A stretch of 64,000 nucleotides of DNA, from NCBI GenBank assembly GCA_903916255.1, contig CAIWVW010000004.1, positions 3,895-67,894 on the forward strand, given 5' to 3'. Shown here one piece after another: positions 1 through 64,000 of this stretch (positions within the stretch are counted from its first letter, which is position 1; every line of letters starts with the position of its first letter). Made by a program: the position numbers and the translations under genes. The DNA comes from an uncultured Bacteroidota bacterium (GTDB lineage: Bacteria; Bacteroidota; Bacteroidia; JABEUT01). The notes under the pieces were generated by a model, which saw only the letters and a program-made list of their open reading frames with translations, ran no database searches and was not told the origin of the DNA.

Positions 1-130
1 TATTAATGAAGGACAAAGCTAATAGATATTTTGAATTTGAAGAAATTAATTCACAAAAATTAATAATGATTTCAAAATGGAATTTATTATCTTGAATAAT
101 GGCAGTAAAATGTCAACATATCCATAAATA

Positions 131-160
131 AAAAAGCCTCCGAATTTTCGGAGGCTTTTT
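131..160. terminator. Rho-independent (bidirectional) terminator after groEL
   Basis: Perfect inverted repeat AAAAAGCCTCCGAA-TT-TTCGGAGGCTTTTT with A/T tails, 18 bp past the groEL stop. Confidence 0.9.
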
Positions 161-178
161 ATACGAGTAATGAAGAAA

Positions 179-1813
179 TTACATCATATCACCGCCCATG
201 CCGCCCATTGGTGGCATAGCTGGCTTATCCTTTTCTTTTTCTTCTGCCAATACACATTCGGTAGTAAGAATCATGCCTGCAATAGATGCCGCATTCTCAA
301 GCGCTACGCGGGTAACCTTGGTAGGGTCGATTACACCTGCGGCAATCAGGTTCTCATACTTTTCGGTGCGTGCATTAAATCCGAAATCGCCTTTGCCTTC
401 TTTCACTTTTTGGCAAACTACAGCTCCATCCATAGAACCGGAATTGGCTACAATCTGGCGAAGCGGTTCTTCCAGTGCACGGCGAATGATAGCAATACCG
501 GTGTTTTCATCATCGTTGCTGCCTTTCAGCTTTTCGATAGATTCAACAGCGCGGATATAAGCTACGCCTCCACCTGCAACAATACCTTCTTCCACTGCTG
601 CACGGGTTGCATGCAAAGCATCATCAACGCGGTCTTTCTTTTCTTTCATTTCCACTTCGGTAGCTGCGCCAACATATAATACGGCAACACCTCCGGCTAA
701 TTTAGCCAAACGTTCCTGCAGTTTTTCTTTGTCGTAGTCGGATGTGGTATTTTCGATTTGTGCTTTAATTTGGTTTACACGGGCTGTAATATCAGCCTTT
801 TTGCCTGCACCGCCAACAATGGTTGTATTGTCCTTGTCAATGGTGATTTTTTCAGCGCTGCCGAGGTAAGAAAGGTCAGCATTTTCCAATTTGTATCCGC
901 CTTCTTCCGAAATAAATACACCTTTGGTTAATATAGCGATATCTTCCAGCATCGATTTCCTTCTATCGCCAAAGCCGGGAGCCTTAACAGCAGCAATCTT
1001 CAATGAACCGCGGATTTTATTCACCACAAGGGTAGCCAAAGCTTCTCCGTCGATATCTTCAGCAATAATTAAAAGCGGACGGCCGGTTTGTACTGATTTT
1101 TCAAGCACAGGGAGAAGTTCTTTCATGTTGGAAAGCTTCTTTTCATAAATCAGAATGTATGGGTTTTCCAGAACGGCTTCCATCTTTTCTGCATTGGTAA
1201 CAAAGTAAGGAGAAATATATCCCCTGTCGAATTGCATACCTTCCACAATTTCAACGGTGGTTTCAGTTCCACGGGCTTCCTCAACTGTTATAACACCTTC
1301 TTTCTTCACTTTTGCCATTGCATTGGCAATAAGTTTTCCGATAGAATTGTCATTATTGGCAGAAATGGTGGCAACCTGTTCAATCTTACTGTTATCGTCA
1401 CCAACTGATTTGGACTGTTTCTTAAGGTCGGCAACAATAGCTTCAACAGCTTTGTCGATACCTCTTTTCAAATCCATTGGGTTAGCGCCTGCGGTTACGT
1501 TTTTTAAACCTGCCGTTAAAATAGCTTGTGCCAAAACGGTAGCGGTAGTAGTTCCATCGCCTGCAATGTCAGCAGTTTTGGAAGCAACTTCTTTCAAAAT
1601 TTGCGCCCCCATATTCTGAACCGGGTCAGAAAGTTCAATTTCTTTTGCAACGGTAACACCATCTTTAGTGATGATAGGTGAACCGAATTTTTTGTCGATA
1701 ATAACATTACGACCCTTAGGGCCTAAGGTTACTTTTACCGCATCAGCAAGAGCGTCTGCTCCTTTCTTAATTGCATCGCGGGCTTTCAGGTCAAAAATTA
1801 TGTCTTTAGCCAT
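179..1813 (-). CDS. groEL: Chaperonin GroEL
   Basis: [28 protein letters not shown]-repeat C-terminus; 544 aa. Confidence 0.99.
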
Positions 1814-1830
1814 GTTTTTTTAAAATTTTA

Positions 1831-1919
1831 AATTGTTAATTGTCAATTGTTAATGTTTAAGAACTTATAAATACAAAGAGCAAATGAATTTCATTTACAA
1901 TTTAGCATTTACAATTTAC
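1831..1919. repeat. Inverted arrays of 7-bp tandem repeats between groES and groEL
   Basis: AATTGTT AATTGTC AATTGTT AATGTTT (1831-1858) and imperfectly complementary CATTTAC AATTTAG CATTTAC AATTTAC (1892-1919). Confidence 0.65.
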
Positions 1920-1921
1920 TA

Positions 1922-2209
1922 TTAGTCGAAGTAACCAAGCAAGTCATCCTGGCGCATGATTTGGTACTCTTTACCTTCAATGGTAATTTCGGTACCGGAA
2001 TATTTTCCATACAGAACCTTGTCACCTACTTTTACGGTCATAGGTTCATCTTTCTTTTTGCCGGCGCCTACTGCTACTACGACTCCCTTTTGGGGTTTTT
2101 CCTTTGCAGAATCCGGAATGATAATTCCTCCTGCTGTTTTTTCTTCAGCCTCAGCTACTTCCACGAGTACACGGTCGCCCTGAGGTACAAAATTTACTTT
2201 TTTTGCCAT
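1922..2209 (-). CDS. groES: Co-chaperonin GroES
   Basis: PQGDRVLV...[21 protein letters not shown]; directly upstream of groEL. Confidence 0.99.
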
Positions 2210-2264
2210 GGTTTTATTTTAAATTTAAGGTTAGGTATTTAATTGCTTTCTGATAAACCTCTAA

Positions 2265-2280
2265 TCAAATCTCGTGCCAA
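2265..2280 (-). promoter_or_regulatory. sigma54 (RpoN)-type -24/-12 promoter of groESL
   Basis: Minus strand TTGGCACGAGATTTGA matches TGGCACG-N4-TTGC with one mismatch; ~55 bp upstream of groES. Confidence 0.65.
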
Positions 2281-2374
2281 ACTTTTTTCAAGACAACTTG
2301 GCATCCTGAAATGACAGATTTTTTGGTAAAGGGCTGCGAAGATAGGAAAATGACAGATTGGCCAGGTACAAACT

Positions 2375-2767
2375 TTAAGCACGAGCTGCTGTTGAAGCTC
2401 TGTGTTTACCTTGCTCGGTTGAGCGAGAGGGGCTTAGCAGTATTTCCATGATAACTACCTGTAAAAGAAATTGTGCACCGGTTACAATTCCGGCCAATGG
2501 GTTCTTAGCGAAAACATGAACAATGTTTGTTTGCAAAAGTACCCATGGGAATAGCATTATCAAAGGCATCAGATAAATAAACCATTTATACCCTCTGCGC
2601 AAAACAAACGAACAAACAATAAAAAGGGCAATAATGCCAATCATTTTTAAAGATGTTGTTCCGGCGGGAACAATGTCAAGAATTACAATATTCACTATTT
2701 TAAGAATAGTAACAAAGATTAGCAGATTGGATGCGCGAATAAATTTTTCCGGAACTTTTGAAAACAT
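2375..2767 (-). CDS. Hypothetical membrane protein (about 4 TM helices)
   Basis: Hydrophobic ORF; start set at ATG 2767 because a TATTTTTG -7 box lies at 2800-2807 on the minus strand. Confidence 0.7.
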   Translation of the reverse strand: MFSKVPEKFIRASNLLIFVTILKIVNIVILDIVPAGTTSLKMIGIIALFIVCSFVLRRGYKWFIYLMPLIMLFPWVLLQTNIVHVFAKNPLAGIVTGAQFLLQVVIMEILLSPSRSTEQGKHRASTAARA

Positions 2768-3002
2768 GAAAATAAATGAATTATGTGATAATAACATCAC
2801 AAAAATACAAAAAAATCACCGATAAAACCGAAAAACATGATTTAAGTCAGTATTAAATTTACTGTTCTTTGATTATCAATAACATAAAAACAATAAATTT
2901 AACAATTAATTCATAAAAAACAGCCAATAAAGTATATTTAAAGCCAATACTTTACTATAATCGAAAATAATTCCGTAGAACAAAATCGGGTTGTAAAATA
3001 AA

Positions 3003-4277
3003 TTATAAAGCCGGAAGCAGTTTTGCCTTCGCTTCGCCAAACCCGATTCTCAAATTGCCTTTTTGGCAATATCCTTTTACAATAATAGTATCACCATCCT
3101 GCAAAAACTTTCGTTCTTGTCCGTTGGGCAGCGTTATGGGTTTGGAGCCGTTCCATGTCAATTCAAGCATGGAGCCGAATGAATCGGGTGTTGGCCCGCT
3201 GATTGTTCCGGATGCCATTAAATCGCCAACATTGATATTACAACCATTTATAGTGTGGTGGGCCAGTTGTTGCTCCATGGTCCAATAAAGGTGCTTATAG
3301 TTAGATGTGCATATTTTAACGGCATCCGTATTCTCTGCTTGCAGCCATACCTCAAGGGTTATATCTATGGCTGTATTTTCATCAGCACGTTTTAAATAGG
3401 GTAATACTTCCGGTTCCTGCGGAGGTGCTTGAGTACGGAATGGTTCAAGGGCTTCCAGAGTAACTATCCAGGGGGAAGTGGTGGAGGCAAAATTTTTAGC
3501 TAAAAACGGGCCAAGCGGAACATATTCCCAACGCTGAATATCGCGGGCCGACCAGTCATTAAACAAGGTCATTCCAAAAATATAGTCATCGGCTTCTTTA
3601 TTAGAAACGGATTGCCCTGATTCAGTTTGTTTACCGATAATAAAAGCCATTTCCAATTCAAAATCCATAGCCTTTGAAGGGTAGAAGGCAGGTATATCAG
3701 ACCCCGGAGGAGCTACCTGGCCTTTAGGACGATGAAAATTTTTGCCCGATACCATTATGGAGGAAGAGCGCCCGTGATAAGCCACCGGCAAATGGAGCCA
3801 ATTTGGCAACAATGCATTTTTAGGGTCGCGGAACATAGAACCTACATTGGTGGCATGTTCTTTGCTGGAGTAAAAATCGGTATAATCGCCGACCTTTACA
3901 GGCATTAACAACTCCACTTCATTTATGTTGAACAAACATTTTGAAACGGCCTCCTTATCATCCCGCAGTTTTCCGTTGTCACTTTTTAATAAGGATTTAA
4001 TCTGCTTGCGAACAGAGTGCCAAACAGGTTTCCCCAGCGCAATAAATTCGTTGAGGGAATCTTTATCGAAAATACCATTGGGCAATGAAATTTCGGAAAA
4101 AAACCCCAACCCCTGCAAAGCGGAAAGGTCTATTACATATTCGCCGATGGCGGTAGCTGCGGAAGCCCTGCCATTTTTATGTTTAATAATTCCCAACGGC
4201 AAATTATAAATGGGGAAATCGGAATTATCCGGAACATTTATCCAGGAGGTAATTAAAATATCGTTCGTGTTATGCAT
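3003..4277 (-). CDS. fahA: Fumarylacetoacetase
   Basis: DFPIYNLPLG, GDYTDFYSSKEHATNVG, NDWSARDIQRWEYVPLGPF, SGTISG motifs. Confidence 0.97.
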   Translation of the reverse strand: MHNTNDILITSWINVPDNSDFPIYNLPLGIIKHKNGRASAATAIGEYVIDLSALQGLGFFSEISLPNGIFDKDSLNEFIALGKPVWHSVRKQIKSLLKSDNGKLRDDKEAVSKCLFNINEVELLMPVKVGDYTDFYSSKEHATNVGSMFRDPKNALLPNWLHLPVAYHGRSSSIMVSGKNFHRPKGQVAPPGSDIPAFYPSKAMDFELEMAFIIGKQTESGQSVSNKEADDYIFGMTLFNDWSARDIQRWEYVPLGPFLAKNFASTTSPWIVTLEALEPFRTQAPPQEPEVLPYLKRADENTAIDITLEVWLQAENTDAVKICTSNYKHLYWTMEQQLAHHTINGCNINVGDLMASGTISGPTPDSFGSMLELTWNGSKPITLPNGQERKFLQDGDTIIVKGYCQKGNLRIGFGEAKAKLLPAL

Positions 4278-4295
4278 TCAGTAAATTATAAAATG

Positions 4296-4339
4296 CAAAA
4301 TTATCTTTATTCTTATTAGTCGGTAAAGAACTACATTTG
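4296..4339. promoter_or_regulatory. Divergent Bacteroidota -7 promoter boxes for fahA and asnB
   Basis: TAATTTTG on minus (4296-4303) and TACATTTG on plus (4332-4339), both matching TAnnTTTG. Confidence 0.6.
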
Positions 4340-4468
4340 CAGAGTAATGAATTTATTGGGAGGCAGAGGCCATTTTATATGATGTATATCATATCCTTTC
4401 AATAGGTAAGTTAGTAGTTTGCCTAATTAATTAAAGAACCGACCCAGACCCCTAATGTATATAGCTTA

Positions 4469-6364
4469 GTGTGCGGAATAACCGGAATAATAACAAGTTC
4501 TGAAGAAGCGGCAAAGTATTTCAGTGCCATAAAATCAGCAACCATCTCACTGCAGCACCGCGGCCCCGACAATAGCGGTTCTTTTGCAGATTTCAATGCT
4601 CTTTTGGGGCATACCCGCCTGTCTATTATTGATACAAGTAATGCTTCCGACCAACCATTTTATAGCACCGATGGGCGATATGTTATTGTGTACAATGGTG
4701 AGGTTTTTAATTTTAAGGAACTCCGCCAGGAGCTTATGCAAAAAGGGGTGGCGTTCCAAACTAGTGGCGATACGGAGGTTTTATTGCAATTGTATATTCA
4801 TGAAGGCGCCCGTTTTTTAGAGAGAGTGAATGGGTTTTTTGCATTTGCCATTTATGATAAACTTCAAAAATCCCTATTCCTGGCCCGCGACCGTTTTGGA
4901 ATAAAACCGCTTTTTTATTTTTGGGACGGTAACCGTTTCATATTCGCTTCTGAAATGAAAGCCTTGTTGCAATACCCGTTTCAGCGGAAAATTGACAGCG
5001 TATCGCTCATCGAATATTTACAGCTGAATTATATTCCGGCGCCCAATACCATGCTCGAAGGCGTGAAGAAATTCCCGGTGGGGCAATGTGCCAAAATTAC
5101 ATACAATGACCGTAAACTAACCTTCGCTCCCTTTTGCAAAGAGCCTTATTTTGAAGGATGTGAAGACAAAAGCATTACCTATGGTGATGCGGTAAAAAAA
5201 TTTTACAACTTGTTTGAAGATTCTGTGCAAAAGCGTTTACTGGCAGATGTTCCTGTAGGTACCTTTTTAAGCGGCGGGCTCGATTCTTCAGCGGTAACGG
5301 CCGTGGCTGCCCTTCACAAAAAAAATATCATGTCTTTTTCGATAGGGTACAAGGAAGAACCTATGTTCGATGAAACTCAGTATGCCGAAATGGTGGCCAA
5401 AAAGCTGGGTACTGACCATCACACCTTCCGGCTCGATAACAGTGACCTTTTCAAAGAACTATATAATATATTAGATACGTTGGGCGAACCTTTTGGCGAT
5501 TCTTCCTCCATACCTATGTATATTCTGTGCCAAAAAGCCAGACGGCATGTGAAGGTATGTTTGTCGGGCGATGGGAGCGATGAGCTTATGGGCGGGTATA
5601 ACAAACATTTGGCCGAATATAAACTGAGGAACAATCCGAATCTTAAAACCCTGTCTAATTTAGCGGCACCCTTTTTGAAATTACTGCCCTATTCAAGAAA
5701 TACCCTTTACGGAAATAAAATCAGGCAAGTAATCCGGTTTGCCGATGGGGCGAAATTAAATAACGGTGACCGTTATTGGAAATGGGCATCTATTGCCAAT
5801 GCAGATAAAGCTATAAGTTTACTGAATGTAAAAAGTGGAAATCTGGGCCATTTGTTTTCTGAAATTAAGAATTCGCATCTTTCCACACTCGATAAAAATT
5901 TCAATTCGCTTTTTTATACGGATGTGAAGTTGGTATTGCAAAACGATATGTTGGTGAAAACCGACCTGATGAGCATGGCTAACAGTTTGGAAGTCCGCGT
6001 GCCTTTTCTGGATTACAGGCTGGTGGAGTTTTTATTTTCGCTGCCTTTCGAATATAAAATAGGCGGAAGCACCCAAAAAAGAATATTGCGTGATGCCGTA
6101 TCGCATTTACTGCCGCAGGAAGTTGTAACGAGAAAAAAACAAGGTTTTGAAGTACCTTTGCTGAAATGGTTTAAAACGGAGTTGAAAGGCACTATCGAAT
6201 CACTATGGCTGGATGATGACTACATAATAAACCAGGGTATATTTGATGTGAAGCAGATAAGGATTCTGAAAAAACAACTGCAATCATCCAACCCGCAAGA
6301 TGTGGTGGCGCAGATATGGGGGCTTATAGCTTTTCAGCACTGGTATAAAAGAAACATAGAATAA
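4469..6364 (+). CDS. asnB: Asparagine synthase (glutamine-hydrolysing)-type amidotransferase, probably polysaccharide-modifying
   Basis: N-terminal MCGI, HRGPD, RLSIID, LSGGLDSS, SLEVRVPFLD; located in a polysaccharide locus. Confidence 0.95.
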   Translation: MCGITGIITSSEEAAKYFSAIKSATISLQHRGPDNSGSFADFNALLGHTRLSIIDTSNASDQPFYSTDGRYVIVYNGEVFNFKELRQELMQKGVAFQTSGDTEVLLQLYIHEGARFLERVNGFFAFAIYDKLQKSLFLARDRFGIKPLFYFWDGNRFIFASEMKALLQYPFQRKIDSVSLIEYLQLNYIPAPNTMLEGVKKFPVGQCAKITYNDRKLTFAPFCKEPYFEGCEDKSITYGDAVKKFYNLFEDSVQKRLLADVPVGTFLSGGLDSSAVTAVAALHKKNIMSFSIGYKEEPMFDETQYAEMVAKKLGTDHHTFRLDNSDLFKELYNILDTLGEPFGDSSSIPMYILCQKARRHVKVCLSGDGSDELMGGYNKHLAEYKLRNNPNLKTLSNLAAPFLKLLPYSRNTLYGNKIRQVIRFADGAKLNNGDRYWKWASIANADKAISLLNVKSGNLGHLFSEIKNSHLSTLDKNFNSLFYTDVKLVLQNDMLVKTDLMSMANSLEVRVPFLDYRLVEFLFSLPFEYKIGGSTQKRILRDAVSHLLPQEVVTRKKQGFEVPLLKWFKTELKGTIESLWLDDDYIINQGIFDVKQIRILKKQLQSSNPQDVVAQIWGLIAFQHWYKRNIE

Positions 6365-6365
6365 A

Positions 6366-7592
6366 TTGCAAAAGGAAAAAACCTACAGAGTCTTCAGGCT
6401 CATTAACAGATTTAATTTAGGCGGGCCGACTTTTAATGTAACCTACCTTTCAAAGTTCCTTTCACCCGAATATGAAACTATGCTGGCGGGAGGTGTGAAA
6501 GACGAATCGGAAGCAAGTTCGGAACATATTCCGTTGGAATATGGTATAAAGCCCCTGATTATTAAAAATATGAAAAGGTCCATAAATCCGGCCAACGATA
6601 TTTTTGCCTATAATAATATACGGAAAATAATAAGTGAGTTTAAGCCCCATATAGTTCATACACATGCATCTAAAGCGGGGTTTCTGGGCCGTATGGCGGC
6701 TGTTTCCTGCAAAGTGCCCATAATTGTGCACACTTTCCATGGGCATGTTTTCCATTCTTATTTCGATAATATTCAAACTACAGTTTATAAAAACATTGAA
6801 AGATACCTGGCTTCAAAAAGCGCTGCGCTTATAGCCCTTAGCGAAAAGCAGAAAATGGAACTTACGGAAATTCATAAGATAGCACCTGCCGAAAAGTTTC
6901 ATATAATTCCGTTAGGATTTGATTTAGAACGGTTTTGGACGAATACAGAAGAAAAGAGGCGCATATTCCGAAACCGGCATGGGTTGGACAATAATACAGT
7001 AGCTGTTGGAATTATGGGGAGGTTGGTACCTATTAAAAATCATGCACTTTTTCTGGATGCTTTTAAAAATGCAAAAGAAAGAACTGAAAACCCTGTAAAA
7101 GCATTTATAATTGGCGATGGAGAATTAAAAGAAACTCTTGTAAATCAATGTATAAAAAGTGGTCTTTCCTATTCAACCATTGAAAAACCCAATCCCAATG
7201 CCAGTGTTATTTTTACTTCCTGGATAACAGATACTGATACAGCTCTGGCAGGGCTCGATATTATTGCCCTTTCGTCACTGAATGAAGGGACGCCTGTGAG
7301 CCTCATAGAAGCGCAGGCAGCCGGCAAACCTGTAATTTCCACCCTTGCAGGGGGAATAGAGAATGTGGTCATTCCCAATGAAACAGCCCTTCTTTCACCC
7401 GTAAACGATATCGCCCTTTTTTCCGAGAATTTATATAAGCTATTGAATAGTAGCGAGCTAAGGAATAATCTATCTAAAAAAGGTAAAGAATTTGTAAGTA
7501 AAAATTTCAGTTATGTTACATTGGCCGACAATGTAGGCAGCCTTTATAAAAAACTTCTGCAAGATAAAGGCCTATGGAAAATTGAAAATTAA
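6366..7592 (+). CDS. Glycosyltransferase family 4 (GT-B)
   Basis: HTHASKAG, GRLVPIKN, NEGTPVSLIEAQAAG (EX7E motif); TTG start. Confidence 0.92.
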   Translation: MQKEKTYRVFRLINRFNLGGPTFNVTYLSKFLSPEYETMLAGGVKDESEASSEHIPLEYGIKPLIIKNMKRSINPANDIFAYNNIRKIISEFKPHIVHTHASKAGFLGRMAAVSCKVPIIVHTFHGHVFHSYFDNIQTTVYKNIERYLASKSAALIALSEKQKMELTEIHKIAPAEKFHIIPLGFDLERFWTNTEEKRRIFRNRHGLDNNTVAVGIMGRLVPIKNHALFLDAFKNAKERTENPVKAFIIGDGELKETLVNQCIKSGLSYSTIEKPNPNASVIFTSWITDTDTALAGLDIIALSSLNEGTPVSLIEAQAAGKPVISTLAGGIENVVIPNETALLSPVNDIALFSENLYKLLNSSELRNNLSKKGKEFVSKNFSYVTLADNVGSLYKKLLQDKGLWKIEN

Positions 7593-7600
7593 TACCTTTG
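7593..7600 (+). promoter_or_regulatory. -7 promoter box for wza-wzc
   Basis: TACCTTTG 30 bp upstream of the wza ATG. Confidence 0.55.
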
Positions 7601-7630
7601 CGTTTCTCATTCAGAGAATAATCAATTAAT

Positions 7631-8425
7631 ATGCGGAAAATACTTTACCTATTTGTTCTTGCTGCATTGGCAGGTTGTAATGCGTTATACCCTAGTTACA
7701 TGCTGAAAACCCCAAGGGATTACCATTTCGATAAACTTATTGACTCTACCACGGCTGCCAACTATAAAATTTCATCCAATGACTTTCTTAATATGAGGCT
7801 GTTTTCTCAAGACGGTTTTCATATTGTCGACCTTACCAATACCAGTAATGCCGGTTCCAGCGGAGGCTCGGGCGGTTCGTCCAGTAATGCTGCCGCAGCG
7901 GTTACTACCAGTATAGATTATTTGGTGGAAACCGATGGGACGGTAGATTTACCGGTAATAAAGAAAACCCAGGTAGCCGGATTAACTATTCATGAGGCTA
8001 CCGAAATGCTGGAAAAAAAATATGCCACTTATTATATACATCCGTATATTCTGCTCAACATATCCAACCGAAGGGTAATCGTTTTTCCGGGTGACCCGGG
8101 AACAGCCAAGGTAATACCACTGGTAAACAATAATACCACCCTTATAGAAGCTTTAGCATTGGCCGGCGGGCTTACCGAGAGCGGGAAAGCAAAGCAAATT
8201 AAACTTATCAGGGGCGACCCTGCCAAGCCACAGGTATACCTGATTGATTTAAATACGATTGATGGGATAAAACAGGGGAATACCATTTTACAGGCCAACG
8301 ATATTATTTATGTAACACCACAAAGAAGGCCCACGCTTGTTTTGCTGGAGAGGGTTACACCAATACTTAGCGGCATAAGCAGCATTCTTCTTACCATTGT
8401 TTTACTTAAGTCCGTAAAGCTGTAA
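7631..8425 (+). CDS. wza: Polysaccharide export lipoprotein (Wza/Poly_export-SLBB)
   Basis: Lipobox LAGC, DGTVDLPVI, TLIEALALAGGL, LQANDIIYV. Confidence 0.88.
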   Translation: MRKILYLFVLAALAGCNALYPSYMLKTPRDYHFDKLIDSTTAANYKISSNDFLNMRLFSQDGFHIVDLTNTSNAGSSGGSGGSSSNAAAAVTTSIDYLVETDGTVDLPVIKKTQVAGLTIHEATEMLEKKYATYYIHPYILLNISNRRVIVFPGDPGTAKVIPLVNNNTTLIEALALAGGLTESGKAKQIKLIRGDPAKPQVYLIDLNTIDGIKQGNTILQANDIIYVTPQRRPTLVLLERVTPILSGISSILLTIVLLKSVKL

Positions 8426-8428
8426 GCG

Positions 8429-10873
8429 ATGCCAGCCGGAGAAAATGAAAATATATCTTCTACCCCTGTTCGGAAAAAAAGGGGTAACAGGATTTCGTTA
8501 TTAAACGAAGAATTTGACCTTTCTCTTTTTGTACTTATATCTCAAAAAAGATGGAAATTACTGGCCGGAATATCCTTGTTTATTTTGGCCATTGCAGTAT
8601 TATATCTTCGCTATGCCCAGCGTGTATATGAAGAAAACTGCCTGGTGCAGATAGGTTCTCAGAACACAGCTAATAAAGTATTGAATAACCCGGCAGCCAA
8701 TTTATACCAGTCGAATGATGATGAAGTAGCTGAAGCGGTGGAGCTGATGAAGTCGAGAATATTCATGGAAAAAGTACTTCGTTACCTTCCCATGTCAATC
8801 TCTTATTATACCGAAGGCACCTTTAAAAATAATGAAAAGTACATGTCTTCTCCATACGAGGCGCTGGTTGACAGCACAGCCATGTTCAGGTTGGTCAGGG
8901 TGCCAATATATGTTTATTTTACCAGTCTTTCCGGCGGAAAGCTAACTTTTGCGGTAGGCAAAGGCCCTAAAAATTCGTACAGTTTTACATGCGGCCAATG
9001 GTGTGAAACACCATATGGAAAAATAAATATTAAGGTCCTTTTGGCCTCTGAGGTAACCAAGTCTGTTAAAAACCTGAAAAAGGATGCCGACTACTTTCTT
9101 ATAAACGATTATAACGATTTGTCGAAATATTATGTAAAGCAGGTGAATGTAAAAATATTAAATTCTGAAGCTAAAACCATTCAAATATCCTGCCGCGACG
9201 AAGACGATAACAAGGCTTCGGATATTGTGAACGCAATAGGCAAATTGTACATCAACGAAATGGTTCAGAAAAGAAGCGAAAGCGACGAACATATCCTGAA
9301 CTTTGTAAATAGCCAGCTGGATACTATATACAACCACATTCGGGAGACGGAAATAAGTATGGGCGATACTATAAAAAAGCATGGAGCAGGCGCCAGTCTT
9401 TCTTCTGAATTATTGAATGCCAATGGCGGGTTTTTGCAAACACTGGACGAAAAAATTTCGCAGCTTAATATCGACCAGCGCTTGCTGAACGATATGGCGC
9501 TGAAAGTTAATGATGCCCAAAATATGGACCCATCTTATCTGCTTATGCAATTGGATATGGTGGATGAAAGCGGCAGCGTGAAAGACAACATAAACATTTT
9601 GCGCGAATACTTGGCTGAACGTCAGAAAGCAGCCTTTGACGCAACAGATGCCAATGTGAAAATGCAGGAACTGGATAGCCTTATCAAAGGGCAGAAAATG
9701 ATAATATTCCAGTCTATAGGTTTGTTAAAGGAAAAAATGGAAGCAGCTAAAAAAGCATTGGTTGCCGAACGGGATGAAATACAAGCAAGGCTGCTTAGCC
9801 CTACCGAAACTACCAACCTTGAAAATTTAAGATTACAAAGGCAGGCAAGCATCGATGAGAAATATTATGACCTGTTGCTTGAAAAGAAAGCGGAGTACGC
9901 CATTTCGAAAGCAGGCTATGTGGCCGAAAGCGATATACTTGAAAACGCCATTCCGGCATGGGTTCCGGTATCTCCCAAAAAATCGGTTACACTTGGCATT
10001 GCATTATTAATAGCGCTTATAATATGTGTATTAATCTTGGTGGTTATTTATATGTTTTACAATAACATTACATCGGTAATGGAAATTGAAAAACTATCAG
10101 ACAGCCCCGTTACTATATTAGGCATAATACCCAAATATACCAAGGAAATTCCGGCTTCGCAGATTATTGTTAACCACAATCCCAAATCTATCCTTGCGGA
10201 ATCATTCCGGTCCATACGTACCAATTTGCAGTTTATTGCCAACGAAACCGAAGCCAAGGTTATATCCATCACATCCACTATTTCGGGTGAAGGAAAAACA
10301 TTTGTCTGCGTGAACCTCGGCGGTATAATAGCCTATTCGGGCAAAAAGGTAATTGTGCTTGATTTGGATATGCGTAGGCCGCGGATACATACCGCCTTCG
10401 GGCTCGATAATTCAAAAGGAATGAGCACCCTGCTTATCGGCAAATACAAAGTGGAAGATGTAATTCAGAAAACGGAAAACGACAATCTCGATATTATTAC
10501 GGCAGGGCCTATTCCGCCCAATCCTTCCGAACTTGTTATCAGCCCGGCCATGGATGATATACTGAATAAGCTGAAGGCGCTGTATGATATTATTATTGTA
10601 GATAATCCGCCGGTAGGCTTGGTTACCGATGGAATTGCCATGTTGCAGCGGGCCGATTACCCAATCTACCTGATGCGGGTGGATTATTCCAAGCGCGAGT
10701 TCATATATTTTGTGGACAGGTTGTATTATGAAAACCAATTTCATAAACTGTCCATTATTTTAAACGGAGTCGATTTCAAACGGCAGAAATACGGTTACAG
10801 TTATTATAAATATGGTTACTATGGCTATGGATACGGATATACCTATGGCCATGGAAATTATTACGAAACATAA
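8429..10873 (+). CDS. wzc: Polysaccharide co-polymerase / BY tyrosine kinase
   Basis: Two TM helices, ESFRSIRTNL, Walker A GEGKT, DLDMRRP, C-terminal Tyr cluster (YGYSYYKYGYYGYGYGY). Confidence 0.95.
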   Translation: MPAGENENISSTPVRKKRGNRISLLNEEFDLSLFVLISQKRWKLLAGISLFILAIAVLYLRYAQRVYEENCLVQIGSQNTANKVLNNPAANLYQSNDDEVAEAVELMKSRIFMEKVLRYLPMSISYYTEGTFKNNEKYMSSPYEALVDSTAMFRLVRVPIYVYFTSLSGGKLTFAVGKGPKNSYSFTCGQWCETPYGKINIKVLLASEVTKSVKNLKKDADYFLINDYNDLSKYYVKQVNVKILNSEAKTIQISCRDEDDNKASDIVNAIGKLYINEMVQKRSESDEHILNFVNSQLDTIYNHIRETEISMGDTIKKHGAGASLSSELLNANGGFLQTLDEKISQLNIDQRLLNDMALKVNDAQNMDPSYLLMQLDMVDESGSVKDNINILREYLAERQKAAFDATDANVKMQELDSLIKGQKMIIFQSIGLLKEKMEAAKKALVAERDEIQARLLSPTETTNLENLRLQRQASIDEKYYDLLLEKKAEYAISKAGYVAESDILENAIPAWVPVSPKKSVTLGIALLIALIICVLILVVIYMFYNNITSVMEIEKLSDSPVTILGIIPKYTKEIPASQIIVNHNPKSILAESFRSIRTNLQFIANETEAKVISITSTISGEGKTFVCVNLGGIIAYSGKKVIVLDLDMRRPRIHTAFGLDNSKGMSTLLIGKYKVEDVIQKTENDNLDIITAGPIPPNPSELVISPAMDDILNKLKALYDIIIVDNPPVGLVTDGIAMLQRADYPIYLMRVDYSKREFIYFVDRLYYENQFHKLSIILNGVDFKRQKYGYSYYKYGYYGYGYGYTYGHGNYYET

Positions 10874-10878
10874 AAAAT

Positions 10879-11421
10879 ATGCAGGTTACAAAAACCTTTA
10901 TCGAAGGTCTGTTAGTGATACAACCCACCGTTTTCAATGATGCAAGAGGCTATTTTTATGAACCCTACAATAAAAAAGCATTTGCAGAAATTGGAGTGGG
11001 GGAAGAATTTGTTCAGGATAACCAATCCTTCTCGCAAAAAGGAGTGATACGCGGATTGCATTTTCAAAACCCTCCACACGCGCAGGCAAAGCTGCTGCGT
11101 GTTATACAGGGTTCTATATGGGATGTGGCGGTCGATATTCGCAAATCATCACCTACCTACGGCAAATATTTTGGCGTGGAATTAAGCGCCGCAAACAAAA
11201 CCATATTCTATGTTCCCAAAGGATTTGCTCACGGGTTTTTAACCTTGGAAGACGATACCATGTTGCTATATAAATGCTCCGACTTCTATAATAAGGCTTC
11301 GGAAGAATCCATCATATGGAACGACCCGGAAATAGCCATACCCTGGAATATCAGCGACCCTGTACTTTCGGAAAAAGACCAAAACGGGAAAAAATTGATG
11401 AACTTTGCAAGCCAGTTTTAA
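10879..11421 (+). CDS. rfbC: dTDP-4-dehydrorhamnose 3,5-epimerase
   Basis: DARGYFYE, FVQDNQSFSQKGVIRGLHFQ, PKGFAHGF. Confidence 0.97.
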   Translation: MQVTKTFIEGLLVIQPTVFNDARGYFYEPYNKKAFAEIGVGEEFVQDNQSFSQKGVIRGLHFQNPPHAQAKLLRVIQGSIWDVAVDIRKSSPTYGKYFGVELSAANKTIFYVPKGFAHGFLTLEDDTMLLYKCSDFYNKASEESIIWNDPEIAIPWNISDPVLSEKDQNGKKLMNFASQF

Positions 11422-11439
11422 TTAGTATATTAAGATAAA

Positions 11440-12513
11440 ATGTCCAACCTGCCTTTATTTTACTTTACTTATTTCACGTTGGTATTTGTGCTTTCCATAC
11501 TGATGAACGGATTGTTTTTGCGTTTTTCAAAAACAATGGGGGTGCGCAAAAGCGAAGATACCATTCGCTGGAGTGATGTGCAGAAGCCTGCGCTGGGCGG
11601 TATTACTTTTTATATCACTTTCCTTTTGTCGCTTATTACGTATTCGCTTTTTTTCGGCTCCTCACAATTTCTTATGCATGCCGAAATTTTAGGATTGCTT
11701 GCTGCATGTACAATAGCTTTCCTTATGGGGCTTGCTGATGATGCGTATAATACAAACCCCATTCTCAAATTTTCGACCCAGGTTTTCTGCGGGTTCATTT
11801 TAATTTATTCGGGCATTTACATACAAGTGTTTTCCAATATCTATCTCAATTACATTGTAACCATGCTATGGGTGGTCGGCCTGATGAATGCCATAAACCT
11901 GCTCGATAATATGGATGCCATTGCATCTATTGTGGTGCTGGGCGCCCTTTCCACTATGATTTCTTTAATACTGATTGAAAAATCGCTTACAACTATATTT
12001 TTCATTCTTATGCTTGGCACTTCCTCCAGCATTTTGGCATTCCTGTTTTTCAACTGGCACCCCTCCAAAATGTTTATGGGCGATACCGGCACCCAATTTC
12101 TTGGTTTATTTATGGCTGCGTTGAGTATTTATTTCCTTTGGAACGGAACATCATCTAAAATCGAATTGCCTGCCGAAAAGCGCATCATTTCCGCCATACT
12201 TACTTTTGCACTTCCCATTATCGACACTACAGTTGTTTTCTTCAACCGAATATTAAAAGGGAATTCACCATTCAGGGGTGGAAAAGACCACACCACGCAT
12301 CATTTGTTTTATCTCGGATTGAAAGAGGCTCAAATCGCCATCCTTTATATTATTTATACAGGCATTTGCCTGGCATGTGTGGTTATTATGAATAAATATT
12401 TACTGGAGTGGTCCACGCTGTATTCCATTATCATGATTTTGTTTTTTGTTTTATCGCTGGTGGCGTTTTTTATAATTACCAGGATGAAAAAGCCGGGACA
12501 AACCAACGTTTAA
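11440..12513 (+). CDS. Undecaprenyl-phosphate GlcNAc-1-phosphate transferase (WecA/MraY family)
   Basis: GLADD, NAINLLDNMD, FNWHPSKMFMGDTG, DHTTHH; polytopic membrane protein. Confidence 0.9.
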   Translation: MSNLPLFYFTYFTLVFVLSILMNGLFLRFSKTMGVRKSEDTIRWSDVQKPALGGITFYITFLLSLITYSLFFGSSQFLMHAEILGLLAACTIAFLMGLADDAYNTNPILKFSTQVFCGFILIYSGIYIQVFSNIYLNYIVTMLWVVGLMNAINLLDNMDAIASIVVLGALSTMISLILIEKSLTTIFFILMLGTSSSILAFLFFNWHPSKMFMGDTGTQFLGLFMAALSIYFLWNGTSSKIELPAEKRIISAILTFALPIIDTTVVFFNRILKGNSPFRGGKDHTTHHLFYLGLKEAQIAILYIIYTGICLACVVIMNKYLLEWSTLYSIIMILFFVLSLVAFFIITRMKKPGQTNV

Positions 12514-12528
12514 TTTAGGCAACGCCAA

Positions 12529-13704
12529 ATGTTAAGAAGAATTAAAAATATTTTACCCGGGGTTATTCTGTTTGTCTTGCTCGCATTGATGCTCGAGTTT
12601 CTTAACTTTTCGACCAGCAGCATGAATGAGGGTACAAATTTTAACCAGAATTATAAAGTGCTGGAAGTACCGTTGCCCGATTCGATGAGTTTTTGCGGGG
12701 AGTCTGTTCCAATGAAGCATTTCGGCGTGCGTGAAAATCTTGAACAGGAAATGCTTGTGAATACGTATTGGCAATCGCAAACACTTTTATGTTTAAAGCG
12801 CGCCAACCGTTATTTTCCGGAGATTGAAAAAATCCTGAAAAAGAATGGCGTTCCGGATGATTTTAAATACCTGGCTATGGCCGAGAGCGGCTTTAGCTAT
12901 AAGACTTCCGGAGCAGGAGCGGCAGGATTTTGGCAAATATTGAAAACTACCGGCGAAGCGAACGGATTGGAAATAAATAAAGACGTGGACGAACGGTATA
13001 ATCTGGAAAAAAGCACAGAAGCGGCATGTCGATATTTTAAGGAAGCATACAAGCATTTTCACAACTGGACATTGGTGGCCGCATCATACAATATGGGAAT
13101 GGGCGGCGTGGCAAAATCGATGGAATTTCAGCAACAGGATAATTACTACGATTTGGGCCTGAATAATGAAACCGCGAGGTATGTGTACCGTATTCTTGCA
13201 TTAAAGGAAATACAATCGAATCCGGAGAAATTCGGTTTCTTTCTCAAGCATTCCGAATTATATCCGCCTATTCCGATTATTCAGATGGATATGGATTCTT
13301 CCATAGATAACCTGGCCGAATATGCGCTCAGCCTCCATGTTAATTACCATATCCTGAAAATGCTGAACCCTTGGCTGGTATCTTCCAAACTACCCAATCC
13401 GCATAATGAGATTTACACTATTTCGTTGCCTAAGCGCGATGCAGTGTTTGTAGATTTGGGAGAAAATATAGATTATAATGATACCGTAAGGCCTAATCAA
13501 TGCTTGATTGATACTTCATCGAAAGTGCAAAGTTTTTGCGGTTCAAAAATTATCATTCATTTTGTTAAAGGGCATGAAACCATAGAAGAAATTGCTAAAA
13601 AATATGACGTAACGCCTGCACAGTTACGTTCGTGGAATTCTCTTAGCGATAGCGCATCTATAAAAACGGATGATGAAATAATACTATTTAAAGATAATAA
13701 GTAA
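12529..13704 (+). CDS. Lytic murein transglycosylase (SLT domain, MltD-like) with C-terminal LysM
   Basis: LAMAESG, AAGFWQ, ASYNMG, ETARYV; LysM ETIEEIAKKYDVTPAQLRSWN. Confidence 0.92.
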   Translation: MLRRIKNILPGVILFVLLALMLEFLNFSTSSMNEGTNFNQNYKVLEVPLPDSMSFCGESVPMKHFGVRENLEQEMLVNTYWQSQTLLCLKRANRYFPEIEKILKKNGVPDDFKYLAMAESGFSYKTSGAGAAGFWQILKTTGEANGLEINKDVDERYNLEKSTEAACRYFKEAYKHFHNWTLVAASYNMGMGGVAKSMEFQQQDNYYDLGLNNETARYVYRILALKEIQSNPEKFGFFLKHSELYPPIPIIQMDMDSSIDNLAEYALSLHVNYHILKMLNPWLVSSKLPNPHNEIYTISLPKRDAVFVDLGENIDYNDTVRPNQCLIDTSSKVQSFCGSKIIIHFVKGHETIEEIAKKYDVTPAQLRSWNSLSDSASIKTDDEIILFKDNK

Positions 13705-13727
13705 TAGTATCGGTAAATTATACTTTA

Positions 13728-15428
13728 ATGGAATACAATAGCGCAGGCAGAAGTTACAAACTGGAAATGTATGTGGCCGTCGCTATTGTTTTAGTAACGC
13801 TCGGCTATTATTTTTATCCGTTGGTATGCCTTGGCGAAAATGCAGTAGTTCGTGCCAATGATTGCCTCGATGGTGATTTCGTTTATAGAATAGTTCTTGC
13901 AAAAAGCCATACCATTTTTGCGCTCGACCCCATGACGCCTGTCAACAATATTATGAATGGCCTGCCTCGCGCCTGCCTGCCATCAGGCTTGAATATATTT
14001 CAATGGATTATTTTTTTCTTCCCGGATTTTTATGGATTCCTGATTAATTTTCTTATTATTCATATCATTGGTTTTGCAGGTATGTTTGTTTTTCTGCGCA
14101 ACCATGTGCTGAAGCAAAATGAGCAAAAACCGTTAGCATTATTGACAGCACTTGCGTTTTGTATTTTGCCTGTTTACTGCATCGCGGGTATTTCTGTGTT
14201 GGGTGTTCCACTGGTGGTTAATGCGCTGCTTTATATTCAGCGTGGCGAAGGAAAACTAAAACATTATCTGGCGCTACTTCTATATGCGTTTTATAGTTTC
14301 TACAGCATGTTCCCTATGATTATAGTGGGAGCCGTATTATTTTTCCTCTATAATTTAATTCAGCACAGAAAATGGAACTGGAAACTGTTTTGGGCTATAA
14401 GTTTCCTATGTATATGTGTTATTATTTCTGAATACCAGATACTATACACTTTTCTGTTTCACAAAATAATTCCGCACAGGCTGGTAGAGCATTTTGTAAC
14501 TTCGTTAAACTATAAAGGCGTTTTTGTGGCAACCCTTATTGTGCTTGGAAATGGCATTATCAGTTCAGCAAATTATCCGGTTTATTTAGTGGGAATATCT
14601 ATGGCCCTGATAATTATTTGCTATTTAATATATAAACCAAAAATTTTATTGCCGTTAAAATTATTCGTGCTTGCTTTCCTGGTAAGCTTTGTTGTAGCTG
14701 TTTGGGATTTGTACCAATTGCAATTCCTGTATGATAAATATCCATTTTTCAGTACGTTCAGTTTTAAGCGGGTCAATTTCTTTTTACCTTTTATTGTGTA
14801 TAGTTTGTTTGCAGCTTCATTGGCTTTGGCCGACCAGAAATTCAAGTGGCTCAAATACCTGATTGTTCCGGTTATCCTCTTTTCAACATTGAAAATGAAT
14901 TATTCATTCGACCATTCCGAAGGCTCCGATTCGGGCAAACTGAGCTATCACCAGTTTTTCTCGGAAAAGCTTTTTAAAGAAATCAATACCTATATCGGGA
15001 AACCGCAGGATAGTTACCGGGTATGTGATGTGGGGCTGTTGCCATCTGTTGCGCAATACAACGGCTTTTTTACGCTCGACAGTTATCAATACCTGATACC
15101 AATGCAATACCGCGAGCAGTTTATAAAAATAGTGCAGGGAGAATTGAATAAAAGCAAAGGCCTCACTACTTTTTTCAGCAGTCCGAGAGGCGGACCGAAT
15201 GTTTGTTTCACTTTTTCGGCGGAGGAGTATGATGCTAAAGTTCTTGGAAATAAAATAACGGAAATAAATAACCTCGATTTGAATTATGATGCATTGAAAG
15301 CTATGGGTTGCCGGTATATATTTTCCATTTACCCTGTTAAGAAGTTTACGTCCGATAAAATAGTTTTTCAAAAGGAGTTCATCAACAGCGAAGCCCCTTT
15401 TAATATATACCTTTATAAGGTTATTTAA
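13728..15428 (+). CDS. DUF6044/YkoS-like polytopic membrane protein (possible GT-C glycosyltransferase)
   Basis: NDCLD and MNGLPR near the N-terminus, many TM helices, soluble C-terminal domain with AQYNGFFTLDSY. Confidence 0.6.
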   Translation: MEYNSAGRSYKLEMYVAVAIVLVTLGYYFYPLVCLGENAVVRANDCLDGDFVYRIVLAKSHTIFALDPMTPVNNIMNGLPRACLPSGLNIFQWIIFFFPDFYGFLINFLIIHIIGFAGMFVFLRNHVLKQNEQKPLALLTALAFCILPVYCIAGISVLGVPLVVNALLYIQRGEGKLKHYLALLLYAFYSFYSMFPMIIVGAVLFFLYNLIQHRKWNWKLFWAISFLCICVIISEYQILYTFLFHKIIPHRLVEHFVTSLNYKGVFVATLIVLGNGIISSANYPVYLVGISMALIIICYLIYKPKILLPLKLFVLAFLVSFVVAVWDLYQLQFLYDKYPFFSTFSFKRVNFFLPFIVYSLFAASLALADQKFKWLKYLIVPVILFSTLKMNYSFDHSEGSDSGKLSYHQFFSEKLFKEINTYIGKPQDSYRVCDVGLLPSVAQYNGFFTLDSYQYLIPMQYREQFIKIVQGELNKSKGLTTFFSSPRGGPNVCFTFSAEEYDAKVLGNKITEINNLDLNYDALKAMGCRYIFSIYPVKKFTSDKIVFQKEFINSEAPFNIYLYKVI

Positions 15429-15451
15429 CAGGATTTGTTGTCAAATTAAGC

Positions 15452-15459
15452 TACCTTTG
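15452..15459 (+). promoter_or_regulatory. -7 promoter box for uvrA
   Basis: TACCTTTG ~30 bp upstream of the ATG. Confidence 0.55.
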
Positions 15460-15490
15460 CACACTTCAGAATCTGACCTGAAGCGATTTT

Positions 15491-18331
15491 ATGAAACCGA
15501 CCACCGAAGATATTATTGACGAAGAGTTTATCGAGATTGTTGGCGCACGCGAACACAACCTTAAAAACATCAATATTACTATTCCCCGAAACAAGCTGGT
15601 TGTAATTACCGGACTTAGCGGCAGCGGCAAATCTTCGCTCGCATTCGATACTATTTATGCCGAAGGGCAACGCCGCTATATTGAAACGTTATCTGCCTAT
15701 GCCCGCCAATTCTTGGGCAGTATGGAACGTCCCGATGTAGATAAAATTGAAGGCTTAAGCCCTGTTATTTCCATTGAACAAAAAACGGTCGGCCGTAACC
15801 CGCGCTCCACAGTTGGAACAATTACCGAGATATATGATTTCCTGCGGTTATTATTTGCAAGAATTGGAGTTGCATATTCGTATGTAACAGGGGAACAAAT
15901 GATACGGTTTTCCGAGCAACAAATTATTGACTTGCTTGCCAAAAAATATGATGGAAAGAAAATTCAATTACTTGCTCCGGTTGTAAAGGGCCGCAAAGGG
16001 CATTACCGTGAATTATTTGAACAGTTGCGCAAGAGCGGCTACACCAAAGTGCGTATTGACGGCGAATTGAAAGAGCTTCGTTCAGGTATGCACGCTGACA
16101 GATACTCTATTCACGATATAGAAGTTTTAATTGACCGCATCGATGTTTCTGATGCTTCTGTATCGCGCATAAGCGAATCGGTAGGATTAGCGATGAAACA
16201 AGGAAAGGGTGTAATTATGGTGCTGGATGAGGAGAAAAAAATTTCGCATTACAGCCGTTTTCTTATGTGCCCAACTTCCGGAATATCGTATGATGAACCT
16301 GCCCCGAATTTATTTTCATTTAACTCGCCTTATGGCGCTTGCCCCAATTGCAGTGGATTAGGCGAGGTATTGCAAATCGATGAAAAGAAAATTATTCCCA
16401 ATACGCATTTGTCTATAAACGATGGAGCCATTGCTCCTGTTGGAAAGCGTAAGGACAATTGGATATTTCACCAGTTGGAGGGGATAGCCGATAAACATGG
16501 TTTTACGTTGGATACCCCGATAAACAAAATTCCGGAAGGCGGCATACACGCTATTTTATATGGTACCGATGAAGTGCTGAAAGTACGTGAAAATTTTCAG
16601 AGCAATGCCCATACATACTCCATGAGTTTTGAAGGCATCATCAATTTCATTGACCGCCAAAGGCGCGATACCGATAATCCTGCATTATCAGACTGGGCTG
16701 CTGAGTTTATGAATAAGGCTGTCTGTCCCGAATGCAAAGGAGCCAGATTGAAAAAGGAATCACTCTATTTTAAAGTAGATGATAAAAATATAGCGGAACT
16801 TTCTAATGTCGATACACGCGTTTTATATGATTGGATTGTGAACTTCGAAGCGAAACTGGAAGGCAAGACCAAACTCATTGCAAAAGAAATAATGAAGGAA
16901 CTGCGCAGCCGTACTAAATTTTTATTGGATGTAGGCATTGACTATCTTACATTAAACCGCAGTGCACGCACCTTATCGGGTGGAGAGGCACAGCGGATAA
17001 GACTTGCTACGCAAATTGGTTCAGGCCTGGTGGGTGTGTTATATATATTGGATGAACCTAGCATTGGACTTCACCAGCGCGATAATCATAAATTAATTGA
17101 TGCGCTGAAAAATTTACGCGATAGTGGCAATTCTGTAATTGTGGTGGAACATGATAAAGACATGATGCTGGCTTCCGATTGGATTATTGATATAGGCCCG
17201 GGAACAGGCATGCATGGCGGGTATGTGGTAGCTCAAGGCACACCGAAAGATTTCCTGAAGCAACCTACAATGACAGCCGACTATCTTTCGGACAAGAAAA
17301 AAATAGAAATTCCTAAAACCCGCCGCAAAGGAAGCGGAAAGGAAATAGTGCTGAAAGGAGCAAAAGGGCATAACCTGAAAAATGTAACTGCAACTTTCCC
17401 GTTAGGAAAATTAATTTGTGTAACGGGGGTTTCCGGAAGCGGGAAATCATCGTTGATAAATGAGACATTATACCCGATTATTAATAAAGTTATTTATCGT
17501 TCTGAGGCTAACCCGTTGCCTTATGCATCTATACATGGGGTGAATTATATCGATAAAATTATTGAAATTGACCAAAGCCCGATAGGACGTACACCCCGTT
17601 CCAATCCTGCAACATATGTTAATTTGTTTGCCGATATACGGAACCTTTTTGCATCCCTTCCCGAAGCAAAAATAAGGGGGTATATGCCCGGACGTTTTTC
17701 ATTTAATGTGAAAGGCGGACGTTGTGAAACATGCCAGGGCGCAGGCTTGCGCAAAATTGAAATGAACTTTCTTCCCGATGTGTATGTTGTGTGCGATACC
17801 TGCGGAGGCAAGCGTTATAACCGAGAAACACTGGAAGTGCGCTTTAAAGGCAAATCAATAAATGATGTATTGAACCTGACCGTTGAACAAGCAGTAGATT
17901 TCTTTTCAGAAATACCACATATTTCCCAAAAAATAACCACGCTTAATCAAATAGGATTGGGATATATAACACTTGGCCAATCTTCTACAACCCTTTCGGG
18001 TGGAGAAGCACAGCGTGTTAAACTCGCGACCGAACTTTCTAAAAAGGGCACCGGCAATACACTTTATATTTTAGATGAACCTACCACAGGGCTGCATTTT
18101 GAAGATATACGCATATTGCTGGATGTACTTAATAAACTGGTGGACCATGGCAATACGGTAATTGTTATAGAACATAATACTGATGTTATGAAAGTAGCTG
18201 ACCATATCATTGATTTAGGTCCTGAAGGCGGAACACGGGGTGGGGAAATTATAGCCGAAGGCACTCCTGAAAAGGTAAGCAAGAACAAAAAGAGCCTCAC
18301 TTCCGTATACTTGGAAAAGGAGCTTCAATAA
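15491..18331 (+). CDS. uvrA: Excinuclease ABC subunit A
   Basis: GAREHNLKN, two ABC cassettes ([26 protein letters not shown]), Zn-finger CxxC pairs. Confidence 0.99.
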
Positions 18332-18340
18332 TAAGTGAAT

Positions 18341-19090
18341 ATGGCAAGAAAGAAAAAGCTTAATGAAACAAAGGCGAAAAAGAAAATTTCCGTTGTAAAG
18401 ACAGATAGTGTACCAAAAGAGAAAAGCTGGAACGAAATAAAAGCTACCGATTCCTGGCAGATATTCCGAATTATGTCGGAGTTTGTGCAGGGGTTTGATA
18501 CTATGGCAAGGGTAGGCCCGTGTGTATCGATATTTGGTTCTGCACGCACAAAACCCGGTAATCAATATTACAAGCTGGCGACCGAAATAGCTTATAAGAT
18601 TACAAAAAACGGATATGGGGTAATTACCGGTGGCGGTCCGGGTATTATGGAAGCTGCCAATAAAGGTGCTCAGGCAGGCAGCGGGCGTTCAGTGGGATTA
18701 GCCATAACATTACCGATGGAGCAAGTAGAGAACCCATTTATTGACCTTGATAAACTGATAAAATTCGATTACTTTTTTGTGCGAAAAGTAATGTTTATGA
18801 AGTATGCACAAGGCTTTGTTGTATTGCCGGGCGGCTTTGGAACACTGGATGAACTTTTTGAAGCGATTACGCTTATACAGACAAATAAAGTGGAGCATTT
18901 TCCTATAATAATGGTTGGCAAAAAATACTGGAGCCCCTTATTAGACTGGATAAAAGAGACTATGATTAAAAGTGAAAAAAATGCGGATGATGCTGACCTT
19001 GCTATTTTTAGTATTGTAGATACATCAGATGAGGTGGTTGAAATAATAAATACCTTTTACAGCAAATACCTGCTCAGCCCGAATTTCTAA
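18341..19090 (+). CDS. LOG family (TIGR00730) nucleotide phosphoribohydrolase
   Basis: FGSART, TGGGPGIMEAANKG, PGGFGTLDE; alternative GTG start at 18335. Confidence 0.93.
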   Translation: MARKKKLNETKAKKKISVVKTDSVPKEKSWNEIKATDSWQIFRIMSEFVQGFDTMARVGPCVSIFGSARTKPGNQYYKLATEIAYKITKNGYGVITGGGPGIMEAANKGAQAGSGRSVGLAITLPMEQVENPFIDLDKLIKFDYFFVRKVMFMKYAQGFVVLPGGFGTLDELFEAITLIQTNKVEHFPIIMVGKKYWSPLLDWIKETMIKSEKNADDADLAIFSIVDTSDEVVEIINTFYSKYLLSPNF

Positions 19091-19093
19091 AAG

Positions 19094-19438
19094 CTATTGT
19101 TTTTTTGTGTCTGTGTTTACAGTATCCAGCAAATGGTTATGCTGGTCAACAAAGACATACACATCCTCATTCGCTTTTTTCATAAAATATTGTTCCCTTG
19201 CAAATTTCTCCAGATTTGCCGGGTTGGTTTGTAACTCTTTTAATTGCTCGGTGGCAGCTAATGTTTGCTTTTCGTAATATATTTTCTGCGCCTTCATCTG
19301 TTTCTCTTTTTGAGTAAGGTGGATGTCATAGATGAGGCTGGTTTGGTCGAAAAAGGCAATCCACACAACAAACAACAAGGTAGCTGCAACATATTTGTTG
19401 CGAAATATTTTGGCTAGTTTTTTAAGATGCTCTAACAC
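19094..19438 (-). CDS. ftsB: Septum formation initiator (FtsB/DivIC family)
   Basis: RNKY, single TM ending FFD, coiled coil, LEKFAREQYFMKKANEDVY. Confidence 0.85.
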   Translation of the reverse strand: MLEHLKKLAKIFRNKYVAATLLFVVWIAFFDQTSLIYDIHLTQKEKQMKAQKIYYEKQTLAATEQLKELQTNPANLEKFAREQYFMKKANEDVYVFVDQHNHLLDTVNTDTKKQ

Positions 19439-19492
19439 GGGTATGCTTGTAAAAATGCAAAGTTACACGCAAAACAGGAGTGGTTGAAAGGT

Positions 19493-20704
19493 TTACTTCA
19501 CTATCTTTTCAACACCCTCTTGTATAGCTTTTACTCCGGGAAGTTCCTTGCCTTCAATATATTCAAGCATTGCCCCTCCACCGGTTGACACATAACTTAC
19601 CTTATCTGCCAAATTATATTTATTAATGGCGGCAACTGAATCGCCTCCTCCTACCAACGAATATGCTCCTCTTGCGGTTGCTTTCACAATAGCATCGGCA
19701 ACCACCTTGGTTCCATGTTCAAAATTGCTCATTTCAAATACACCCATAGGCCCGTTCCAAAGTATAGCATTGGAAGATTCAATAACCTTTGTGAATTCAT
19801 TTTCTGTTTCGGGTCCGATATCCAGCCCCAGCCATCCGTCAGGAATTTCATTGATGGCGCATGTTTTCTTGTTGGCATCATTGCTGAATGCATCGGCAAT
19901 AACCGTATCGGTCGGGATATATAGTTTTACGCCTTTTTTCTTAGCCGCTTCAATCACACCTAACGCCGTTTCAATTCTATCGGCTTCCACCAGTGAACTG
20001 CCCACTTTTCCACCCTGCGCCTGTATAAAGGTATAGGACATCCCGCCACCTATAATGAGGTTATCTACTTTATCCATCAGGTTTTCAATAATGGCAATTT
20101 TACCCGATACCTTTGCTCCGCCCAATATTGCGGTAAAAGGTTTTTGAGCCTTTGTCATAAGGTTATCTATGCTCTCCAGTTCAGCAGACATGCAATAGCC
20201 AAACATTTTATCATTCGGGAAAAATTGTGCAATAATGGTGGTGGAAGCGTGGGCCCTGTGTGCTGTTCCAAAGGCATCATTTACATAAACATCTCCGAGG
20301 GATGCCAATTCTTTTGCAAAACTTTCAGCGCCTTTGGTTTCTTCCATATGAAAACGGAGGTTTTCCAATAATATCGCTTCTCCGGGTTTAAGTGCTGCGC
20401 ATAATTCTTTAGTGGCCGCTCCAATACAATCTTTGGAAAATTTCACATCCGCCCCCAATAATTTGCTGAGGGGAGCCACGATATGCCTTAATGAAAACTT
20501 GTCCTCCGGAAGGTTTTTGGGCCTGCCTAAATGCGACATGATTATTACGGAACCTCCTCCATTCAAAATCTTTTTCAGGGTAGGGATGGCAGCCCTTATG
20601 CGGGTATCATCGGTTACGTTGAAGTGTTCGTCGAGCGGTACATTAAAATCTACACGTACAAGCGCCTTTTTGTTTTTGAAATCGTAGGAGTCTATTGTTT
20701 TCAT
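19493..20704 (-). CDS. pgk: Phosphoglycerate kinase
   Basis: [48 protein letters not shown]. Confidence 0.99.
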
Positions 20705-20774
20705 AATGCAGGGTTAAATAGTAAGAGGACACAAAATTAATGTATAATTAACACAGCCTAATGACTTCCGTCAT

Positions 20775-21158
20775 CTAAGTTTTCTTAGCCTTCATCACCA
20801 CGCATTTAAACCGCACAACGGTTGGTGAATTTTTGGCATTTGACAGCACAGTTACCGTTCTGTTCTGGATATCTATGGTGCTGACAGTATGAAAGGTTAC
20901 TTTTAATATTCCTTGTTTGCCGGGTAATATCGGGTCAGTGGGTTTCTCGACTACTGTGCAACCGCATTCCACTTTTGTATCGCTGATTATTAATGGCTGG
21001 TTGCCTGTATTGGTAAATTTATATTGAAAATTAAGGGTATCGCCTTGTCTTACAAAGCCCAGATGCTGTGTGGTTTTATCGAAAGATATAACCGATTGGG
21101 CCATTAGGGGAAACCGGGCGGCAATGAATAAAACGGAAAGGATTAAAAGGCGTTTCAT
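20775..21158 (-). CDS. DUF1573 domain protein
   Basis: Signal peptide; FTNTGNQPLII..ECGCT..PILPG. Confidence 0.88.
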   Translation of the reverse strand: MKRLLILSVLFIAARFPLMAQSVISFDKTTQHLGFVRQGDTLNFQYKFTNTGNQPLIISDTKVECGCTVVEKPTDPILPGKQGILKVTFHTVSTIDIQNRTVTVLSNAKNSPTVVRFKCVVMKAKKT

Positions 21159-21199
21159 GGTTATTCAATAGTTCAAATATAAAGAACAATACCTAAATA

Positions 21200-21236
21200 A
21201 AAAAGTCCTTCCGACAAATTGCAGGAAGGACTTTTT
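21200..21236. terminator. Rho-independent terminator
   Basis: AAAAAGTCCTTCC-(11 nt)-GGAAGGACTTTTT just downstream of the 21254 gene. Confidence 0.85.
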
Positions 21237-21253
21237 ATGAAATTTGGAAAAGC

Positions 21254-21733
21254 TTAGTGCCCTCCTGTGTTAGGTACAGCTTGTACCGGGGTAGCAGGGG
21301 TAGGGGTAGCAGGTTTGTTTGCATTATCATCAGGCAATACATTACCTTTAATGGTAAGCACTTTGGTAGGTGGATTTGTATTGGATGTAAGGGTTACGTT
21401 CTTAATAAACATACCAACTCTGTCCGTAGCATAGTGAACTTTAATTTCAGCTGACTGGCCCGGTTGAATCGGTTCTTTAGGTGCAGTAGGAACTGTACAT
21501 CCGCATGAACCGTGAGCATCCTTGATAATTAATGGTTCTTTACCAACATTGGTGAATTTGAATGCGCGGTATCCGTCTGCATTGTGCGGAATGGTACCAT
21601 AGTCAATGGTATCGTGTTCGAATTTCATTGCAGCGGCATTCGGATTGTCGGCAGCAGGTGCATCTTGTGCAAACATGTTGCCTGCAAAAAGAAGTCCTGC
21701 AAAAAGCGTAATGGAAAATAGAATTTTTTTCAT
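21254..21733 (-). CDS. DUF1573 domain protein
   Basis: Signal peptide; FTNVGKEPLII..GSCGCTVP..PIQPG; Pro-rich tail. Confidence 0.9.
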   Translation of the reverse strand: MKKILFSITLFAGLLFAGNMFAQDAPAADNPNAAAMKFEHDTIDYGTIPHNADGYRAFKFTNVGKEPLIIKDAHGSCGCTVPTAPKEPIQPGQSAEIKVHYATDRVGMFIKNVTLTSNTNPPTKVLTIKGNVLPDDNANKPATPTPATPVQAVPNTGGH

Positions 21734-21763
21734 GATTGATTTTGAATGTTTGTTGATATTTGA

Positions 21764-22249
21764 TTATTGATTATCCCAGTTATTGGAGAACGGTGCGCCA
21801 CTGTTATTATTGCCCGGGTCGGTAGGAAAAGCAGGTACAGGCGGCTTTGGGTTTACCTTTCCTTTTATAGACAATACAACAGGCGACTCTTTTGCATTGG
21901 AGGTTATGGTGACTGTTTTTTGAAAAACACCGGTATGGTTGTGTGTATCATAGGTTACCTTTATAGTATCCTGCTGGCCGGGAGCCACAGGGTCGTGGGG
22001 CCACTTAGGAACGGTGCATCCGCAGGAACCATGCGCTTCTTTAATAACCAAAGGCTCTTTACCTGTATTGGTGAACAAAAACATATAGGTGCCATTGCCA
22101 TCTTGTTCTATTGTTCCAAAGTCATGGTCCTTGGTATTAAAGGACATTTCAGCGGCATTGGCATCAGTAGAAGCCGTTGCAGGAGCCTGAGCATATGATA
22201 AGGCACAGGTTGCCAGAAAAAAACTTGAAATAAGTATCTTTTTGTACAT
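21764..22249 (-). CDS. DUF1573 domain protein
   Basis: Signal peptide; FTNTGKEPLVI..GSCGCTVP..PVAPG; TATATTTG -7 box at 22270-22277 (minus). Confidence 0.9.
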   Translation of the reverse strand: MYKKILISSFFLATCALSYAQAPATASTDANAAEMSFNTKDHDFGTIEQDGNGTYMFLFTNTGKEPLVIKEAHGSCGCTVPKWPHDPVAPGQQDTIKVTYDTHNHTGVFQKTVTITSNAKESPVVLSIKGKVNPKPPVPAFPTDPGNNNSGAPFSNNWDNQ

Positions 22250-22373
22250 AAGTTTAGCTTAGACAGATGCAAATATACATATATTTTGGGTCAGATTATG
22301 CGAATTCAACAATATTTAACAAGCCTAAGTGATGATTATAAGGCTGCTCATGCAATTTAATAAAAGGACTGCT

Positions 22374-24152
22374 TTATTTTTTCAGGGTTGAAATACGGAT
22401 GGAATCAATATCCCCTTCAAATCCGTAAATGGAATAGACATAGAGTTTTAAGGTAGTTTTATCCGAGTAATCAGGGACTTTAATGTAGTAGGCATATTTG
22501 TTTCGAATGCCCTCCCCACTTATGGGGTTGAATAACCTCACCTTATTGTGTTGTACTAATGTGCCGCAATCTAATTCCGAACTGAGATAGCCCCCGTTGA
22601 ATCCGGTGCTTGCTTTAACGTTAGCCTCCACTTTTAGCCACACTTCGTCATGTGATTTTTGGGAATCGGGTTTCAGGGGTGTTTCTATCAATAGTGCAGG
22701 AGTATTCGGCGCTGCGCTTACATGATGAACCGTATCCATTCGCGAAATAACCTTCATTTCATAGTTGTTTTCGTTGCTTACATAATCATTGGTATCAAGC
22801 AGACTCATATCTAATGGGGTGGGGTGAGGGTTTAAGTAAATCCGCCCGTAATATTTACGGTTCATATCGGTATAATGCAAAACCGTGGAATTGTATTGCC
22901 CAATCTGGAAAAAGTTTACACCAATTAAATAGATACCCAAAAGATAAAACAGGTATTTGAAAACTTTCTTCCATGCAGGTGTTTTTATAAATCGCAGGTA
23001 CTCTATAAAAGCCGCCAGGGGTAAGGCAAATACCGGATAGGATTCGGAAAGCCTCCGGCAGGAATAAGTGGCATCGGGGTTACCATCCCACCAGGAAATA
23101 ATAATATAGATATTTAACAGGCAAAACCAGAATACCGAATTTTTAAAAGGATAGGGTTTTCCCATCGGCGCTCTTTTGGCCATATAAAACATACCTATAA
23201 TAAAGAAAATAGTTACAGGGGTATAAATGAACCATCCGCTTTCAAAGCCAAACAAAACGCTGAAAAACGGATTGAGGAAAGACCATTTGCTGCCTACGTC
23301 GTACACAAAAAATCCTGTTGCAATTTGCCAGTAAATAAGTTGCGGCAAAACACCCAGAAAAGTAAAAAATATAGCATAGGCAACATGCTTTTTATGTTGT
23401 TTTACAAGGTTCCATTTTTCCTTTGCCGATTCTTTGGTTTGTGTCCCCCATAATAATGGGATGAATAACATAACAGCCTCGGTGGGCCTGCAAATTGCAG
23501 CTAACCCGATAACATAACCAATAATACAGGCAACATATACCTTTGGCTTTTCATGCCATTTCATGGTGAAGTATAATATCAACGCGTACAAGGGAAAAAT
23601 TATACCGTGACTCTGGGCGCTGTCTATTGATACATACTGAATTATATTAGTTGCAAGCATTAAAAGTAATAATGCCAGGGCTGTTGTCTGGTCGCTGAAA
23701 TAAGTAAGTAAAACCTTACGGAGAAAGAAAAGAGCAAGCAGACAGGAGAACAATACTCCAAAGGCAATAGAATATTGGTAAGGCGGCGAAAAACCATCCG
23801 CTTCATAATGGCAGGCCTTGGCAATGCCATGCCCTATAAGGAACCACGGCAATTCCATGATAGCTTCCCCGCCTAAATATTTGAATACATATTTGTTGGT
23901 CTTTTTATAAATATTCGCCTGGTAAACCCACCCGCCAGAAACGTGATATTTTTTATCTATGTCAGGGAACCATTTTAATTGTGTAGCATCATCATAAATA
24001 ATGGCTGAAGGCAGGTACATATAGTAGCCAAGGGCATCCCAAGTGGTAATTCGTAACGTATTTCCTCCTCCAAAATTGGAATATGAAAACCGATATTGAA
24101 TTAATACCAATGCTATGATAAAGCAAGCAACAAGGGAATATTTATTTTTCAT
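22374..24152 (-). CDS. Polytopic membrane protein, probable GT-C fold glycosyltransferase
   Basis: WDALGYYMYLP after the first TM, DGFSPPYQY, ICRPT, many TM helices, soluble C-terminal domain. Confidence 0.6.
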   Translation of the reverse strand: MKNKYSLVACFIIALVLIQYRFSYSNFGGGNTLRITTWDALGYYMYLPSAIIYDDATQLKWFPDIDKKYHVSGGWVYQANIYKKTNKYVFKYLGGEAIMELPWFLIGHGIAKACHYEADGFSPPYQYSIAFGVLFSCLLALFFLRKVLLTYFSDQTTALALLLLMLATNIIQYVSIDSAQSHGIIFPLYALILYFTMKWHEKPKVYVACIIGYVIGLAAICRPTEAVMLFIPLLWGTQTKESAKEKWNLVKQHKKHVAYAIFFTFLGVLPQLIYWQIATGFFVYDVGSKWSFLNPFFSVLFGFESGWFIYTPVTIFFIIGMFYMAKRAPMGKPYPFKNSVFWFCLLNIYIIISWWDGNPDATYSCRRLSESYPVFALPLAAFIEYLRFIKTPAWKKVFKYLFYLLGIYLIGVNFFQIGQYNSTVLHYTDMNRKYYGRIYLNPHPTPLDMSLLDTNDYVSNENNYEMKVISRMDTVHHVSAAPNTPALLIETPLKPDSQKSHDEVWLKVEANVKASTGFNGGYLSSELDCGTLVQHNKVRLFNPISGEGIRNKYAYYIKVPDYSDKTTLKLYVYSIYGFEGDIDSIRISTLKK

Positions 24153-24162
24153 TAGTTGCCAA

Positions 24163-24918
24163 TTAATTAAATAGTAAAGATAATTTCAACCCAAATGAAG
24201 CAAGCCTTGGATAAGTATTTGCAACATTCCGAATTTCGTAATTGTAGTAGGGTTCAATGGAAATCAGCTCATCCTCCTTTAAGGAAATATCATATCTAAT
24301 ACATGGCGAAATAAATAGGCACATTATTGGGATGTCCTCGCTTGTCGGAGCGCTTTCGGGTGTATTATTGTAAACATTTGCACTTACGGTTGCGCCAATG
24401 CCTGCTCCCAATCTTTGTGTTAGTGATTCTATAATCCTGATGTAGTTCCAGAATGACAAATCTACAAGGGTGTAGTTAAATAAATCAGTATTTGTAGTTT
24501 GTGAAGTAGTATATACAGGAGGATTAAAATAGTAGACAGATGAAACAGTTTGAATAGCGGAGGCATAATAACTATAATATGAGATGCCGAAAGAAAATAC
24601 CCTGTACCACCTCGAGTTTTCTTTTGAAATTAATTCAAAACCTCCGGAACCTCCAAAACCGAGGGTCTGCTTAATATTAGACTCTGTAGTAGTATAAGAA
24701 CCTCCAAGTCCAGCTGCTGTATTATTTTCTATCGGGACAACTAACCCTCCCGAATTATAAACCCCGCTAACAGAACCATAAATTCCATAGCTTCTTTTAT
24801 TTACTGCTTTAGTTTTTAATACCGGATGCTGAGCTTTTTGGGTATCGCTGATTTGCTGCCCAAAAATAGTTTGAGTAAGTGCAAATAAAACCGCTGTTAA
24901 AACTATTGATATTCGCAT
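24163..24918 (-). CDS. Hypothetical outer-membrane beta-barrel protein
   Basis: Signal peptide, alternating G/aromatic strands, C-terminal SFGLKLSLLFN. Confidence 0.6.
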   Translation of the reverse strand: MRISIVLTAVLFALTQTIFGQQISDTQKAQHPVLKTKAVNKRSYGIYGSVSGVYNSGGLVVPIENNTAAGLGGSYTTTESNIKQTLGFGGSGGFELISKENSRWYRVFSFGISYYSYYASAIQTVSSVYYFNPPVYTTSQTTNTDLFNYTLVDLSFWNYIRIIESLTQRLGAGIGATVSANVYNNTPESAPTSEDIPIMCLFISPCIRYDISLKEDELISIEPYYNYEIRNVANTYPRLASFGLKLSLLFN

Positions 24919-24929
24919 TCCAACATTCC

Positions 24930-25586
24930 TTAAATGCTCAACCTTGCTTCACCTACAAAAGGGTTAAATTTCTTTTCGTGGCCAATGGTAGTGGGTATTC
25001 CATGACCTGAAAAGACTTCCACATCTGCGGGAAGGGTAAAAATTTTGGTGAGTATATTTTCTTCAAGGGTATCATAGTCTCCGCCGGGAAGGTCGGTCCT
25101 GCCAATGCTTTCCCGGAAAAGTACATCGCCAGCCCAAAGCTTTTTGTCGTTGGCGCTGTAAAAGCACAATCCCCCTGGCGAATGGCCCGGAGCATAGATA
25201 ACCTCCAGCGTAATATCTCCCAATTGTATTTTTTCGTGTTCTTCAATAAATCTCAGCGGTTCGGGCGAAGGGGTAGCTTCGACCCCATAAAAAGCGGCTA
25301 CGGTGCTCAGGCTGTGCAAAACAGTAAGTTCGTTGCGGTGGAGCAGGGGAGCCAGCCCATATTCTTTATAAACAAAGTGATTGCCCAAAACATGGTCTAT
25401 ATGGCAATGGGTGTTCAGCAAAAGCAAGGGTTTCAGGCGTTCAAAACGGATGAAACCAGCCAGTTTATGGCATTCTTCAGGCGTACTACAGCCGGGGTCT
25501 ATAATGGCAGCTTCCTTTGCATCATTATATATAATGTAGGTGTTTTCGGCAAATGCGTTAAACTCGAAGTGTTTTTGATGTGTCAT
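24930..25586 (-). CDS. MBL-fold metallo-hydrolase (glyoxalase II-like)
   Basis: THCHIDH, PGHSPG, GDVLF, GRTDLPGGD, SGHG. Confidence 0.95.
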   Translation of the reverse strand: MTHQKHFEFNAFAENTYIIYNDAKEAAIIDPGCSTPEECHKLAGFIRFERLKPLLLLNTHCHIDHVLGNHFVYKEYGLAPLLHRNELTVLHSLSTVAAFYGVEATPSPEPLRFIEEHEKIQLGDITLEVIYAPGHSPGGLCFYSANDKKLWAGDVLFRESIGRTDLPGGDYDTLEENILTKIFTLPADVEVFSGHGIPTTIGHEKKFNPFVGEARLSI

Positions 25587-25640
25587 ATAGCCTCTGTTTA
25601 GGGCAAATTTACTATTTTAGCATTCTTATTCAGGCTTAAA

Positions 25641-28600
25641 GTGTACTCACGTTGTAAATATTTACTTATTGCGCTGTTGGTTTTCTCCTTCTCGTTCGAA
25701 GGGGCTTCCCAGTTTTATACGGGTTCGCAAATCCCGTTTGGTAAAAACAGGGTGAAGTATACCAAGCACCACTGGACCTATTATACCTATCCCGATTATA
25801 AAGTTTATTTTTACGATGGCGGTGAAAAAACAGCGGAGTATGTTGGTGAAAAGGCAGGCGTATTTCTGCGGCAAATGTGTTCATTTATAGATTATCAAAC
25901 AGACAAGCCAATCGATATTATTATTTATAACAAGCAATCGGAATATGCCGAAAGCAATATTGGCTTGGAACAGGATGAACAATATAACATAGGCGGCGAA
26001 AACCATATAGCATCGCGCAAAGTAACCGTGTATGTCGATGGCAACCACCGTGATTTGGATGAGCAACTGAAGCTGGGCCTTGCTGAAGTTATTTTCCAGG
26101 AAATGATGTATGGCGGCAGTTTTGTAAACGTTATCAAGAGTTCCACTTTATATAATATTCCACCCTGGTTCGAGCAGGGTTTTGTTCACTATATTGCTTC
26201 GGGCTGGAATACTACTATCGACGGCTATGTGCGTGATGGAATCGAATCGGGCCGATATAAAAAATTCAACCGGCTTACCGGGCAGGATGCTACGTATGCC
26301 GGTGTTTCCATTTGGAATTATATTGCGCAGAGTTATGGTGAAACTATTATTCCGCAGGTATTATATGTGGCCCGTTCCAGCCGCAGTATCGAAAGTGCTT
26401 TCCTGTATTCATTGGGAACAACCTTAAAGTCATTTTCCGGTGATTGGATATCATTTTATGAAACCCAATATCACAAGGAAACTCCGAAGGATGCTATTCC
26501 GAAAAAGCAACCGCTGATAGCAAAACCGAAAAGCAATACCAACTATTACAACTTCAAATCGAGCCCCGAGGGCCGCTATTCGGCTTACGCTACCAATGAG
26601 CTGGGCCAGTGCCGTGTTTGGTTGTATGATAACCTTACCAAAAAAAGCACATCGATACTTAAACAGGGACAAAAAATCGACCGTGTGTATGACTTTTCCT
26701 ATCCGATAATTGCATGGCACCCCAGTGGTGAAATATTTTCCATAGTAATGGAATCGGAAGGGATTTTGAAACTTTATACGTACACCCTTGCCACTCATAA
26801 ACTGGAAGAACGCAGGATAATGAATTTCCAAAAAATATTGGATATTTCTTATTCGGATGACGGAAGCAAATTTGCCATGTCGGCCATACAGGATGGGCAA
26901 TCGGATATATATGTATTTACGGCGGGTTCCAATGCTTATGAAAAAATAACGGATGATGTATACGATGATTTAGCTCCACGTTTTATTGACCATTCCACCA
27001 AAATAATATTCAGTTCAAACCGCCCTAATGATACGCTGAAAGGAGAAGGCGACTTTCATAAAATGCAAACGCATTTCGATATTTTCGAATACAATCTGCG
27101 CACGCATTCCAAAGAATTGGTGAGGATAACCAATACTCCCGACATAGATGAAACCGACCCTGCCCCCTATGCCCCGGGATATATTTCATACCTGAGCAAT
27201 GCTTCGGGCGCGATGAACAGAAATATTGCGCGCATAGACAGTTCCATCAGCTTTGTCGATACTTCCGCACATTACCGTTACAATGTGCATTCATTTCCTA
27301 TAACCGATTACAGCCATACTATTATGGAGCAGGATGCTTCGCCCTATATACGCTATATGACCGAAGTTTTTTACCGAAACGGAAAATATTATTTGTATAA
27401 AGATACCCTGCCAGAAAAGCTTACTTCATTTACCACCGTAACGCCGCAGCCAAGTTATTATATGCGGCAGTTTCTTGCCGGCAGGCGCAGAAAAGCTTTC
27501 GATGATTCTATTGCAAAACTTGCGTTGAAAAAGGATACCAATTCGCTTATTGTGAAATATGCCCCATCACCTGAAAAGAAAGAACCTGCCAAAGACACAT
27601 CTAAAAAAACGGCCGCAGATACGGTAAAAAAAGACCCTTATCACCAGCCGGTGAATATTAATTCATACACATTCGACGCGCCATCGGCAAATCCGCTCAA
27701 GCCTGTCATAAATATTATTCAGCCACCTAAAACAGTTCAAACGGTAGTTGTTTTCCCGATGGATAACACACCTGCCCCTAAAAAGGATACAGTTGTAAAA
27801 CCGCAAATCCTTTCCAAAGAAAATTATTATGTCAGTTTCAAACCCTCCTATATAAATACGCAGTTGAATAATACCTATATCTCCAACTCGTATGAACCAT
27901 ATATAGCCAATGCAACTTCCTCTATACTTTCTCCGGGGCTGGGATTCAACTTGTCGTTAACAGGCCTGCAAGATTTGTTTGAAGATTACAGCATCTCCGG
28001 CGGAGTGAGGATGGCGCCCTTCGATAACACCGATTATTATTTAACCTACGAGGATAAATCGGGCCGGTTGGGCAAAGAATTGATTTTACACCGCGGTTCG
28101 TTTTTAGGTGTGAATACAGGAAATTACCCTGCCAATCTTTATTCCATGGATGCTACTTACAAGCTGCTGTATCCGTTCAATGAAGTATCGCGCCTGGAAG
28201 GAAGCGCAGGTATTCTGAATGAAAAAAATATTACACTTTCCATTGATGTTCCCAGCCTTGAAACTCCTCCTGTAACTACCTATATGCCGCATTTGGAAGC
28301 CGACTACGTATATGATGCCACAAGGCCGGCCGGGTTGAATATTTATTCCGGATTGAGGGGGCGCGGCTTCATTCAGTACTATGATGATTTGAGCAAAACC
28401 AAAACGGGGATGTTTGTAGCGGGTTTCGATATCAGGTATTACAAAAAAATCCACAGGGAGTTAATCTGGGCCAACCGACTTTCGGGTGGGACTTCTTTCG
28501 GACAAGAGCATTTGCTGTATTATATGGGCGGGGTAGACGGGTGGTTCAATCCTACTTTCAGCAGCATTACCGGAGCCACACCCGGACAGAATTATGTTTT

Positions 28601-29021
28601 TCAAACACTGGCAACCCCATTGCGCGGCTTCGACCAGAATATCCGCAACGGAACAAATTTCATTTTGTATAACACCGAAATCAGGTTTCCCATTTTCCGC
28701 TACTTGTCTAATCGCCCCATTAAATCAGACTTCTTAAACAACTTCCAGTTCATCACCTTTTTGGACGTAGGCACCGCTTGGACAGGCGCTACTCCATACT
28801 CTACAGTTAACTCCATTAACACTACCGTTGTTGGTGCTCCGGGAAATCCTATTACGGTAATTATATCGACCCAGCAATACCCATTTGTGGAAGGCTTCGG
28901 CGAAGGAATCCGGACACGGATATTGGGATACTTTGTGCGTTTAGATGAAGCCTGGGGGGTAAACAATGGTTCTATAACCGGCGGCCCTACTACCTATTTC
29001 TCCTTCACCCTCGATTTTTAA
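25641..29021 (+). CDS. Omp85-family outer-membrane protein with zincin-like N-domain and PD40/TolB-like beta-propeller
   Basis: Signal peptide, FGKNRVKY, PPWFEQG, propeller repeats (WHPSG, YSDDG, FSSNR), barrel motif LRGF, C-terminal Phe. Confidence 0.75.
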   Translation: MYSRCKYLLIALLVFSFSFEGASQFYTGSQIPFGKNRVKYTKHHWTYYTYPDYKVYFYDGGEKTAEYVGEKAGVFLRQMCSFIDYQTDKPIDIIIYNKQSEYAESNIGLEQDEQYNIGGENHIASRKVTVYVDGNHRDLDEQLKLGLAEVIFQEMMYGGSFVNVIKSSTLYNIPPWFEQGFVHYIASGWNTTIDGYVRDGIESGRYKKFNRLTGQDATYAGVSIWNYIAQSYGETIIPQVLYVARSSRSIESAFLYSLGTTLKSFSGDWISFYETQYHKETPKDAIPKKQPLIAKPKSNTNYYNFKSSPEGRYSAYATNELGQCRVWLYDNLTKKSTSILKQGQKIDRVYDFSYPIIAWHPSGEIFSIVMESEGILKLYTYTLATHKLEERRIMNFQKILDISYSDDGSKFAMSAIQDGQSDIYVFTAGSNAYEKITDDVYDDLAPRFIDHSTKIIFSSNRPNDTLKGEGDFHKMQTHFDIFEYNLRTHSKELVRITNTPDIDETDPAPYAPGYISYLSNASGAMNRNIARIDSSISFVDTSAHYRYNVHSFPITDYSHTIMEQDASPYIRYMTEVFYRNGKYYLYKDTLPEKLTSFTTVTPQPSYYMRQFLAGRRRKAFDDSIAKLALKKDTNSLIVKYAPSPEKKEPAKDTSKKTAADTVKKDPYHQPVNINSYTFDAPSANPLKPVINIIQPPKTVQTVVVFPMDNTPAPKKDTVVKPQILSKENYYVSFKPSYINTQLNNTYISNSYEPYIANATSSILSPGLGFNLSLTGLQDLFEDYSISGGVRMAPFDNTDYYLTYEDKSGRLGKELILHRGSFLGVNTGNYPANLYSMDATYKLLYPFNEVSRLEGSAGILNEKNITLSIDVPSLETPPVTTYMPHLEADYVYDATRPAGLNIYSGLRGRGFIQYYDDLSKTKTGMFVAGFDIRYYKKIHRELIWANRLSGGTSFGQEHLLYYMGGVDGWFNPTFSSITGATPGQNYVFQTLATPLRGFDQNIRNGTNFILYNTEIRFPIFRYLSNRPIKSDFLNNFQFITFLDVGTAWTGATPYSTVNSINTTVVGAPGNPITVIISTQQYPFVEGFGEGIRTRILGYFVRLDEAWGVNNGSITGGPTTYFSFTLDF

Positions 29022-29273
29022 ACTGAAAAAAATCTGCAAAATTCTTTCGGGCGAAATGTCCGGGTTTTTCACGTATTTGAAATTTTAAGAATTCCCATTT
29101 CACCCAATATCGGCAGGTGATTTGGGCAATGTCCCGCCATGCATGTATTTTCGGACATTTTTAGTGAAATGCAAATGTATGGTAAATGTGCTATAAAGAA
29201 TTTATTAAGCCAGTCAATGACTTTCGATGAAAATAATTTCCAAAGGTATATACTTGCAGTAAATATTTTTAAC

Positions 29274-29678
29274 ATGAATACTGAAGAACAAGCCAGAACC
29301 ACTAAGCAAAAGCAAGCCATGATTGATGCCATAGAAGCCAATTTTGGTAATATTACCAAGGCTGCAAAAGAGGTAGGAATTAATGTTCGCACACACAACA
29401 GGTGGAGAAAGGAAGATAACGATTACGACACGCAGTTTGTAAAGATAAAAGACGTTTCCTACGTAAAGGTGAAAGATAGTTTGCTGGAGGAAGCGATGAA
29501 AAGGATAAAGAAAGGTGATTCGACCGTATTGAACCAAATGCTGCGGCTGTTTTATAAAAACCTGCCCGAAGATATGATTAAGGCTGCCCGAGTTAATGAC
29601 ATACCTGTGCGCGCAACCATTAAATGGGTATCGACACCGCAAGACCCGAGAAGAGAAGGCTATGTGAAACCGGAGTAG
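29274..29678 (+). CDS. HTH protein resembling a phage terminase small subunit
   Basis: KQAMIDAIEANFGNITKAAKEVGINVRTHNRWRKED HTH, helical middle, IKKGD, terminal beta-strand IKWV; start set at ATG 29274. Confidence 0.6.
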   Translation: MNTEEQARTTKQKQAMIDAIEANFGNITKAAKEVGINVRTHNRWRKEDNDYDTQFVKIKDVSYVKVKDSLLEEAMKRIKKGDSTVLNQMLRLFYKNLPEDMIKAARVNDIPVRATIKWVSTPQDPRREGYVKPE

Positions 29679-29722
29679 GGGGGGAGGGAAATATTTTTAC
29701 ATTTGTATGGAAAAATATTTTC

Positions 29723-31969
29723 ATGGATAAAGAAAAGGCAGATAGAAAATTTATCAGTAAAGCAAAATTTTCATTGAAGGGTATTGTTGGTTTGCTTACT
29801 ATGGCTGCCATTGCCATAACTGTTTTTTATATTGCTAAGCACCACAAACCTTCAGATGCTTATATGCAAACCCTGCCTGAATTAAATGAACAAGGCAATA
29901 AGCAATGGAGTGATGCCGATAAATATTTGCCGGGACAAACCTTCACCCTCAACACTGCACAAGACACTATAATACAAACGAAAGGGGGATTGGTTATTGC
30001 CGTTCCTGCAAAGTGTTTTGTAGATGATAATGGAAATCCTGTAACAGGCCCTATAGAATTGGAAGTGAAGGAAGCGCTGGATGCGGCATCTATGATGAGG
30101 GCAGGCTTATCTACCAAATCGGGAAGTGATTTGTTGGAGAGCGCAGGGATGTTTTATCTGAATGGAAGAAAGGATGGAAAATCCTTGAAGATAAATCCCA
30201 ATAACGGAATATATGTACGTGTTCCTGCAGATTCTGTTAAAACCGGTATGCAGGCCTTTGAAGGTAAGCGCATGCCCGATGGCACTATAGATTGGGTAAA
30301 TCCCAAACCATTGCTACGCAATTTGGTTCCGGTAGATATCCATACCCTGAATTTTTACCCTCCACTTTATTTAGATTCATTAGCTATGTGGGGAAAGGAT
30401 ATAAAAAACAAAATTTATACGGATAGTTTGTATTATTCGTTTGCGAGTGAGTTTGGAGAATATCATATTGAGCCTGATACCTTTCTGGAGAGGTATGACT
30501 CCGGAATAGATTTGTACATATCAAATTGTCAACCTTGTCATTCCTCCCGAAAAGATTTAATTATTCCGGTTGCAGGAATACCAAGTTTAGCTTCAAGAGT
30601 TCCGCAGCCATATCAATCTTGGTTATTGAAATATATAAAGAACTATCCAAAACTCATCAAATCAGGAGATGTCTATGCTAAAAAGTTAGGTTATGGTATG
30701 GCTGTATTTGAGAATAATCTTACGGATAGGCAGATAAACAATATCATAACATTTCTTACTAGTACACCAATTAATGAAGATTCAACTGCTGTAAGCTACT
30801 ATATTAGGAGACGACCTCACGAATCAGATTCAATGCCTTCAGATAAATGCGGCATCAACCCCGCCAAAATAAAAGCTATCTGGAATGATAAATTTCAAAA
30901 TACGTTGCTTGCAACAAAAGAGTTTGAAGAGCGCATGCCATTTATTCACCAAACGGGACAAAATGCAATTCTTGATTTGTATGTAAATAATCTGGATAAG
31001 AACCTTTCTTATATAGATTCACTTGCTGCCATGCAATTAGGCGGAGAATTAAAAAATAAATTCCTCTCTTTTGCTGCACGTGGCGATGGGAAAGTGGTAA
31101 TTAAATCCTCGCTGTTTGAAAAACTGAAAGCATTTTTTGAAAAGAAATCGAGGCTATTTACCGAGGCCGCAACTAAAGTTCAAAAGGAGTATGAAGAAAA
31201 GCAAAATAAAGAGGATGTAAAAGCAGATAATAAGGAAGAACAGCATGTTCATACCGATACAATGAGGAGTAACCAAATGAGAGGAAATGAATATAAGGAA
31301 AACTTGAAAGCCGCTTGCAGGCAAGTTGGCGACCCAGATTCTATCGGTAAGGTAGATAAAAACGGATATGCTGTTTTATGCAAAACTCCCGGCTGGATTA
31401 ATTTGGATGCCTATGTATGGGCATCAACATATAATCGTACTACGTTGGAATATACATCGCCAACGAATGGCAGAAAAGCAGAAATTAAGTATCTCCCGTT
31501 CAGTATTACTGTGAAGGATTATTCAAAATACGATAACGTTTTTGTCTATCTGTTACCAAACAAGCTGAATAGCTTTATGCGGGTAAGTAATTCTGATGGG
31601 AAATTCAAAGAGAACCTGGATGAAATATTTTCCTATAGTCTGGAATGTCTTGCATATAAAGGGAATCAGGCATATTACTATGCTATGGATAAGGTTGACC
31701 AAGGGGACTATAGCGGAATAGATTTGCAACCTGTAAGTTCAAAAGAATTGGAGAATGAACTAAATAAACATGGAAGCAAAAACCAGCAAGATGACATGGA
31801 TAAGGAGCTGGAATATATGAAATTTGAAACGGAAGACAAAAAGCGACGAAAACAAATTGAAGAAATGGCAGATTTCAGAATAAGAGTAGAGCGTGTAATA
31901 TTTAAGTGTCCGGAAGGAGGGCAGGGCCAAGAAGCGATGCCGACAGACTCTTCATGCTTTAAAAAATAG
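29723..31969 (+). CDS. Membrane-anchored protein with a c-type cytochrome domain
   Basis: N-terminal TM, CQPCH at 30527-30541, candidate distal Met (GYGMAVF), LTDRQINNIITFL; TACATTTG -7 box at 29698-29705 supports ATG 29723. Confidence 0.7.
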   Translation: MDKEKADRKFISKAKFSLKGIVGLLTMAAIAITVFYIAKHHKPSDAYMQTLPELNEQGNKQWSDADKYLPGQTFTLNTAQDTIIQTKGGLVIAVPAKCFVDDNGNPVTGPIELEVKEALDAASMMRAGLSTKSGSDLLESAGMFYLNGRKDGKSLKINPNNGIYVRVPADSVKTGMQAFEGKRMPDGTIDWVNPKPLLRNLVPVDIHTLNFYPPLYLDSLAMWGKDIKNKIYTDSLYYSFASEFGEYHIEPDTFLERYDSGIDLYISNCQPCHSSRKDLIIPVAGIPSLASRVPQPYQSWLLKYIKNYPKLIKSGDVYAKKLGYGMAVFENNLTDRQINNIITFLTSTPINEDSTAVSYYIRRRPHESDSMPSDKCGINPAKIKAIWNDKFQNTLLATKEFEERMPFIHQTGQNAILDLYVNNLDKNLSYIDSLAAMQLGGELKNKFLSFAARGDGKVVIKSSLFEKLKAFFEKKSRLFTEAATKVQKEYEEKQNKEDVKADNKEEQHVHTDTMRSNQMRGNEYKENLKAACRQVGDPDSIGKVDKNGYAVLCKTPGWINLDAYVWASTYNRTTLEYTSPTNGRKAEIKYLPFSITVKDYSKYDNVFVYLLPNKLNSFMRVSNSDGKFKENLDEIFSYSLECLAYKGNQAYYYAMDKVDQGDYSGIDLQPVSSKELENELNKHGSKNQQDDMDKELEYMKFETEDKKRRKQIEEMADFRIRVERVIFKCPEGGQGQEAMPTDSSCFKK

Positions 31970-31991
31970 GAAGGAGAAAGTATTTCACTTT

Positions 31992-33347
31992 TCACCTCGT
32001 TAAAAAATTCCTATACCAATAACCCGAATCTTTAATTATTCTTTTTTGGGTTTCAAAATCTACATACACCAGCCCGAAACGGGGATAGTATCCTTCGGCC
32101 CATTCGAAATTATCGGTAAGCGCCCAAACAAAATAGCCATCCGCCTTGTAGCCATCCGCTTTGGCTCGGTACACCTGCGAAATATAATCGGAAAGGAATT
32201 TAATCCGTTCATGGTCGTCCACTTTTTTATGTGTAATTTTATCATTAAAAGCTGCTCCATTTTCGGTGATGATTATTTTTTTTACGCCGGGATAAGAACT
32301 GTATTTTTTCAGCATTTGATAAATCGCTTCCGGATAAACTTCCCAATCCATAGCCGTGTGATACACCTTGCGCCTATTGGCAGGAACCACCCTTGCTTTT
32401 ATATGCGGCATAAAAAAAGCATGTTGCACAACTTCCCTCGTATAGCACTGAATACCTATAAAATCGAATTCGGCTTTCATCAACTTATCATCTCCCGGAT
32501 GAATATATTTTTCTATTTTTTTCAGAATAGGAATATCTTTAATTGGATACCCCATACCCAAACACGGTTCGATGAAAAGCCTGTTAAGTATAGTATCTAC
32601 GCGGTTTGCAGCCGCATGGTCTTTAATGGAATTGGAGTGCGGTGTAATATGCGAGCAGGAAAATGTGGTGCCTACATGGGCATGTTTGACTTCTCGTCTC
32701 ACAGTTTTTGCACCGATGGCCTGGCATAAAACAGCGTGATGAACAGCAGGCAAAAAATTCTTCAGGCCTCTTTCGCCGGGTGCATGAACGCCCAAAAAAT
32801 AACCCGCTCCGGTGAATACTCCGGGTTCATTTAAAATCATCCAGTTTTTTATGGAGTCTTTAAAAGCATGCGAACAAACGGAAACATATTCCTCGAACCA
32901 CTTAAGTATATCCCTGTTTTTCCAGCCACCTTTTAGTTGCAGGGCGTGTGGAAGGTCCCAGTGGTAAAGGGTAATCCAGGGTTCAATACCATTTTTCCGG
33001 CATTCATCGAAAAGCCTGTGATAATAATCGAGCCCTTTTTTATTTATTTTCCCGGTACCGTCGGGCAATATCCGTGGCCATGATAAGGAATACCTGAAAT
33101 TGGGAATGCCGAGTGATTTGATAATGGAAACATCTTCGGGATAGCGGTGGTAAAAATCGCAGGCAATTTCCGGTGTGTGCTTATTTAAAATTTTTCTTTT
33201 CTTGGTTGCAAAATGGTCCCATACGGACATGCCTTTTCCATCCTCATTTCCGCCTTCTGTTTGAGCCGCCGAAGAAGAGACGCCCCAAACAAATTCCTCT
33301 CCGAAATAGGCTCTTTTTAAATCGGGCCGCTCTTTTTTAATTGTCAT
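31992..33347 (-). CDS. GH1 beta-glucosidase
   Basis: FVWGVSSSAAQTEG, TLYHWDLP, LNEP (acid/base), ITENG (nucleophile), DNFEWAEG. Confidence 0.96.
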   Translation of the reverse strand: MTIKKERPDLKRAYFGEEFVWGVSSSAAQTEGGNEDGKGMSVWDHFATKKRKILNKHTPEIACDFYHRYPEDVSIIKSLGIPNFRYSLSWPRILPDGTGKINKKGLDYYHRLFDECRKNGIEPWITLYHWDLPHALQLKGGWKNRDILKWFEEYVSVCSHAFKDSIKNWMILNEPGVFTGAGYFLGVHAPGERGLKNFLPAVHHAVLCQAIGAKTVRREVKHAHVGTTFSCSHITPHSNSIKDHAAANRVDTILNRLFIEPCLGMGYPIKDIPILKKIEKYIHPGDDKLMKAEFDFIGIQCYTREVVQHAFFMPHIKARVVPANRRKVYHTAMDWEVYPEAIYQMLKKYSSYPGVKKIIITENGAAFNDKITHKKVDDHERIKFLSDYISQVYRAKADGYKADGYFVWALTDNFEWAEGYYPRFGLVYVDFETQKRIIKDSGYWYRNFLTR

Positions 33348-33364
33348 ATAAGCAGCCGGGGCTT

Positions 33365-34411
33365 TTACTGAAAAATAGTGTATGGTGCATTTTCAGCTAT
33401 GGTGTTTTCAAGGCTTTTGCCGGCATGGTTTTCTATTATGGTTTCAAGAATATCATCGGTAATGTTGGGGTAGTTTACGCGCACAATAGACTTGTCATTT
33501 ATCCATTCTTTAAACTTTTCCCTGTTTTTCTTTTTCAGTTTTTTAATAACCGGAACGCCCATGCTTTTAAGCATGGCGGCATTGCAATGCTGCTCATACT
33601 GGCTTTTCATGGGCACTACAAGCAACTTCTTTTTTAAAAACAGCGCTTCGCTGGTGGTGCCAAAACCCGCGTTGGTTAAAATCCCGGATGATTCGGCCAT
33701 ACATTCCATAAAAAATTGCGGGTCGAGGGGCTTCACATAAATGTTTTTCTCCCGGTATTTTTTCTTGCTTTTTTTTGAAAATACCACCCAGTCAATATCT
33801 TTATAATGTTTCAGGAATTTAATTATCCGCTCATCGCTGTAAGAAGGGAGATAGACGGTATAATAGCCTTTATTTTTCACCTCCATATCGCGCAACTGCT
33901 TTCGTATAATGGGTGTATATACATATTGGTCGAGCGATTTGAAATGCAAGCCGTAATTGTATGTGGTGGGCGCATAATGCTGAAGCAGCATCTTGCCGAA
34001 AATATCTGTTTTTTTGGGTTTGGGAGCTAAAGGGTGCAATGTTGCGGCCTGGTTGCTGAGCCCGATGCAGGGTTTCTTTGCCATTTGCGCCGCCCATGCG
34101 GACACTGGTTCGAAATCGCTGATGATTAAATCATATTTATCTGCCGGCAAACTTTTTATTTCATTCATAAGCCGCAGGGAATGCATTTTGCGGTAGGTGT
34201 TCCAGAAATCGACGCCGCCTCTTTTGCCAAATACAAAACTCAATCCGTTAAATTTATATTTAACGTCGAAAGGGAGTTTCAACTCGTTTTCTGTTCCGCT
34301 GACGAGCACATCGAGCGCAATTTTTTTTCTTTTTTTCAGCAAGGGAACTATTTCCATCGCTCTTGTAAGATGGCCGTTTCCTGTTCCCTGTATGGCATAT
34401 AGCACTTTCAT
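33365..34411 (-). CDS. GT-B glycosyltransferase (MJ1255/GT28-like)
   Basis: YAIQGTGNGHLTRA, ISDFEP, NAGF, QYEQHCNA. Confidence 0.88.
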   Translation of the reverse strand: MKVLYAIQGTGNGHLTRAMEIVPLLKKRKKIALDVLVSGTENELKLPFDVKYKFNGLSFVFGKRGGVDFWNTYRKMHSLRLMNEIKSLPADKYDLIISDFEPVSAWAAQMAKKPCIGLSNQAATLHPLAPKPKKTDIFGKMLLQHYAPTTYNYGLHFKSLDQYVYTPIIRKQLRDMEVKNKGYYTVYLPSYSDERIIKFLKHYKDIDWVVFSKKSKKKYREKNIYVKPLDPQFFMECMAESSGILTNAGFGTTSEALFLKKKLLVVPMKSQYEQHCNAAMLKSMGVPVIKKLKKKNREKFKEWINDKSIVRVNYPNITDDILETIIENHAGKSLENTIAENAPYTIFQ

Positions 34412-34463
34412 ATAGGTGGGTTAAAGGCTGTTGAGTTATCCGGTTCTGCCTGCGAAATAAATA

Positions 34464-35339
34464 TCATGCGGGTAAATTCATAAACTCTGTTACCATGCGG
34501 CTAAATAGTTCACTGTTTTTCATATCTACTATATTACTTTCAGGGTCATGCTCATCATTTGCAAATAATGCCTCTTCATAATGGTAGAGTTTCCATTCGC
34601 CTTTGCGATATTCGAGTGAGGTAAGGTTTTCAATCCAGTCGCCCGAATTAAGGTATTGAACCTGCCCCTTGTCGGTGGTAATTGTTTTCATTTCCGGCTG
34701 GTGGATGTGTCCGCACAATACATAATCATATCCATTGGCTATGGCAATATTTGCGGCTGTTTTTTCAAAATCATTAATAAATTTTACGGCCTGCTTTACA
34801 CTGTTTTTTATTTTTTTAGAGAAAGAAATTTTCCCTCTTCCCATTTTCTGCGACACCCAATTGCAAAAGGTGTTCAGGTGAATAAGCAAATCATACCCTG
34901 TAGAGCCAAGCTTAGCCAGCCATTTGGAATGCTGCATGGTTACATCGAATACGTCTCCGTGAAAAATCCAAACAATTTTTCCTTCTAAAACCAACAGCAG
35001 TTTATTTGTAATGGAGAGCGAACCCATTTTGAAGCCGGTGAATTTTCGCAGTAATTCATCATGGTTCCCGGTTATATAATAAATCTTCACGCCTTTGCTC
35101 ATCCATTTGGTAAGTTTATGAATTACCTGCATGTGCGATTTTGGCCAGTAGCGCTTGTTGAATTGCCACATATCTATAATGTCTCCATTTAAAACAACAG
35201 TGCCCGGTTTTATACTGTTCAGGTATTTTACCAATTCCTTGGCGCGGCAGCCATAGGTGCCCAAATGGACATCCGAAAGAACCAGAACATCCACTTTACG
35301 TTTTTTCTTTTTTTGCTTTTCTGTTGCGGTATTTTCCAT
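34464..35339 (-). CDS. Metallophosphoesterase of the LpxH2/PlcP family (usually annotated UDP-2,3-diacylglucosamine diphosphatase)
   Basis: SDVHLG, GDIIDMW, GNHDE, HGDVFD, CGHIH, NSGDWIE. Confidence 0.9.
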   Translation of the reverse strand: MENTATEKQKKKKRKVDVLVLSDVHLGTYGCRAKELVKYLNSIKPGTVVLNGDIIDMWQFNKRYWPKSHMQVIHKLTKWMSKGVKIYYITGNHDELLRKFTGFKMGSLSITNKLLLVLEGKIVWIFHGDVFDVTMQHSKWLAKLGSTGYDLLIHLNTFCNWVSQKMGRGKISFSKKIKNSVKQAVKFINDFEKTAANIAIANGYDYVLCGHIHQPEMKTITTDKGQVQYLNSGDWIENLTSLEYRKGEWKLYHYEEALFANDEHDPESNIVDMKNSELFSRMVTEFMNLPA

Positions 35340-35393
35340 GTGATGGAGATAAATCCCTATACATTAGTATATTTCCAAGGTTGCTTTTACATT

Positions 35394-35418
35394 ACAAAGT
35401 ACGGTTACCAATGTTACC
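35394..35418 (-). promoter_or_regulatory. Tandem GGTAAC repeats abutting a -7-like box
   Basis: Minus strand GGTAACATTGGTAACCGTACTTTG, about 55 bp upstream of the metallophosphoesterase start. Confidence 0.45.
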
Positions 35419-35651
35419 TGAAAGCTAAGAAATCACAGTTTATTAATTTTCCATTCACATACTGTTGTTAATAATAAGAACCGGTATGATAAATGATGTA
35501 TTTTATTCAGTCGGAAAAAGCTGTTCTTTAAAATCCTTATTATCAAAGCCAAAAGCAATTCGCATTCCGGCGAAGATGCCGCTGTGGGTTGGAAATGCTT
35601 GGACGGCAAACGATTTTTGGGCAGTACTAAAAATATAATGCGCATGAAACA

Positions 35652-35686
35652 TGTGAATTATGTAAAGTTTCCTGATAAATATGTAA
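35652..35686 (+). promoter_or_regulatory. Tandem 21-bp-period operator upstream of the tal-pgi operon
   Basis: TGTGAATTATGTAA-agtttcc-TGATAAATATGTAA; the same architecture recurs at 57481-57515 (minus). Confidence 0.75.
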
Positions 35687-35735
35687 GCATTAAAAGTAGT
35701 AATACCGCCATTTTTGTATTATATAAAACAACAGT

Positions 35736-38612
35736 ATGGGCACATTGATAGACTTGTTAAAATACGGGCAGAGTTATTGGTTGGATAATCTTACGCGGAA
35801 AAAGATAACAAGCGGGGAACTAACAAAAAGATTGTCTGAACAAGGCTTGCGTGGCATTACATCAAATCCCAGTATTTTCGACAAAGCTATTTCTGCCGGT
35901 ACCGATTATGATGAACAGATTGCAGCGCTGGTAAAAGCAGGAAAAACACCCTTCCAGATTTATGATGCATTGACTGTGAAAGATGTTCAGGACGCCTGTG
36001 ATATATTGAAACCTGTGTTTGCCGACTCTGATGGCAAGGATGGTTTTGTGAGTTTGGAAGTATCGCCTTATTTAGCGCGAGATACAAAAGGCACAATAAA
36101 AGAAGCGCATAGATTATCGGTTGCCGTCGGGCGGCCGAATTGCCTGATAAAAATACCTGGAACACAGGAAGGCATTCCGGCTATTGAACAAATGCTTTAT
36201 GAAGGGATAAATATAAATGTTACACTGCTCTTTTCCGTTGAAAGATATGTTGAAATTGCGCAAGCTTACATTCGCGCTATCGAGCGCAGAATTGCCGTAG
36301 GCAAACCTGTGAACCATATAATTTCGGTTGCAAGTATTTTTATCAGCAGGATTGATGTCCTTACAGATGAATTACTTGGGCAGCGAATTATTCCCTTGCA
36401 CGAAGATAGTGTGATTACCCATCCGGAATTCTTATCGGGTAAAGCGGGAGTTGCAACAGCCTGCTTGGCATATCAGCGGTTTAAAAAAATATTCAGCGGG
36501 GATGTTTGGGAAAAATTGGAGGCTAAAGGTGCTAATGTACAAAGGCCCTTGTGGGCAAGCACCAGCAACAAAGACCCATTGTATGATGACCTTCGTTATG
36601 TGGAACCGTTAATTGGTAAAAACACCATTAACACGCTGCCGGACGAGACTATTGCCGCTTTTGCCAAACATGGGATTTTAAGAGAAAATGCTATTGAAGA
36701 AAGGGTTGAAGAAGCAAACAAATTCTTCATGGAATTGGAAAAGCGCGGAATTGGAATTGATTTTATCACACAGCAATTAGAGAATGAAGGCATTCAAAAA
36801 TTTACCGATGCATATAATACGCTGATAAGTAATCTGGCAAATAAAAGATTGAAAATACTGGCAGATGAAGTTTCGGCGCAACAAATTAGTTTCGGAAAAC
36901 TTGAAAAGGAAGTAAATACATCCTATGCATCGCTGGCGGAGAAACAAATACCCAGGCTCCTTTTTGCTGAAGATGCGAATCTTTGGAAAAAAGACATTCC
37001 GCAAACAAAAGAAATTAGCCACCGCTTAGGTTGGTTGACATTGCCCGATAATTTTACTGAAAATACAGATGAACTCGTGACTTTTGCCATAAAGATTAAA
37101 GAGGAAGGCTATATATATGCTGTTTTGCTGGGTATGGGCGGAAGCAGCTTATGTTCCGAAGTGGCCCGCGAAACATTTGGCACTGCCGACGGGTTTCTTA
37201 AATTATTCGTGTTAGATAATACGTCTCCGGAAGCAATACTGGAACTCGAGAATAAAATTGATATTGAGAAAACGCTCTTTATTGTTGCAAGCAAATCGGG
37301 CAACACAGAAGAAACATTGAGTTTCTTTCACTATTTCTACAATGAATTAGAAAATAAAGGGGAGGAAAAACCCGGGAATAATTTTGTAGCAATTACCGAC
37401 GACGGTACTCCATTAGTAAAAATTGCTGAACAATATAAGTTCAGGAAAGTATTCGTTAACAACCCTGACCTTGGGGGGCGTTATTCTGTGTTATCCGATT
37501 TTGGTTTACTTCCAATGGCCTTGATGGGAGTAGATATTAAGGCGTTGTTATCAAGTGCCAAAAAAATGGAAAACAGTTGCGACAGTGTTCCGACGGAAGC
37601 TAATCCCGGAATAAGTTTAGGAGTGGTATTAGGTATTTGCCAAAAATATGGTCGTGATAAGGTAACATTCGTTTTATCTTCTTCAATAAGTTCCTTTGGT
37701 TATTGGGTGGAGCAACTGCTGGCGGAAAGTACCGGCAAAGAAGGAAAGGGATTGATTCCTGTAAATGGTGAACAATTGGGTGCTCCTGAAGTCTATGGAA
37801 ACGACCGAATATTTATCCACATGTATCTCCCGACGGATAATAATGAAGAAGACGAAAATAAAATTAAAGCGCTTGAGGAAGCGGGGCATCCCATAGTACG
37901 GATTCAAGTGGCAAATAAAATTGCATTAGGTGCAGAATATTATCGTTGGGAAATTGCCGCAGCCATTGCAGGGATAGTAATAGGCATCAATGCTTTCGAC
38001 CAGCCCAATGTAGAGGAAAGTAAAAAGAACACAAGCCATCTGCTTGAAGGATGGGCAAAAGAAGGCGCATTTAAGAAATCGGACCCGCTCTTAAAAGTGG
38101 AAGATATCTCTATTTATGGCGGAAAAAGGGCAGAACAGATTGGTCCCAAATACCATGAAACAATAGGAGAATTTGTCAACAGTTTTACTGCACAGGCAAA
38201 GCCGGGCGACTATATCGCTTTACTTCCCTATTTTCTGATGACTGAATACCGCACTGTACTCCTGCAAAAATGGAGACAGGAAATGAGGGACGAATTAAAA
38301 GAAGCGACAACATTATTAAATGGCCCGCGCTATCTGCACTCCACAGGCCAATTACACAAAGGCGGCCCGGATACCGGATTGTATATTATACTAATCGGGG
38401 AGGACGAAGAAGATTTAGTAATCCCCAATGAAAAATTCGGATTTGCAACTTTGCATCAGGCGCAAGCGCTTGGCGACTTCCGTTCATTGGATGATAAGGG
38501 GCGAAGGGTAATTCGCATTCATTTAGGTAAAGATATTGATGCAGGGCTTAACAAAATGCATTTATCAATAAGGGCTGCAAATAAGCAACCTGTGTTACAA
38601 GAAGTGGTATGA
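35736..38612 (+). CDS. tal-pgi: Bifunctional transaldolase / glucose-6-phosphate isomerase
   Basis: GQSYWLD, GITSNPSIF, IKIPGT, QRPLWASTS; then LGMGGSSL, SKSG, GGRYSVLS, FDQPNVE, HSTGQLHKGG. Confidence 0.95.
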   Translation: MGTLIDLLKYGQSYWLDNLTRKKITSGELTKRLSEQGLRGITSNPSIFDKAISAGTDYDEQIAALVKAGKTPFQIYDALTVKDVQDACDILKPVFADSDGKDGFVSLEVSPYLARDTKGTIKEAHRLSVAVGRPNCLIKIPGTQEGIPAIEQMLYEGININVTLLFSVERYVEIAQAYIRAIERRIAVGKPVNHIISVASIFISRIDVLTDELLGQRIIPLHEDSVITHPEFLSGKAGVATACLAYQRFKKIFSGDVWEKLEAKGANVQRPLWASTSNKDPLYDDLRYVEPLIGKNTINTLPDETIAAFAKHGILRENAIEERVEEANKFFMELEKRGIGIDFITQQLENEGIQKFTDAYNTLISNLANKRLKILADEVSAQQISFGKLEKEVNTSYASLAEKQIPRLLFAEDANLWKKDIPQTKEISHRLGWLTLPDNFTENTDELVTFAIKIKEEGYIYAVLLGMGGSSLCSEVARETFGTADGFLKLFVLDNTSPEAILELENKIDIEKTLFIVASKSGNTEETLSFFHYFYNELENKGEEKPGNNFVAITDDGTPLVKIAEQYKFRKVFVNNPDLGGRYSVLSDFGLLPMALMGVDIKALLSSAKKMENSCDSVPTEANPGISLGVVLGICQKYGRDKVTFVLSSSISSFGYWVEQLLAESTGKEGKGLIPVNGEQLGAPEVYGNDRIFIHMYLPTDNNEEDENKIKALEEAGHPIVRIQVANKIALGAEYYRWEIAAAIAGIVIGINAFDQPNVEESKKNTSHLLEGWAKEGAFKKSDPLLKVEDISIYGGKRAEQIGPKYHETIGEFVNSFTAQAKPGDYIALLPYFLMTEYRTVLLQKWRQEMRDELKEATTLLNGPRYLHSTGQLHKGGPDTGLYIILIGEDEEDLVIPNEKFGFATLHQAQALGDFRSLDDKGRRVIRIHLGKDIDAGLNKMHLSIRAANKQPVLQEVV

Positions 38613-39232
38613 AGCAGAAAAAAATCACGACTTTATTTTTGGATATAGGAGGCGTTTTGCTCACCAATGGCTGGGGGCAAATGGCACGCACTAAGACTGT
38701 GGCCCATTTTAAACTTGACAAGGATGAGGTAAATGAGCGGCATCACTTAACGTTCGATACGTATGAAGAAGGGAAATTAACACTCACCGAGTATTTGAAA
38801 AGGGTAATCTTTTATGAGAAAAGAAAGTTCTCGGAAAATGATTTTACAAAGTTCATGTTCAATCAATCTATTGCCTATCCTGATACAATTGCATATTTTA
38901 AAGAAATTAAAAAGCGGTATACCCTCAAAGTAATTGCTGTGAGTAATGAAGGAAGGGAATTAAATGCTTACCGCGTTAAAAAATTTAAACTGAATGAGTT
39001 ATTCGATGCTTTTATATCTTCTTCTTATGTTCACCTCCGCAAGCCGGATATGGACATATTCCGTATGGCAAGCGATATTTCACAAACCCTACCGGAGAAT
39101 GCCCTTTTTATTGATGACAGGCTGATGTTTGTTCAAGTAGCGCAAACCATGGGCATTAACGGAATACATTATGAGGGGCTGGAAAAACTAAAAACAGAAT
39201 TGAAAGCATTTGTGCTTACAAGCGCAAAATAA
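38609..39232 (+). CDS. HAD-family phosphatase (YihX-like)
   Basis: LFLDIGGVL, VSN, RKP, FIDD; ATGA overlap with tal-pgi. Confidence 0.88.
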   Translation: MKQKKITTLFLDIGGVLLTNGWGQMARTKTVAHFKLDKDEVNERHHLTFDTYEEGKLTLTEYLKRVIFYEKRKFSENDFTKFMFNQSIAYPDTIAYFKEIKKRYTLKVIAVSNEGRELNAYRVKKFKLNELFDAFISSSYVHLRKPDMDIFRMASDISQTLPENALFIDDRLMFVQVAQTMGINGIHYEGLEKLKTELKAFVLTSAK

Positions 39233-39250
39233 TTTAAGCATATAAATAAT

Positions 39251-40690
39251 ATGACAGAAGCTAAATATGATTACGGGATGATAGGGTTGGGCACAATGGG
39301 GCGCAACCTTGTTTTGAATATAACCGACCATGGGTATAGTGTGGCGGGGTTTGATAAGGACTCTTCGCAAGTGGAACTTTTAAAAAAGGATAGCGGCGAC
39401 AGGAGTATATATGCTTCTTCTGTATTAGAAGAATTTGTAGGTGCATTGAAGGCGCCGAGGGTAGTTATGTTACTTGTTCCTGCCGGGAAAATTGTAGATG
39501 AAGTGATTCAGGAATTGAAACCATTGTTATCCGGCGATGATTTACTGATGGATTGTGGCAATTCTCATTTTACGGACACGAATACCCGGATGGAGGAACT
39601 GGCGAAGTCAGGTATTCACTTTATGGGAGTCGGCATTTCCGGAGGCGAATCTGGTGCGCGGTATGGGCCGAGTATTATGCCCGGCGGGCCAAAAGATATT
39701 TACAAACATGTTGCCCCCATGCTGGAAGCTATTTCCGCAAAATTTGCAGGGGCACAAGATATTGTGCCCGAACCTTGTGTAACATGGCTTGGGCCGGGTT
39801 CCGCAGGGCATTATGTAAAAATGGTGCATAATGGTATTGAATATGGAATCATGCAACTTATTTCGGAAGTATACCATTTATTGAAAGTGGCCGGAAAAAT
39901 GAATAATGATGAGTTACACGAAGTTTTTTCAGAATGGAATAAGGGGATGCTTCTTTCATTTTTAATAGAAATTACGGCTGATATTTTTGCTCAAAAGGAT
40001 GCACTGACAGACAATAGCCTTGTTGATATGATTCTGGATAGTGCACATCAAAAAGGTACAGGAGGATGGACTTCCGAAGATGCTATGAAATTACAAGTAC
40101 CTCTTCCGGTTATAGATATTGCTGTTTCCATGCGCGATTTATCGGCCTATAAAAAAGAGCGTGAAGCCGCCGCACAAAAATTGGAAGGTCCCGGATATAG
40201 GTTTGAAGGTGATAAAAATGCATTAGTAACCTGGCTTGAACAAGCGCTTTATTTTTCAATGATTACAACCTATGCGCAGGGTATGTCTTTATTACATTTT
40301 GCATCCAAAGAATATAAATACGAATTAAAATTAGAGGACATTGCGAGCATTTGGAGAGGCGGATGCATCATACGTTCCTCCATATTGGATGATATAAAAT
40401 CTGCTTTCTCCCGCCAACCTGATTCAGCAACTATGTTGATGGATGAAAAGCTTTCGTTGAAATTAATGCAAGCGCAAATCGCAACCCGTAAAATAATCCA
40501 AATTGCTGTGGATACAGGAATCCCGGCTTCTGCAATGATGGGTTCACTGGCTTATTATGACAGTTATCGCAGCGCATGGCTGCCAGCAAATCTGATACAG
40601 GCGCAGCGCGATTATTTCGGTGCGCATACATATGAACGTAATGACCGGGAAGGAACTTTCCATACGAAGTGGAACCAAGAAAATAAATAA
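39251..40690 (+). CDS. gnd: NADP-dependent 6-phosphogluconate dehydrogenase
   Basis: [45 protein letters not shown]. Confidence 0.98.
39746..39773. repeat. Degenerate GTAG-type REP-like palindrome in frame inside gnd
   Basis: GCAG-GGGCACAA-GATA-TTGTGCCC-GAAC; encodes AGAQDIVPE. Confidence 0.6.
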
Positions 40691-40691
40691 T

Positions 40692-42203
40692 ATGAACACA
40701 CAGGCAAATACAGGTCCCACAATTATAATTATCCTCGGAGCAACGGGAGATTTGGCCTGGCGGAAATTGATTCCCGCTTTTTACAACCTCTATTTGGATA
40801 AATGGATACCCGACGAGTTTGCCGTTATCGGCATTGGTCGCGGGAAAATGTCAGATAAGGAATTTCAAAACCATTTACATGAAGGGGTAGATAAAAACTC
40901 GCGGAGAGGTAAATCGAAAAAGAATGAATGGGATAATTTCGCAAAATACCTCACCTACCATAAAGGCGAATTTAACGCGGATTCCACCTATTCGGAGGTA
41001 GAAAAGCAAATAAAAATTCTTGAAAAAAAATGGAAAGTTGTTGCAACCAAAATATTTTACCTGGCTGTTCCGCCTAATTCATTTGAAGAAATCGCATTAA
41101 AATTAGGTGCTTCCGGGCTTGCTAAAAATAAACTGAAAAGCCGTATTGTAATTGAAAAGCCGTTCGGGCATGACCTCGATAGCGCAAAGCATCTGAATGA
41201 TTTGTTACACGGAATTTTTGAAGAATGCCAGATTTACCGTATCGACCATTATCTCGGAAAAGAGACCGTACAAAATATACTTGCCTTTCGCTTTGCCAAT
41301 GCCCTGTTTGAGCCCACATGGAACCGGAATTATATTGACAGTGTTCAGATAACGGTATCCGAACAATTAGGCGTAGAAAACAGGGGCAATTATTATGAAA
41401 CTGCCGGCGCGCTTCGCGATATGATACAAAACCATCTGCTGCAATTATTTTGCCTCATTGCTATGGAGCCGCCTGTTTCTTTTGAAGCCGATGAAGTGCG
41501 AAACCGGAAGGTGGATGTGTTAAACGCCATCCGTAAAATCCGCCCGGAAGAAGTCCATCAAAATGCTGTGCGCGGCCAGTATGGCGCAGGCTGGATACAA
41601 GGTAAAAAAGTAAAAGGATACCGGCAAGAGCCCGATGTAAGTAAAACCTCGACGAAAGAAACATTTGCTGCCGTAAAACTTTTTATAGATAACTGGAGAT
41701 GGCAGGGAGTGCCCTTTTACTTGCGCACAGGCAAGCGGATGAATGAAACAATTTCCGTTATTACCATACAATTCAGGCCGGTGCCCCATCAATCATTTCC
41801 GGCAGAAGCTACAGGCAACTGGCAACCGAACAGGCTTGTATTGAATCTGCAACCGCACATGGGTATTCGTATGCGCTTCCAGGCAAAACGTCCCGGACTT
41901 AAAATGATTCTCTATCCTGTCGATATGCAATTCAACTATAACGAATCCTACCATTCGGGAACTCCCGAAGCGTATGAAACTTTGCTGTTGGATATTATGG
42001 AAGGTGACTCCACGCTCTTTATGCGTGCCGACCAGGTGGAAGCCGCATGGAAAGCGCTTATGCCAATTATCGACTCATGGGAAACAAACCCTTCCGTCAA
42101 CTTTCCCAACTATGAAGCTGGCATGCAAGGGCCGGAAGATTCGGAAGCGTTGATTGCAAAAGACGGACATAGTTGGGTTATAATGCCAACGGAAAAGAGT
42201 TGA
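40692..42203 (+). CDS. zwf: Glucose-6-phosphate 1-dehydrogenase
   Basis: [31 protein letters not shown]; start ATG 40692 right after the gnd stop. Confidence 0.98.
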
Positions 42204-42270
42204 AAGTGAAAAGTTAAAAGGAGAAATTTTAAACTTTATGAACTTTATAACTTTAGAAACTTTATGAACT
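42201..42270. repeat. Short tandem repeats between zwf and pgl
   Basis: TGAAAG TGAAAAG TTAAAAG, then AAACTTTAT GAACTTTAT AACTTTAG AAACTTTAT overlapping the pgl ATG. Confidence 0.6.
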
Positions 42271-42995
42271 CGGTTGACGTCTTTCAATCAATAGATGCGC
42301 TGAGGGAAGCCGTTGCTGAATATATTATAACGGTTTCAAAAAAATCCATTGCTGAAAGAGGCAGGTTCACAATCGCACTTTCGGGTGGGGATACGCCCCA
42401 AAAATTATATGCACTGTTAGCTAAAACACCCTACTCTGAACAGATAGAATGGAAAAAAACTTTTGTTTTTTGGGGCGATGAGCGCTGGGTTCCTTTCGAT
42501 GACAGGCGGAACAATGCGTATCAGGCAAAATCAATTTTGCTTGATAAAGTTACTATTCCGGCATCCAACATTCACCGTATCCCTGTTAATTTATCACCTA
42601 ATCAGGCGGCAATTAAATACGAAAAAGAACTACGGGCTTTTTTTGGAAATGAACCAATTCAATTTGACATGATACTGCTTGGCCTTGGCGAGAACGGGCA
42701 TACAGCCTCTCTTTTCCCCGGTACAAAAGTAATTCATGAACATGCGGAAGGTGTAAGGTTCGTTGAAATGAACCCGCCGATTGGCGGGCGAATTACCATG
42801 ACAGCCGCTTTAATTAACCAAGCGCATCACATACTTTTTCTTGTAACCGGAGAAAAGAAAGCGGTTATTTTAGAAAAAATTTTGGATGATTCATACCAAC
42901 CCAATCTATATCCTGCGCAGCTTATAAAACCCCTCCATGGAGATTTAATTTGGTTTGCAGACCAGGAAGCGGCATCGCTGATTAAGCAGTTTTAG
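42264..42995 (+). CDS. pgl: 6-phosphogluconolactonase
   Basis: ALSGGDTP, FWGDER, LGLGENGHTASLFP, RITMT, YPAQ. Confidence 0.97.
   Translation: MNSVDVFQSIDALREAVAEYIITVSKKSIAERGRFTIALSGGDTPQKLYALLAKTPYSEQIEWKKTFVFWGDERWVPFDDRRNNAYQAKSILLDKVTIPASNIHRIPVNLSPNQAAIKYEKELRAFFGNEPIQFDMILLGLGENGHTASLFPGTKVIHEHAEGVRFVEMNPPIGGRITMTAALINQAHHILFLVTGEKKAVILEKILDDSYQPNLYPAQLIKPLHGDLIWFADQEAASLIKQF
42773..42788. repeat. Short GC-rich hairpin in frame inside pgl
   Basis: CCCGCC-GATT-GGCGGG encoding PPIGG just before RITMT. Confidence 0.5.
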
Positions 42996-43067
42996 GGTTT
43001 ACTAGAAGATGAATGTTGAACAATTTTTGTTTTGAAACAGGGTAATAGATATGCCTAAAACTAACCT

Positions 43068-44387
43068 TTATATTAAAGTCAACCTATATAATTTATCACT
43101 AATCGTTATTTCTTTTATACCTAATTCTTTTGCTACCAATACGTAAAGCAGTTTACGGACTTGGTTTGATAAATCTCGAAGCTCTTCCCCCTTCAAAACA
43201 TCTTTATCAAAATCTCCAAAATGAGTATAATAGTTTCTAGATTTCGTAAACTTTGTTTCCCAACCATCTTGAAGGTCTAACTCAACTAATGTGGCCGGAT
43301 TCAATTCTTTACAAAGTGCATTTACTCTTTCCCGTAAAGTGGGAGATTTAATAAATGAAAAACAATTATATATCCTTTTTATATGCCTTTTCGGTGCGCC
43401 TATATTTTTAACTTTTTGCATCCACTTATCCATCTCTTTCACATAGGTAAGCTTATAATCTTTTCTTAATTTTCGATGAAACGTTTCTATCGCTCTTGCA
43501 ATATTTAGAAATCTAACTTCAGGGCTCAAGTAGTAGTTATTAAATTCCATAATCAAAATATCGATAACTTGCCTAATCTCCTCGTACAATCTATCCCAAT
43601 TTTTAATAACACTGGGTAAATATTCCTTTATCGTTTTAAAATCAATAAACGGCGCATGGTGCGTATCCCATTTTAAACTTTTCTCTGAATTTAAATCGAC
43701 AAAATATACTCTATATCTTTCACCATTGTTATCGAAAATAGAAATCTCTGTAAATGCAGAATAACTATCAGATAATAATTGAAAAAAGGTTCTATACTTA
43801 TAAACTATCTCAAGCAATACGTTAAATTCCTTTCCTAATAAAGATTCGATTATTATTGAGGATATAAGGTCAAATTCCAACTTATTGTATACGCTTTTTT
43901 CCATTATTTCACTTTTAAATGTAATTGAGCTGTTGGAAATATCAAAAGTCAGTGTGGATGTATTAGGGACAGTTATGGTCCTTGAGGGTAACTTCTTTTT
44001 AGTTTTATAATCAACTTTAGGAAACCATGCACTTAAATTAACAAGACTGAATGAGATTCTTTTGAATAAATTATCACTGGGAAATTTTCTTGAACTTAAC
44101 ATATAGTCAGCATCGAAAAGAGTATTGAAATACCTGTCATTTACAAGGTTAGGTGCTCTCCTTCGTGTATTATAGAACGTGTAATAACCAAATTCACACT
44201 CCGCATATAATGCCATGTTATCTATAAAGTCAATAGGTTCCATTAAGTCAATGAAAATCCCATTATTATGTTGATATGTAAATTTCCCTGGAATTTTAAC
44301 TGCATTTTGTTCTAGTGAAGTATAAAATGTACAATTAGCGTGTTCAATCTCTTCTGAGATAGGATATGTCTTAAAATTTAATTGCAT
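43068..44387 (-). CDS. ApeA-like HEPN-domain protein (candidate anti-phage RNase)
   Basis: N-terminal beta-rich domain (IPGKFTY, NLSAWF); FLNIARAIETFHR; RX4H motif RNYYTH at 43221-43238; visibly AT-richer than its neighbours. Confidence 0.78.
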   Translation of the reverse strand: MQLNFKTYPISEEIEHANCTFYTSLEQNAVKIPGKFTYQHNNGIFIDLMEPIDFIDNMALYAECEFGYYTFYNTRRRAPNLVNDRYFNTLFDADYMLSSRKFPSDNLFKRISFSLVNLSAWFPKVDYKTKKKLPSRTITVPNTSTLTFDISNSSITFKSEIMEKSVYNKLEFDLISSIIIESLLGKEFNVLLEIVYKYRTFFQLLSDSYSAFTEISIFDNNGERYRVYFVDLNSEKSLKWDTHHAPFIDFKTIKEYLPSVIKNWDRLYEEIRQVIDILIMEFNNYYLSPEVRFLNIARAIETFHRKLRKDYKLTYVKEMDKWMQKVKNIGAPKRHIKRIYNCFSFIKSPTLRERVNALCKELNPATLVELDLQDGWETKFTKSRNYYTHFGDFDKDVLKGEELRDLSNQVRKLLYVLVAKELGIKEITISDKLYRLTLI

Positions 44388-44399
44388 GAATTTTATTTT

Positions 44400-44418
44400 A
44401 TGCTATCAAAGATAGCAT
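44400..44418 (-). promoter_or_regulatory. -7 box embedded in an inverted repeat upstream of the HEPN gene
   Basis: ATGCTATC-AAA-GATAGCAT; minus strand contains TATCTTTG. Confidence 0.55.
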
Positions 44419-44444
44419 TTCAACAAATTCCCATATCTGGCAAA

Positions 44445-47400
44445 CTACACTTCGAGTGTATTTTGTATATTTAATTTCACCTCCACATTATGCTCCACCC
44501 CATCATCTGCAAGCGTAATTGTCTTATCCGCTTGCTCTACTCCATCAACAATAACTTGCATTTCAACTGCTAACTGCTCACTGCCAACTTCTAACTTTTT
44601 TTGTGTAAAGCAAATATGATACATCGTATTCCAGTAGCGATAATGTATTTTAAATGTTTCCCATTCTTCAGGCACACAAGGTGCAAATTTTAATTTGTTT
44701 GCGTCCTGTTTCATTCCGAGGAAATATTCTACTATAAGCTGGTACAACCAACCCGCAGAGCCGGTGTACCATGTCCATCCGCCTCGCCCTGCATGGGGTT
44801 CACGGGCATACACGTCAGCAGCTAACACATAAGGCTCTACTTTATAAATTGCAATCGCTTCCGCAGTTTTTCCATGGTTAATCGGGTTTATCATATTCAA
44901 TAATTCCCACACCCGTTTATTATCGCCCAATTTGGCAAAGGCCATTATCATCCATACAGCGGCATGTGTATATTGCCCGCCATTCTCGCGTACTCCGGGC
45001 ACGTATCCTTTAATGTAACCGGGGTTTAAGTTAGACTTATCGAATGGAGGTTCTAATAACTGAATAATACCCGCATCTTTTTTTACAAGGTTTTTGTATG
45101 CCGACTCCATAGCGGTGTTAACGCGTTCGGGGCTTCCTGCACCTGATATTACCGACCAGCTTTGCGCAATGGAATCAATCTTGCATTCTTCATTAACTGA
45201 TGACCCTAACGGTGTGCCATTATCAAACCAGGCGCGCTTGTACCACTCGCCATCCCATGCATTTTTATCAATATTTTCTTTTAATTGTTGTGCCTGCTTT
45301 TTGCATTCTTCAGCAAACAAGTCCCCTTCGCCCCCATCCGGGGATTTGGAGGCATATAAGCGCGCAATTCCTTCAAACCTGATTAGTACATCATATAGAA
45401 AGAATGCCATCCACACACTTTCGCCTTTGCCTTCATTGCCTACTTTATCGTATCCGTCGTTCCAATCTCCCGCGCCAATTAAGGGCAGCCCGTGTTTCCC
45501 GAAAGTAAAGCCATGTTTTATGGCTTGCACACAATGGTCATAAAGTTTTACAGATGTATTCGATTTGGTTGGGGTATCGTAATACGATTCTTCCCCGGGG
45601 TTTAATTGCCGCCCTTCAATAAATGAGACATTCTCATCCAGCACACCTGTATCTCCCGTTGTTGAAACATAAAGTGCAGTGGCGAGCGGTAACCAGAGAT
45701 AATCGTCGGAGCAGCGGGTTCGCACACCATTTCCGATTGGAGGATGCCACCAATGCTGCACATCTCCTTCTTTAAACTGGCGGGAAGCAGATAGCAAAAT
45801 TTGCCCGCGGGCCAGATGCGGCACCGTATGCAAAAGTGATAATACATCCTGCAACTGGTCCCTGTAGCCAAAGGCCCCTCCGGATTGATAAAACCCGCTG
45901 CGGCCCCATAGGCGGGAGGAAATTGTTTGGTAAGTGAGCCAGCCATTTGTAATCATATTTATTGCAGCATCCGGTGTTTCAACCTTTAATGCACCCATTA
46001 TGTGGTTCCAGTTTTGTTTCACCCTTTCCAATGCATCATGGGCTACCGCACTTCCCCTGAATTGCCGTGCTGTTGCGCTTGCTTCAGCAGCGGTTTTTCC
46101 CGCTCCGAGGCGGAATATAATTTCATTCTCTTCGCCATCTGCCAAATCGAAAGGCACTTGGATGGCAGCACAAGGGTCCAGCGCAAGCCCAATCCTTCCT
46201 GAAAGTTTCATCCGGGACATGGCATCAGGATTTTGCAAAGTGCCATTGCGCCCGATAAATTCGGTTCTATCGGATGTGAATGTTTTCTTTATAAAATCCA
46301 CATCAAAAAATGCGACACGCGAAGAAAATTCTGTATTGTAAGGGTTTTTTGCAAATAGCGCACCGCTGTCCGGGTCAACTTCTGTATGGGTGTACATGGC
46401 TGCTTTCATCCGGTTATTATCAAGAACCCACTCCGTATAGCCTGTAACGGAAAGCTTGCGCGCCCTGCCCGATTGGTTTTTTATTTTTAAAACAGTGAAT
46501 TTTATTGCCGCATCAATATCTACATATACGGTCATTTCGGTATATATCCCATCTTCCATATGTTCAAATACGCTGTATCCAAAGCCATGACGGGTAATGT
46601 AAGGCGTTTCCCCGCCGCTCGGAAGAAGTGTGGTTGACCAGAACTGCCCGGTTTCATAATCCCGTATATAAAATGCTTCACCGCCTGAATCGCTTACAGG
46701 GTCATTGTTCCAGGGTGTAAGCCTTAGTTCATGGGCGTTTTCAGTCCATGTATAAGCAGAGCCGCTTTCTGAAACAACAGTTCCGAAATTTGGATTTGCA
46801 ATTACATTCACCCAAGGAGCGGGAGTCTTATTTTTATTGTCAACTACAATTACATACTCAAGCCCATCGGGAGTGAAGCCTCCTAATCCATTATGAAAAA
46901 TTAAATCAGTAGGCACCACTATCGGCGTTAAATCAGGTTGATACTTCTCCGGTTTTGTAATATATGGAATCACCAGCTTTGATAGAGGTTTGCGCTTAAC
47001 ATGGTCGGCTAATGTCCCACCGTTATCGGAAATATTAATGCGTGCAACCGTTTGAAATAAAATCCGGTCTTCGTTTGAAATCTGGTCAGAAGCTCTTACA
47101 AATACTCCACCCGGACGGTCGGTTAATTCAGCAGGAATCAAGGCTTGTATTTCATTTTGGAAAACTTGACGATAACCTCCATGTTCCTCGTTCCAAATAA
47201 CCAAATCGACGGCAAGCCCCTTTAAACGCCAATAAGCATGCGCTTGTATGAGCTGCTTTACCAACTGCATATTAGTCTGCTTCTCGATTTTTAAAAGGAC
47301 AATGGGTAAATCGCCGGAAATGGAATAACCCCACAGGCCAGACTGTCCGCGGTGATTATTGATAAGTATAGCGGGGTCGGCACGGAATACGGGATTTGTA

Positions 47401-50400
47401 AATAAAATAGAGCTTGCAAGTTTACCATACAATTGCGCATCCGCTTCCGACGCATTTATTTGCCGCAACACTATCTGGCTGTGTGTCCAAGATAATTCAA
47501 ACACACGGTCTTTATGCGGTTTGTCCTGGTATTTATCAATCAGGTTGCGGCAGGCATCCTGAGTATCGGCAATACCTATAACCATATCAATCGTAACTTT
47601 TTCTTCCGGTTCAAGAACAATTTTGTAACGGATTGCAACAATCGGGTCCAATACCGAACCCTGGTTTCCTGAAAGCGGTCCCGGTTTATTCATCACCTGC
47701 GGATTCACAGTAGAATTTCTGCGACCAATAAATTCCAGGCGGTCGGTTTCGTAGGATACTTCCACTTTGTCTTTACCATGCAATGACATCAAATGGAACA
47801 TCCACGGCAATTGTTCATCTGCGGAGCGCGGCCTGCGGGTGCAAAGGATTGCATGCTGCGACGGAATAATTTCGGTTTGCACGAAAAGGTTGCTGAATGC
47901 GGGCTGCATCAGGTCGGATGCTGCCGGTGCAAGCACTACTTCGGCATAGCTTGTAACTTCAATAATTCGGCGGACATCGGAACTGTTGGTAATAACAACC
48001 CTCCTTATTTCAATATCATCTTCCGGTGAAACTACAATTTCTGTATGTGTTTCTATTTCGCTGTTGTTGTTTGTGAAATCTACACGCCCCTGCGAAAAAG
48101 CCGCTTCGTATTTATCGCCTTTTTTCAGTGTAGGCTGGTGTGCGTTTGACCAAAATGTTTCACTTTTCAAATCGCGTATATAGCAAAATGTCCCCCAGTT
48201 ATCACAGGTGCCATCCTCGCGCCAGCGTGTAACGGCAAGGTTTTTCCAACGGCTGTATCCGCCTCCTGCATTTGTTACCATCACATGGTATCTGCCGTTC
48301 GATAATAATTGCACTTCGGGAATTGGAGTGTTGGGAGTATTGATGATTCTGGTTTCAGTACCGCTCACAACATAATTTACATCTGTTATGTCTGTAGTAT
48401 GCGCAAAGAATGTAGTTGCTTTAGGAATACGTTCTTGCAGTAATAGAAGTGTTGCCATAAACTGTGGCTCCGCCTCAAATAATTTTTGCATAGGTTGGTC
48501 AAGCAGCAGATAGGCCAGCGACAGCAGGCTCATCCCCTGATGATGCGCCATGAATGAATACACGATGGCATTGGTTTGGCCCGGAGCCAACCGGGATGGT
48601 GTGTAATCTATTGCTTCATAAAACCCATATCGCCCTTCAAACCCTTTTTTGGCAAGCAGTTCCAGGTTTTCACATGCTTTTTCTGGCGCAACCATCAAAG
48701 CAAGCGCAGATGCATAGGGGGCAATAACGGAATCTTCTTCCAGTCCGCGTTTTAAACCAAGCCCCGGTGCGCCAAATGCACGATACTGGTAATTGGAATT
48801 AGCGTTTACCGTATTATATCCCGATTCAGAAATCCCCCATGGCAAGCCTGATTTTTTCCCGTATTTAATTTGCCATTCCACCGCTGCATTATACGTTTGG
48901 TCGAGCAGTGTATTTTCATAGGTGGGCATCACTAAAAGTGGCATAAGGTATTCGAACATCGAACCGCTCCAAGAGAGAAGAATAGGGTCTCCATTCACGT
49001 TAGTAAGCAAGCGCCCCAATGCAAACCAACTCTGTTCAGATAGTTTTCCTTGTGCAATACCAATAAAGGTACATAGCCTGGCTTCTGATGCAAGCAAATC
49101 GTAATAACTTGCATCCATTCGGTGTTCCTGCACATTATACCCAATCGTAAACAAAGAGCTTGATTTATCCAATAAGAAATCCCATTCCATATCGGCCAGT
49201 TCATGACTTTGCCGGGCAAGGGTTTCAGCTAAACTAATCCTTTCCTCCGCAAGCGCAATTGATTTTGATAAAGAAATTTTAAATGCTTCCAGCCACTCAT
49301 TTTCGGAAGAAGTATTGCTTTCAGTTTTAGAATGGCTTACTATATTTTGAAGTTCCAGCGCAGTTTCCAATAATTCGAGCAATGTTGAATTTGTGTCCAT
49401 TGAAACAAGATATATGAATTTCGACGGGGCATTCATCAGCATGGCCCATGGCGCAAAAATTTGAAAATATTCATTGCTTTGCTCTATTTGCTTTTGTAAT
49501 AATATCTTCCACCAGTAGATTTCACTCTGCACATCATTATTTAACTTATCAAAAATGGAACTGAATTTATTTGTTAATGCTTCTATATGATAAATTACTT
49601 CGTGCCGTGTAATCAGGTCAAGCTTGCAGATGTTATCCAAATCGATTTTAAATTGTTGCAAAAGCGCTTTATCCTTTTCCTCAATGGTGTCAATAAGCAC
49701 GTATAACGTATCCCGCAACCCTTCAAATAAATTCACGCCAATTATTTTTTGGTGCGGTATGGCAAGCAACCCTTGTTTGAGTATAATCAGATATCCGGCA
49801 AGGTTTCCGCTATCAACAGTGGATATATACTTTGGCAATAACGGGCTTAATGTTTCAGTATCATACCAATTATAAAAATGGCCCCTGTAGCGTTCCATTT
49901 TTTTCATAGACTCTATTGTCTTTCTTGTTCGGTCAATAAATTCTCCGGTGGTAATATAGCCGAAATCCGAGGCAGATAAATTGGCAAGCAATGAAATGCC
50001 AATATTGGTTGGGGAAGTGCGGTGCGCTATTAATGAAACAGGTTGTTCCTGGAAATTATCAGGCGGCAAAAAATTATCTTCCTGCACAACAAACCGTTCA
50101 AAATAGCTCCAGGTTTTCCTTGCAACTTTCCTTAGGAAGATATTTTGTTCATCGGTAAGTGCTGCCACCGGTTTCGCAATCGGCCTGCTTATTCTCCATG
50201 TTATAATGGGTGTAATAAACCACAGGAACAATATAGGACTGACAATGATTAACTTTCCGGGAGAATAAAATGCTATGTAGAAAAGTAATGTTGAAGCAAG
50301 AAATGGTTCAATCCACATGGAAGAATAACTATAAACTAATCGCTTTTGGTAGCTGGCTGACGAATTTGATGATGGGTTCCATTCAAGAAGTTTTTTCCGC

Positions 50401-53195
50401 GTTATGAGCATTCGGAAAAGCGTTAGCAGTATGGCCTTCACATTTGAATATGCTTCGTAGGGCAGGCATATCAACATAAATAAAGTTCTTACAGAAACAT
50501 CCCAAATGTTGTGAATTGAATTTCGTATGTGATGCGTGAAAATTACATTTTTGGGTTTATGGGCAATATCCCAAATGGAATTAATTATAATAGGGGTAAG
50601 AATGATACCTGAAACAATTATTGTCCATAATAAAGAAGACGGCAGCACAATCCAGGCTGCAACCAGTAAGACCGTAAGTGTTATAGGAACAAGGCTTCGC
50701 CGTACATTGTCGAATATTTTCCAACGCGATAAAGCGGATACCGGGTTTTTATGCCAATGCCGGTCCGACCCCGGAACAAAAGGTAAAAACCATGAAAAAA
50801 TCTGCCAGTCACCGCGAACCCAGCGCGAGAACCTTTTCATATCGGCGCTATAACTCATAGGATATTTCTCAAACAATTGGACATCACTCAACAAGCCTGA
50901 CCGCACATAACACCCCTCTAATAAATCATGGCTAAGAATGCTGTTTTCCGAAAATTTTCCTTCCAATACTTTTCTGAAAATATCAACCTCATAAATCCCT
51001 TTTCCTATAAAGGAGCCCTCCTCGAATAAATCCTGATAAACATCGGATGATGCCCTTGTATAAGGGTCAATGCCGGGTACATTCCCATGCATGCGGGCAT
51101 ATACCGAACCGCTGATTCCGGGCAGGCTCACTGTTACTCTCGGTTGCAGGATGCCATATCCTTTTGTTATGCGTTTCTTACTTTCGTCATACCAGGCGTG
51201 GTTCAACGGATGCGCCATTGACCCAATTAATTTACAGGCTGTACCAAGCGGCAATTCTGTATCAGCATCCAGTGTAATTACATATTTTATAAGCGGGAAA
51301 ATGGATTGGTCACCAATAATGTGTGAAAAATTTTCTTTTAATTCTCCGCGCAATAAAGAGTTCAACGCAGATAATTTGCCGCGCTTTCTTTCATACCCCA
51401 TCCATGCATTTTCCTTAGGGTTCCAAAGCCGTGGACGATGAAAAAGAAAAAATAAATCATTTTTTTCTCTCCCGTATTTTTTGTTCAGCTCTTCAACTCT
51501 CTGCCGGGTAAGGCTAATGAGTGCTTCATCTTCCGGAAGTGTTTCCTGCGGTGCATCAGTAAAATCAGTTAATAAACCAAAATGTAAATTATTATTTCTA
51601 TTTGCCAGAAAACGGATTTCTAATGCTTCAACCAGAACTTCTATTTCCGCAGCGTTAGCAAGCATTACGGGGATTACAACCAAGGTTCGGAATTCGGGCG
51701 GAATATCCTTCGAGAAATCCATTCTGGGCAACAAATGCGGCTTAACCAATAAAGTAGAAATAAAATTAACAACTGATATTGCAAGCTGACTTATGCAGAG
51801 CAGTAGAAGTAAGGCGCTTGCGGCAAGAAGCCAATAGCTTTTTAAATCAGAATGGGCTCTCAGTAATATAGCTGCACTTAGTATTGCTGTAATTAATACG
51901 ATTGAACCAAAATAGACTATGAAGGCCTGCCGTTTCAATACTTGCCGCATTATTTGCATTGGCGGCTCGTGCATTTTTGCCTTGGTTTTGGTCAATTTCA
52001 GGCCATCTCCAATCAGGTAATAACCAACATGCGATGTGCGTCCGCCTTTATGGTTTACGGATATATTTTCATGCGTTAATTGTATTGCAATCTTTGCAAT
52101 TTCATGCTCCGATAGCTTGCTTTTCTTTGCAATGTCCTCTATAACGTGCCGGTACCTGTCGCGCGTGGCAAAATCCATTTGACTGTAAATTCCATTGGTA
52201 TCTTGCCGCAATGTTTGTTCGACGATACTGTGCTTTTCGACAAAATCGCGCCAATCTACAGCGCCAATTAATCGAAGGCTGCCAATACTGTTGCTCATGG
52301 AAACCTGGTCAGCCGCCTGTTTTTGAATTTCCGCACTTACCAATTCTGAACTTGTCAGTCCGCTTTCCGCCAATTGCTGTTCAATCCAGTTAAGAGAGAG
52401 TGCCAATTCCGGGCCTTTTCCGCGCAACTGGCGGGTTAATTCAGATACAAATGCGCTCCCGATAGGCGGATTGGAGCGCGCCATATCGGCAATTACCAAT
52501 ATCAGATTTTTAGGGTCTTTTTCGGAAGTGTCAATCATTTGTCCGGCCCAGTATTCTGCGAGGTTCCTGTCGACCCTGTCGATTGCAATACGTGATGAAA
52601 CACGTCGGAGGTTTTCTATCAATGCAAGGCGAAGCATAATGGGTATGGCCCATAATTCACCTAATTGCAAATTGGTGATGGTTTGGTAAGCCGTTATAAA
52701 ACCGCCGAGGCTTTCCATATCTACCCTTCCGTCGCTGTGGGAAATTATTTGCAGAACGATGTCGTATATGCGTGTCAGCCCAACAGAATTACCCGTTACA
52801 AGTTGAGGCAAATCCTCGCTGTAATCTTTTGGAAAGTGCGTTTTAGCATTGCGGATATGTTCTTCTATAAGGTAAAAATTGTCAATCAGCCATTCACCTG
52901 CGGGTGTAATCTGGTATTTTCTTTTTATGGAATCAGCCAGAAGCTTCCGTACCTCGCTCAAAAGGATTTCATTATTTGAAAGCCGTTTGAGCAGATGGTC
53001 TTTCGAGGGCTTTGTACTTAATTTATGAATTCCCGCAAGGGCTTTTCCAAAACGCTCCATCTGGTCAGAACTGAATAATTCGGCCCGCAGAGGCTCCTCG
53101 TTCTGGTAACTAAGCTTGGAGTTTTTCGTTTGAAAAAGGCCCCTCATATTTGCTATGAGTTCATGGGCCGCAGGTATAAATTTTATTTTAGCCAT
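44445..53195 (-). CDS. ndvB: Cyclic beta-1,2-glucan synthase (Cgs/NdvB; GT84 + glucoamylase-like + GH94)
   Basis: 2916 aa; EWLIDNFYLI, ERKRGK, TLDADT, SHDLLEG, RWVRGDWQ, WSGSMFEYLMP, QSGGAFGYRDQLQD, GDWND, RENGGQYTH, WYTGSAGW. Confidence 0.95.
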   Translation of the reverse strand: MAKIKFIPAAHELIANMRGLFQTKNSKLSYQNEEPLRAELFSSDQMERFGKALAGIHKLSTKPSKDHLLKRLSNNEILLSEVRKLLADSIKRKYQITPAGEWLIDNFYLIEEHIRNAKTHFPKDYSEDLPQLVTGNSVGLTRIYDIVLQIISHSDGRVDMESLGGFITAYQTITNLQLGELWAIPIMLRLALIENLRRVSSRIAIDRVDRNLAEYWAGQMIDTSEKDPKNLILVIADMARSNPPIGSAFVSELTRQLRGKGPELALSLNWIEQQLAESGLTSSELVSAEIQKQAADQVSMSNSIGSLRLIGAVDWRDFVEKHSIVEQTLRQDTNGIYSQMDFATRDRYRHVIEDIAKKSKLSEHEIAKIAIQLTHENISVNHKGGRTSHVGYYLIGDGLKLTKTKAKMHEPPMQIMRQVLKRQAFIVYFGSIVLITAILSAAILLRAHSDLKSYWLLAASALLLLLCISQLAISVVNFISTLLVKPHLLPRMDFSKDIPPEFRTLVVIPVMLANAAEIEVLVEALEIRFLANRNNNLHFGLLTDFTDAPQETLPEDEALISLTRQRVEELNKKYGREKNDLFFLFHRPRLWNPKENAWMGYERKRGKLSALNSLLRGELKENFSHIIGDQSIFPLIKYVITLDADTELPLGTACKLIGSMAHPLNHAWYDESKKRITKGYGILQPRVTVSLPGISGSVYARMHGNVPGIDPYTRASSDVYQDLFEEGSFIGKGIYEVDIFRKVLEGKFSENSILSHDLLEGCYVRSGLLSDVQLFEKYPMSYSADMKRFSRWVRGDWQIFSWFLPFVPGSDRHWHKNPVSALSRWKIFDNVRRSLVPITLTVLLVAAWIVLPSSLLWTIIVSGIILTPIIINSIWDIAHKPKNVIFTHHIRNSIHNIWDVSVRTLFMLICLPYEAYSNVKAILLTLFRMLITRKKLLEWNPSSNSSASYQKRLVYSYSSMWIEPFLASTLLFYIAFYSPGKLIIVSPILFLWFITPIITWRISRPIAKPVAALTDEQNIFLRKVARKTWSYFERFVVQEDNFLPPDNFQEQPVSLIAHRTSPTNIGISLLANLSASDFGYITTGEFIDRTRKTIESMKKMERYRGHFYNWYDTETLSPLLPKYISTVDSGNLAGYLIILKQGLLAIPHQKIIGVNLFEGLRDTLYVLIDTIEEKDKALLQQFKIDLDNICKLDLITRHEVIYHIEALTNKFSSIFDKLNNDVQSEIYWWKILLQKQIEQSNEYFQIFAPWAMLMNAPSKFIYLVSMDTNSTLLELLETALELQNIVSHSKTESNTSSENEWLEAFKISLSKSIALAEERISLAETLARQSHELADMEWDFLLDKSSSLFTIGYNVQEHRMDASYYDLLASEARLCTFIGIAQGKLSEQSWFALGRLLTNVNGDPILLSWSGSMFEYLMPLLVMPTYENTLLDQTYNAAVEWQIKYGKKSGLPWGISESGYNTVNANSNYQYRAFGAPGLGLKRGLEEDSVIAPYASALALMVAPEKACENLELLAKKGFEGRYGFYEAIDYTPSRLAPGQTNAIVYSFMAHHQGMSLLSLAYLLLDQPMQKLFEAEPQFMATLLLLQERIPKATTFFAHTTDITDVNYVVSGTETRIINTPNTPIPEVQLLSNGRYHVMVTNAGGGYSRWKNLAVTRWREDGTCDNWGTFCYIRDLKSETFWSNAHQPTLKKGDKYEAAFSQGRVDFTNNNSEIETHTEIVVSPEDDIEIRRVVITNSSDVRRIIEVTSYAEVVLAPAASDLMQPAFSNLFVQTEIIPSQHAILCTRRPRSADEQLPWMFHLMSLHGKDKVEVSYETDRLEFIGRRNSTVNPQVMNKPGPLSGNQGSVLDPIVAIRYKIVLEPEEKVTIDMVIGIADTQDACRNLIDKYQDKPHKDRVFELSWTHSQIVLRQINASEADAQLYGKLASSILFTNPVFRADPAILINNHRGQSGLWGYSISGDLPIVLLKIEKQTNMQLVKQLIQAHAYWRLKGLAVDLVIWNEEHGGYRQVFQNEIQALIPAELTDRPGGVFVRASDQISNEDRILFQTVARINISDNGGTLADHVKRKPLSKLVIPYITKPEKYQPDLTPIVVPTDLIFHNGLGGFTPDGLEYVIVVDNKNKTPAPWVNVIANPNFGTVVSESGSAYTWTENAHELRLTPWNNDPVSDSGGEAFYIRDYETGQFWSTTLLPSGGETPYITRHGFGYSVFEHMEDGIYTEMTVYVDIDAAIKFTVLKIKNQSGRARKLSVTGYTEWVLDNNRMKAAMYTHTEVDPDSGALFAKNPYNTEFSSRVAFFDVDFIKKTFTSDRTEFIGRNGTLQNPDAMSRMKLSGRIGLALDPCAAIQVPFDLADGEENEIIFRLGAGKTAAEASATARQFRGSAVAHDALERVKQNWNHIMGALKVETPDAAINMITNGWLTYQTISSRLWGRSGFYQSGGAFGYRDQLQDVLSLLHTVPHLARGQILLSASRQFKEGDVQHWWHPPIGNGVRTRCSDDYLWLPLATALYVSTTGDTGVLDENVSFIEGRQLNPGEESYYDTPTKSNTSVKLYDHCVQAIKHGFTFGKHGLPLIGAGDWNDGYDKVGNEGKGESVWMAFFLYDVLIRFEGIARLYASKSPDGGEGDLFAEECKKQAQQLKENIDKNAWDGEWYKRAWFDNGTPLGSSVNEECKIDSIAQSWSVISGAGSPERVNTAMESAYKNLVKKDAGIIQLLEPPFDKSNLNPGYIKGYVPGVRENGGQYTHAAVWMIMAFAKLGDNKRVWELLNMINPINHGKTAEAIAIYKVEPYVLAADVYAREPHAGRGGWTWYTGSAGWLYQLIVEYFLGMKQDANKLKFAPCVPEEWETFKIHYRYWNTMYHICFTQKKLEVGSEQLAVEMQVIVDGVEQADKTITLADDGVEHNVEVKLNIQNTLEV
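44564..44598. repeat. Five 7-bp tandem repeats inside the 3' end of cgs
   Basis: CAACTGC TAACTGC TCACTGC CAACTTC TAACTTT; encodes KLEVGSEQLAVE. Confidence 0.7.
45319..45353. repeat. REP-like hairpin in frame inside cgs
   Basis: AAGTCCCC-ttcgcccccatcc-GGGGATTT-GGAGGC; encodes ASKSPDGGEGDL. Confidence 0.55.
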
Positions 53196-53198
53196 ACG

Positions 53199-54839
53199 TT
53201 ATACTAAAGCAGCATTGACAATATCCTGCGCTTCATCAATAATTTTCTTTACATGGTCCTTTCCTGAAAAACTCTCCGCATAAATCTTATAAATATCTTC
53301 CGTTCCGGATGGGCGGGCTGCAAACCAGCTGTTTTCTGTAACAACCTTTACACCCCCAATTGATGCATTGTTCCCCGGGGCTACAGTGATGATATTTTTT
53401 ATTTCTTCTCCCGCTAAATCTTTATGTTTTATTTGGGAAGCGGAAAGTTTTTTCAGCTTTTCTTTTTGCTGGGGTGTTGCTTTTGCTTCAATCCTTTCAT
53501 ATACAGGTTCACCTAACTCTTTTGTAAGTTCATTATATAATATGCCGGGGTCTTTACCCATTTTTGCAGTAATCTCTGCCGAGAGTAATGCCGGAATAAA
53601 GCCATCCTTATCGGTGGTCCACACACTTCCGTCTAAACGGGAGAATGATGCACCTGCGCTTTCTTCCCCGCCAAAACAAAGTGATTTATCCAGCAAACCT
53701 TCAACGAACCATTTGAAACCAACAGGCACCTCATACAGTTTTCTTCCAAGCTTTGAAGTGATGCGGTCAATTAACTGTGTGCTTACAACAGTTTTGCCTA
53801 CTGCTGCCGCTTTCGACCACCCCGGACGATTTTGCAGGAGATAAAAAACAGCAACCGATAAATAATGATTGGGGTTTAATAGCCCTGCGCTTTTTGTAAC
53901 AATTCCATGCCGGTCGTGGTCCGTGTCGCAGGCAAAAGAAATATCAAAATAGTCTTTCATTTCAATCAACCTTTGCATGGCGTAAGGAGATGAGGGGTCC
54001 ATACGGATTTGCCCATCCCAATCCACGGTCATGAAACTAAATGTAGGGTCGACTATTTTATTTACGACAGTCAAATCCAAATGATAGCGCTCTGCAATCG
54101 GCTCCCAGTAGTGCACTCCGGCACCACCAAGCGGGTCAACGCCCATTTTTATTTTCGACTTACGGATGGCATCCATGTCAATTACATTCCCAAGGTCATT
54201 TATATAGGTATGTAAATAATCATGCCGATGTGTGGTAGAAGCATGGAGCGCTTTATCAAAAGAAATCCGTTTCACTTCCTTAAGTTTATTCTCCAGTAAT
54301 TCGTTTGCTTTTGCCTCAATCCAATTGGTGACTTCAGTTCCTGCCGGCCCGCCATTTGGCGGATTATATTTAAAACCTCCGTCGTCAGGCGGATTATGCG
54401 ATGGCGTAATTACAATACCATCCGCCAAACCGATTTTCCTTCCGTAATTATATTTTAAAATAGCGTGGGAAATAACGGGAGTAGGGGTGTATTCATCACC
54501 TTCGGCAATCATTACTTCCACGCCATTGGCCGCAAGCACTTCCATGGTAGTTGCAAAAGCAGGAGCCGAGAGCGCATGGGTATCGAAGCCCAAATATAAT
54601 GGCCCATCGAATTTTTGTATTTTCCTATAGAGACAAATAGCTTGTGTAATTGCAAGAATATGGTTTTCGTTAAAAGCATTATCTAAAGAGGAACCCCGAT
54701 GGCCGGATGTTCCGAATGAAACACATTGAGAAGGGGTGGAAGGGTCCGGTATTCCCGCATAATAGGCTGTTAAAAGCCTGGGTACATTTACCAGCATATT
54801 TTGTTCCGCCGGTTTTCCGGCATAAGGGCTTATTTCCAT
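53199..54839 (-). CDS. pgm: Phosphoglucomutase (alpha-D-glucose-1,6-bisphosphate dependent)
   Basis: FGTSGHRG, TPSHNPP, DTDHDR, GEESAG, RPSGTE; ATG at 54839 overlaps the rpiB stop (TAATG), giving 546 aa. Confidence 0.97.
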   Translation of the reverse strand: MEISPYAGKPAEQNMLVNVPRLLTAYYAGIPDPSTPSQCVSFGTSGHRGSSLDNAFNENHILAITQAICLYRKIQKFDGPLYLGFDTHALSAPAFATTMEVLAANGVEVMIAEGDEYTPTPVISHAILKYNYGRKIGLADGIVITPSHNPPDDGGFKYNPPNGGPAGTEVTNWIEAKANELLENKLKEVKRISFDKALHASTTHRHDYLHTYINDLGNVIDMDAIRKSKIKMGVDPLGGAGVHYWEPIAERYHLDLTVVNKIVDPTFSFMTVDWDGQIRMDPSSPYAMQRLIEMKDYFDISFACDTDHDRHGIVTKSAGLLNPNHYLSVAVFYLLQNRPGWSKAAAVGKTVVSTQLIDRITSKLGRKLYEVPVGFKWFVEGLLDKSLCFGGEESAGASFSRLDGSVWTTDKDGFIPALLSAEITAKMGKDPGILYNELTKELGEPVYERIEAKATPQQKEKLKKLSASQIKHKDLAGEEIKNIITVAPGNNASIGGVKVVTENSWFAARPSGTEDIYKIYAESFSGKDHVKKIIDEAQDIVNAALV

Positions 54840-55324
54840 TAGTGTTTTAAATTTTGAGTTTTCTCGAGTTCCGCAACTTTTGCCAGGCGACGGATATGCC
54901 TTTCGACATCGATGAATTTTGCAGCCAAAAAAATGGTTGTGAGTTTCCATGCAAGGGTGTGGTCAACAACGCGGCCGCCAAGGCACATCATATTCATGTC
55001 ATCGTCTTCTACCCCTTGATTGGCTGAAAATTTTTCATTAATCAGGCAAGCCCTTACTCCATTCACTTTATTTGCGGCTATGCAAGCCCCGACCCCGCTG
55101 CCGCAAATGGCTATGCCACGGGTAATCTCACCTTTTGCTATTGCAAAGGCAAGTGGAATTACATAATCAGGATAATCATCCTGCGGCTTCATTTCGCTGT
55201 CGCCAAAATCTATTACCTCATATCCTGCTTCATTCAGTTTCTCCAATAAGTATTCCTTCAGTTCAAATCCTGCATGGTCCGCTGCAATACCAATATGTTC
55301 TATTTTCTCCGGATGATTATTCAT
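54839..55324 (-). CDS. rpiB: Ribose-5-phosphate isomerase B
   Basis: [31 protein letters not shown]. Confidence 0.95.
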
Positions 55325-57428
55325 GTTTATTCTTTTTTAATAATGCAATTGCACGCTCACAAATATTTTCAACGGTGAATCCGTATTCGCGCATCATTAC
55401 TTCCCCGGGGGCTGAAGCACCGAAAGTATCAATGCCTATTACTTCCCCTTTATCGCCAACGTATTTATTCCAACCTTGGGTTACGCCTGCTTCAACCGCT
55501 ATTCTTGTATGAATTGACGGGGGCAACACCGTATCACGGTATACTTGGGTTTGCGCTTCAAATAATTCCCAACTGGGCATGGAAACAACACGTACTGCAA
55601 TATTCTGTTCACTTAGTTTTTCCTGTGCTTCTACAATTAAATGGACTTCTGAACCGGTTGCTATAAGTATTAATTCCGGATTAACATCCGGGGCATATGA
55701 TAGAATATACGCACCAAAACGAAGCCAGTCCGCAGAAGCGAATTTTTTCCTGTCGAGCGTTGGCAAATCTTGACGCGTTAAAATTAATGCCACAGGAGCT
55801 TTACTTGATTCTATGGCCATTCGCCATGCCATAGCAGTTTCATTAGCATCGCAAGGACGGATAACAATCAATCGTGGAATTGCGCGGAGGGCCGCAAGAT
55901 GTTCTATCGGTTGATGCGTTGGGCCATCCTCACCCATAGCAATACTATCGTGCGTAAAAACAAAAACGGTATTCAATTCCATTAATGCGGCAAGGCGAAT
56001 TGCAGGGCGCATGTAATCTGAAAAAGTGAGGAATGTAGCGCAGAATGGGAGAATGCCGCCATGTGCAGCCATTCCGTTAGAAATGGAGGCCATGCCATGT
56101 TCGCGAACGCCAAATTGCAAATTACGCCCGGCATAACTCCAGCCGCCTGCGGCAGAGCCTTGCAAATCGCCGACAGCCATAGTTGGGTTTTCAAAGTTCC
56201 CGGCATCTTTAAGTTCTGTATATGTTGATGTATTTAAATCGGCGGAGCCGCCAATAAACCCGGGCAGGTTATGATAAAAAGCCTGCATAATTTTTCCGGA
56301 AGCAACCCGCGTAGCCATTCCTTTAGCATCCGCAGGAAATTCAGGAATAGTTGCATCCCATTCGGGCGTAAGTTTTCCATTCATCAGATAAAAAAGTTCC
56401 TTGGCAAGCTCCGGGTATTCCTTTTTATATGTGGTAAATTTCTTTTCCCATTCTTTCCCTGACTGTTCTCCTTGCTTAATTGCTTTATGAAAATGAAGTT
56501 CTGCTTCCTTCGGAATTAAAAAAGAAGGTTCGACAGGCCAGCCCAAATTTTCTTTTGTCCGCTTTACTTCATCCACACCTAAAGGTGAGCCATGCGCCGA
56601 GCATTTGTCTTGCTTATTGGGTGAACCATAACCAATATGTGTGTGGACTAAAATCAGCGATGGACGTTCTGTTTCCAACTGGGCCGCCCGAATAGCATTC
56701 TCTATTGCGCCCAAATCGTTCCCATCTTCAATGGATTGCGTATGCCATCCATACGCTTCAAATCGCTTTGCATGGTCTTCCGTGAAAGTTACCGGAGTAG
56801 CGGATGCAAGCGTAATATGGTTATTGTCGTACAGATAAATTAATTTTCCGAGTTTCAGGTGGCCCGCAAGCGGAGCAGCTTCGGCAGACACACCTTCCAT
56901 CAGGTCGCCGTCACTTACTATTCCGTAGGTGTAATGATTTATAATTTCATTTCCGTGTTTGTTGTAGCGTGCCGCAAGATAGGCTTCGGCTATTGCCATG
57001 CCCACACCATTCGCGAATCCCTGTCCGAGCGGGCCTGTGGTAGTTTCAACGCCGGGTGTTAAACCCCGTTCCGGATGGCCGGGAGTTTTACTTCCCCATT
57101 GGCGAAATTGTTTAATATCCTCTAACGATAAATCATACCCTGTTAGATGCAGTAAACTATAAAGCAACATGGAGCCATGTCCGGCAGACAATACAAACCT
57201 GTCCCGATTAAACCACTGCGGATTTGCAGGATTATGCTGAAGGAACTTCGTCCATAATACATATGCCATAGGCGCAGCACCTAAGGGTAACCCCGGATGT
57301 CCGCTGTTAGCTTTTTGTATAGCATCAACAGAGAGAAAACGGATTGTGTTGATGCAAAGTTCATTCTGATTTATTTTGTTGCTTGCTGTTAACTGCTTAC
57401 TATTTCTCTTTTTAATTTGTGTGTCCAT
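55317..57428 (-). CDS. tkt: Transketolase
   Basis: [56 protein letters not shown]. Confidence 0.99.
57376..57403. repeat. Four 7-bp repeats inside the 5' end of tkt
   Basis: TTGTTGC TTGCTGT TAACTGC TTACTAT; the unit TAACTGC is shared with the cgs array. Confidence 0.5.
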
Positions 57429-57480
57429 ATAGCACCCTTTAATTTTTATATAAAGGACTATAATTTCGGACGGGCAGATG

Positions 57481-57515
57481 TTACATAATTTAGGTGGAAT
57501 GTTGCATAATTCACA
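57481..57515 (-). promoter_or_regulatory. Tandem 21-bp-period operator upstream of the tkt operon
   Basis: Minus strand TGTGAATTATGCAA-cattcca-CCTAAATTATGTAA. Confidence 0.75.
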
Positions 57516-57602
57516 CTTTTAAACCAACCACTGCCTCGTTTCCGGCAGTGCTAATACCAATTCCCGAGATAAAATTTATTATCAGATACAAATCCAATGA
57601 TG

Positions 57603-57616
57603 TGTGAAATATGTAA
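57603..57616 (+). promoter_or_regulatory. Third copy of the operator half-site, facing away from tkt
   Basis: TGTGAAATATGTAA (13/14 match to the 35652 half-site). Confidence 0.55.
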
Positions 57617-57659
57617 AATATTTAAAAGCATACAGAATTATTAAAATTAAAAGATATAC

Positions 57660-57929
57660 TTTTTGCTGGCTGAATGTATCTAAGGAGGATAATATCATTG
57701 CAGAGGGTTTATAGGAAATCGCTTTCAAAAAATCAATATCGGTTATTTCAGGCATTTTCATGTCGATAAAAAATCAAGGGTACCGGATTCTGCAGTAATT
57801 TTTTTGGGCTGTATTTGGTTCTGTAAATTTTCAGGAAACTTCCAACTGAGTGCTTTCTGCTATATAAGCGGAAATGAGTTTCAGGTAAATTAAATTATCA
57901 TCTACTATAATACACTTTATTTTTTCCAT
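57660..57929 (-). pseudogene. Response-regulator receiver-domain pseudogene (LytTR-like REC)
   Basis: MEKIKCIIVDDNLIYLKLISAYIAESTQLEVS*KF...LLQNPVPLIF-IDMKMPEITDIDFLKAISYKP; in-frame TGA at 57831-57833 plus compensating indels in A7 and T6 runs; absent from the ORF track. Confidence 0.8.
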
Positions 57930-58077
57930 AAACTCAGATGAAGTAAAGGTGAAATAATGGGGATGCTTAAGATTATATTTGAATTTAAAACTACAAACAT
58001 TTTGAAATACTCGATTTTTACGCCTCCCATTTCCTTACCTTTACCATGTTCTAAAAAGTCAGTTAGTATTAATATTT

Positions 58078-60000
58078 TTGAATCTGTTGAAAAAAGTCCC
58101 CCTCATAGTATTCATTCTTGCTTCTACATTCTACAGCAGCTATTCACAGGACCGCCAGATTATCGATTCTCTTCAAAATGAGCTAAAACAATATGATGCT
58201 GCAAAAAAAGAGTTGGGTAAAAATGGCTTTACCTTAAGTGACAGCAGCAGGGCAGACATACTGTATGGCATTGCTTTCCATTACTTGAGAAACCCCGGCG
58301 ACACCGGAATTTATTATGCCCAGCAAACGTTAGACTTGTCGGAACAAATTGGCTATAAAAAAGGGATTGGGAATGCCTATAATGCACTTGGCCTTATTTA
58401 TATGGGGATGCAAAATTATCCGACTGCATTTAACTATTATAATAAATCACTGGAAATAAGAGCAGCCATAGGAGATAAAAAGGGCATTGCGGGAACCTAT
58501 AATAATTTAGGGCTTTTTTATGGGAAGCAAGGTGATTTTGAAGAAGAAATAAAATATCACCGCAAGTCATTAGAGGTGAAAGAAAAAATCGGTGACAGGG
58601 AAGGCATGGCTGCATCGTATGGGAAAATTGGACATGCCTATAATGCATTGGGCAAATTTCCTGAAGCCATAAGTAATTACCTTCAAGCTTTAAAAATCGA
58701 TGAAGAAGACAGTGATAAAATTCAGACCGGCGGGTCTTTTGGCGACATAGCAGATATTTATTCTAATGAAAGCAATTATAACGAGGCTTTAAAAAACTAT
58801 CTGAAAGAGTATGCTATTGCAAGCAAATTCCCAAATTCATATACGCTGGCCTGTGCCGATGTGGGCATGGGGCGCATTTATTATAAACTGGGCAACGATA
58901 CGGGGGCCATAAAATACTTCCAGTCTTCATTGGTAATTAATGAAAAACTTGGCAATAAACCAACCATGGGAGATACATATGGCTATTTAGGATGGGTTTA
59001 TCTGGCCATGGGTAATTATTCGATGGCCTTAAGTTCAGCCGACTCTTCACTAAAAGAGCTCGGAAGTATCGGCTCGGAAATTGGGGTGGCGAAAATAACT
59101 ATTGAAATTGGTTCCATTTATGAAAAGCAAGGCAAGCTAAAAGACGCATTGGATGCAGTTACAAAAGGGCTTTTGTTGGCAAAAGAGGTAAAAGCCAGGG
59201 TGCTTATGAAGGAGGCATATAGCCGCCTTGCAGATATTAATGCCGGACTGCATGATTATAAGTCAGCATATGAAGCTGATGAAGAATATAAAACGAATCT
59301 CGACAGTATAAGCAGCAATGAAAGTGTACAGAAAATAGCAACGCTTCAAATGAATTATGAGTTTACAAAAAAGGAAGACTCCATAAGGGTAGAACACGAA
59401 AAGGAGAATATTATTAAAACGGCGGAAATCAAAAGGAAAAATATCATTACCGGTAGTGCTGTTGTAATTTCATTGCTTGCCCTTATTTTAGCATTCGTGC
59501 TGATAAACAGGCAGCAATTAAAACGTAAAAAAGATAAAATCATTTTTGAAAAGGAAAAACAGCAGATAGAAAGCGAATTGGCAAATGCTAAAACAATACT
59601 GGACGAGTATATACAGAATATGGAAGAGAAGAATAAGTTATTGGAAGAGTTCAAAATGGATTTGGAGGGATTTAAAAGTTTGTATGATAAAGAGCGGATA
59701 GAAAAACTCGATTATTTAAATAAGGCAACCATACTTACCGACGAGGATTGGAATAAATTCAAACAACTTTTTGAACAAGTACATAAAGGCTTTTTAAAAC
59801 GCTTGAAAGAAAAACTGCCTGATTTAACCCAAGCTGAAACACGGTTGATTTGTTTAACCAAACTCGATATTGGCACAAAACAGATGGCCGGAATTCTGGG
59901 TGTCTCTGGCGATACGATAAAAGTATCACGTCACCGTTTGCGGAAAAAGCTTAGTTTGTCGGAAGAAGATACGTTGGAAAATATTGCAATTTCTATTTGA
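58078..60000 (+). CDS. Transmembrane TPR sensor with C-terminal LuxR-type HTH (one-component regulator)
   Basis: Signal/TM, many TPRs (GNAYNALGLIY, AGTYNNLGLFY), TM helix, DWNKFKQLFEQVH, LTQAETRLICL...MAGILGVSGDTIKVSRHRLRKKL. Confidence 0.9.
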   Translation: MNLLKKVPLIVFILASTFYSSYSQDRQIIDSLQNELKQYDAAKKELGKNGFTLSDSSRADILYGIAFHYLRNPGDTGIYYAQQTLDLSEQIGYKKGIGNAYNALGLIYMGMQNYPTAFNYYNKSLEIRAAIGDKKGIAGTYNNLGLFYGKQGDFEEEIKYHRKSLEVKEKIGDREGMAASYGKIGHAYNALGKFPEAISNYLQALKIDEEDSDKIQTGGSFGDIADIYSNESNYNEALKNYLKEYAIASKFPNSYTLACADVGMGRIYYKLGNDTGAIKYFQSSLVINEKLGNKPTMGDTYGYLGWVYLAMGNYSMALSSADSSLKELGSIGSEIGVAKITIEIGSIYEKQGKLKDALDAVTKGLLLAKEVKARVLMKEAYSRLADINAGLHDYKSAYEADEEYKTNLDSISSNESVQKIATLQMNYEFTKKEDSIRVEHEKENIIKTAEIKRKNIITGSAVVISLLALILAFVLINRQQLKRKKDKIIFEKEKQQIESELANAKTILDEYIQNMEEKNKLLEEFKMDLEGFKSLYDKERIEKLDYLNKATILTDEDWNKFKQLFEQVHKGFLKRLKEKLPDLTQAETRLICLTKLDIGTKQMAGILGVSGDTIKVSRHRLRKKLSLSEEDTLENIAISI

Positions 60001-60019
60001 TTGCCAGTTATATAAAAAC

Positions 60020-60077
60020 TGTACCCCTCTTGTACCCTTAGCATATTAGGTTATCGCCTGTAACGTAAATATTTTTG
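60020..60077 (+). promoter_or_regulatory. TGTACCC direct repeats plus -7 box for the ompA/fibre genes
   Basis: TGTACCC at 60020-60026 and 60031-60037 (11-bp period); TATTTTTG at 60070-60077. Confidence 0.6.
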
Positions 60078-60113
60078 GAGGAATACTAATTGCCCCTCCA
60101 AAAAATATTCGCT

Positions 60114-61370
60114 ATGATTAAAAAAATAGCACTTTTAGTTTGCCTGGAATTTTTATACGCCTATGGGAATGCCCAGTTGAATTTGCTTGGCGCCGCGCAA
60201 AGCGGCGCCACTAATGCTGCAAATGGCGATGCCAATCATGCCGGAAGCAGCGCCGTAAATAACACCGTAAGTGGTATTTTCGGCTCGAAGAAAAAGGCAA
60301 AAAAAGATACAGCTAAAGCCAATAGCCAGTCCTCAAATTCCGTTGCTACTTCTGCTTCTTCCGGTTCAGGTTCAGCCACAAATGCAACAGGAACAACAAC
60401 ACCAGGGAGTGATTATAAGGCATATGCCAACTATGATTTTGTACCGGGCGACACAGTAATTTTTTCTGATGATTTTGCCGATGACCAGGATGGGGAATAT
60501 CCTGCCCGCTGGAACCTGAATGCTGGCCAGGGGATTTTAAATAAAGTGGGTGCAGATGAAGGTTTTTGTATTACAGAAAGTAGCGTCCTCTCCCCTGGCT
60601 ACTCTTCCCCCCGGATGAAAACCAAATCATACCTGACAAGCGGGTTTACGGTTGAATTTAATTATTATCCGAATACTTCCGAAGCAATCAGGACAAAGTT
60701 TTTGTTGCCCAATGGCAATGTTGCAGGCAGTATTTTATTCGATAATGATGGAAGTGTAGACAGCAGGGATTTTCCGGGCCCATATAAAGCTGATTTTCCG
60801 GGAGACGCAAAAGGGTTTAAAAACAAATGGCACCATTGTGCGCTAATCGTAAAAAACGGTACAGTAAAATGCTATGTTGACCAGTACCGTGTGTTGGTAA
60901 TTCCTAATATTGATTTTGCACCGTCCTCTGTTCAGTTTGGAGGCTATGGGCCAAACGATAACCCCGTTATATTTAATAATGTTCGGATTGCTTCAGGTGG
61001 CAGCATGAATTCGGTTGGGAAGAAATTCACCGATGCGAAGATAGTTACCCACGGCATTAATTTCGATATAGATAAAGCCACCATCCAGGCACAAAGCATG
61101 GGTACGCTTAACATGATTGTGAAGGTGATGCAGAATAATCCCGATTTGAAATTTGAAGTGGATGGGCATACCGACAACAGTGGAAATGCGCAGCACAATA
61201 TGGAACTGTCTCAACAGCGGGCTGACGCCGTAAAAAAGCAATTGGTAAGCATGGGTATTGATGCATCACGCTTAACAACAAAAGGATTTGGCGCCACGAA
61301 ACCTATAAGCGGTAATGACACTCCGGATGGTAAATCCAACAATAGAAGGGTGGAATTTGTGCGCTTGTAA
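60114..61370 (+). CDS. OmpA-C domain protein with S/T/A-rich linker and beta-sandwich middle domain
   Basis: Signal peptide, YDFVPG, GINFDIDKA, GHTD, NMELSQQRA, NRRVEF; start ATG 60114. Confidence 0.9.
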   Translation: MIKKIALLVCLEFLYAYGNAQLNLLGAAQSGATNAANGDANHAGSSAVNNTVSGIFGSKKKAKKDTAKANSQSSNSVATSASSGSGSATNATGTTTPGSDYKAYANYDFVPGDTVIFSDDFADDQDGEYPARWNLNAGQGILNKVGADEGFCITESSVLSPGYSSPRMKTKSYLTSGFTVEFNYYPNTSEAIRTKFLLPNGNVAGSILFDNDGSVDSRDFPGPYKADFPGDAKGFKNKWHHCALIVKNGTVKCYVDQYRVLVIPNIDFAPSSVQFGGYGPNDNPVIFNNVRIASGGSMNSVGKKFTDAKIVTHGINFDIDKATIQAQSMGTLNMIVKVMQNNPDLKFEVDGHTDNSGNAQHNMELSQQRADAVKKQLVSMGIDASRLTTKGFGATKPISGNDTPDGKSNNRRVEFVRL

Positions 61371-61421
61371 TTTGTATTAAAATAATAGGAATAGTAAAAG
61401 ACATACTAAATAAAATAAACC

Positions 61422-63380
61422 ATGAAAAAATTGATTATCCTTTCCATTGCCTTGGTTAGTACAACAACAATATTACATGCACAGGTTGCTATCAACAACA
61501 GTGCCGCAAACCCCGATGCTTCCGCAATACTTGATTTAAACACGGGGAACGGCGGAGTTAACAAAGGTTTTTTACCTCCGCAGGTCGCACTTACCAGCGT
61601 AACAGTTGCCGCACCGGTAACAAGCCCTGCTACAGGTCTTATTGTGTATAGTTCCACAGCCCCAACCGGAGGAAACGGTAAAGGATATTACTATTGGAAC
61701 GGTGCATCATGGCTTAGTTTAGGCGGGGCAACTACTCTTGCTAATCTTACACAAGGAACAGGCATAACTGCATTTTCATATAATGGTTCATCCGCTGTTA
61801 CGGTTGGGATTGCCAATACGGGGGTAACAGCAAACGCATATGGAAACGCAAGCAACTATCCTACATTTACAGTAAATGCACAGGGGCAGTTAACGGCAGC
61901 AGGCACACAGGCATTGCCCACTTCTCTTCCACCAAACGGAACAGCAGGGGGCAACCTTAGCGGCACGTATCCTAATCCTACTGTTTCAAAAATAAACGGA
62001 GCATCTGTTCCGGCAGCTGGTACACTTACAACAGGTAATGTACTGCAAGTTAATGGGGTAAGTTCCACTACATACGGCCCTGTAAACATTGCCGGAGGTG
62101 CAAATTATATCACAGGTAACTTACCTGTTTCAAACCTTGATAATGGCACAAACGCAAACTCCACCACCTTTTGGAGAGGCGATGGCACTTGGGCTTCCCC
62201 CGCCGGAGGCTCTATCAGCGGTTCGGGCACTACGAATTATTTGGCCCGCTGGACACCCAACAGCACCACACTTGCAACAAGTGTAGTACAAGACGATGGT
62301 ACAGAAGCTGGCATTGGAACTGCACCGCAAAGTGGTTATATGCTTTCTGTAAACTCAAATTCCGGAACGGCTATTCAAGGGGTTACTAGTACAGGCACGG
62401 CGGGATATTTTACAGCAGGAGGTGTTCAGGCTACCTTGGCATCTGTTGGTTCAGGCGATGGAATTGATGCAATTGGAGCTAATTTTGGCGGTACATTTCA
62501 GAGTTCCGGTGGAAGTTACTATGGCTATATTGGTGATGCTGTTGAGGGTGCAGGGGCGCATTTTCAGGACGTCACCGGGAATTATGCTTATCTGGCTTAT
62601 GGCTCGTATGGCACAGGAATAACCGCTTATGGACTTAATTATGGCGGGGAGCTTTCGGACAAGAGCGGGGATTATGGATATCTGGCAGATAATGCAGACC
62701 ATTATGGCATCAATGCCTATGGAAGTACATCAGGAGGCTATTTCTCCGATGGGTATGACAATGCAACGCTTGCGAATTATGGTGGCATAGGAGTAGCGGG
62801 TACCGGCAGTAACTTTGGTGGCACATTTCAGGACAATAATGGAGATTATGGAAGCATCGGCGATGGAACCGAATCTTCAGGAGGTACATTTGGCAATGGT
62901 TTGGGCACATACATGTTTGTATGCCAGGGTGGTTCCGGATATATTACCAATGGTTCCAAATCCACGGAAGTGAAGGATAAAAATAATAACGAACGCTTAT
63001 TATTTTGTAATGAATCTCCGGAAGTAATGTTTGAAGATTACGGCGAAGGGCAATTGGTAAATGGCAAAGCGCATATTACACTCGATTCGCTTTTTGCCAT
63101 GAATGTTGCCATCAGTGAAAAGCATCCACTGCGGGTTTATATAGAATTGCTGGGGGATTGCAATGGCACATACGTTACCAACCGCAGTGCAAGCGGTTTT
63201 GATGTGAATGAATTGAATCATGGCACATCTAACACAGCTTTCCAGTGGCACATTATTTGCAACCGCGCCAATGAAACCGGAACAGACAGGGACTATGCAG
63301 AAAAGCGCTTCCCAATTGGCCCCGGTGCGCCAAAAAAGCCTGTTGCTAAAGTTCAGCCAAAAGTTTTTAATAAAAATTAA
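61422..63380 (+). CDS. Secreted phage-tail-fibre-like repeat protein
   Basis: Sec signal; AQVAIN..PDASAILDL..KGFLPP..GYYYWNG domain; AGGNLSGTYPNP and GTTNYLARW fibre-type motifs; ~30-aa GGxF repeats; C-terminal GSKS..ESPEVMFEDYGEGQLVNG domain. Confidence 0.7.
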   Translation: MKKLIILSIALVSTTTILHAQVAINNSAANPDASAILDLNTGNGGVNKGFLPPQVALTSVTVAAPVTSPATGLIVYSSTAPTGGNGKGYYYWNGASWLSLGGATTLANLTQGTGITAFSYNGSSAVTVGIANTGVTANAYGNASNYPTFTVNAQGQLTAAGTQALPTSLPPNGTAGGNLSGTYPNPTVSKINGASVPAAGTLTTGNVLQVNGVSSTTYGPVNIAGGANYITGNLPVSNLDNGTNANSTTFWRGDGTWASPAGGSISGSGTTNYLARWTPNSTTLATSVVQDDGTEAGIGTAPQSGYMLSVNSNSGTAIQGVTSTGTAGYFTAGGVQATLASVGSGDGIDAIGANFGGTFQSSGGSYYGYIGDAVEGAGAHFQDVTGNYAYLAYGSYGTGITAYGLNYGGELSDKSGDYGYLADNADHYGINAYGSTSGGYFSDGYDNATLANYGGIGVAGTGSNFGGTFQDNNGDYGSIGDGTESSGGTFGNGLGTYMFVCQGGSGYITNGSKSTEVKDKNNNERLLFCNESPEVMFEDYGEGQLVNGKAHITLDSLFAMNVAISEKHPLRVYIELLGDCNGTYVTNRSASGFDVNELNHGTSNTAFQWHIICNRANETGTDRDYAEKRFPIGPGAPKKPVAKVQPKVFNKN

Positions 63381-63403
63381 TAGATACCTTAAAATTCAAC
63401 ACT

Positions 63404-64000
63404 ATGAAAAAACGAATTGCTATATTGCTTATCACTTTCCCCTTAGCCCTTATCCCTGTTCTTAGCCAAGCACAGATAGGCATCAACAACAGTGCGGCAA
63501 ACCCCGACGCTTCTGCCATCCTTGATTTAAATACAGGTAACAGCGGGGTTAACAAAGGGTTTTTACCTCCTCAAGTAGCACTTACCAATGTTGCGGTTGC
63601 AGCACCTGTAACAAGTCCTGCAACGGGGCTTATTGTTTATAGTTCCACAGCCCCAACCGGAGGCAGCGGGTTAGGGTATTACTACTGGAACGGTTCATCA
63701 TGGCTTAGTTTAGGCGGTTCACCTGTCGTTGCTAATCTTACGCAAGGTACAGGCGTAACTGCATTTTCGTATAACGGTTCATCAGCAGCTACAGTTGGTA
63801 TAGCCAATACAGGTGTAACAGCAAACTCGTATGGAAACGCAAGCAACTATCCTACATTTACAGTGAACGCACAAGGCCAACTAACGGCAGCAGGCACACA
63901 AGCTTTACCTACTTCCTTACCACCAAACGGAACAGCAGGGGGTAACCTTAGTGGTACCTATCCTAATCCTACTGTTTCAAAAATAAACGGAGCATCTGTT
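63404..64000 (+). CDS. Tandem paralog of the 61422 protein (partial, runs off the window)
   Basis: ATG 63404, MKKRIAILLITFPLALIPVLSQAQIGINNSAANPDASAILDLNTG...GGNLSGTYPNPTVSKINGASV; open to the end of the window. Confidence 0.9.
   Translation, partial: MKKRIAILLITFPLALIPVLSQAQIGINNSAANPDASAILDLNTGNSGVNKGFLPPQVALTNVAVAAPVTSPATGLIVYSSTAPTGGSGLGYYYWNGSSWLSLGGSPVVANLTQGTGVTAFSYNGSSAATVGIANTGVTANSYGNASNYPTFTVNAQGQLTAAGTQALPTSLPPNGTAGGNLSGTYPNPTVSKINGASV

Follow-up and report, generated by a model that had tools for sequence, protein, structure and literature searches.

A pentose-phosphate pathway and a cyclic-glucan synthase seem to be wired into a predicted stress regulon of Bacteroidota

The stretch of DNA analysed here (“the window”; 64,000 nt from an uncultured Bacteroidota bacterium) carries two convergent operons of sugar metabolism, the genes of which were called from open reading frames and Pfam matches. 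Operon 1 (35736..42995, plus strand) is composed of tal-pgi (35736-38612), a gene for a HAD phosphatase (38609-39232), gnd (39251-40690), zwf (40620-42203) and pgl (42264-42995), with neighbours overlapping or spaced by less than 65 nt, and comprises the oxidative branch of the pentose-phosphate pathway together with transaldolase and phosphoglucose isomerase (PGI). Its first gene is a fusion encoding a bifunctional transaldolase/PGI, matched by the NCBIfam equivalog model NF007080 over residues 3-948 with 1150.7 bits versus a cut-off of 712. Operon 2 (44445..57428, minus strand) comprises tkt (55317-57428), rpiB (54839-55324), pgm (53199-54950; TIGR01132, 860 bits) and cgs (44445-53195), where neighbouring genes overlap or are 4 nt apart. 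The cgs product, of 2916 aa, is identified as a cyclic β-1,2-glucan synthase of the Cgs/NdvB type by a score of 1957.7 bits to NdvB (8rf0_A) and by the Pfam GH94 supersandwich and catalytic domains.

Both operons are preceded by a 76-nt promoter module. Upstream of tal-pgi (35647..35722, plus strand; 50.7 bits with the position weight matrix, PWM), the distal unit TGTGAATTATGTAA (35652-35665) is separated by 7 nt from the proximal unit TGATAAATATGTAA (35673-35686), which is followed, 26 nt on, by TTTGTAT within the -7 box CATTTTTG (35709-35716), with the ATG at 35736. Upstream of tkt (57445..57520, minus strand; 48.4 bits), the same order is found on the minus strand, with the distal unit TGTGAATTATGCAA (57515-57502), 7 nt, the proximal unit CCTAAATTATGTAA (57494-57481), 26 nt, and TTTATAT in the -7 box GTCCTTTA (57458-57451), which is a poor match, followed by the ATG at 57428. 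The pattern TGTGAATTATGYAA has two exact matches in the window, at 35652-35665 (+) and 57515-57502 (-), and none in 100 dinucleotide shuffles of it. The two modules are identical in 34 of 50 motif columns but only in 24 of 116 flanking and spacer columns, which characterizes them as constrained motifs rather than the products of a recent duplication. A first-pass annotation of the sequence had described both tandem sites, their 21-bp period and the 26-nt gap to -7-like octamers; on reading the sequence, this description holds base for base, and its calls of tal-pgi and tkt were right according to Pfam and, for tal-pgi, NF007080.

In general terms, the module consists of a distal TGTGA-N4-TGTAA, a degenerate second unit 21 bp downstream that retains A..TT.TGTAA, and a sigma-A -7 box exactly 26 nt further on. 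Throughout the genome, pairs of TATGYAA occur six times at a start-to-start distance of 21, compared with zero to two times at every other distance from 6 to 44. Likewise, the self-similarity of 143 sites from other species amounts to 4.22 at a shift of 21 and 3.11 at a shift of 9, while all other shifts remain at or below 1.55. The tandem geometry that had been likened to the AraC I1-I2 arrangement, with two direct-repeat half-sites about 21 bp apart, is, thus, real and conserved. A Crp/Fnr reading of TGTGA was rejected, as a TCACA partner 6 nt on is present in none of the first six sites.

The core promoter retains a -7 box of the sigma-A type (nAnnTTTG), the first base of which is mostly C instead of T, and lacks a -33 element at the position of the proximal half-site. 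The absence of the latter fits activator dependence and, together with the C in the -7 box, implies that the bare promoter should be weak, as the first-pass annotation had suspected from the sequence of the core elements. In Flavobacterium, the sigma-A -7 box TAnnTTTG is placed at -12..-5 (PMC9723704). If this placement applies, the proximal and distal units would lie at -48..-35 and -69..-56, with predicted centres at -41.5 and -62.5, respectively, and transcription would start at approximately 35721 for tal-pgi and 57446 for tkt, leaving leaders of 15 and 18 nt.

To assess how often the module is used, a first PWM was built from the six exact tandem sites, which yielded 30 genome matches above 14 bits; the three lowest (18.4, 16.7 and 15.3 bits) were dropped because boxes are missing, and 27 sites were kept. 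With a second PWM derived from these 27, they score 39.0-63.1 bits, a range that is circular for the sites that built the matrix; the next matches reach 15.3 and 12.7 bits, and five shuffled genomes contain no match above 12 bits. The genome scan that had been proposed as a check, thus, resulted in 27 discrete copies, far above the shuffled background. In 25 of them, an ORF of at least 50 aa starts in the same orientation within 450 nt; of the other two, one is located at the end of a contig and the other lacks a qualifying ORF. Thirteen copies are clustered in a single stress island on contig C145, outside the window, where they precede genes for CsbD, DUF5670, Dps, OmpA, YceI, ice-binding-like and PAP2 proteins. 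Genome-wide, the targets include CsbD, DUF5670 (three times), Pmp3, Dps/ferritin, YceI, OmpA, DUF748, BrkB and PAP2 (four times), and, further, an ice-binding-like protein, MlaEFD, an AI-2E transporter, a Zn-ADH, and SHOCT and WXXGXW proteins. Only one target of these 27 sites is a regulatory unit, namely an operon whose products are an AraC-family protein, a PAS hybrid histidine kinase and a receiver-only protein.

The proposal that the two operons form an unnamed regulon is, hence, supported on computational grounds, but the regulon numbers about 27 promoters rather than two and is spread over the phylum. Given that the other module-bearing genes are classic general-stress and envelope genes, the accompanying suggestion of “general or osmotic stress” was a fair guess. 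We regard the tal-pgi and tkt modules as real copies of a rigid, predicted activator-dependent promoter, used about 27 times in this genome, through which an NADPH-making sugar pathway and a cyclic-glucan synthase seem to be wired into a Bacteroidota stress response.

The candidate regulator is a 193-aa protein of the AraC/XylS family, encoded outside the window on contig C145 of the genome (G000 C145:43626-44204). Pfam matches to HTH_18 (1.9e-17) and HTH_AraC (2.5e-12) reveal two helix-turn-helix (HTH) motifs in a C-terminal domain of roughly 100 aa. No NCBIfam model is matched at its cut-off (best 58.9 bits versus 200), so that the protein has no named subfamily. In its AF2 model (mean pLDDT 83.9), the C-domain matches the structures of MarA (1xs9/1bl0), YesN, AraT, AraC (2k9s) and SoxS (7w5w) with E-values of 1e-4 to 2e-3, whereas the modelled N-domain of about 60 aa adopts a β-α-β-β-α-β, ferredoxin/HMA-like fold with weak matches to CopZ/Atx1. 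The second HTH, YSSVAHLSNQFKK, is invariant among 16 orthologues. On C145, the gene is arranged in an operon with the PAS hybrid kinase and the receiver-only protein (143 aa), and this operon has its own copy of the module; a promoter of the same type implies positive autoregulation. For a complex of the regulator with the receiver-only protein, the prediction, made without folded controls, scored 0.01 versus a mark of 0.32. An AraC-type activator encoded outside the window, as the first-pass annotation had postulated, is, on computational grounds, supported by this gene as the best candidate, and the regulon is probably run by this small AraC-type regulator.

The module and the regulator gene are linked well beyond this genome. 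Sites of 22-58 bits are present in all 12 loci around orthologues in relatives, and of 80 regulator loci taken from named species throughout the phylum, 72 have one or more sites that score higher than 18 bits. These 80 loci contain 168 sites in 856,620 bases, compared with none in the reversed-sequence control; in 32 of them, the regulator start codon follows the end of the -7 box at a distance of 18-72 nt. Of the 80, 63 also encode a PAS hybrid kinase, and 57 a receiver-only protein. Overall, at least 584 regulator-encoding stretches were found. Using the strict pattern GTGAWTNATGYAA-N14-TRTGTAA on 23 genomes of other families, matches were obtained in 7 of 11 with an orthologue (E <= 1e-60) and in none of 12 without; the reversed pattern is absent from all 41 genomes in which this control was run. 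Phylum-wide, the strict pattern is too narrow, as the proximal unit reads TRTATAAC in many lineages, and the pattern was, therefore, given little weight for co-occurrence at that scale. It occurs in 9 of 251 genomes of the phylum sample, five of which have an orthologue at E <= 1e-60 and four of which have more distant family members only (E 2e-72 to 3e-39 with the profile), and 22 orthologue-bearing genomes of that sample have no strict-pattern match. Among the relatives, G006 (94% complete) has three good sites and a regulator match at the paralogue level only, and G005 (70% complete) has sites and no regulator match. As to the proposed check for AraC or Crp genes that accompany the motif, 72 of 80 loci of the AraC-type regulator carry it, and co-occurrence across the phylum sample is imperfect. 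The linkage shows that the regulator gene is conserved as part of the regulon, but not that its product is the binder. In the accessible supplements of the F. psychrophilum atlas of transcription start sites (PMC9723704), no row for the CsbD gene THC0290_1200 was found and no small AraC was recognised.

The metabolic arm of the regulon has a much more restricted reach. The site before tkt is present in 5 of 8 assessable copies from relatives (G005, G013, G012, G004 and G007), and that before the tal-pgi/zwf operon in 3 of 5 (G005, G006 and G012); orthologous sites are retained in five other species, and in G013 and G012 tkt adjoins the regulator gene. No site above 5 bits precedes the tkt copies of G012 (contig C5), G010 and G018, or the zwf operons of G010 and G018. 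Of 118 genes that come first behind a site in other species, none encodes a pentose-phosphate enzyme, nor did the 80 regulator loci give a tblastn match to pentose-phosphate genes at E <= 1e-20, which indicates a narrow distribution of this arm. By these comparisons, control of the pentose-phosphate and cyclic-glucan operons is a predicted lineage-specific addition to the regulon, found only in part of the genus.

The motif, its spacing, copy number and conservation, its linkage to the regulator gene and the regulator fold were computed. Judged from sequence, we consider it fairly likely that both sites serve a general-stress-like regulon of Bacteroidota as sigma-A promoters of the class-II type that depend on an activator, with the 193-aa AraC/XylS regulator as the most likely binder. 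Binding by the regulator, its action as an activator and not as a repressor, the start sites of transcription, the signal and the role in physiology are what we infer. One protomer would bind per unit, its two HTHs reading two TGTRA boxes 9 bp apart; the proximal unit would stand in for the -33 element, and RNA polymerase would be recruited by the protomer bound there. The signal would presumably enter via the PAS hybrid histidine kinase, with which the regulator, like the receiver-only protein, would be co-transcribed. In this genus, the regulon would have taken in tal-pgi/HAD/gnd/zwf/pgl for NADPH supply, as well as tkt/rpiB/pgm/cgs, leading from glucose phosphate to periplasmic cyclic β-1,2-glucan; stress would, then, raise reducing power and an osmoprotective glucan alongside CsbD, Dps and similar proteins. 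For a wider scheme, we see about even chances: the HMA-fold/AraC regulator, the PAS hybrid kinase and the detached receiver may together act as the main switch of a general stress response shared by the phylum, where class-II activation at tandem TGTRA boxes replaces an alternative sigma factor and where, in this genus, central carbon has been captured to direct glucose-6-phosphate to NADPH and periplasmic cyclic β-1,2-glucan.

A different protein, such as a LytTR- or OmpR-type response regulator or an unrecognised factor, might bind the modules, with the AraC gene being a conserved target only. Response regulators of these types also act on direct repeats with a spacing of about 21 bp, so that this geometry does not point to AraC alone; moreover, strict motif and close orthologues co-occur imperfectly, a close orthologue is missing from G006 and G005 despite their sites, and receiver-only genes account for 5 of the 118 first genes behind sites in other species. 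We nevertheless judge such a binder to be unlikely, given that none of the eight LytTR genes of the genome is part of the island or preceded by a site, that the AraC/kinase/receiver operon stands alone as a regulatory unit among the targets, that sites accompany 72 of 80 regulator loci versus none in the control, and that TGTRA boxes 9 bp apart suit a two-HTH AraC domain. Decidedly less probable is that the TGTAA boxes are the operator of a repressor which occludes the -33 region until stress relieves repression. The proximal unit does overlap the expected -33 location, and the sign of regulation is not readable from sequence alone; yet a promoter lacking the -33 element and mostly beginning its -7 box with C should be weak by itself, the predicted centres at -41.5 and -62.5, which depend on the published -7 placement, and the rigid -7 spacing are typical of activators, and a repressor could do without a constant phase relative to the -7 box.

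An alternative, ECF-type sigma promoter with TGTAAC as its -35 element would account for the rigid bipartite sequence with fixed spacing, and other phyla do run stress regulons by alternative sigma factors. This we hold to be very improbable, as the sigma-A-type nAnnTTTG lies 26 nt after TGTAA, far beyond an ECF spacer, and a second unit of the same sequence lies 21 bp upstream; sites precede none of the 19 sigma-70-family genes of the genome, and the 118 first genes from other species include no sigma gene. Chance resemblance or a functionless duplication remnant, for which no supporting point was found, has a negligible probability in view of the empty 100 shuffles, the spacing peak at 21 bp only, the 34/50 versus 24/116 identities and the orthologous sites kept in five other species.

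Bacteroidota are dominant in guts, soils, lakes and oceans. In the open literature searched, neither an account of the motif or the regulator nor a Bacteroidota counterpart of RpoS, sigma-B or EcfG was found. With a rigid, readily recognisable module and a highly conserved candidate regulator, it would be possible to predict a stress regulon from the sequence of many genomes, and culturable carriers, including Flavobacterium and Pontibacter, make the system testable. The window adds a metabolic arm, with the oxidative pentose-phosphate branch and the cyclic-glucan synthase operon under the same predicted switch, which parallels SoxS-activated zwf in E. coli and suggests a coupling of redox and osmotic protection.

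AraC at araI1-araI2 (E. coli pBAD), XylS at Pm, RhaS/RhaR and MelR are activators of the AraC/XylS family that act on tandem direct repeats. The module resembles their sites in its head-to-tail half-sites about 21 bp apart, the proximal of which is predicted to overlap the -35-equivalent region of a weak primary-sigma promoter, and the candidate regulator shares the two-HTH C-terminal domain. In contrast to AraC, the regulator has an N-domain of about 60 aa that is ferredoxin/HMA-like instead of a cupin for sugar binding and dimerisation, with no small-molecule-binding domain evident; its gene shares an operon with those for a hybrid kinase and a receiver-only protein, the promoter belongs to the -7/-33 type of Bacteroidota, and the regulon is global (about 27 promoters) rather than a single catabolic operon.

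SoxS and MarA, each with a single domain, bind as monomers to one box of about 20 bp, whereas the module has two tandem units and the regulator an additional N-domain, which sets them apart from SoxS/MarA/Rob, even though the DNA-binding domain of the model superposes on both SoxS and MarA. SoxS activates zwf in E. coli (PMC4018673); the route proposed here, from an AraC/XylS-family stress activator via glucose-6-phosphate dehydrogenase to NADPH supply, would be alike, but the module is found on the oxidative branch with tal-pgi and on the tkt-rpiB-pgm-cgs operon, not on zwf alone. With REC-AraC proteins (YesN, AraT) and the hybrid two-component systems of Bacteroides, the regulator operon shares a kinase and a receiver, and the C-domains of YesN and AraT are the best-identity structural matches of the DNA-binding domain (29% and 28%); here, however, the receiver is a separate, unfused protein of 143 aa.

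General stress regulons with an alternative sigma factor are those of sigma-B (Bacillus, Listeria), EcfG/PhyR (Alphaproteobacteria) and RpoS. The regulon shares with them CsbD, YtxH, Dps, DJ-1/PfpI and OmpA-like envelope proteins and, to judge from its own module copy, an autoregulated control operon, but it differs in that no alternative sigma factor is apparent, a sigma-A -7 box with an activator site being found instead of a dedicated sigma promoter. Finally, Cgs/NdvB/ChvB of Agrobacterium, Brucella and Sinorhizobium make a periplasmic osmoprotective glucan, and the cgs product of the window is similar to them over its full length; in contrast to these, it belongs to a Bacteroidota host, and its gene shares an operon with tkt, rpiB and pgm behind a predicted stress-regulon promoter.

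The window contains two copies of the 14-mer TGTGAATTATGYAA (35652, plus strand; 57515, minus strand), against none in 100 shuffled sequences. Direct reading of both sites agrees with the architecture described in the first-pass annotation: a second, TATGTAA-ending 14-mer follows 7 nt after the first, giving a repeat with a 21-bp period; TTTGTAT or TTTATAT lies precisely 26 nt past this second copy; and the −7-like octamers CATTTTTG and GTCCTTTA are present, with tal-pgi and tkt starting 15–20 nt beyond them, at 35736 and 57428, respectively. The gene assignments were likewise correct, based on ORFs, Pfam, NCBIfam and structure matches. On the plus strand, a tal-pgi fusion (NF007080 equivalog) is followed by genes for a HAD phosphatase, gnd, zwf and pgl; the convergent minus-strand set comprises tkt, rpiB, pgm and the gene for a cyclic β-1,2-glucan synthase (cgs; 2916 aa, 1957 bits to the NdvB structure 8rf0_A). 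The genes of each set are packed densely enough to form an operon. The two promoter modules are identical at 34 of 50 motif columns but at only 24 of 116 other columns, which argues for selection on the motif and against common descent by a recent duplication as the source of the likeness.

Several neighbouring features deserve mention. An ApeA-like HEPN gene (43068–44387, minus strand; Pfam HEPN_Apea, ApeA_NTD1) lies between the convergent operons; since tblastn gave no match to it among the loci of 16 relatives and pgl directly adjoins cgs in the relatives G005 and G012, it looks like a recently inserted defence-type gene. Three receiver-like ORF pieces in different frames (57582–57936, minus strand; MEKIKCIIVDD..., ...DMKMPEITDIDFLKAISYKPSAMILSS...) lie directly upstream of the tkt module and probably represent a frameshifted response-regulator pseudogene, its receiver domain being recognised by eye. 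At 58078–60000 (plus strand), a TPR-repeat protein (Pfam TPR families) with a membrane helix is encoded, whose C-terminal end resembles, by eye, a LuxR/GerE-type HTH; its match to the NCBIfam "BT3442 family" is weak (65.9 bits versus a cut-off of 940).

The genome (3.74 Mb in 149 contigs) has 1747 occurrences of TATGYAA. Six pairs of them are spaced 21 nt from start to start, whereas each other distance from 6 to 44 is represented by zero to two pairs, so that the 21-bp period exceeds chance. The six exact tandem sites all have (G)TGTGAATTATGYAA followed by TATGTAA, with TTTG occupying positions 27–30 beyond the latter. A position weight matrix (PWM) of their conserved columns yielded 30 matches above 14 bits, of which the three lowest (18.4, 16.7 and 15.3 bits), with the boxes absent, were discarded. 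The PWM rebuilt from the remaining 27, and hence circular for these source sites, scores them at 39.0–63.1 bits (tal-pgi module 50.7, tkt module 48.4); the next matches reach 15.3 and 12.7, and the maximum in five locally shuffled genomes is not above 12.0 bits. Thus, the scan that had been proposed as a check finds the motif not at background frequency, and the score gap delimits a discrete class. For 25 of the 27 sites, an ORF of ≥50 aa in the right orientation starts within 450 nt; of the other two, one lies where a contig ends and one lacks such an ORF. The 42.6-bit module at C94:7884 (plus strand), for which no ORF of this size starts inside 450 nt, may serve a tiny protein or an RNA.

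Contig C145 holds 13 of the 27 sites on its minus strand (25,076–49,298), with CsbD, DUF5670 (lmo0937-like), Pmp3, Dps/ferritin, YceI, OmpA, DUF748, BrkB, four PAP2, ice-binding-like T9SS proteins, MlaEFD and an AI-2E transporter as targets; elsewhere, the targets include Zn-ADH, SHOCT and WXXGXW proteins, a HAD-like protein and several small unknowns. This content is that of a predicted general stress and envelope regulon. Modules also occur as back-to-back pairs serving divergent genes (e.g., a DUF5670 and a WXXGXW gene), with the distal units nearly touching, at C37:27975 (−)/27981 (+) and, in loci of other genomes, at L015 6363/6390, L027 3203/3253, L041 4127/4192 and L089 2775/2843.

Among the genes behind the 27 sites, only one unit is regulatory: a C145 operon, itself preceded by a module, that encodes a protein of 193 aa matching HTH_18/HTH_AraC, a PAS hybrid histidine kinase (1075 aa) and a receiver-only protein (143 aa). 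The 193-aa protein carries the DNA-binding domain that defines the AraC/XylS family, while no NCBIfam model attains its cut-off. It is highly conserved: 16 orthologues from different families share 56–96% identity, without any variation in the second HTH (YSSVAHLSNQFKK). The AF2 model of the protein (pLDDT 83.9) has two parts: a β-α-β-β-α-β N-domain with weak CopZ/Atx1 matches (E 0.12–0.16), and a C-domain matching the DNA-binding domains of MarA, YesN, AraT, AraC and SoxS (E 1e-4 to 2e-3). A LytTR- or OmpR-type regulator could also bind the module, as such proteins are able to use its geometry; however, none of the eight LytTR genes of the genome lies in the C145 island or after a site. Two paralogues of the AraC-family candidate (C71:20371–20835, 52% identical; C52:943–1509, 42%) could blur tests of motif–regulator co-occurrence.

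Such co-occurrence of AraC genes with the motif, proposed as a check in the first-pass annotation, holds in part. A strict consensus of the tandem site is found in 20 of 41 relatives (reversed-pattern control, 0/41); among the 23 genomes of other families, 7 of the 11 that have an orthologue (E ≤ 1e-60) contain it, as against none of the 12 that lack one, and in the four orthologue-bearing genomes lacking a strict match, PWM sites adjoin the regulator gene. All 12 orthologue loci examined hold sites (22–58 bits), seven retaining the regulator–kinase–receiver order. When species were represented by one genome each, at least 584 regulator-encoding stretches were obtained. Among the best 80 of these loci, 72 have one or more sites scoring over 18 bits (168 sites, 857 kb; reversed sequences, 0), with Flavobacterium, Chitinophagales, Cyclobacteriaceae, Prolixibacteraceae, Saprospiraceae, Pontibacter, Ignavibacteria and Melioribacteraceae represented; of the 80, 63 contain the kinase and 57 the receiver, and in 32 the −7 box ends 18–72 nt upstream of the regulator start. 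The association does not extend to every genome: the strict pattern is rare across the phylum, being present in 9 of 251 high-quality genomes sampled, five of which have an orthologue (E ≤ 1e-60) and four only more distant family members; G006 (94% complete) has three strong sites and a regulator match at paralogue level only, and G005 (70% complete) has sites and no regulator match. In G053, G058 and G063 (family f39), canonical strict sites accompany distant sole family members (profile E 3e-39 to 1.5e-50). On this sequence evidence, the linkage reflects membership of the regulator gene in the regulon, and binding itself is a candidate role.

For the first complete ORF after each of the 168 sites, 14 sites had none and 36 preceded the regulator itself (29 filtered automatically, seven removed by hand). 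The 118 left comprise Ice_binding (13), CsbD (8), DUF5670 (8), OmpA (6), YtxH (5), receiver-only (5), Cupin_2 (5), DUF6600 (3) and outer-membrane β-barrel only (2) proteins, 13 single-occurrence families including Dps/ferritin, DJ-1/PfpI, MlaE and Band_7, and 50 without a Pfam family.

Across 143 sites of other species, the consensus reads.aAtgTGTGAAT.ATGTAActttTt...a.A.TT.TgTAAca.tt ... cA.cTTTgt. Its self-similarity peaks at shifts of 21 (4.22) and 9 (3.11), all others being ≤1.55, which defines a unit TGTGA-N4-TGTAA in head-to-tail repeat at 21 bp, whose proximal copy retains only A..TT.TGTAA. Tandem direct repeats of 21-bp period are used by AraC (I1–I2), XylS, RhaS and MelR, and a single AraC-type domain contacts two neighbouring major grooves. 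According to PMC9723704, the Flavobacterium sigma-A −7 box is TAnnTTTG at −12 to −5; this placement predicts +1 at 35721 and 57446, the proximal unit at −48 to −35 (centre −41.5) and the distal unit at −69 to −56 (centre −62.5). The weak core promoter and activator-type layout proposed earlier are supported by the AraC-like tandem geometry, by a −7 box whose first base is mostly C, not T, and by the absence of a −33 element where the proximal unit sits. A repressor fits poorly with this missing element and with the rigid phasing to the −7 box. An alternative sigma factor reading the module is unlikely, as the downstream element is a sigma-A box 26 nt off, a second upstream unit exists and no site precedes any of the 19 sigma-70-family genes. 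With the predicted starts, the layout is that of a putative class II activator-dependent promoter. The two-site finding is real, and its first reading is supported by the computational evidence.

Full-length tkt and zwf of the window type are accessory, being found in 9 and 7 of 41 genomes, respectively, nearly all of the same genus. A site precedes tkt in G005 (39.8 bits), G013 (48.2), G012:C174 (42.3), G004 (47.3) and G007 (22.6), and none above 5 bits does so in G012:C5, G010 and G018; G016 was left out, a contig ending inside the gene. At tal-pgi/zwf, sites are present in G005 (49.5 bits; 196-aa ORF between), G006 (46.6; pgi-only first gene) and G012:C174 (25.1; 67-aa ORF between), and none exceeds 5 bits in G010 and G018; G013:C116 and G012:C118, cut by contig ends, were left out. 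The tkt operon adjoins the regulator gene in G013 and G012. In G005 (L003, contig C33, 8745–9877), cgs is reduced to fragments matching residues ~2364–2649 and 2787–2913, despite which tkt-rpiB-pgm and the module are intact; in G006 (L015, contig C13, 3961–5810), the 587-aa pgi-only product lacks the transaldolase half. Since no pentose-phosphate gene was found under a module outside the genus (118 first ORFs, best 80 of at least 584 loci), the metabolic arm is a putative lineage-specific recruitment into an old regulon. We infer a functional logic for this arm in which zwf and gnd would supply NADPH under regulon control, comparable to the E. coli SoxS–zwf circuit (PMC4018673), and pgm would provide glucose-1-phosphate for periplasmic cyclic glucan.

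Literature searches yielded no published description of the module or the regulator, and the system appears to be undescribed in print. Its predicted mechanism resembles AraC/XylS class II activation; in contrast to AraC, SoxS/MarA and REC-AraC proteins, however, the candidate regulator has a small ferredoxin-like N-domain, is coupled to a separate kinase and receiver, and apparently runs a global stress regulon.
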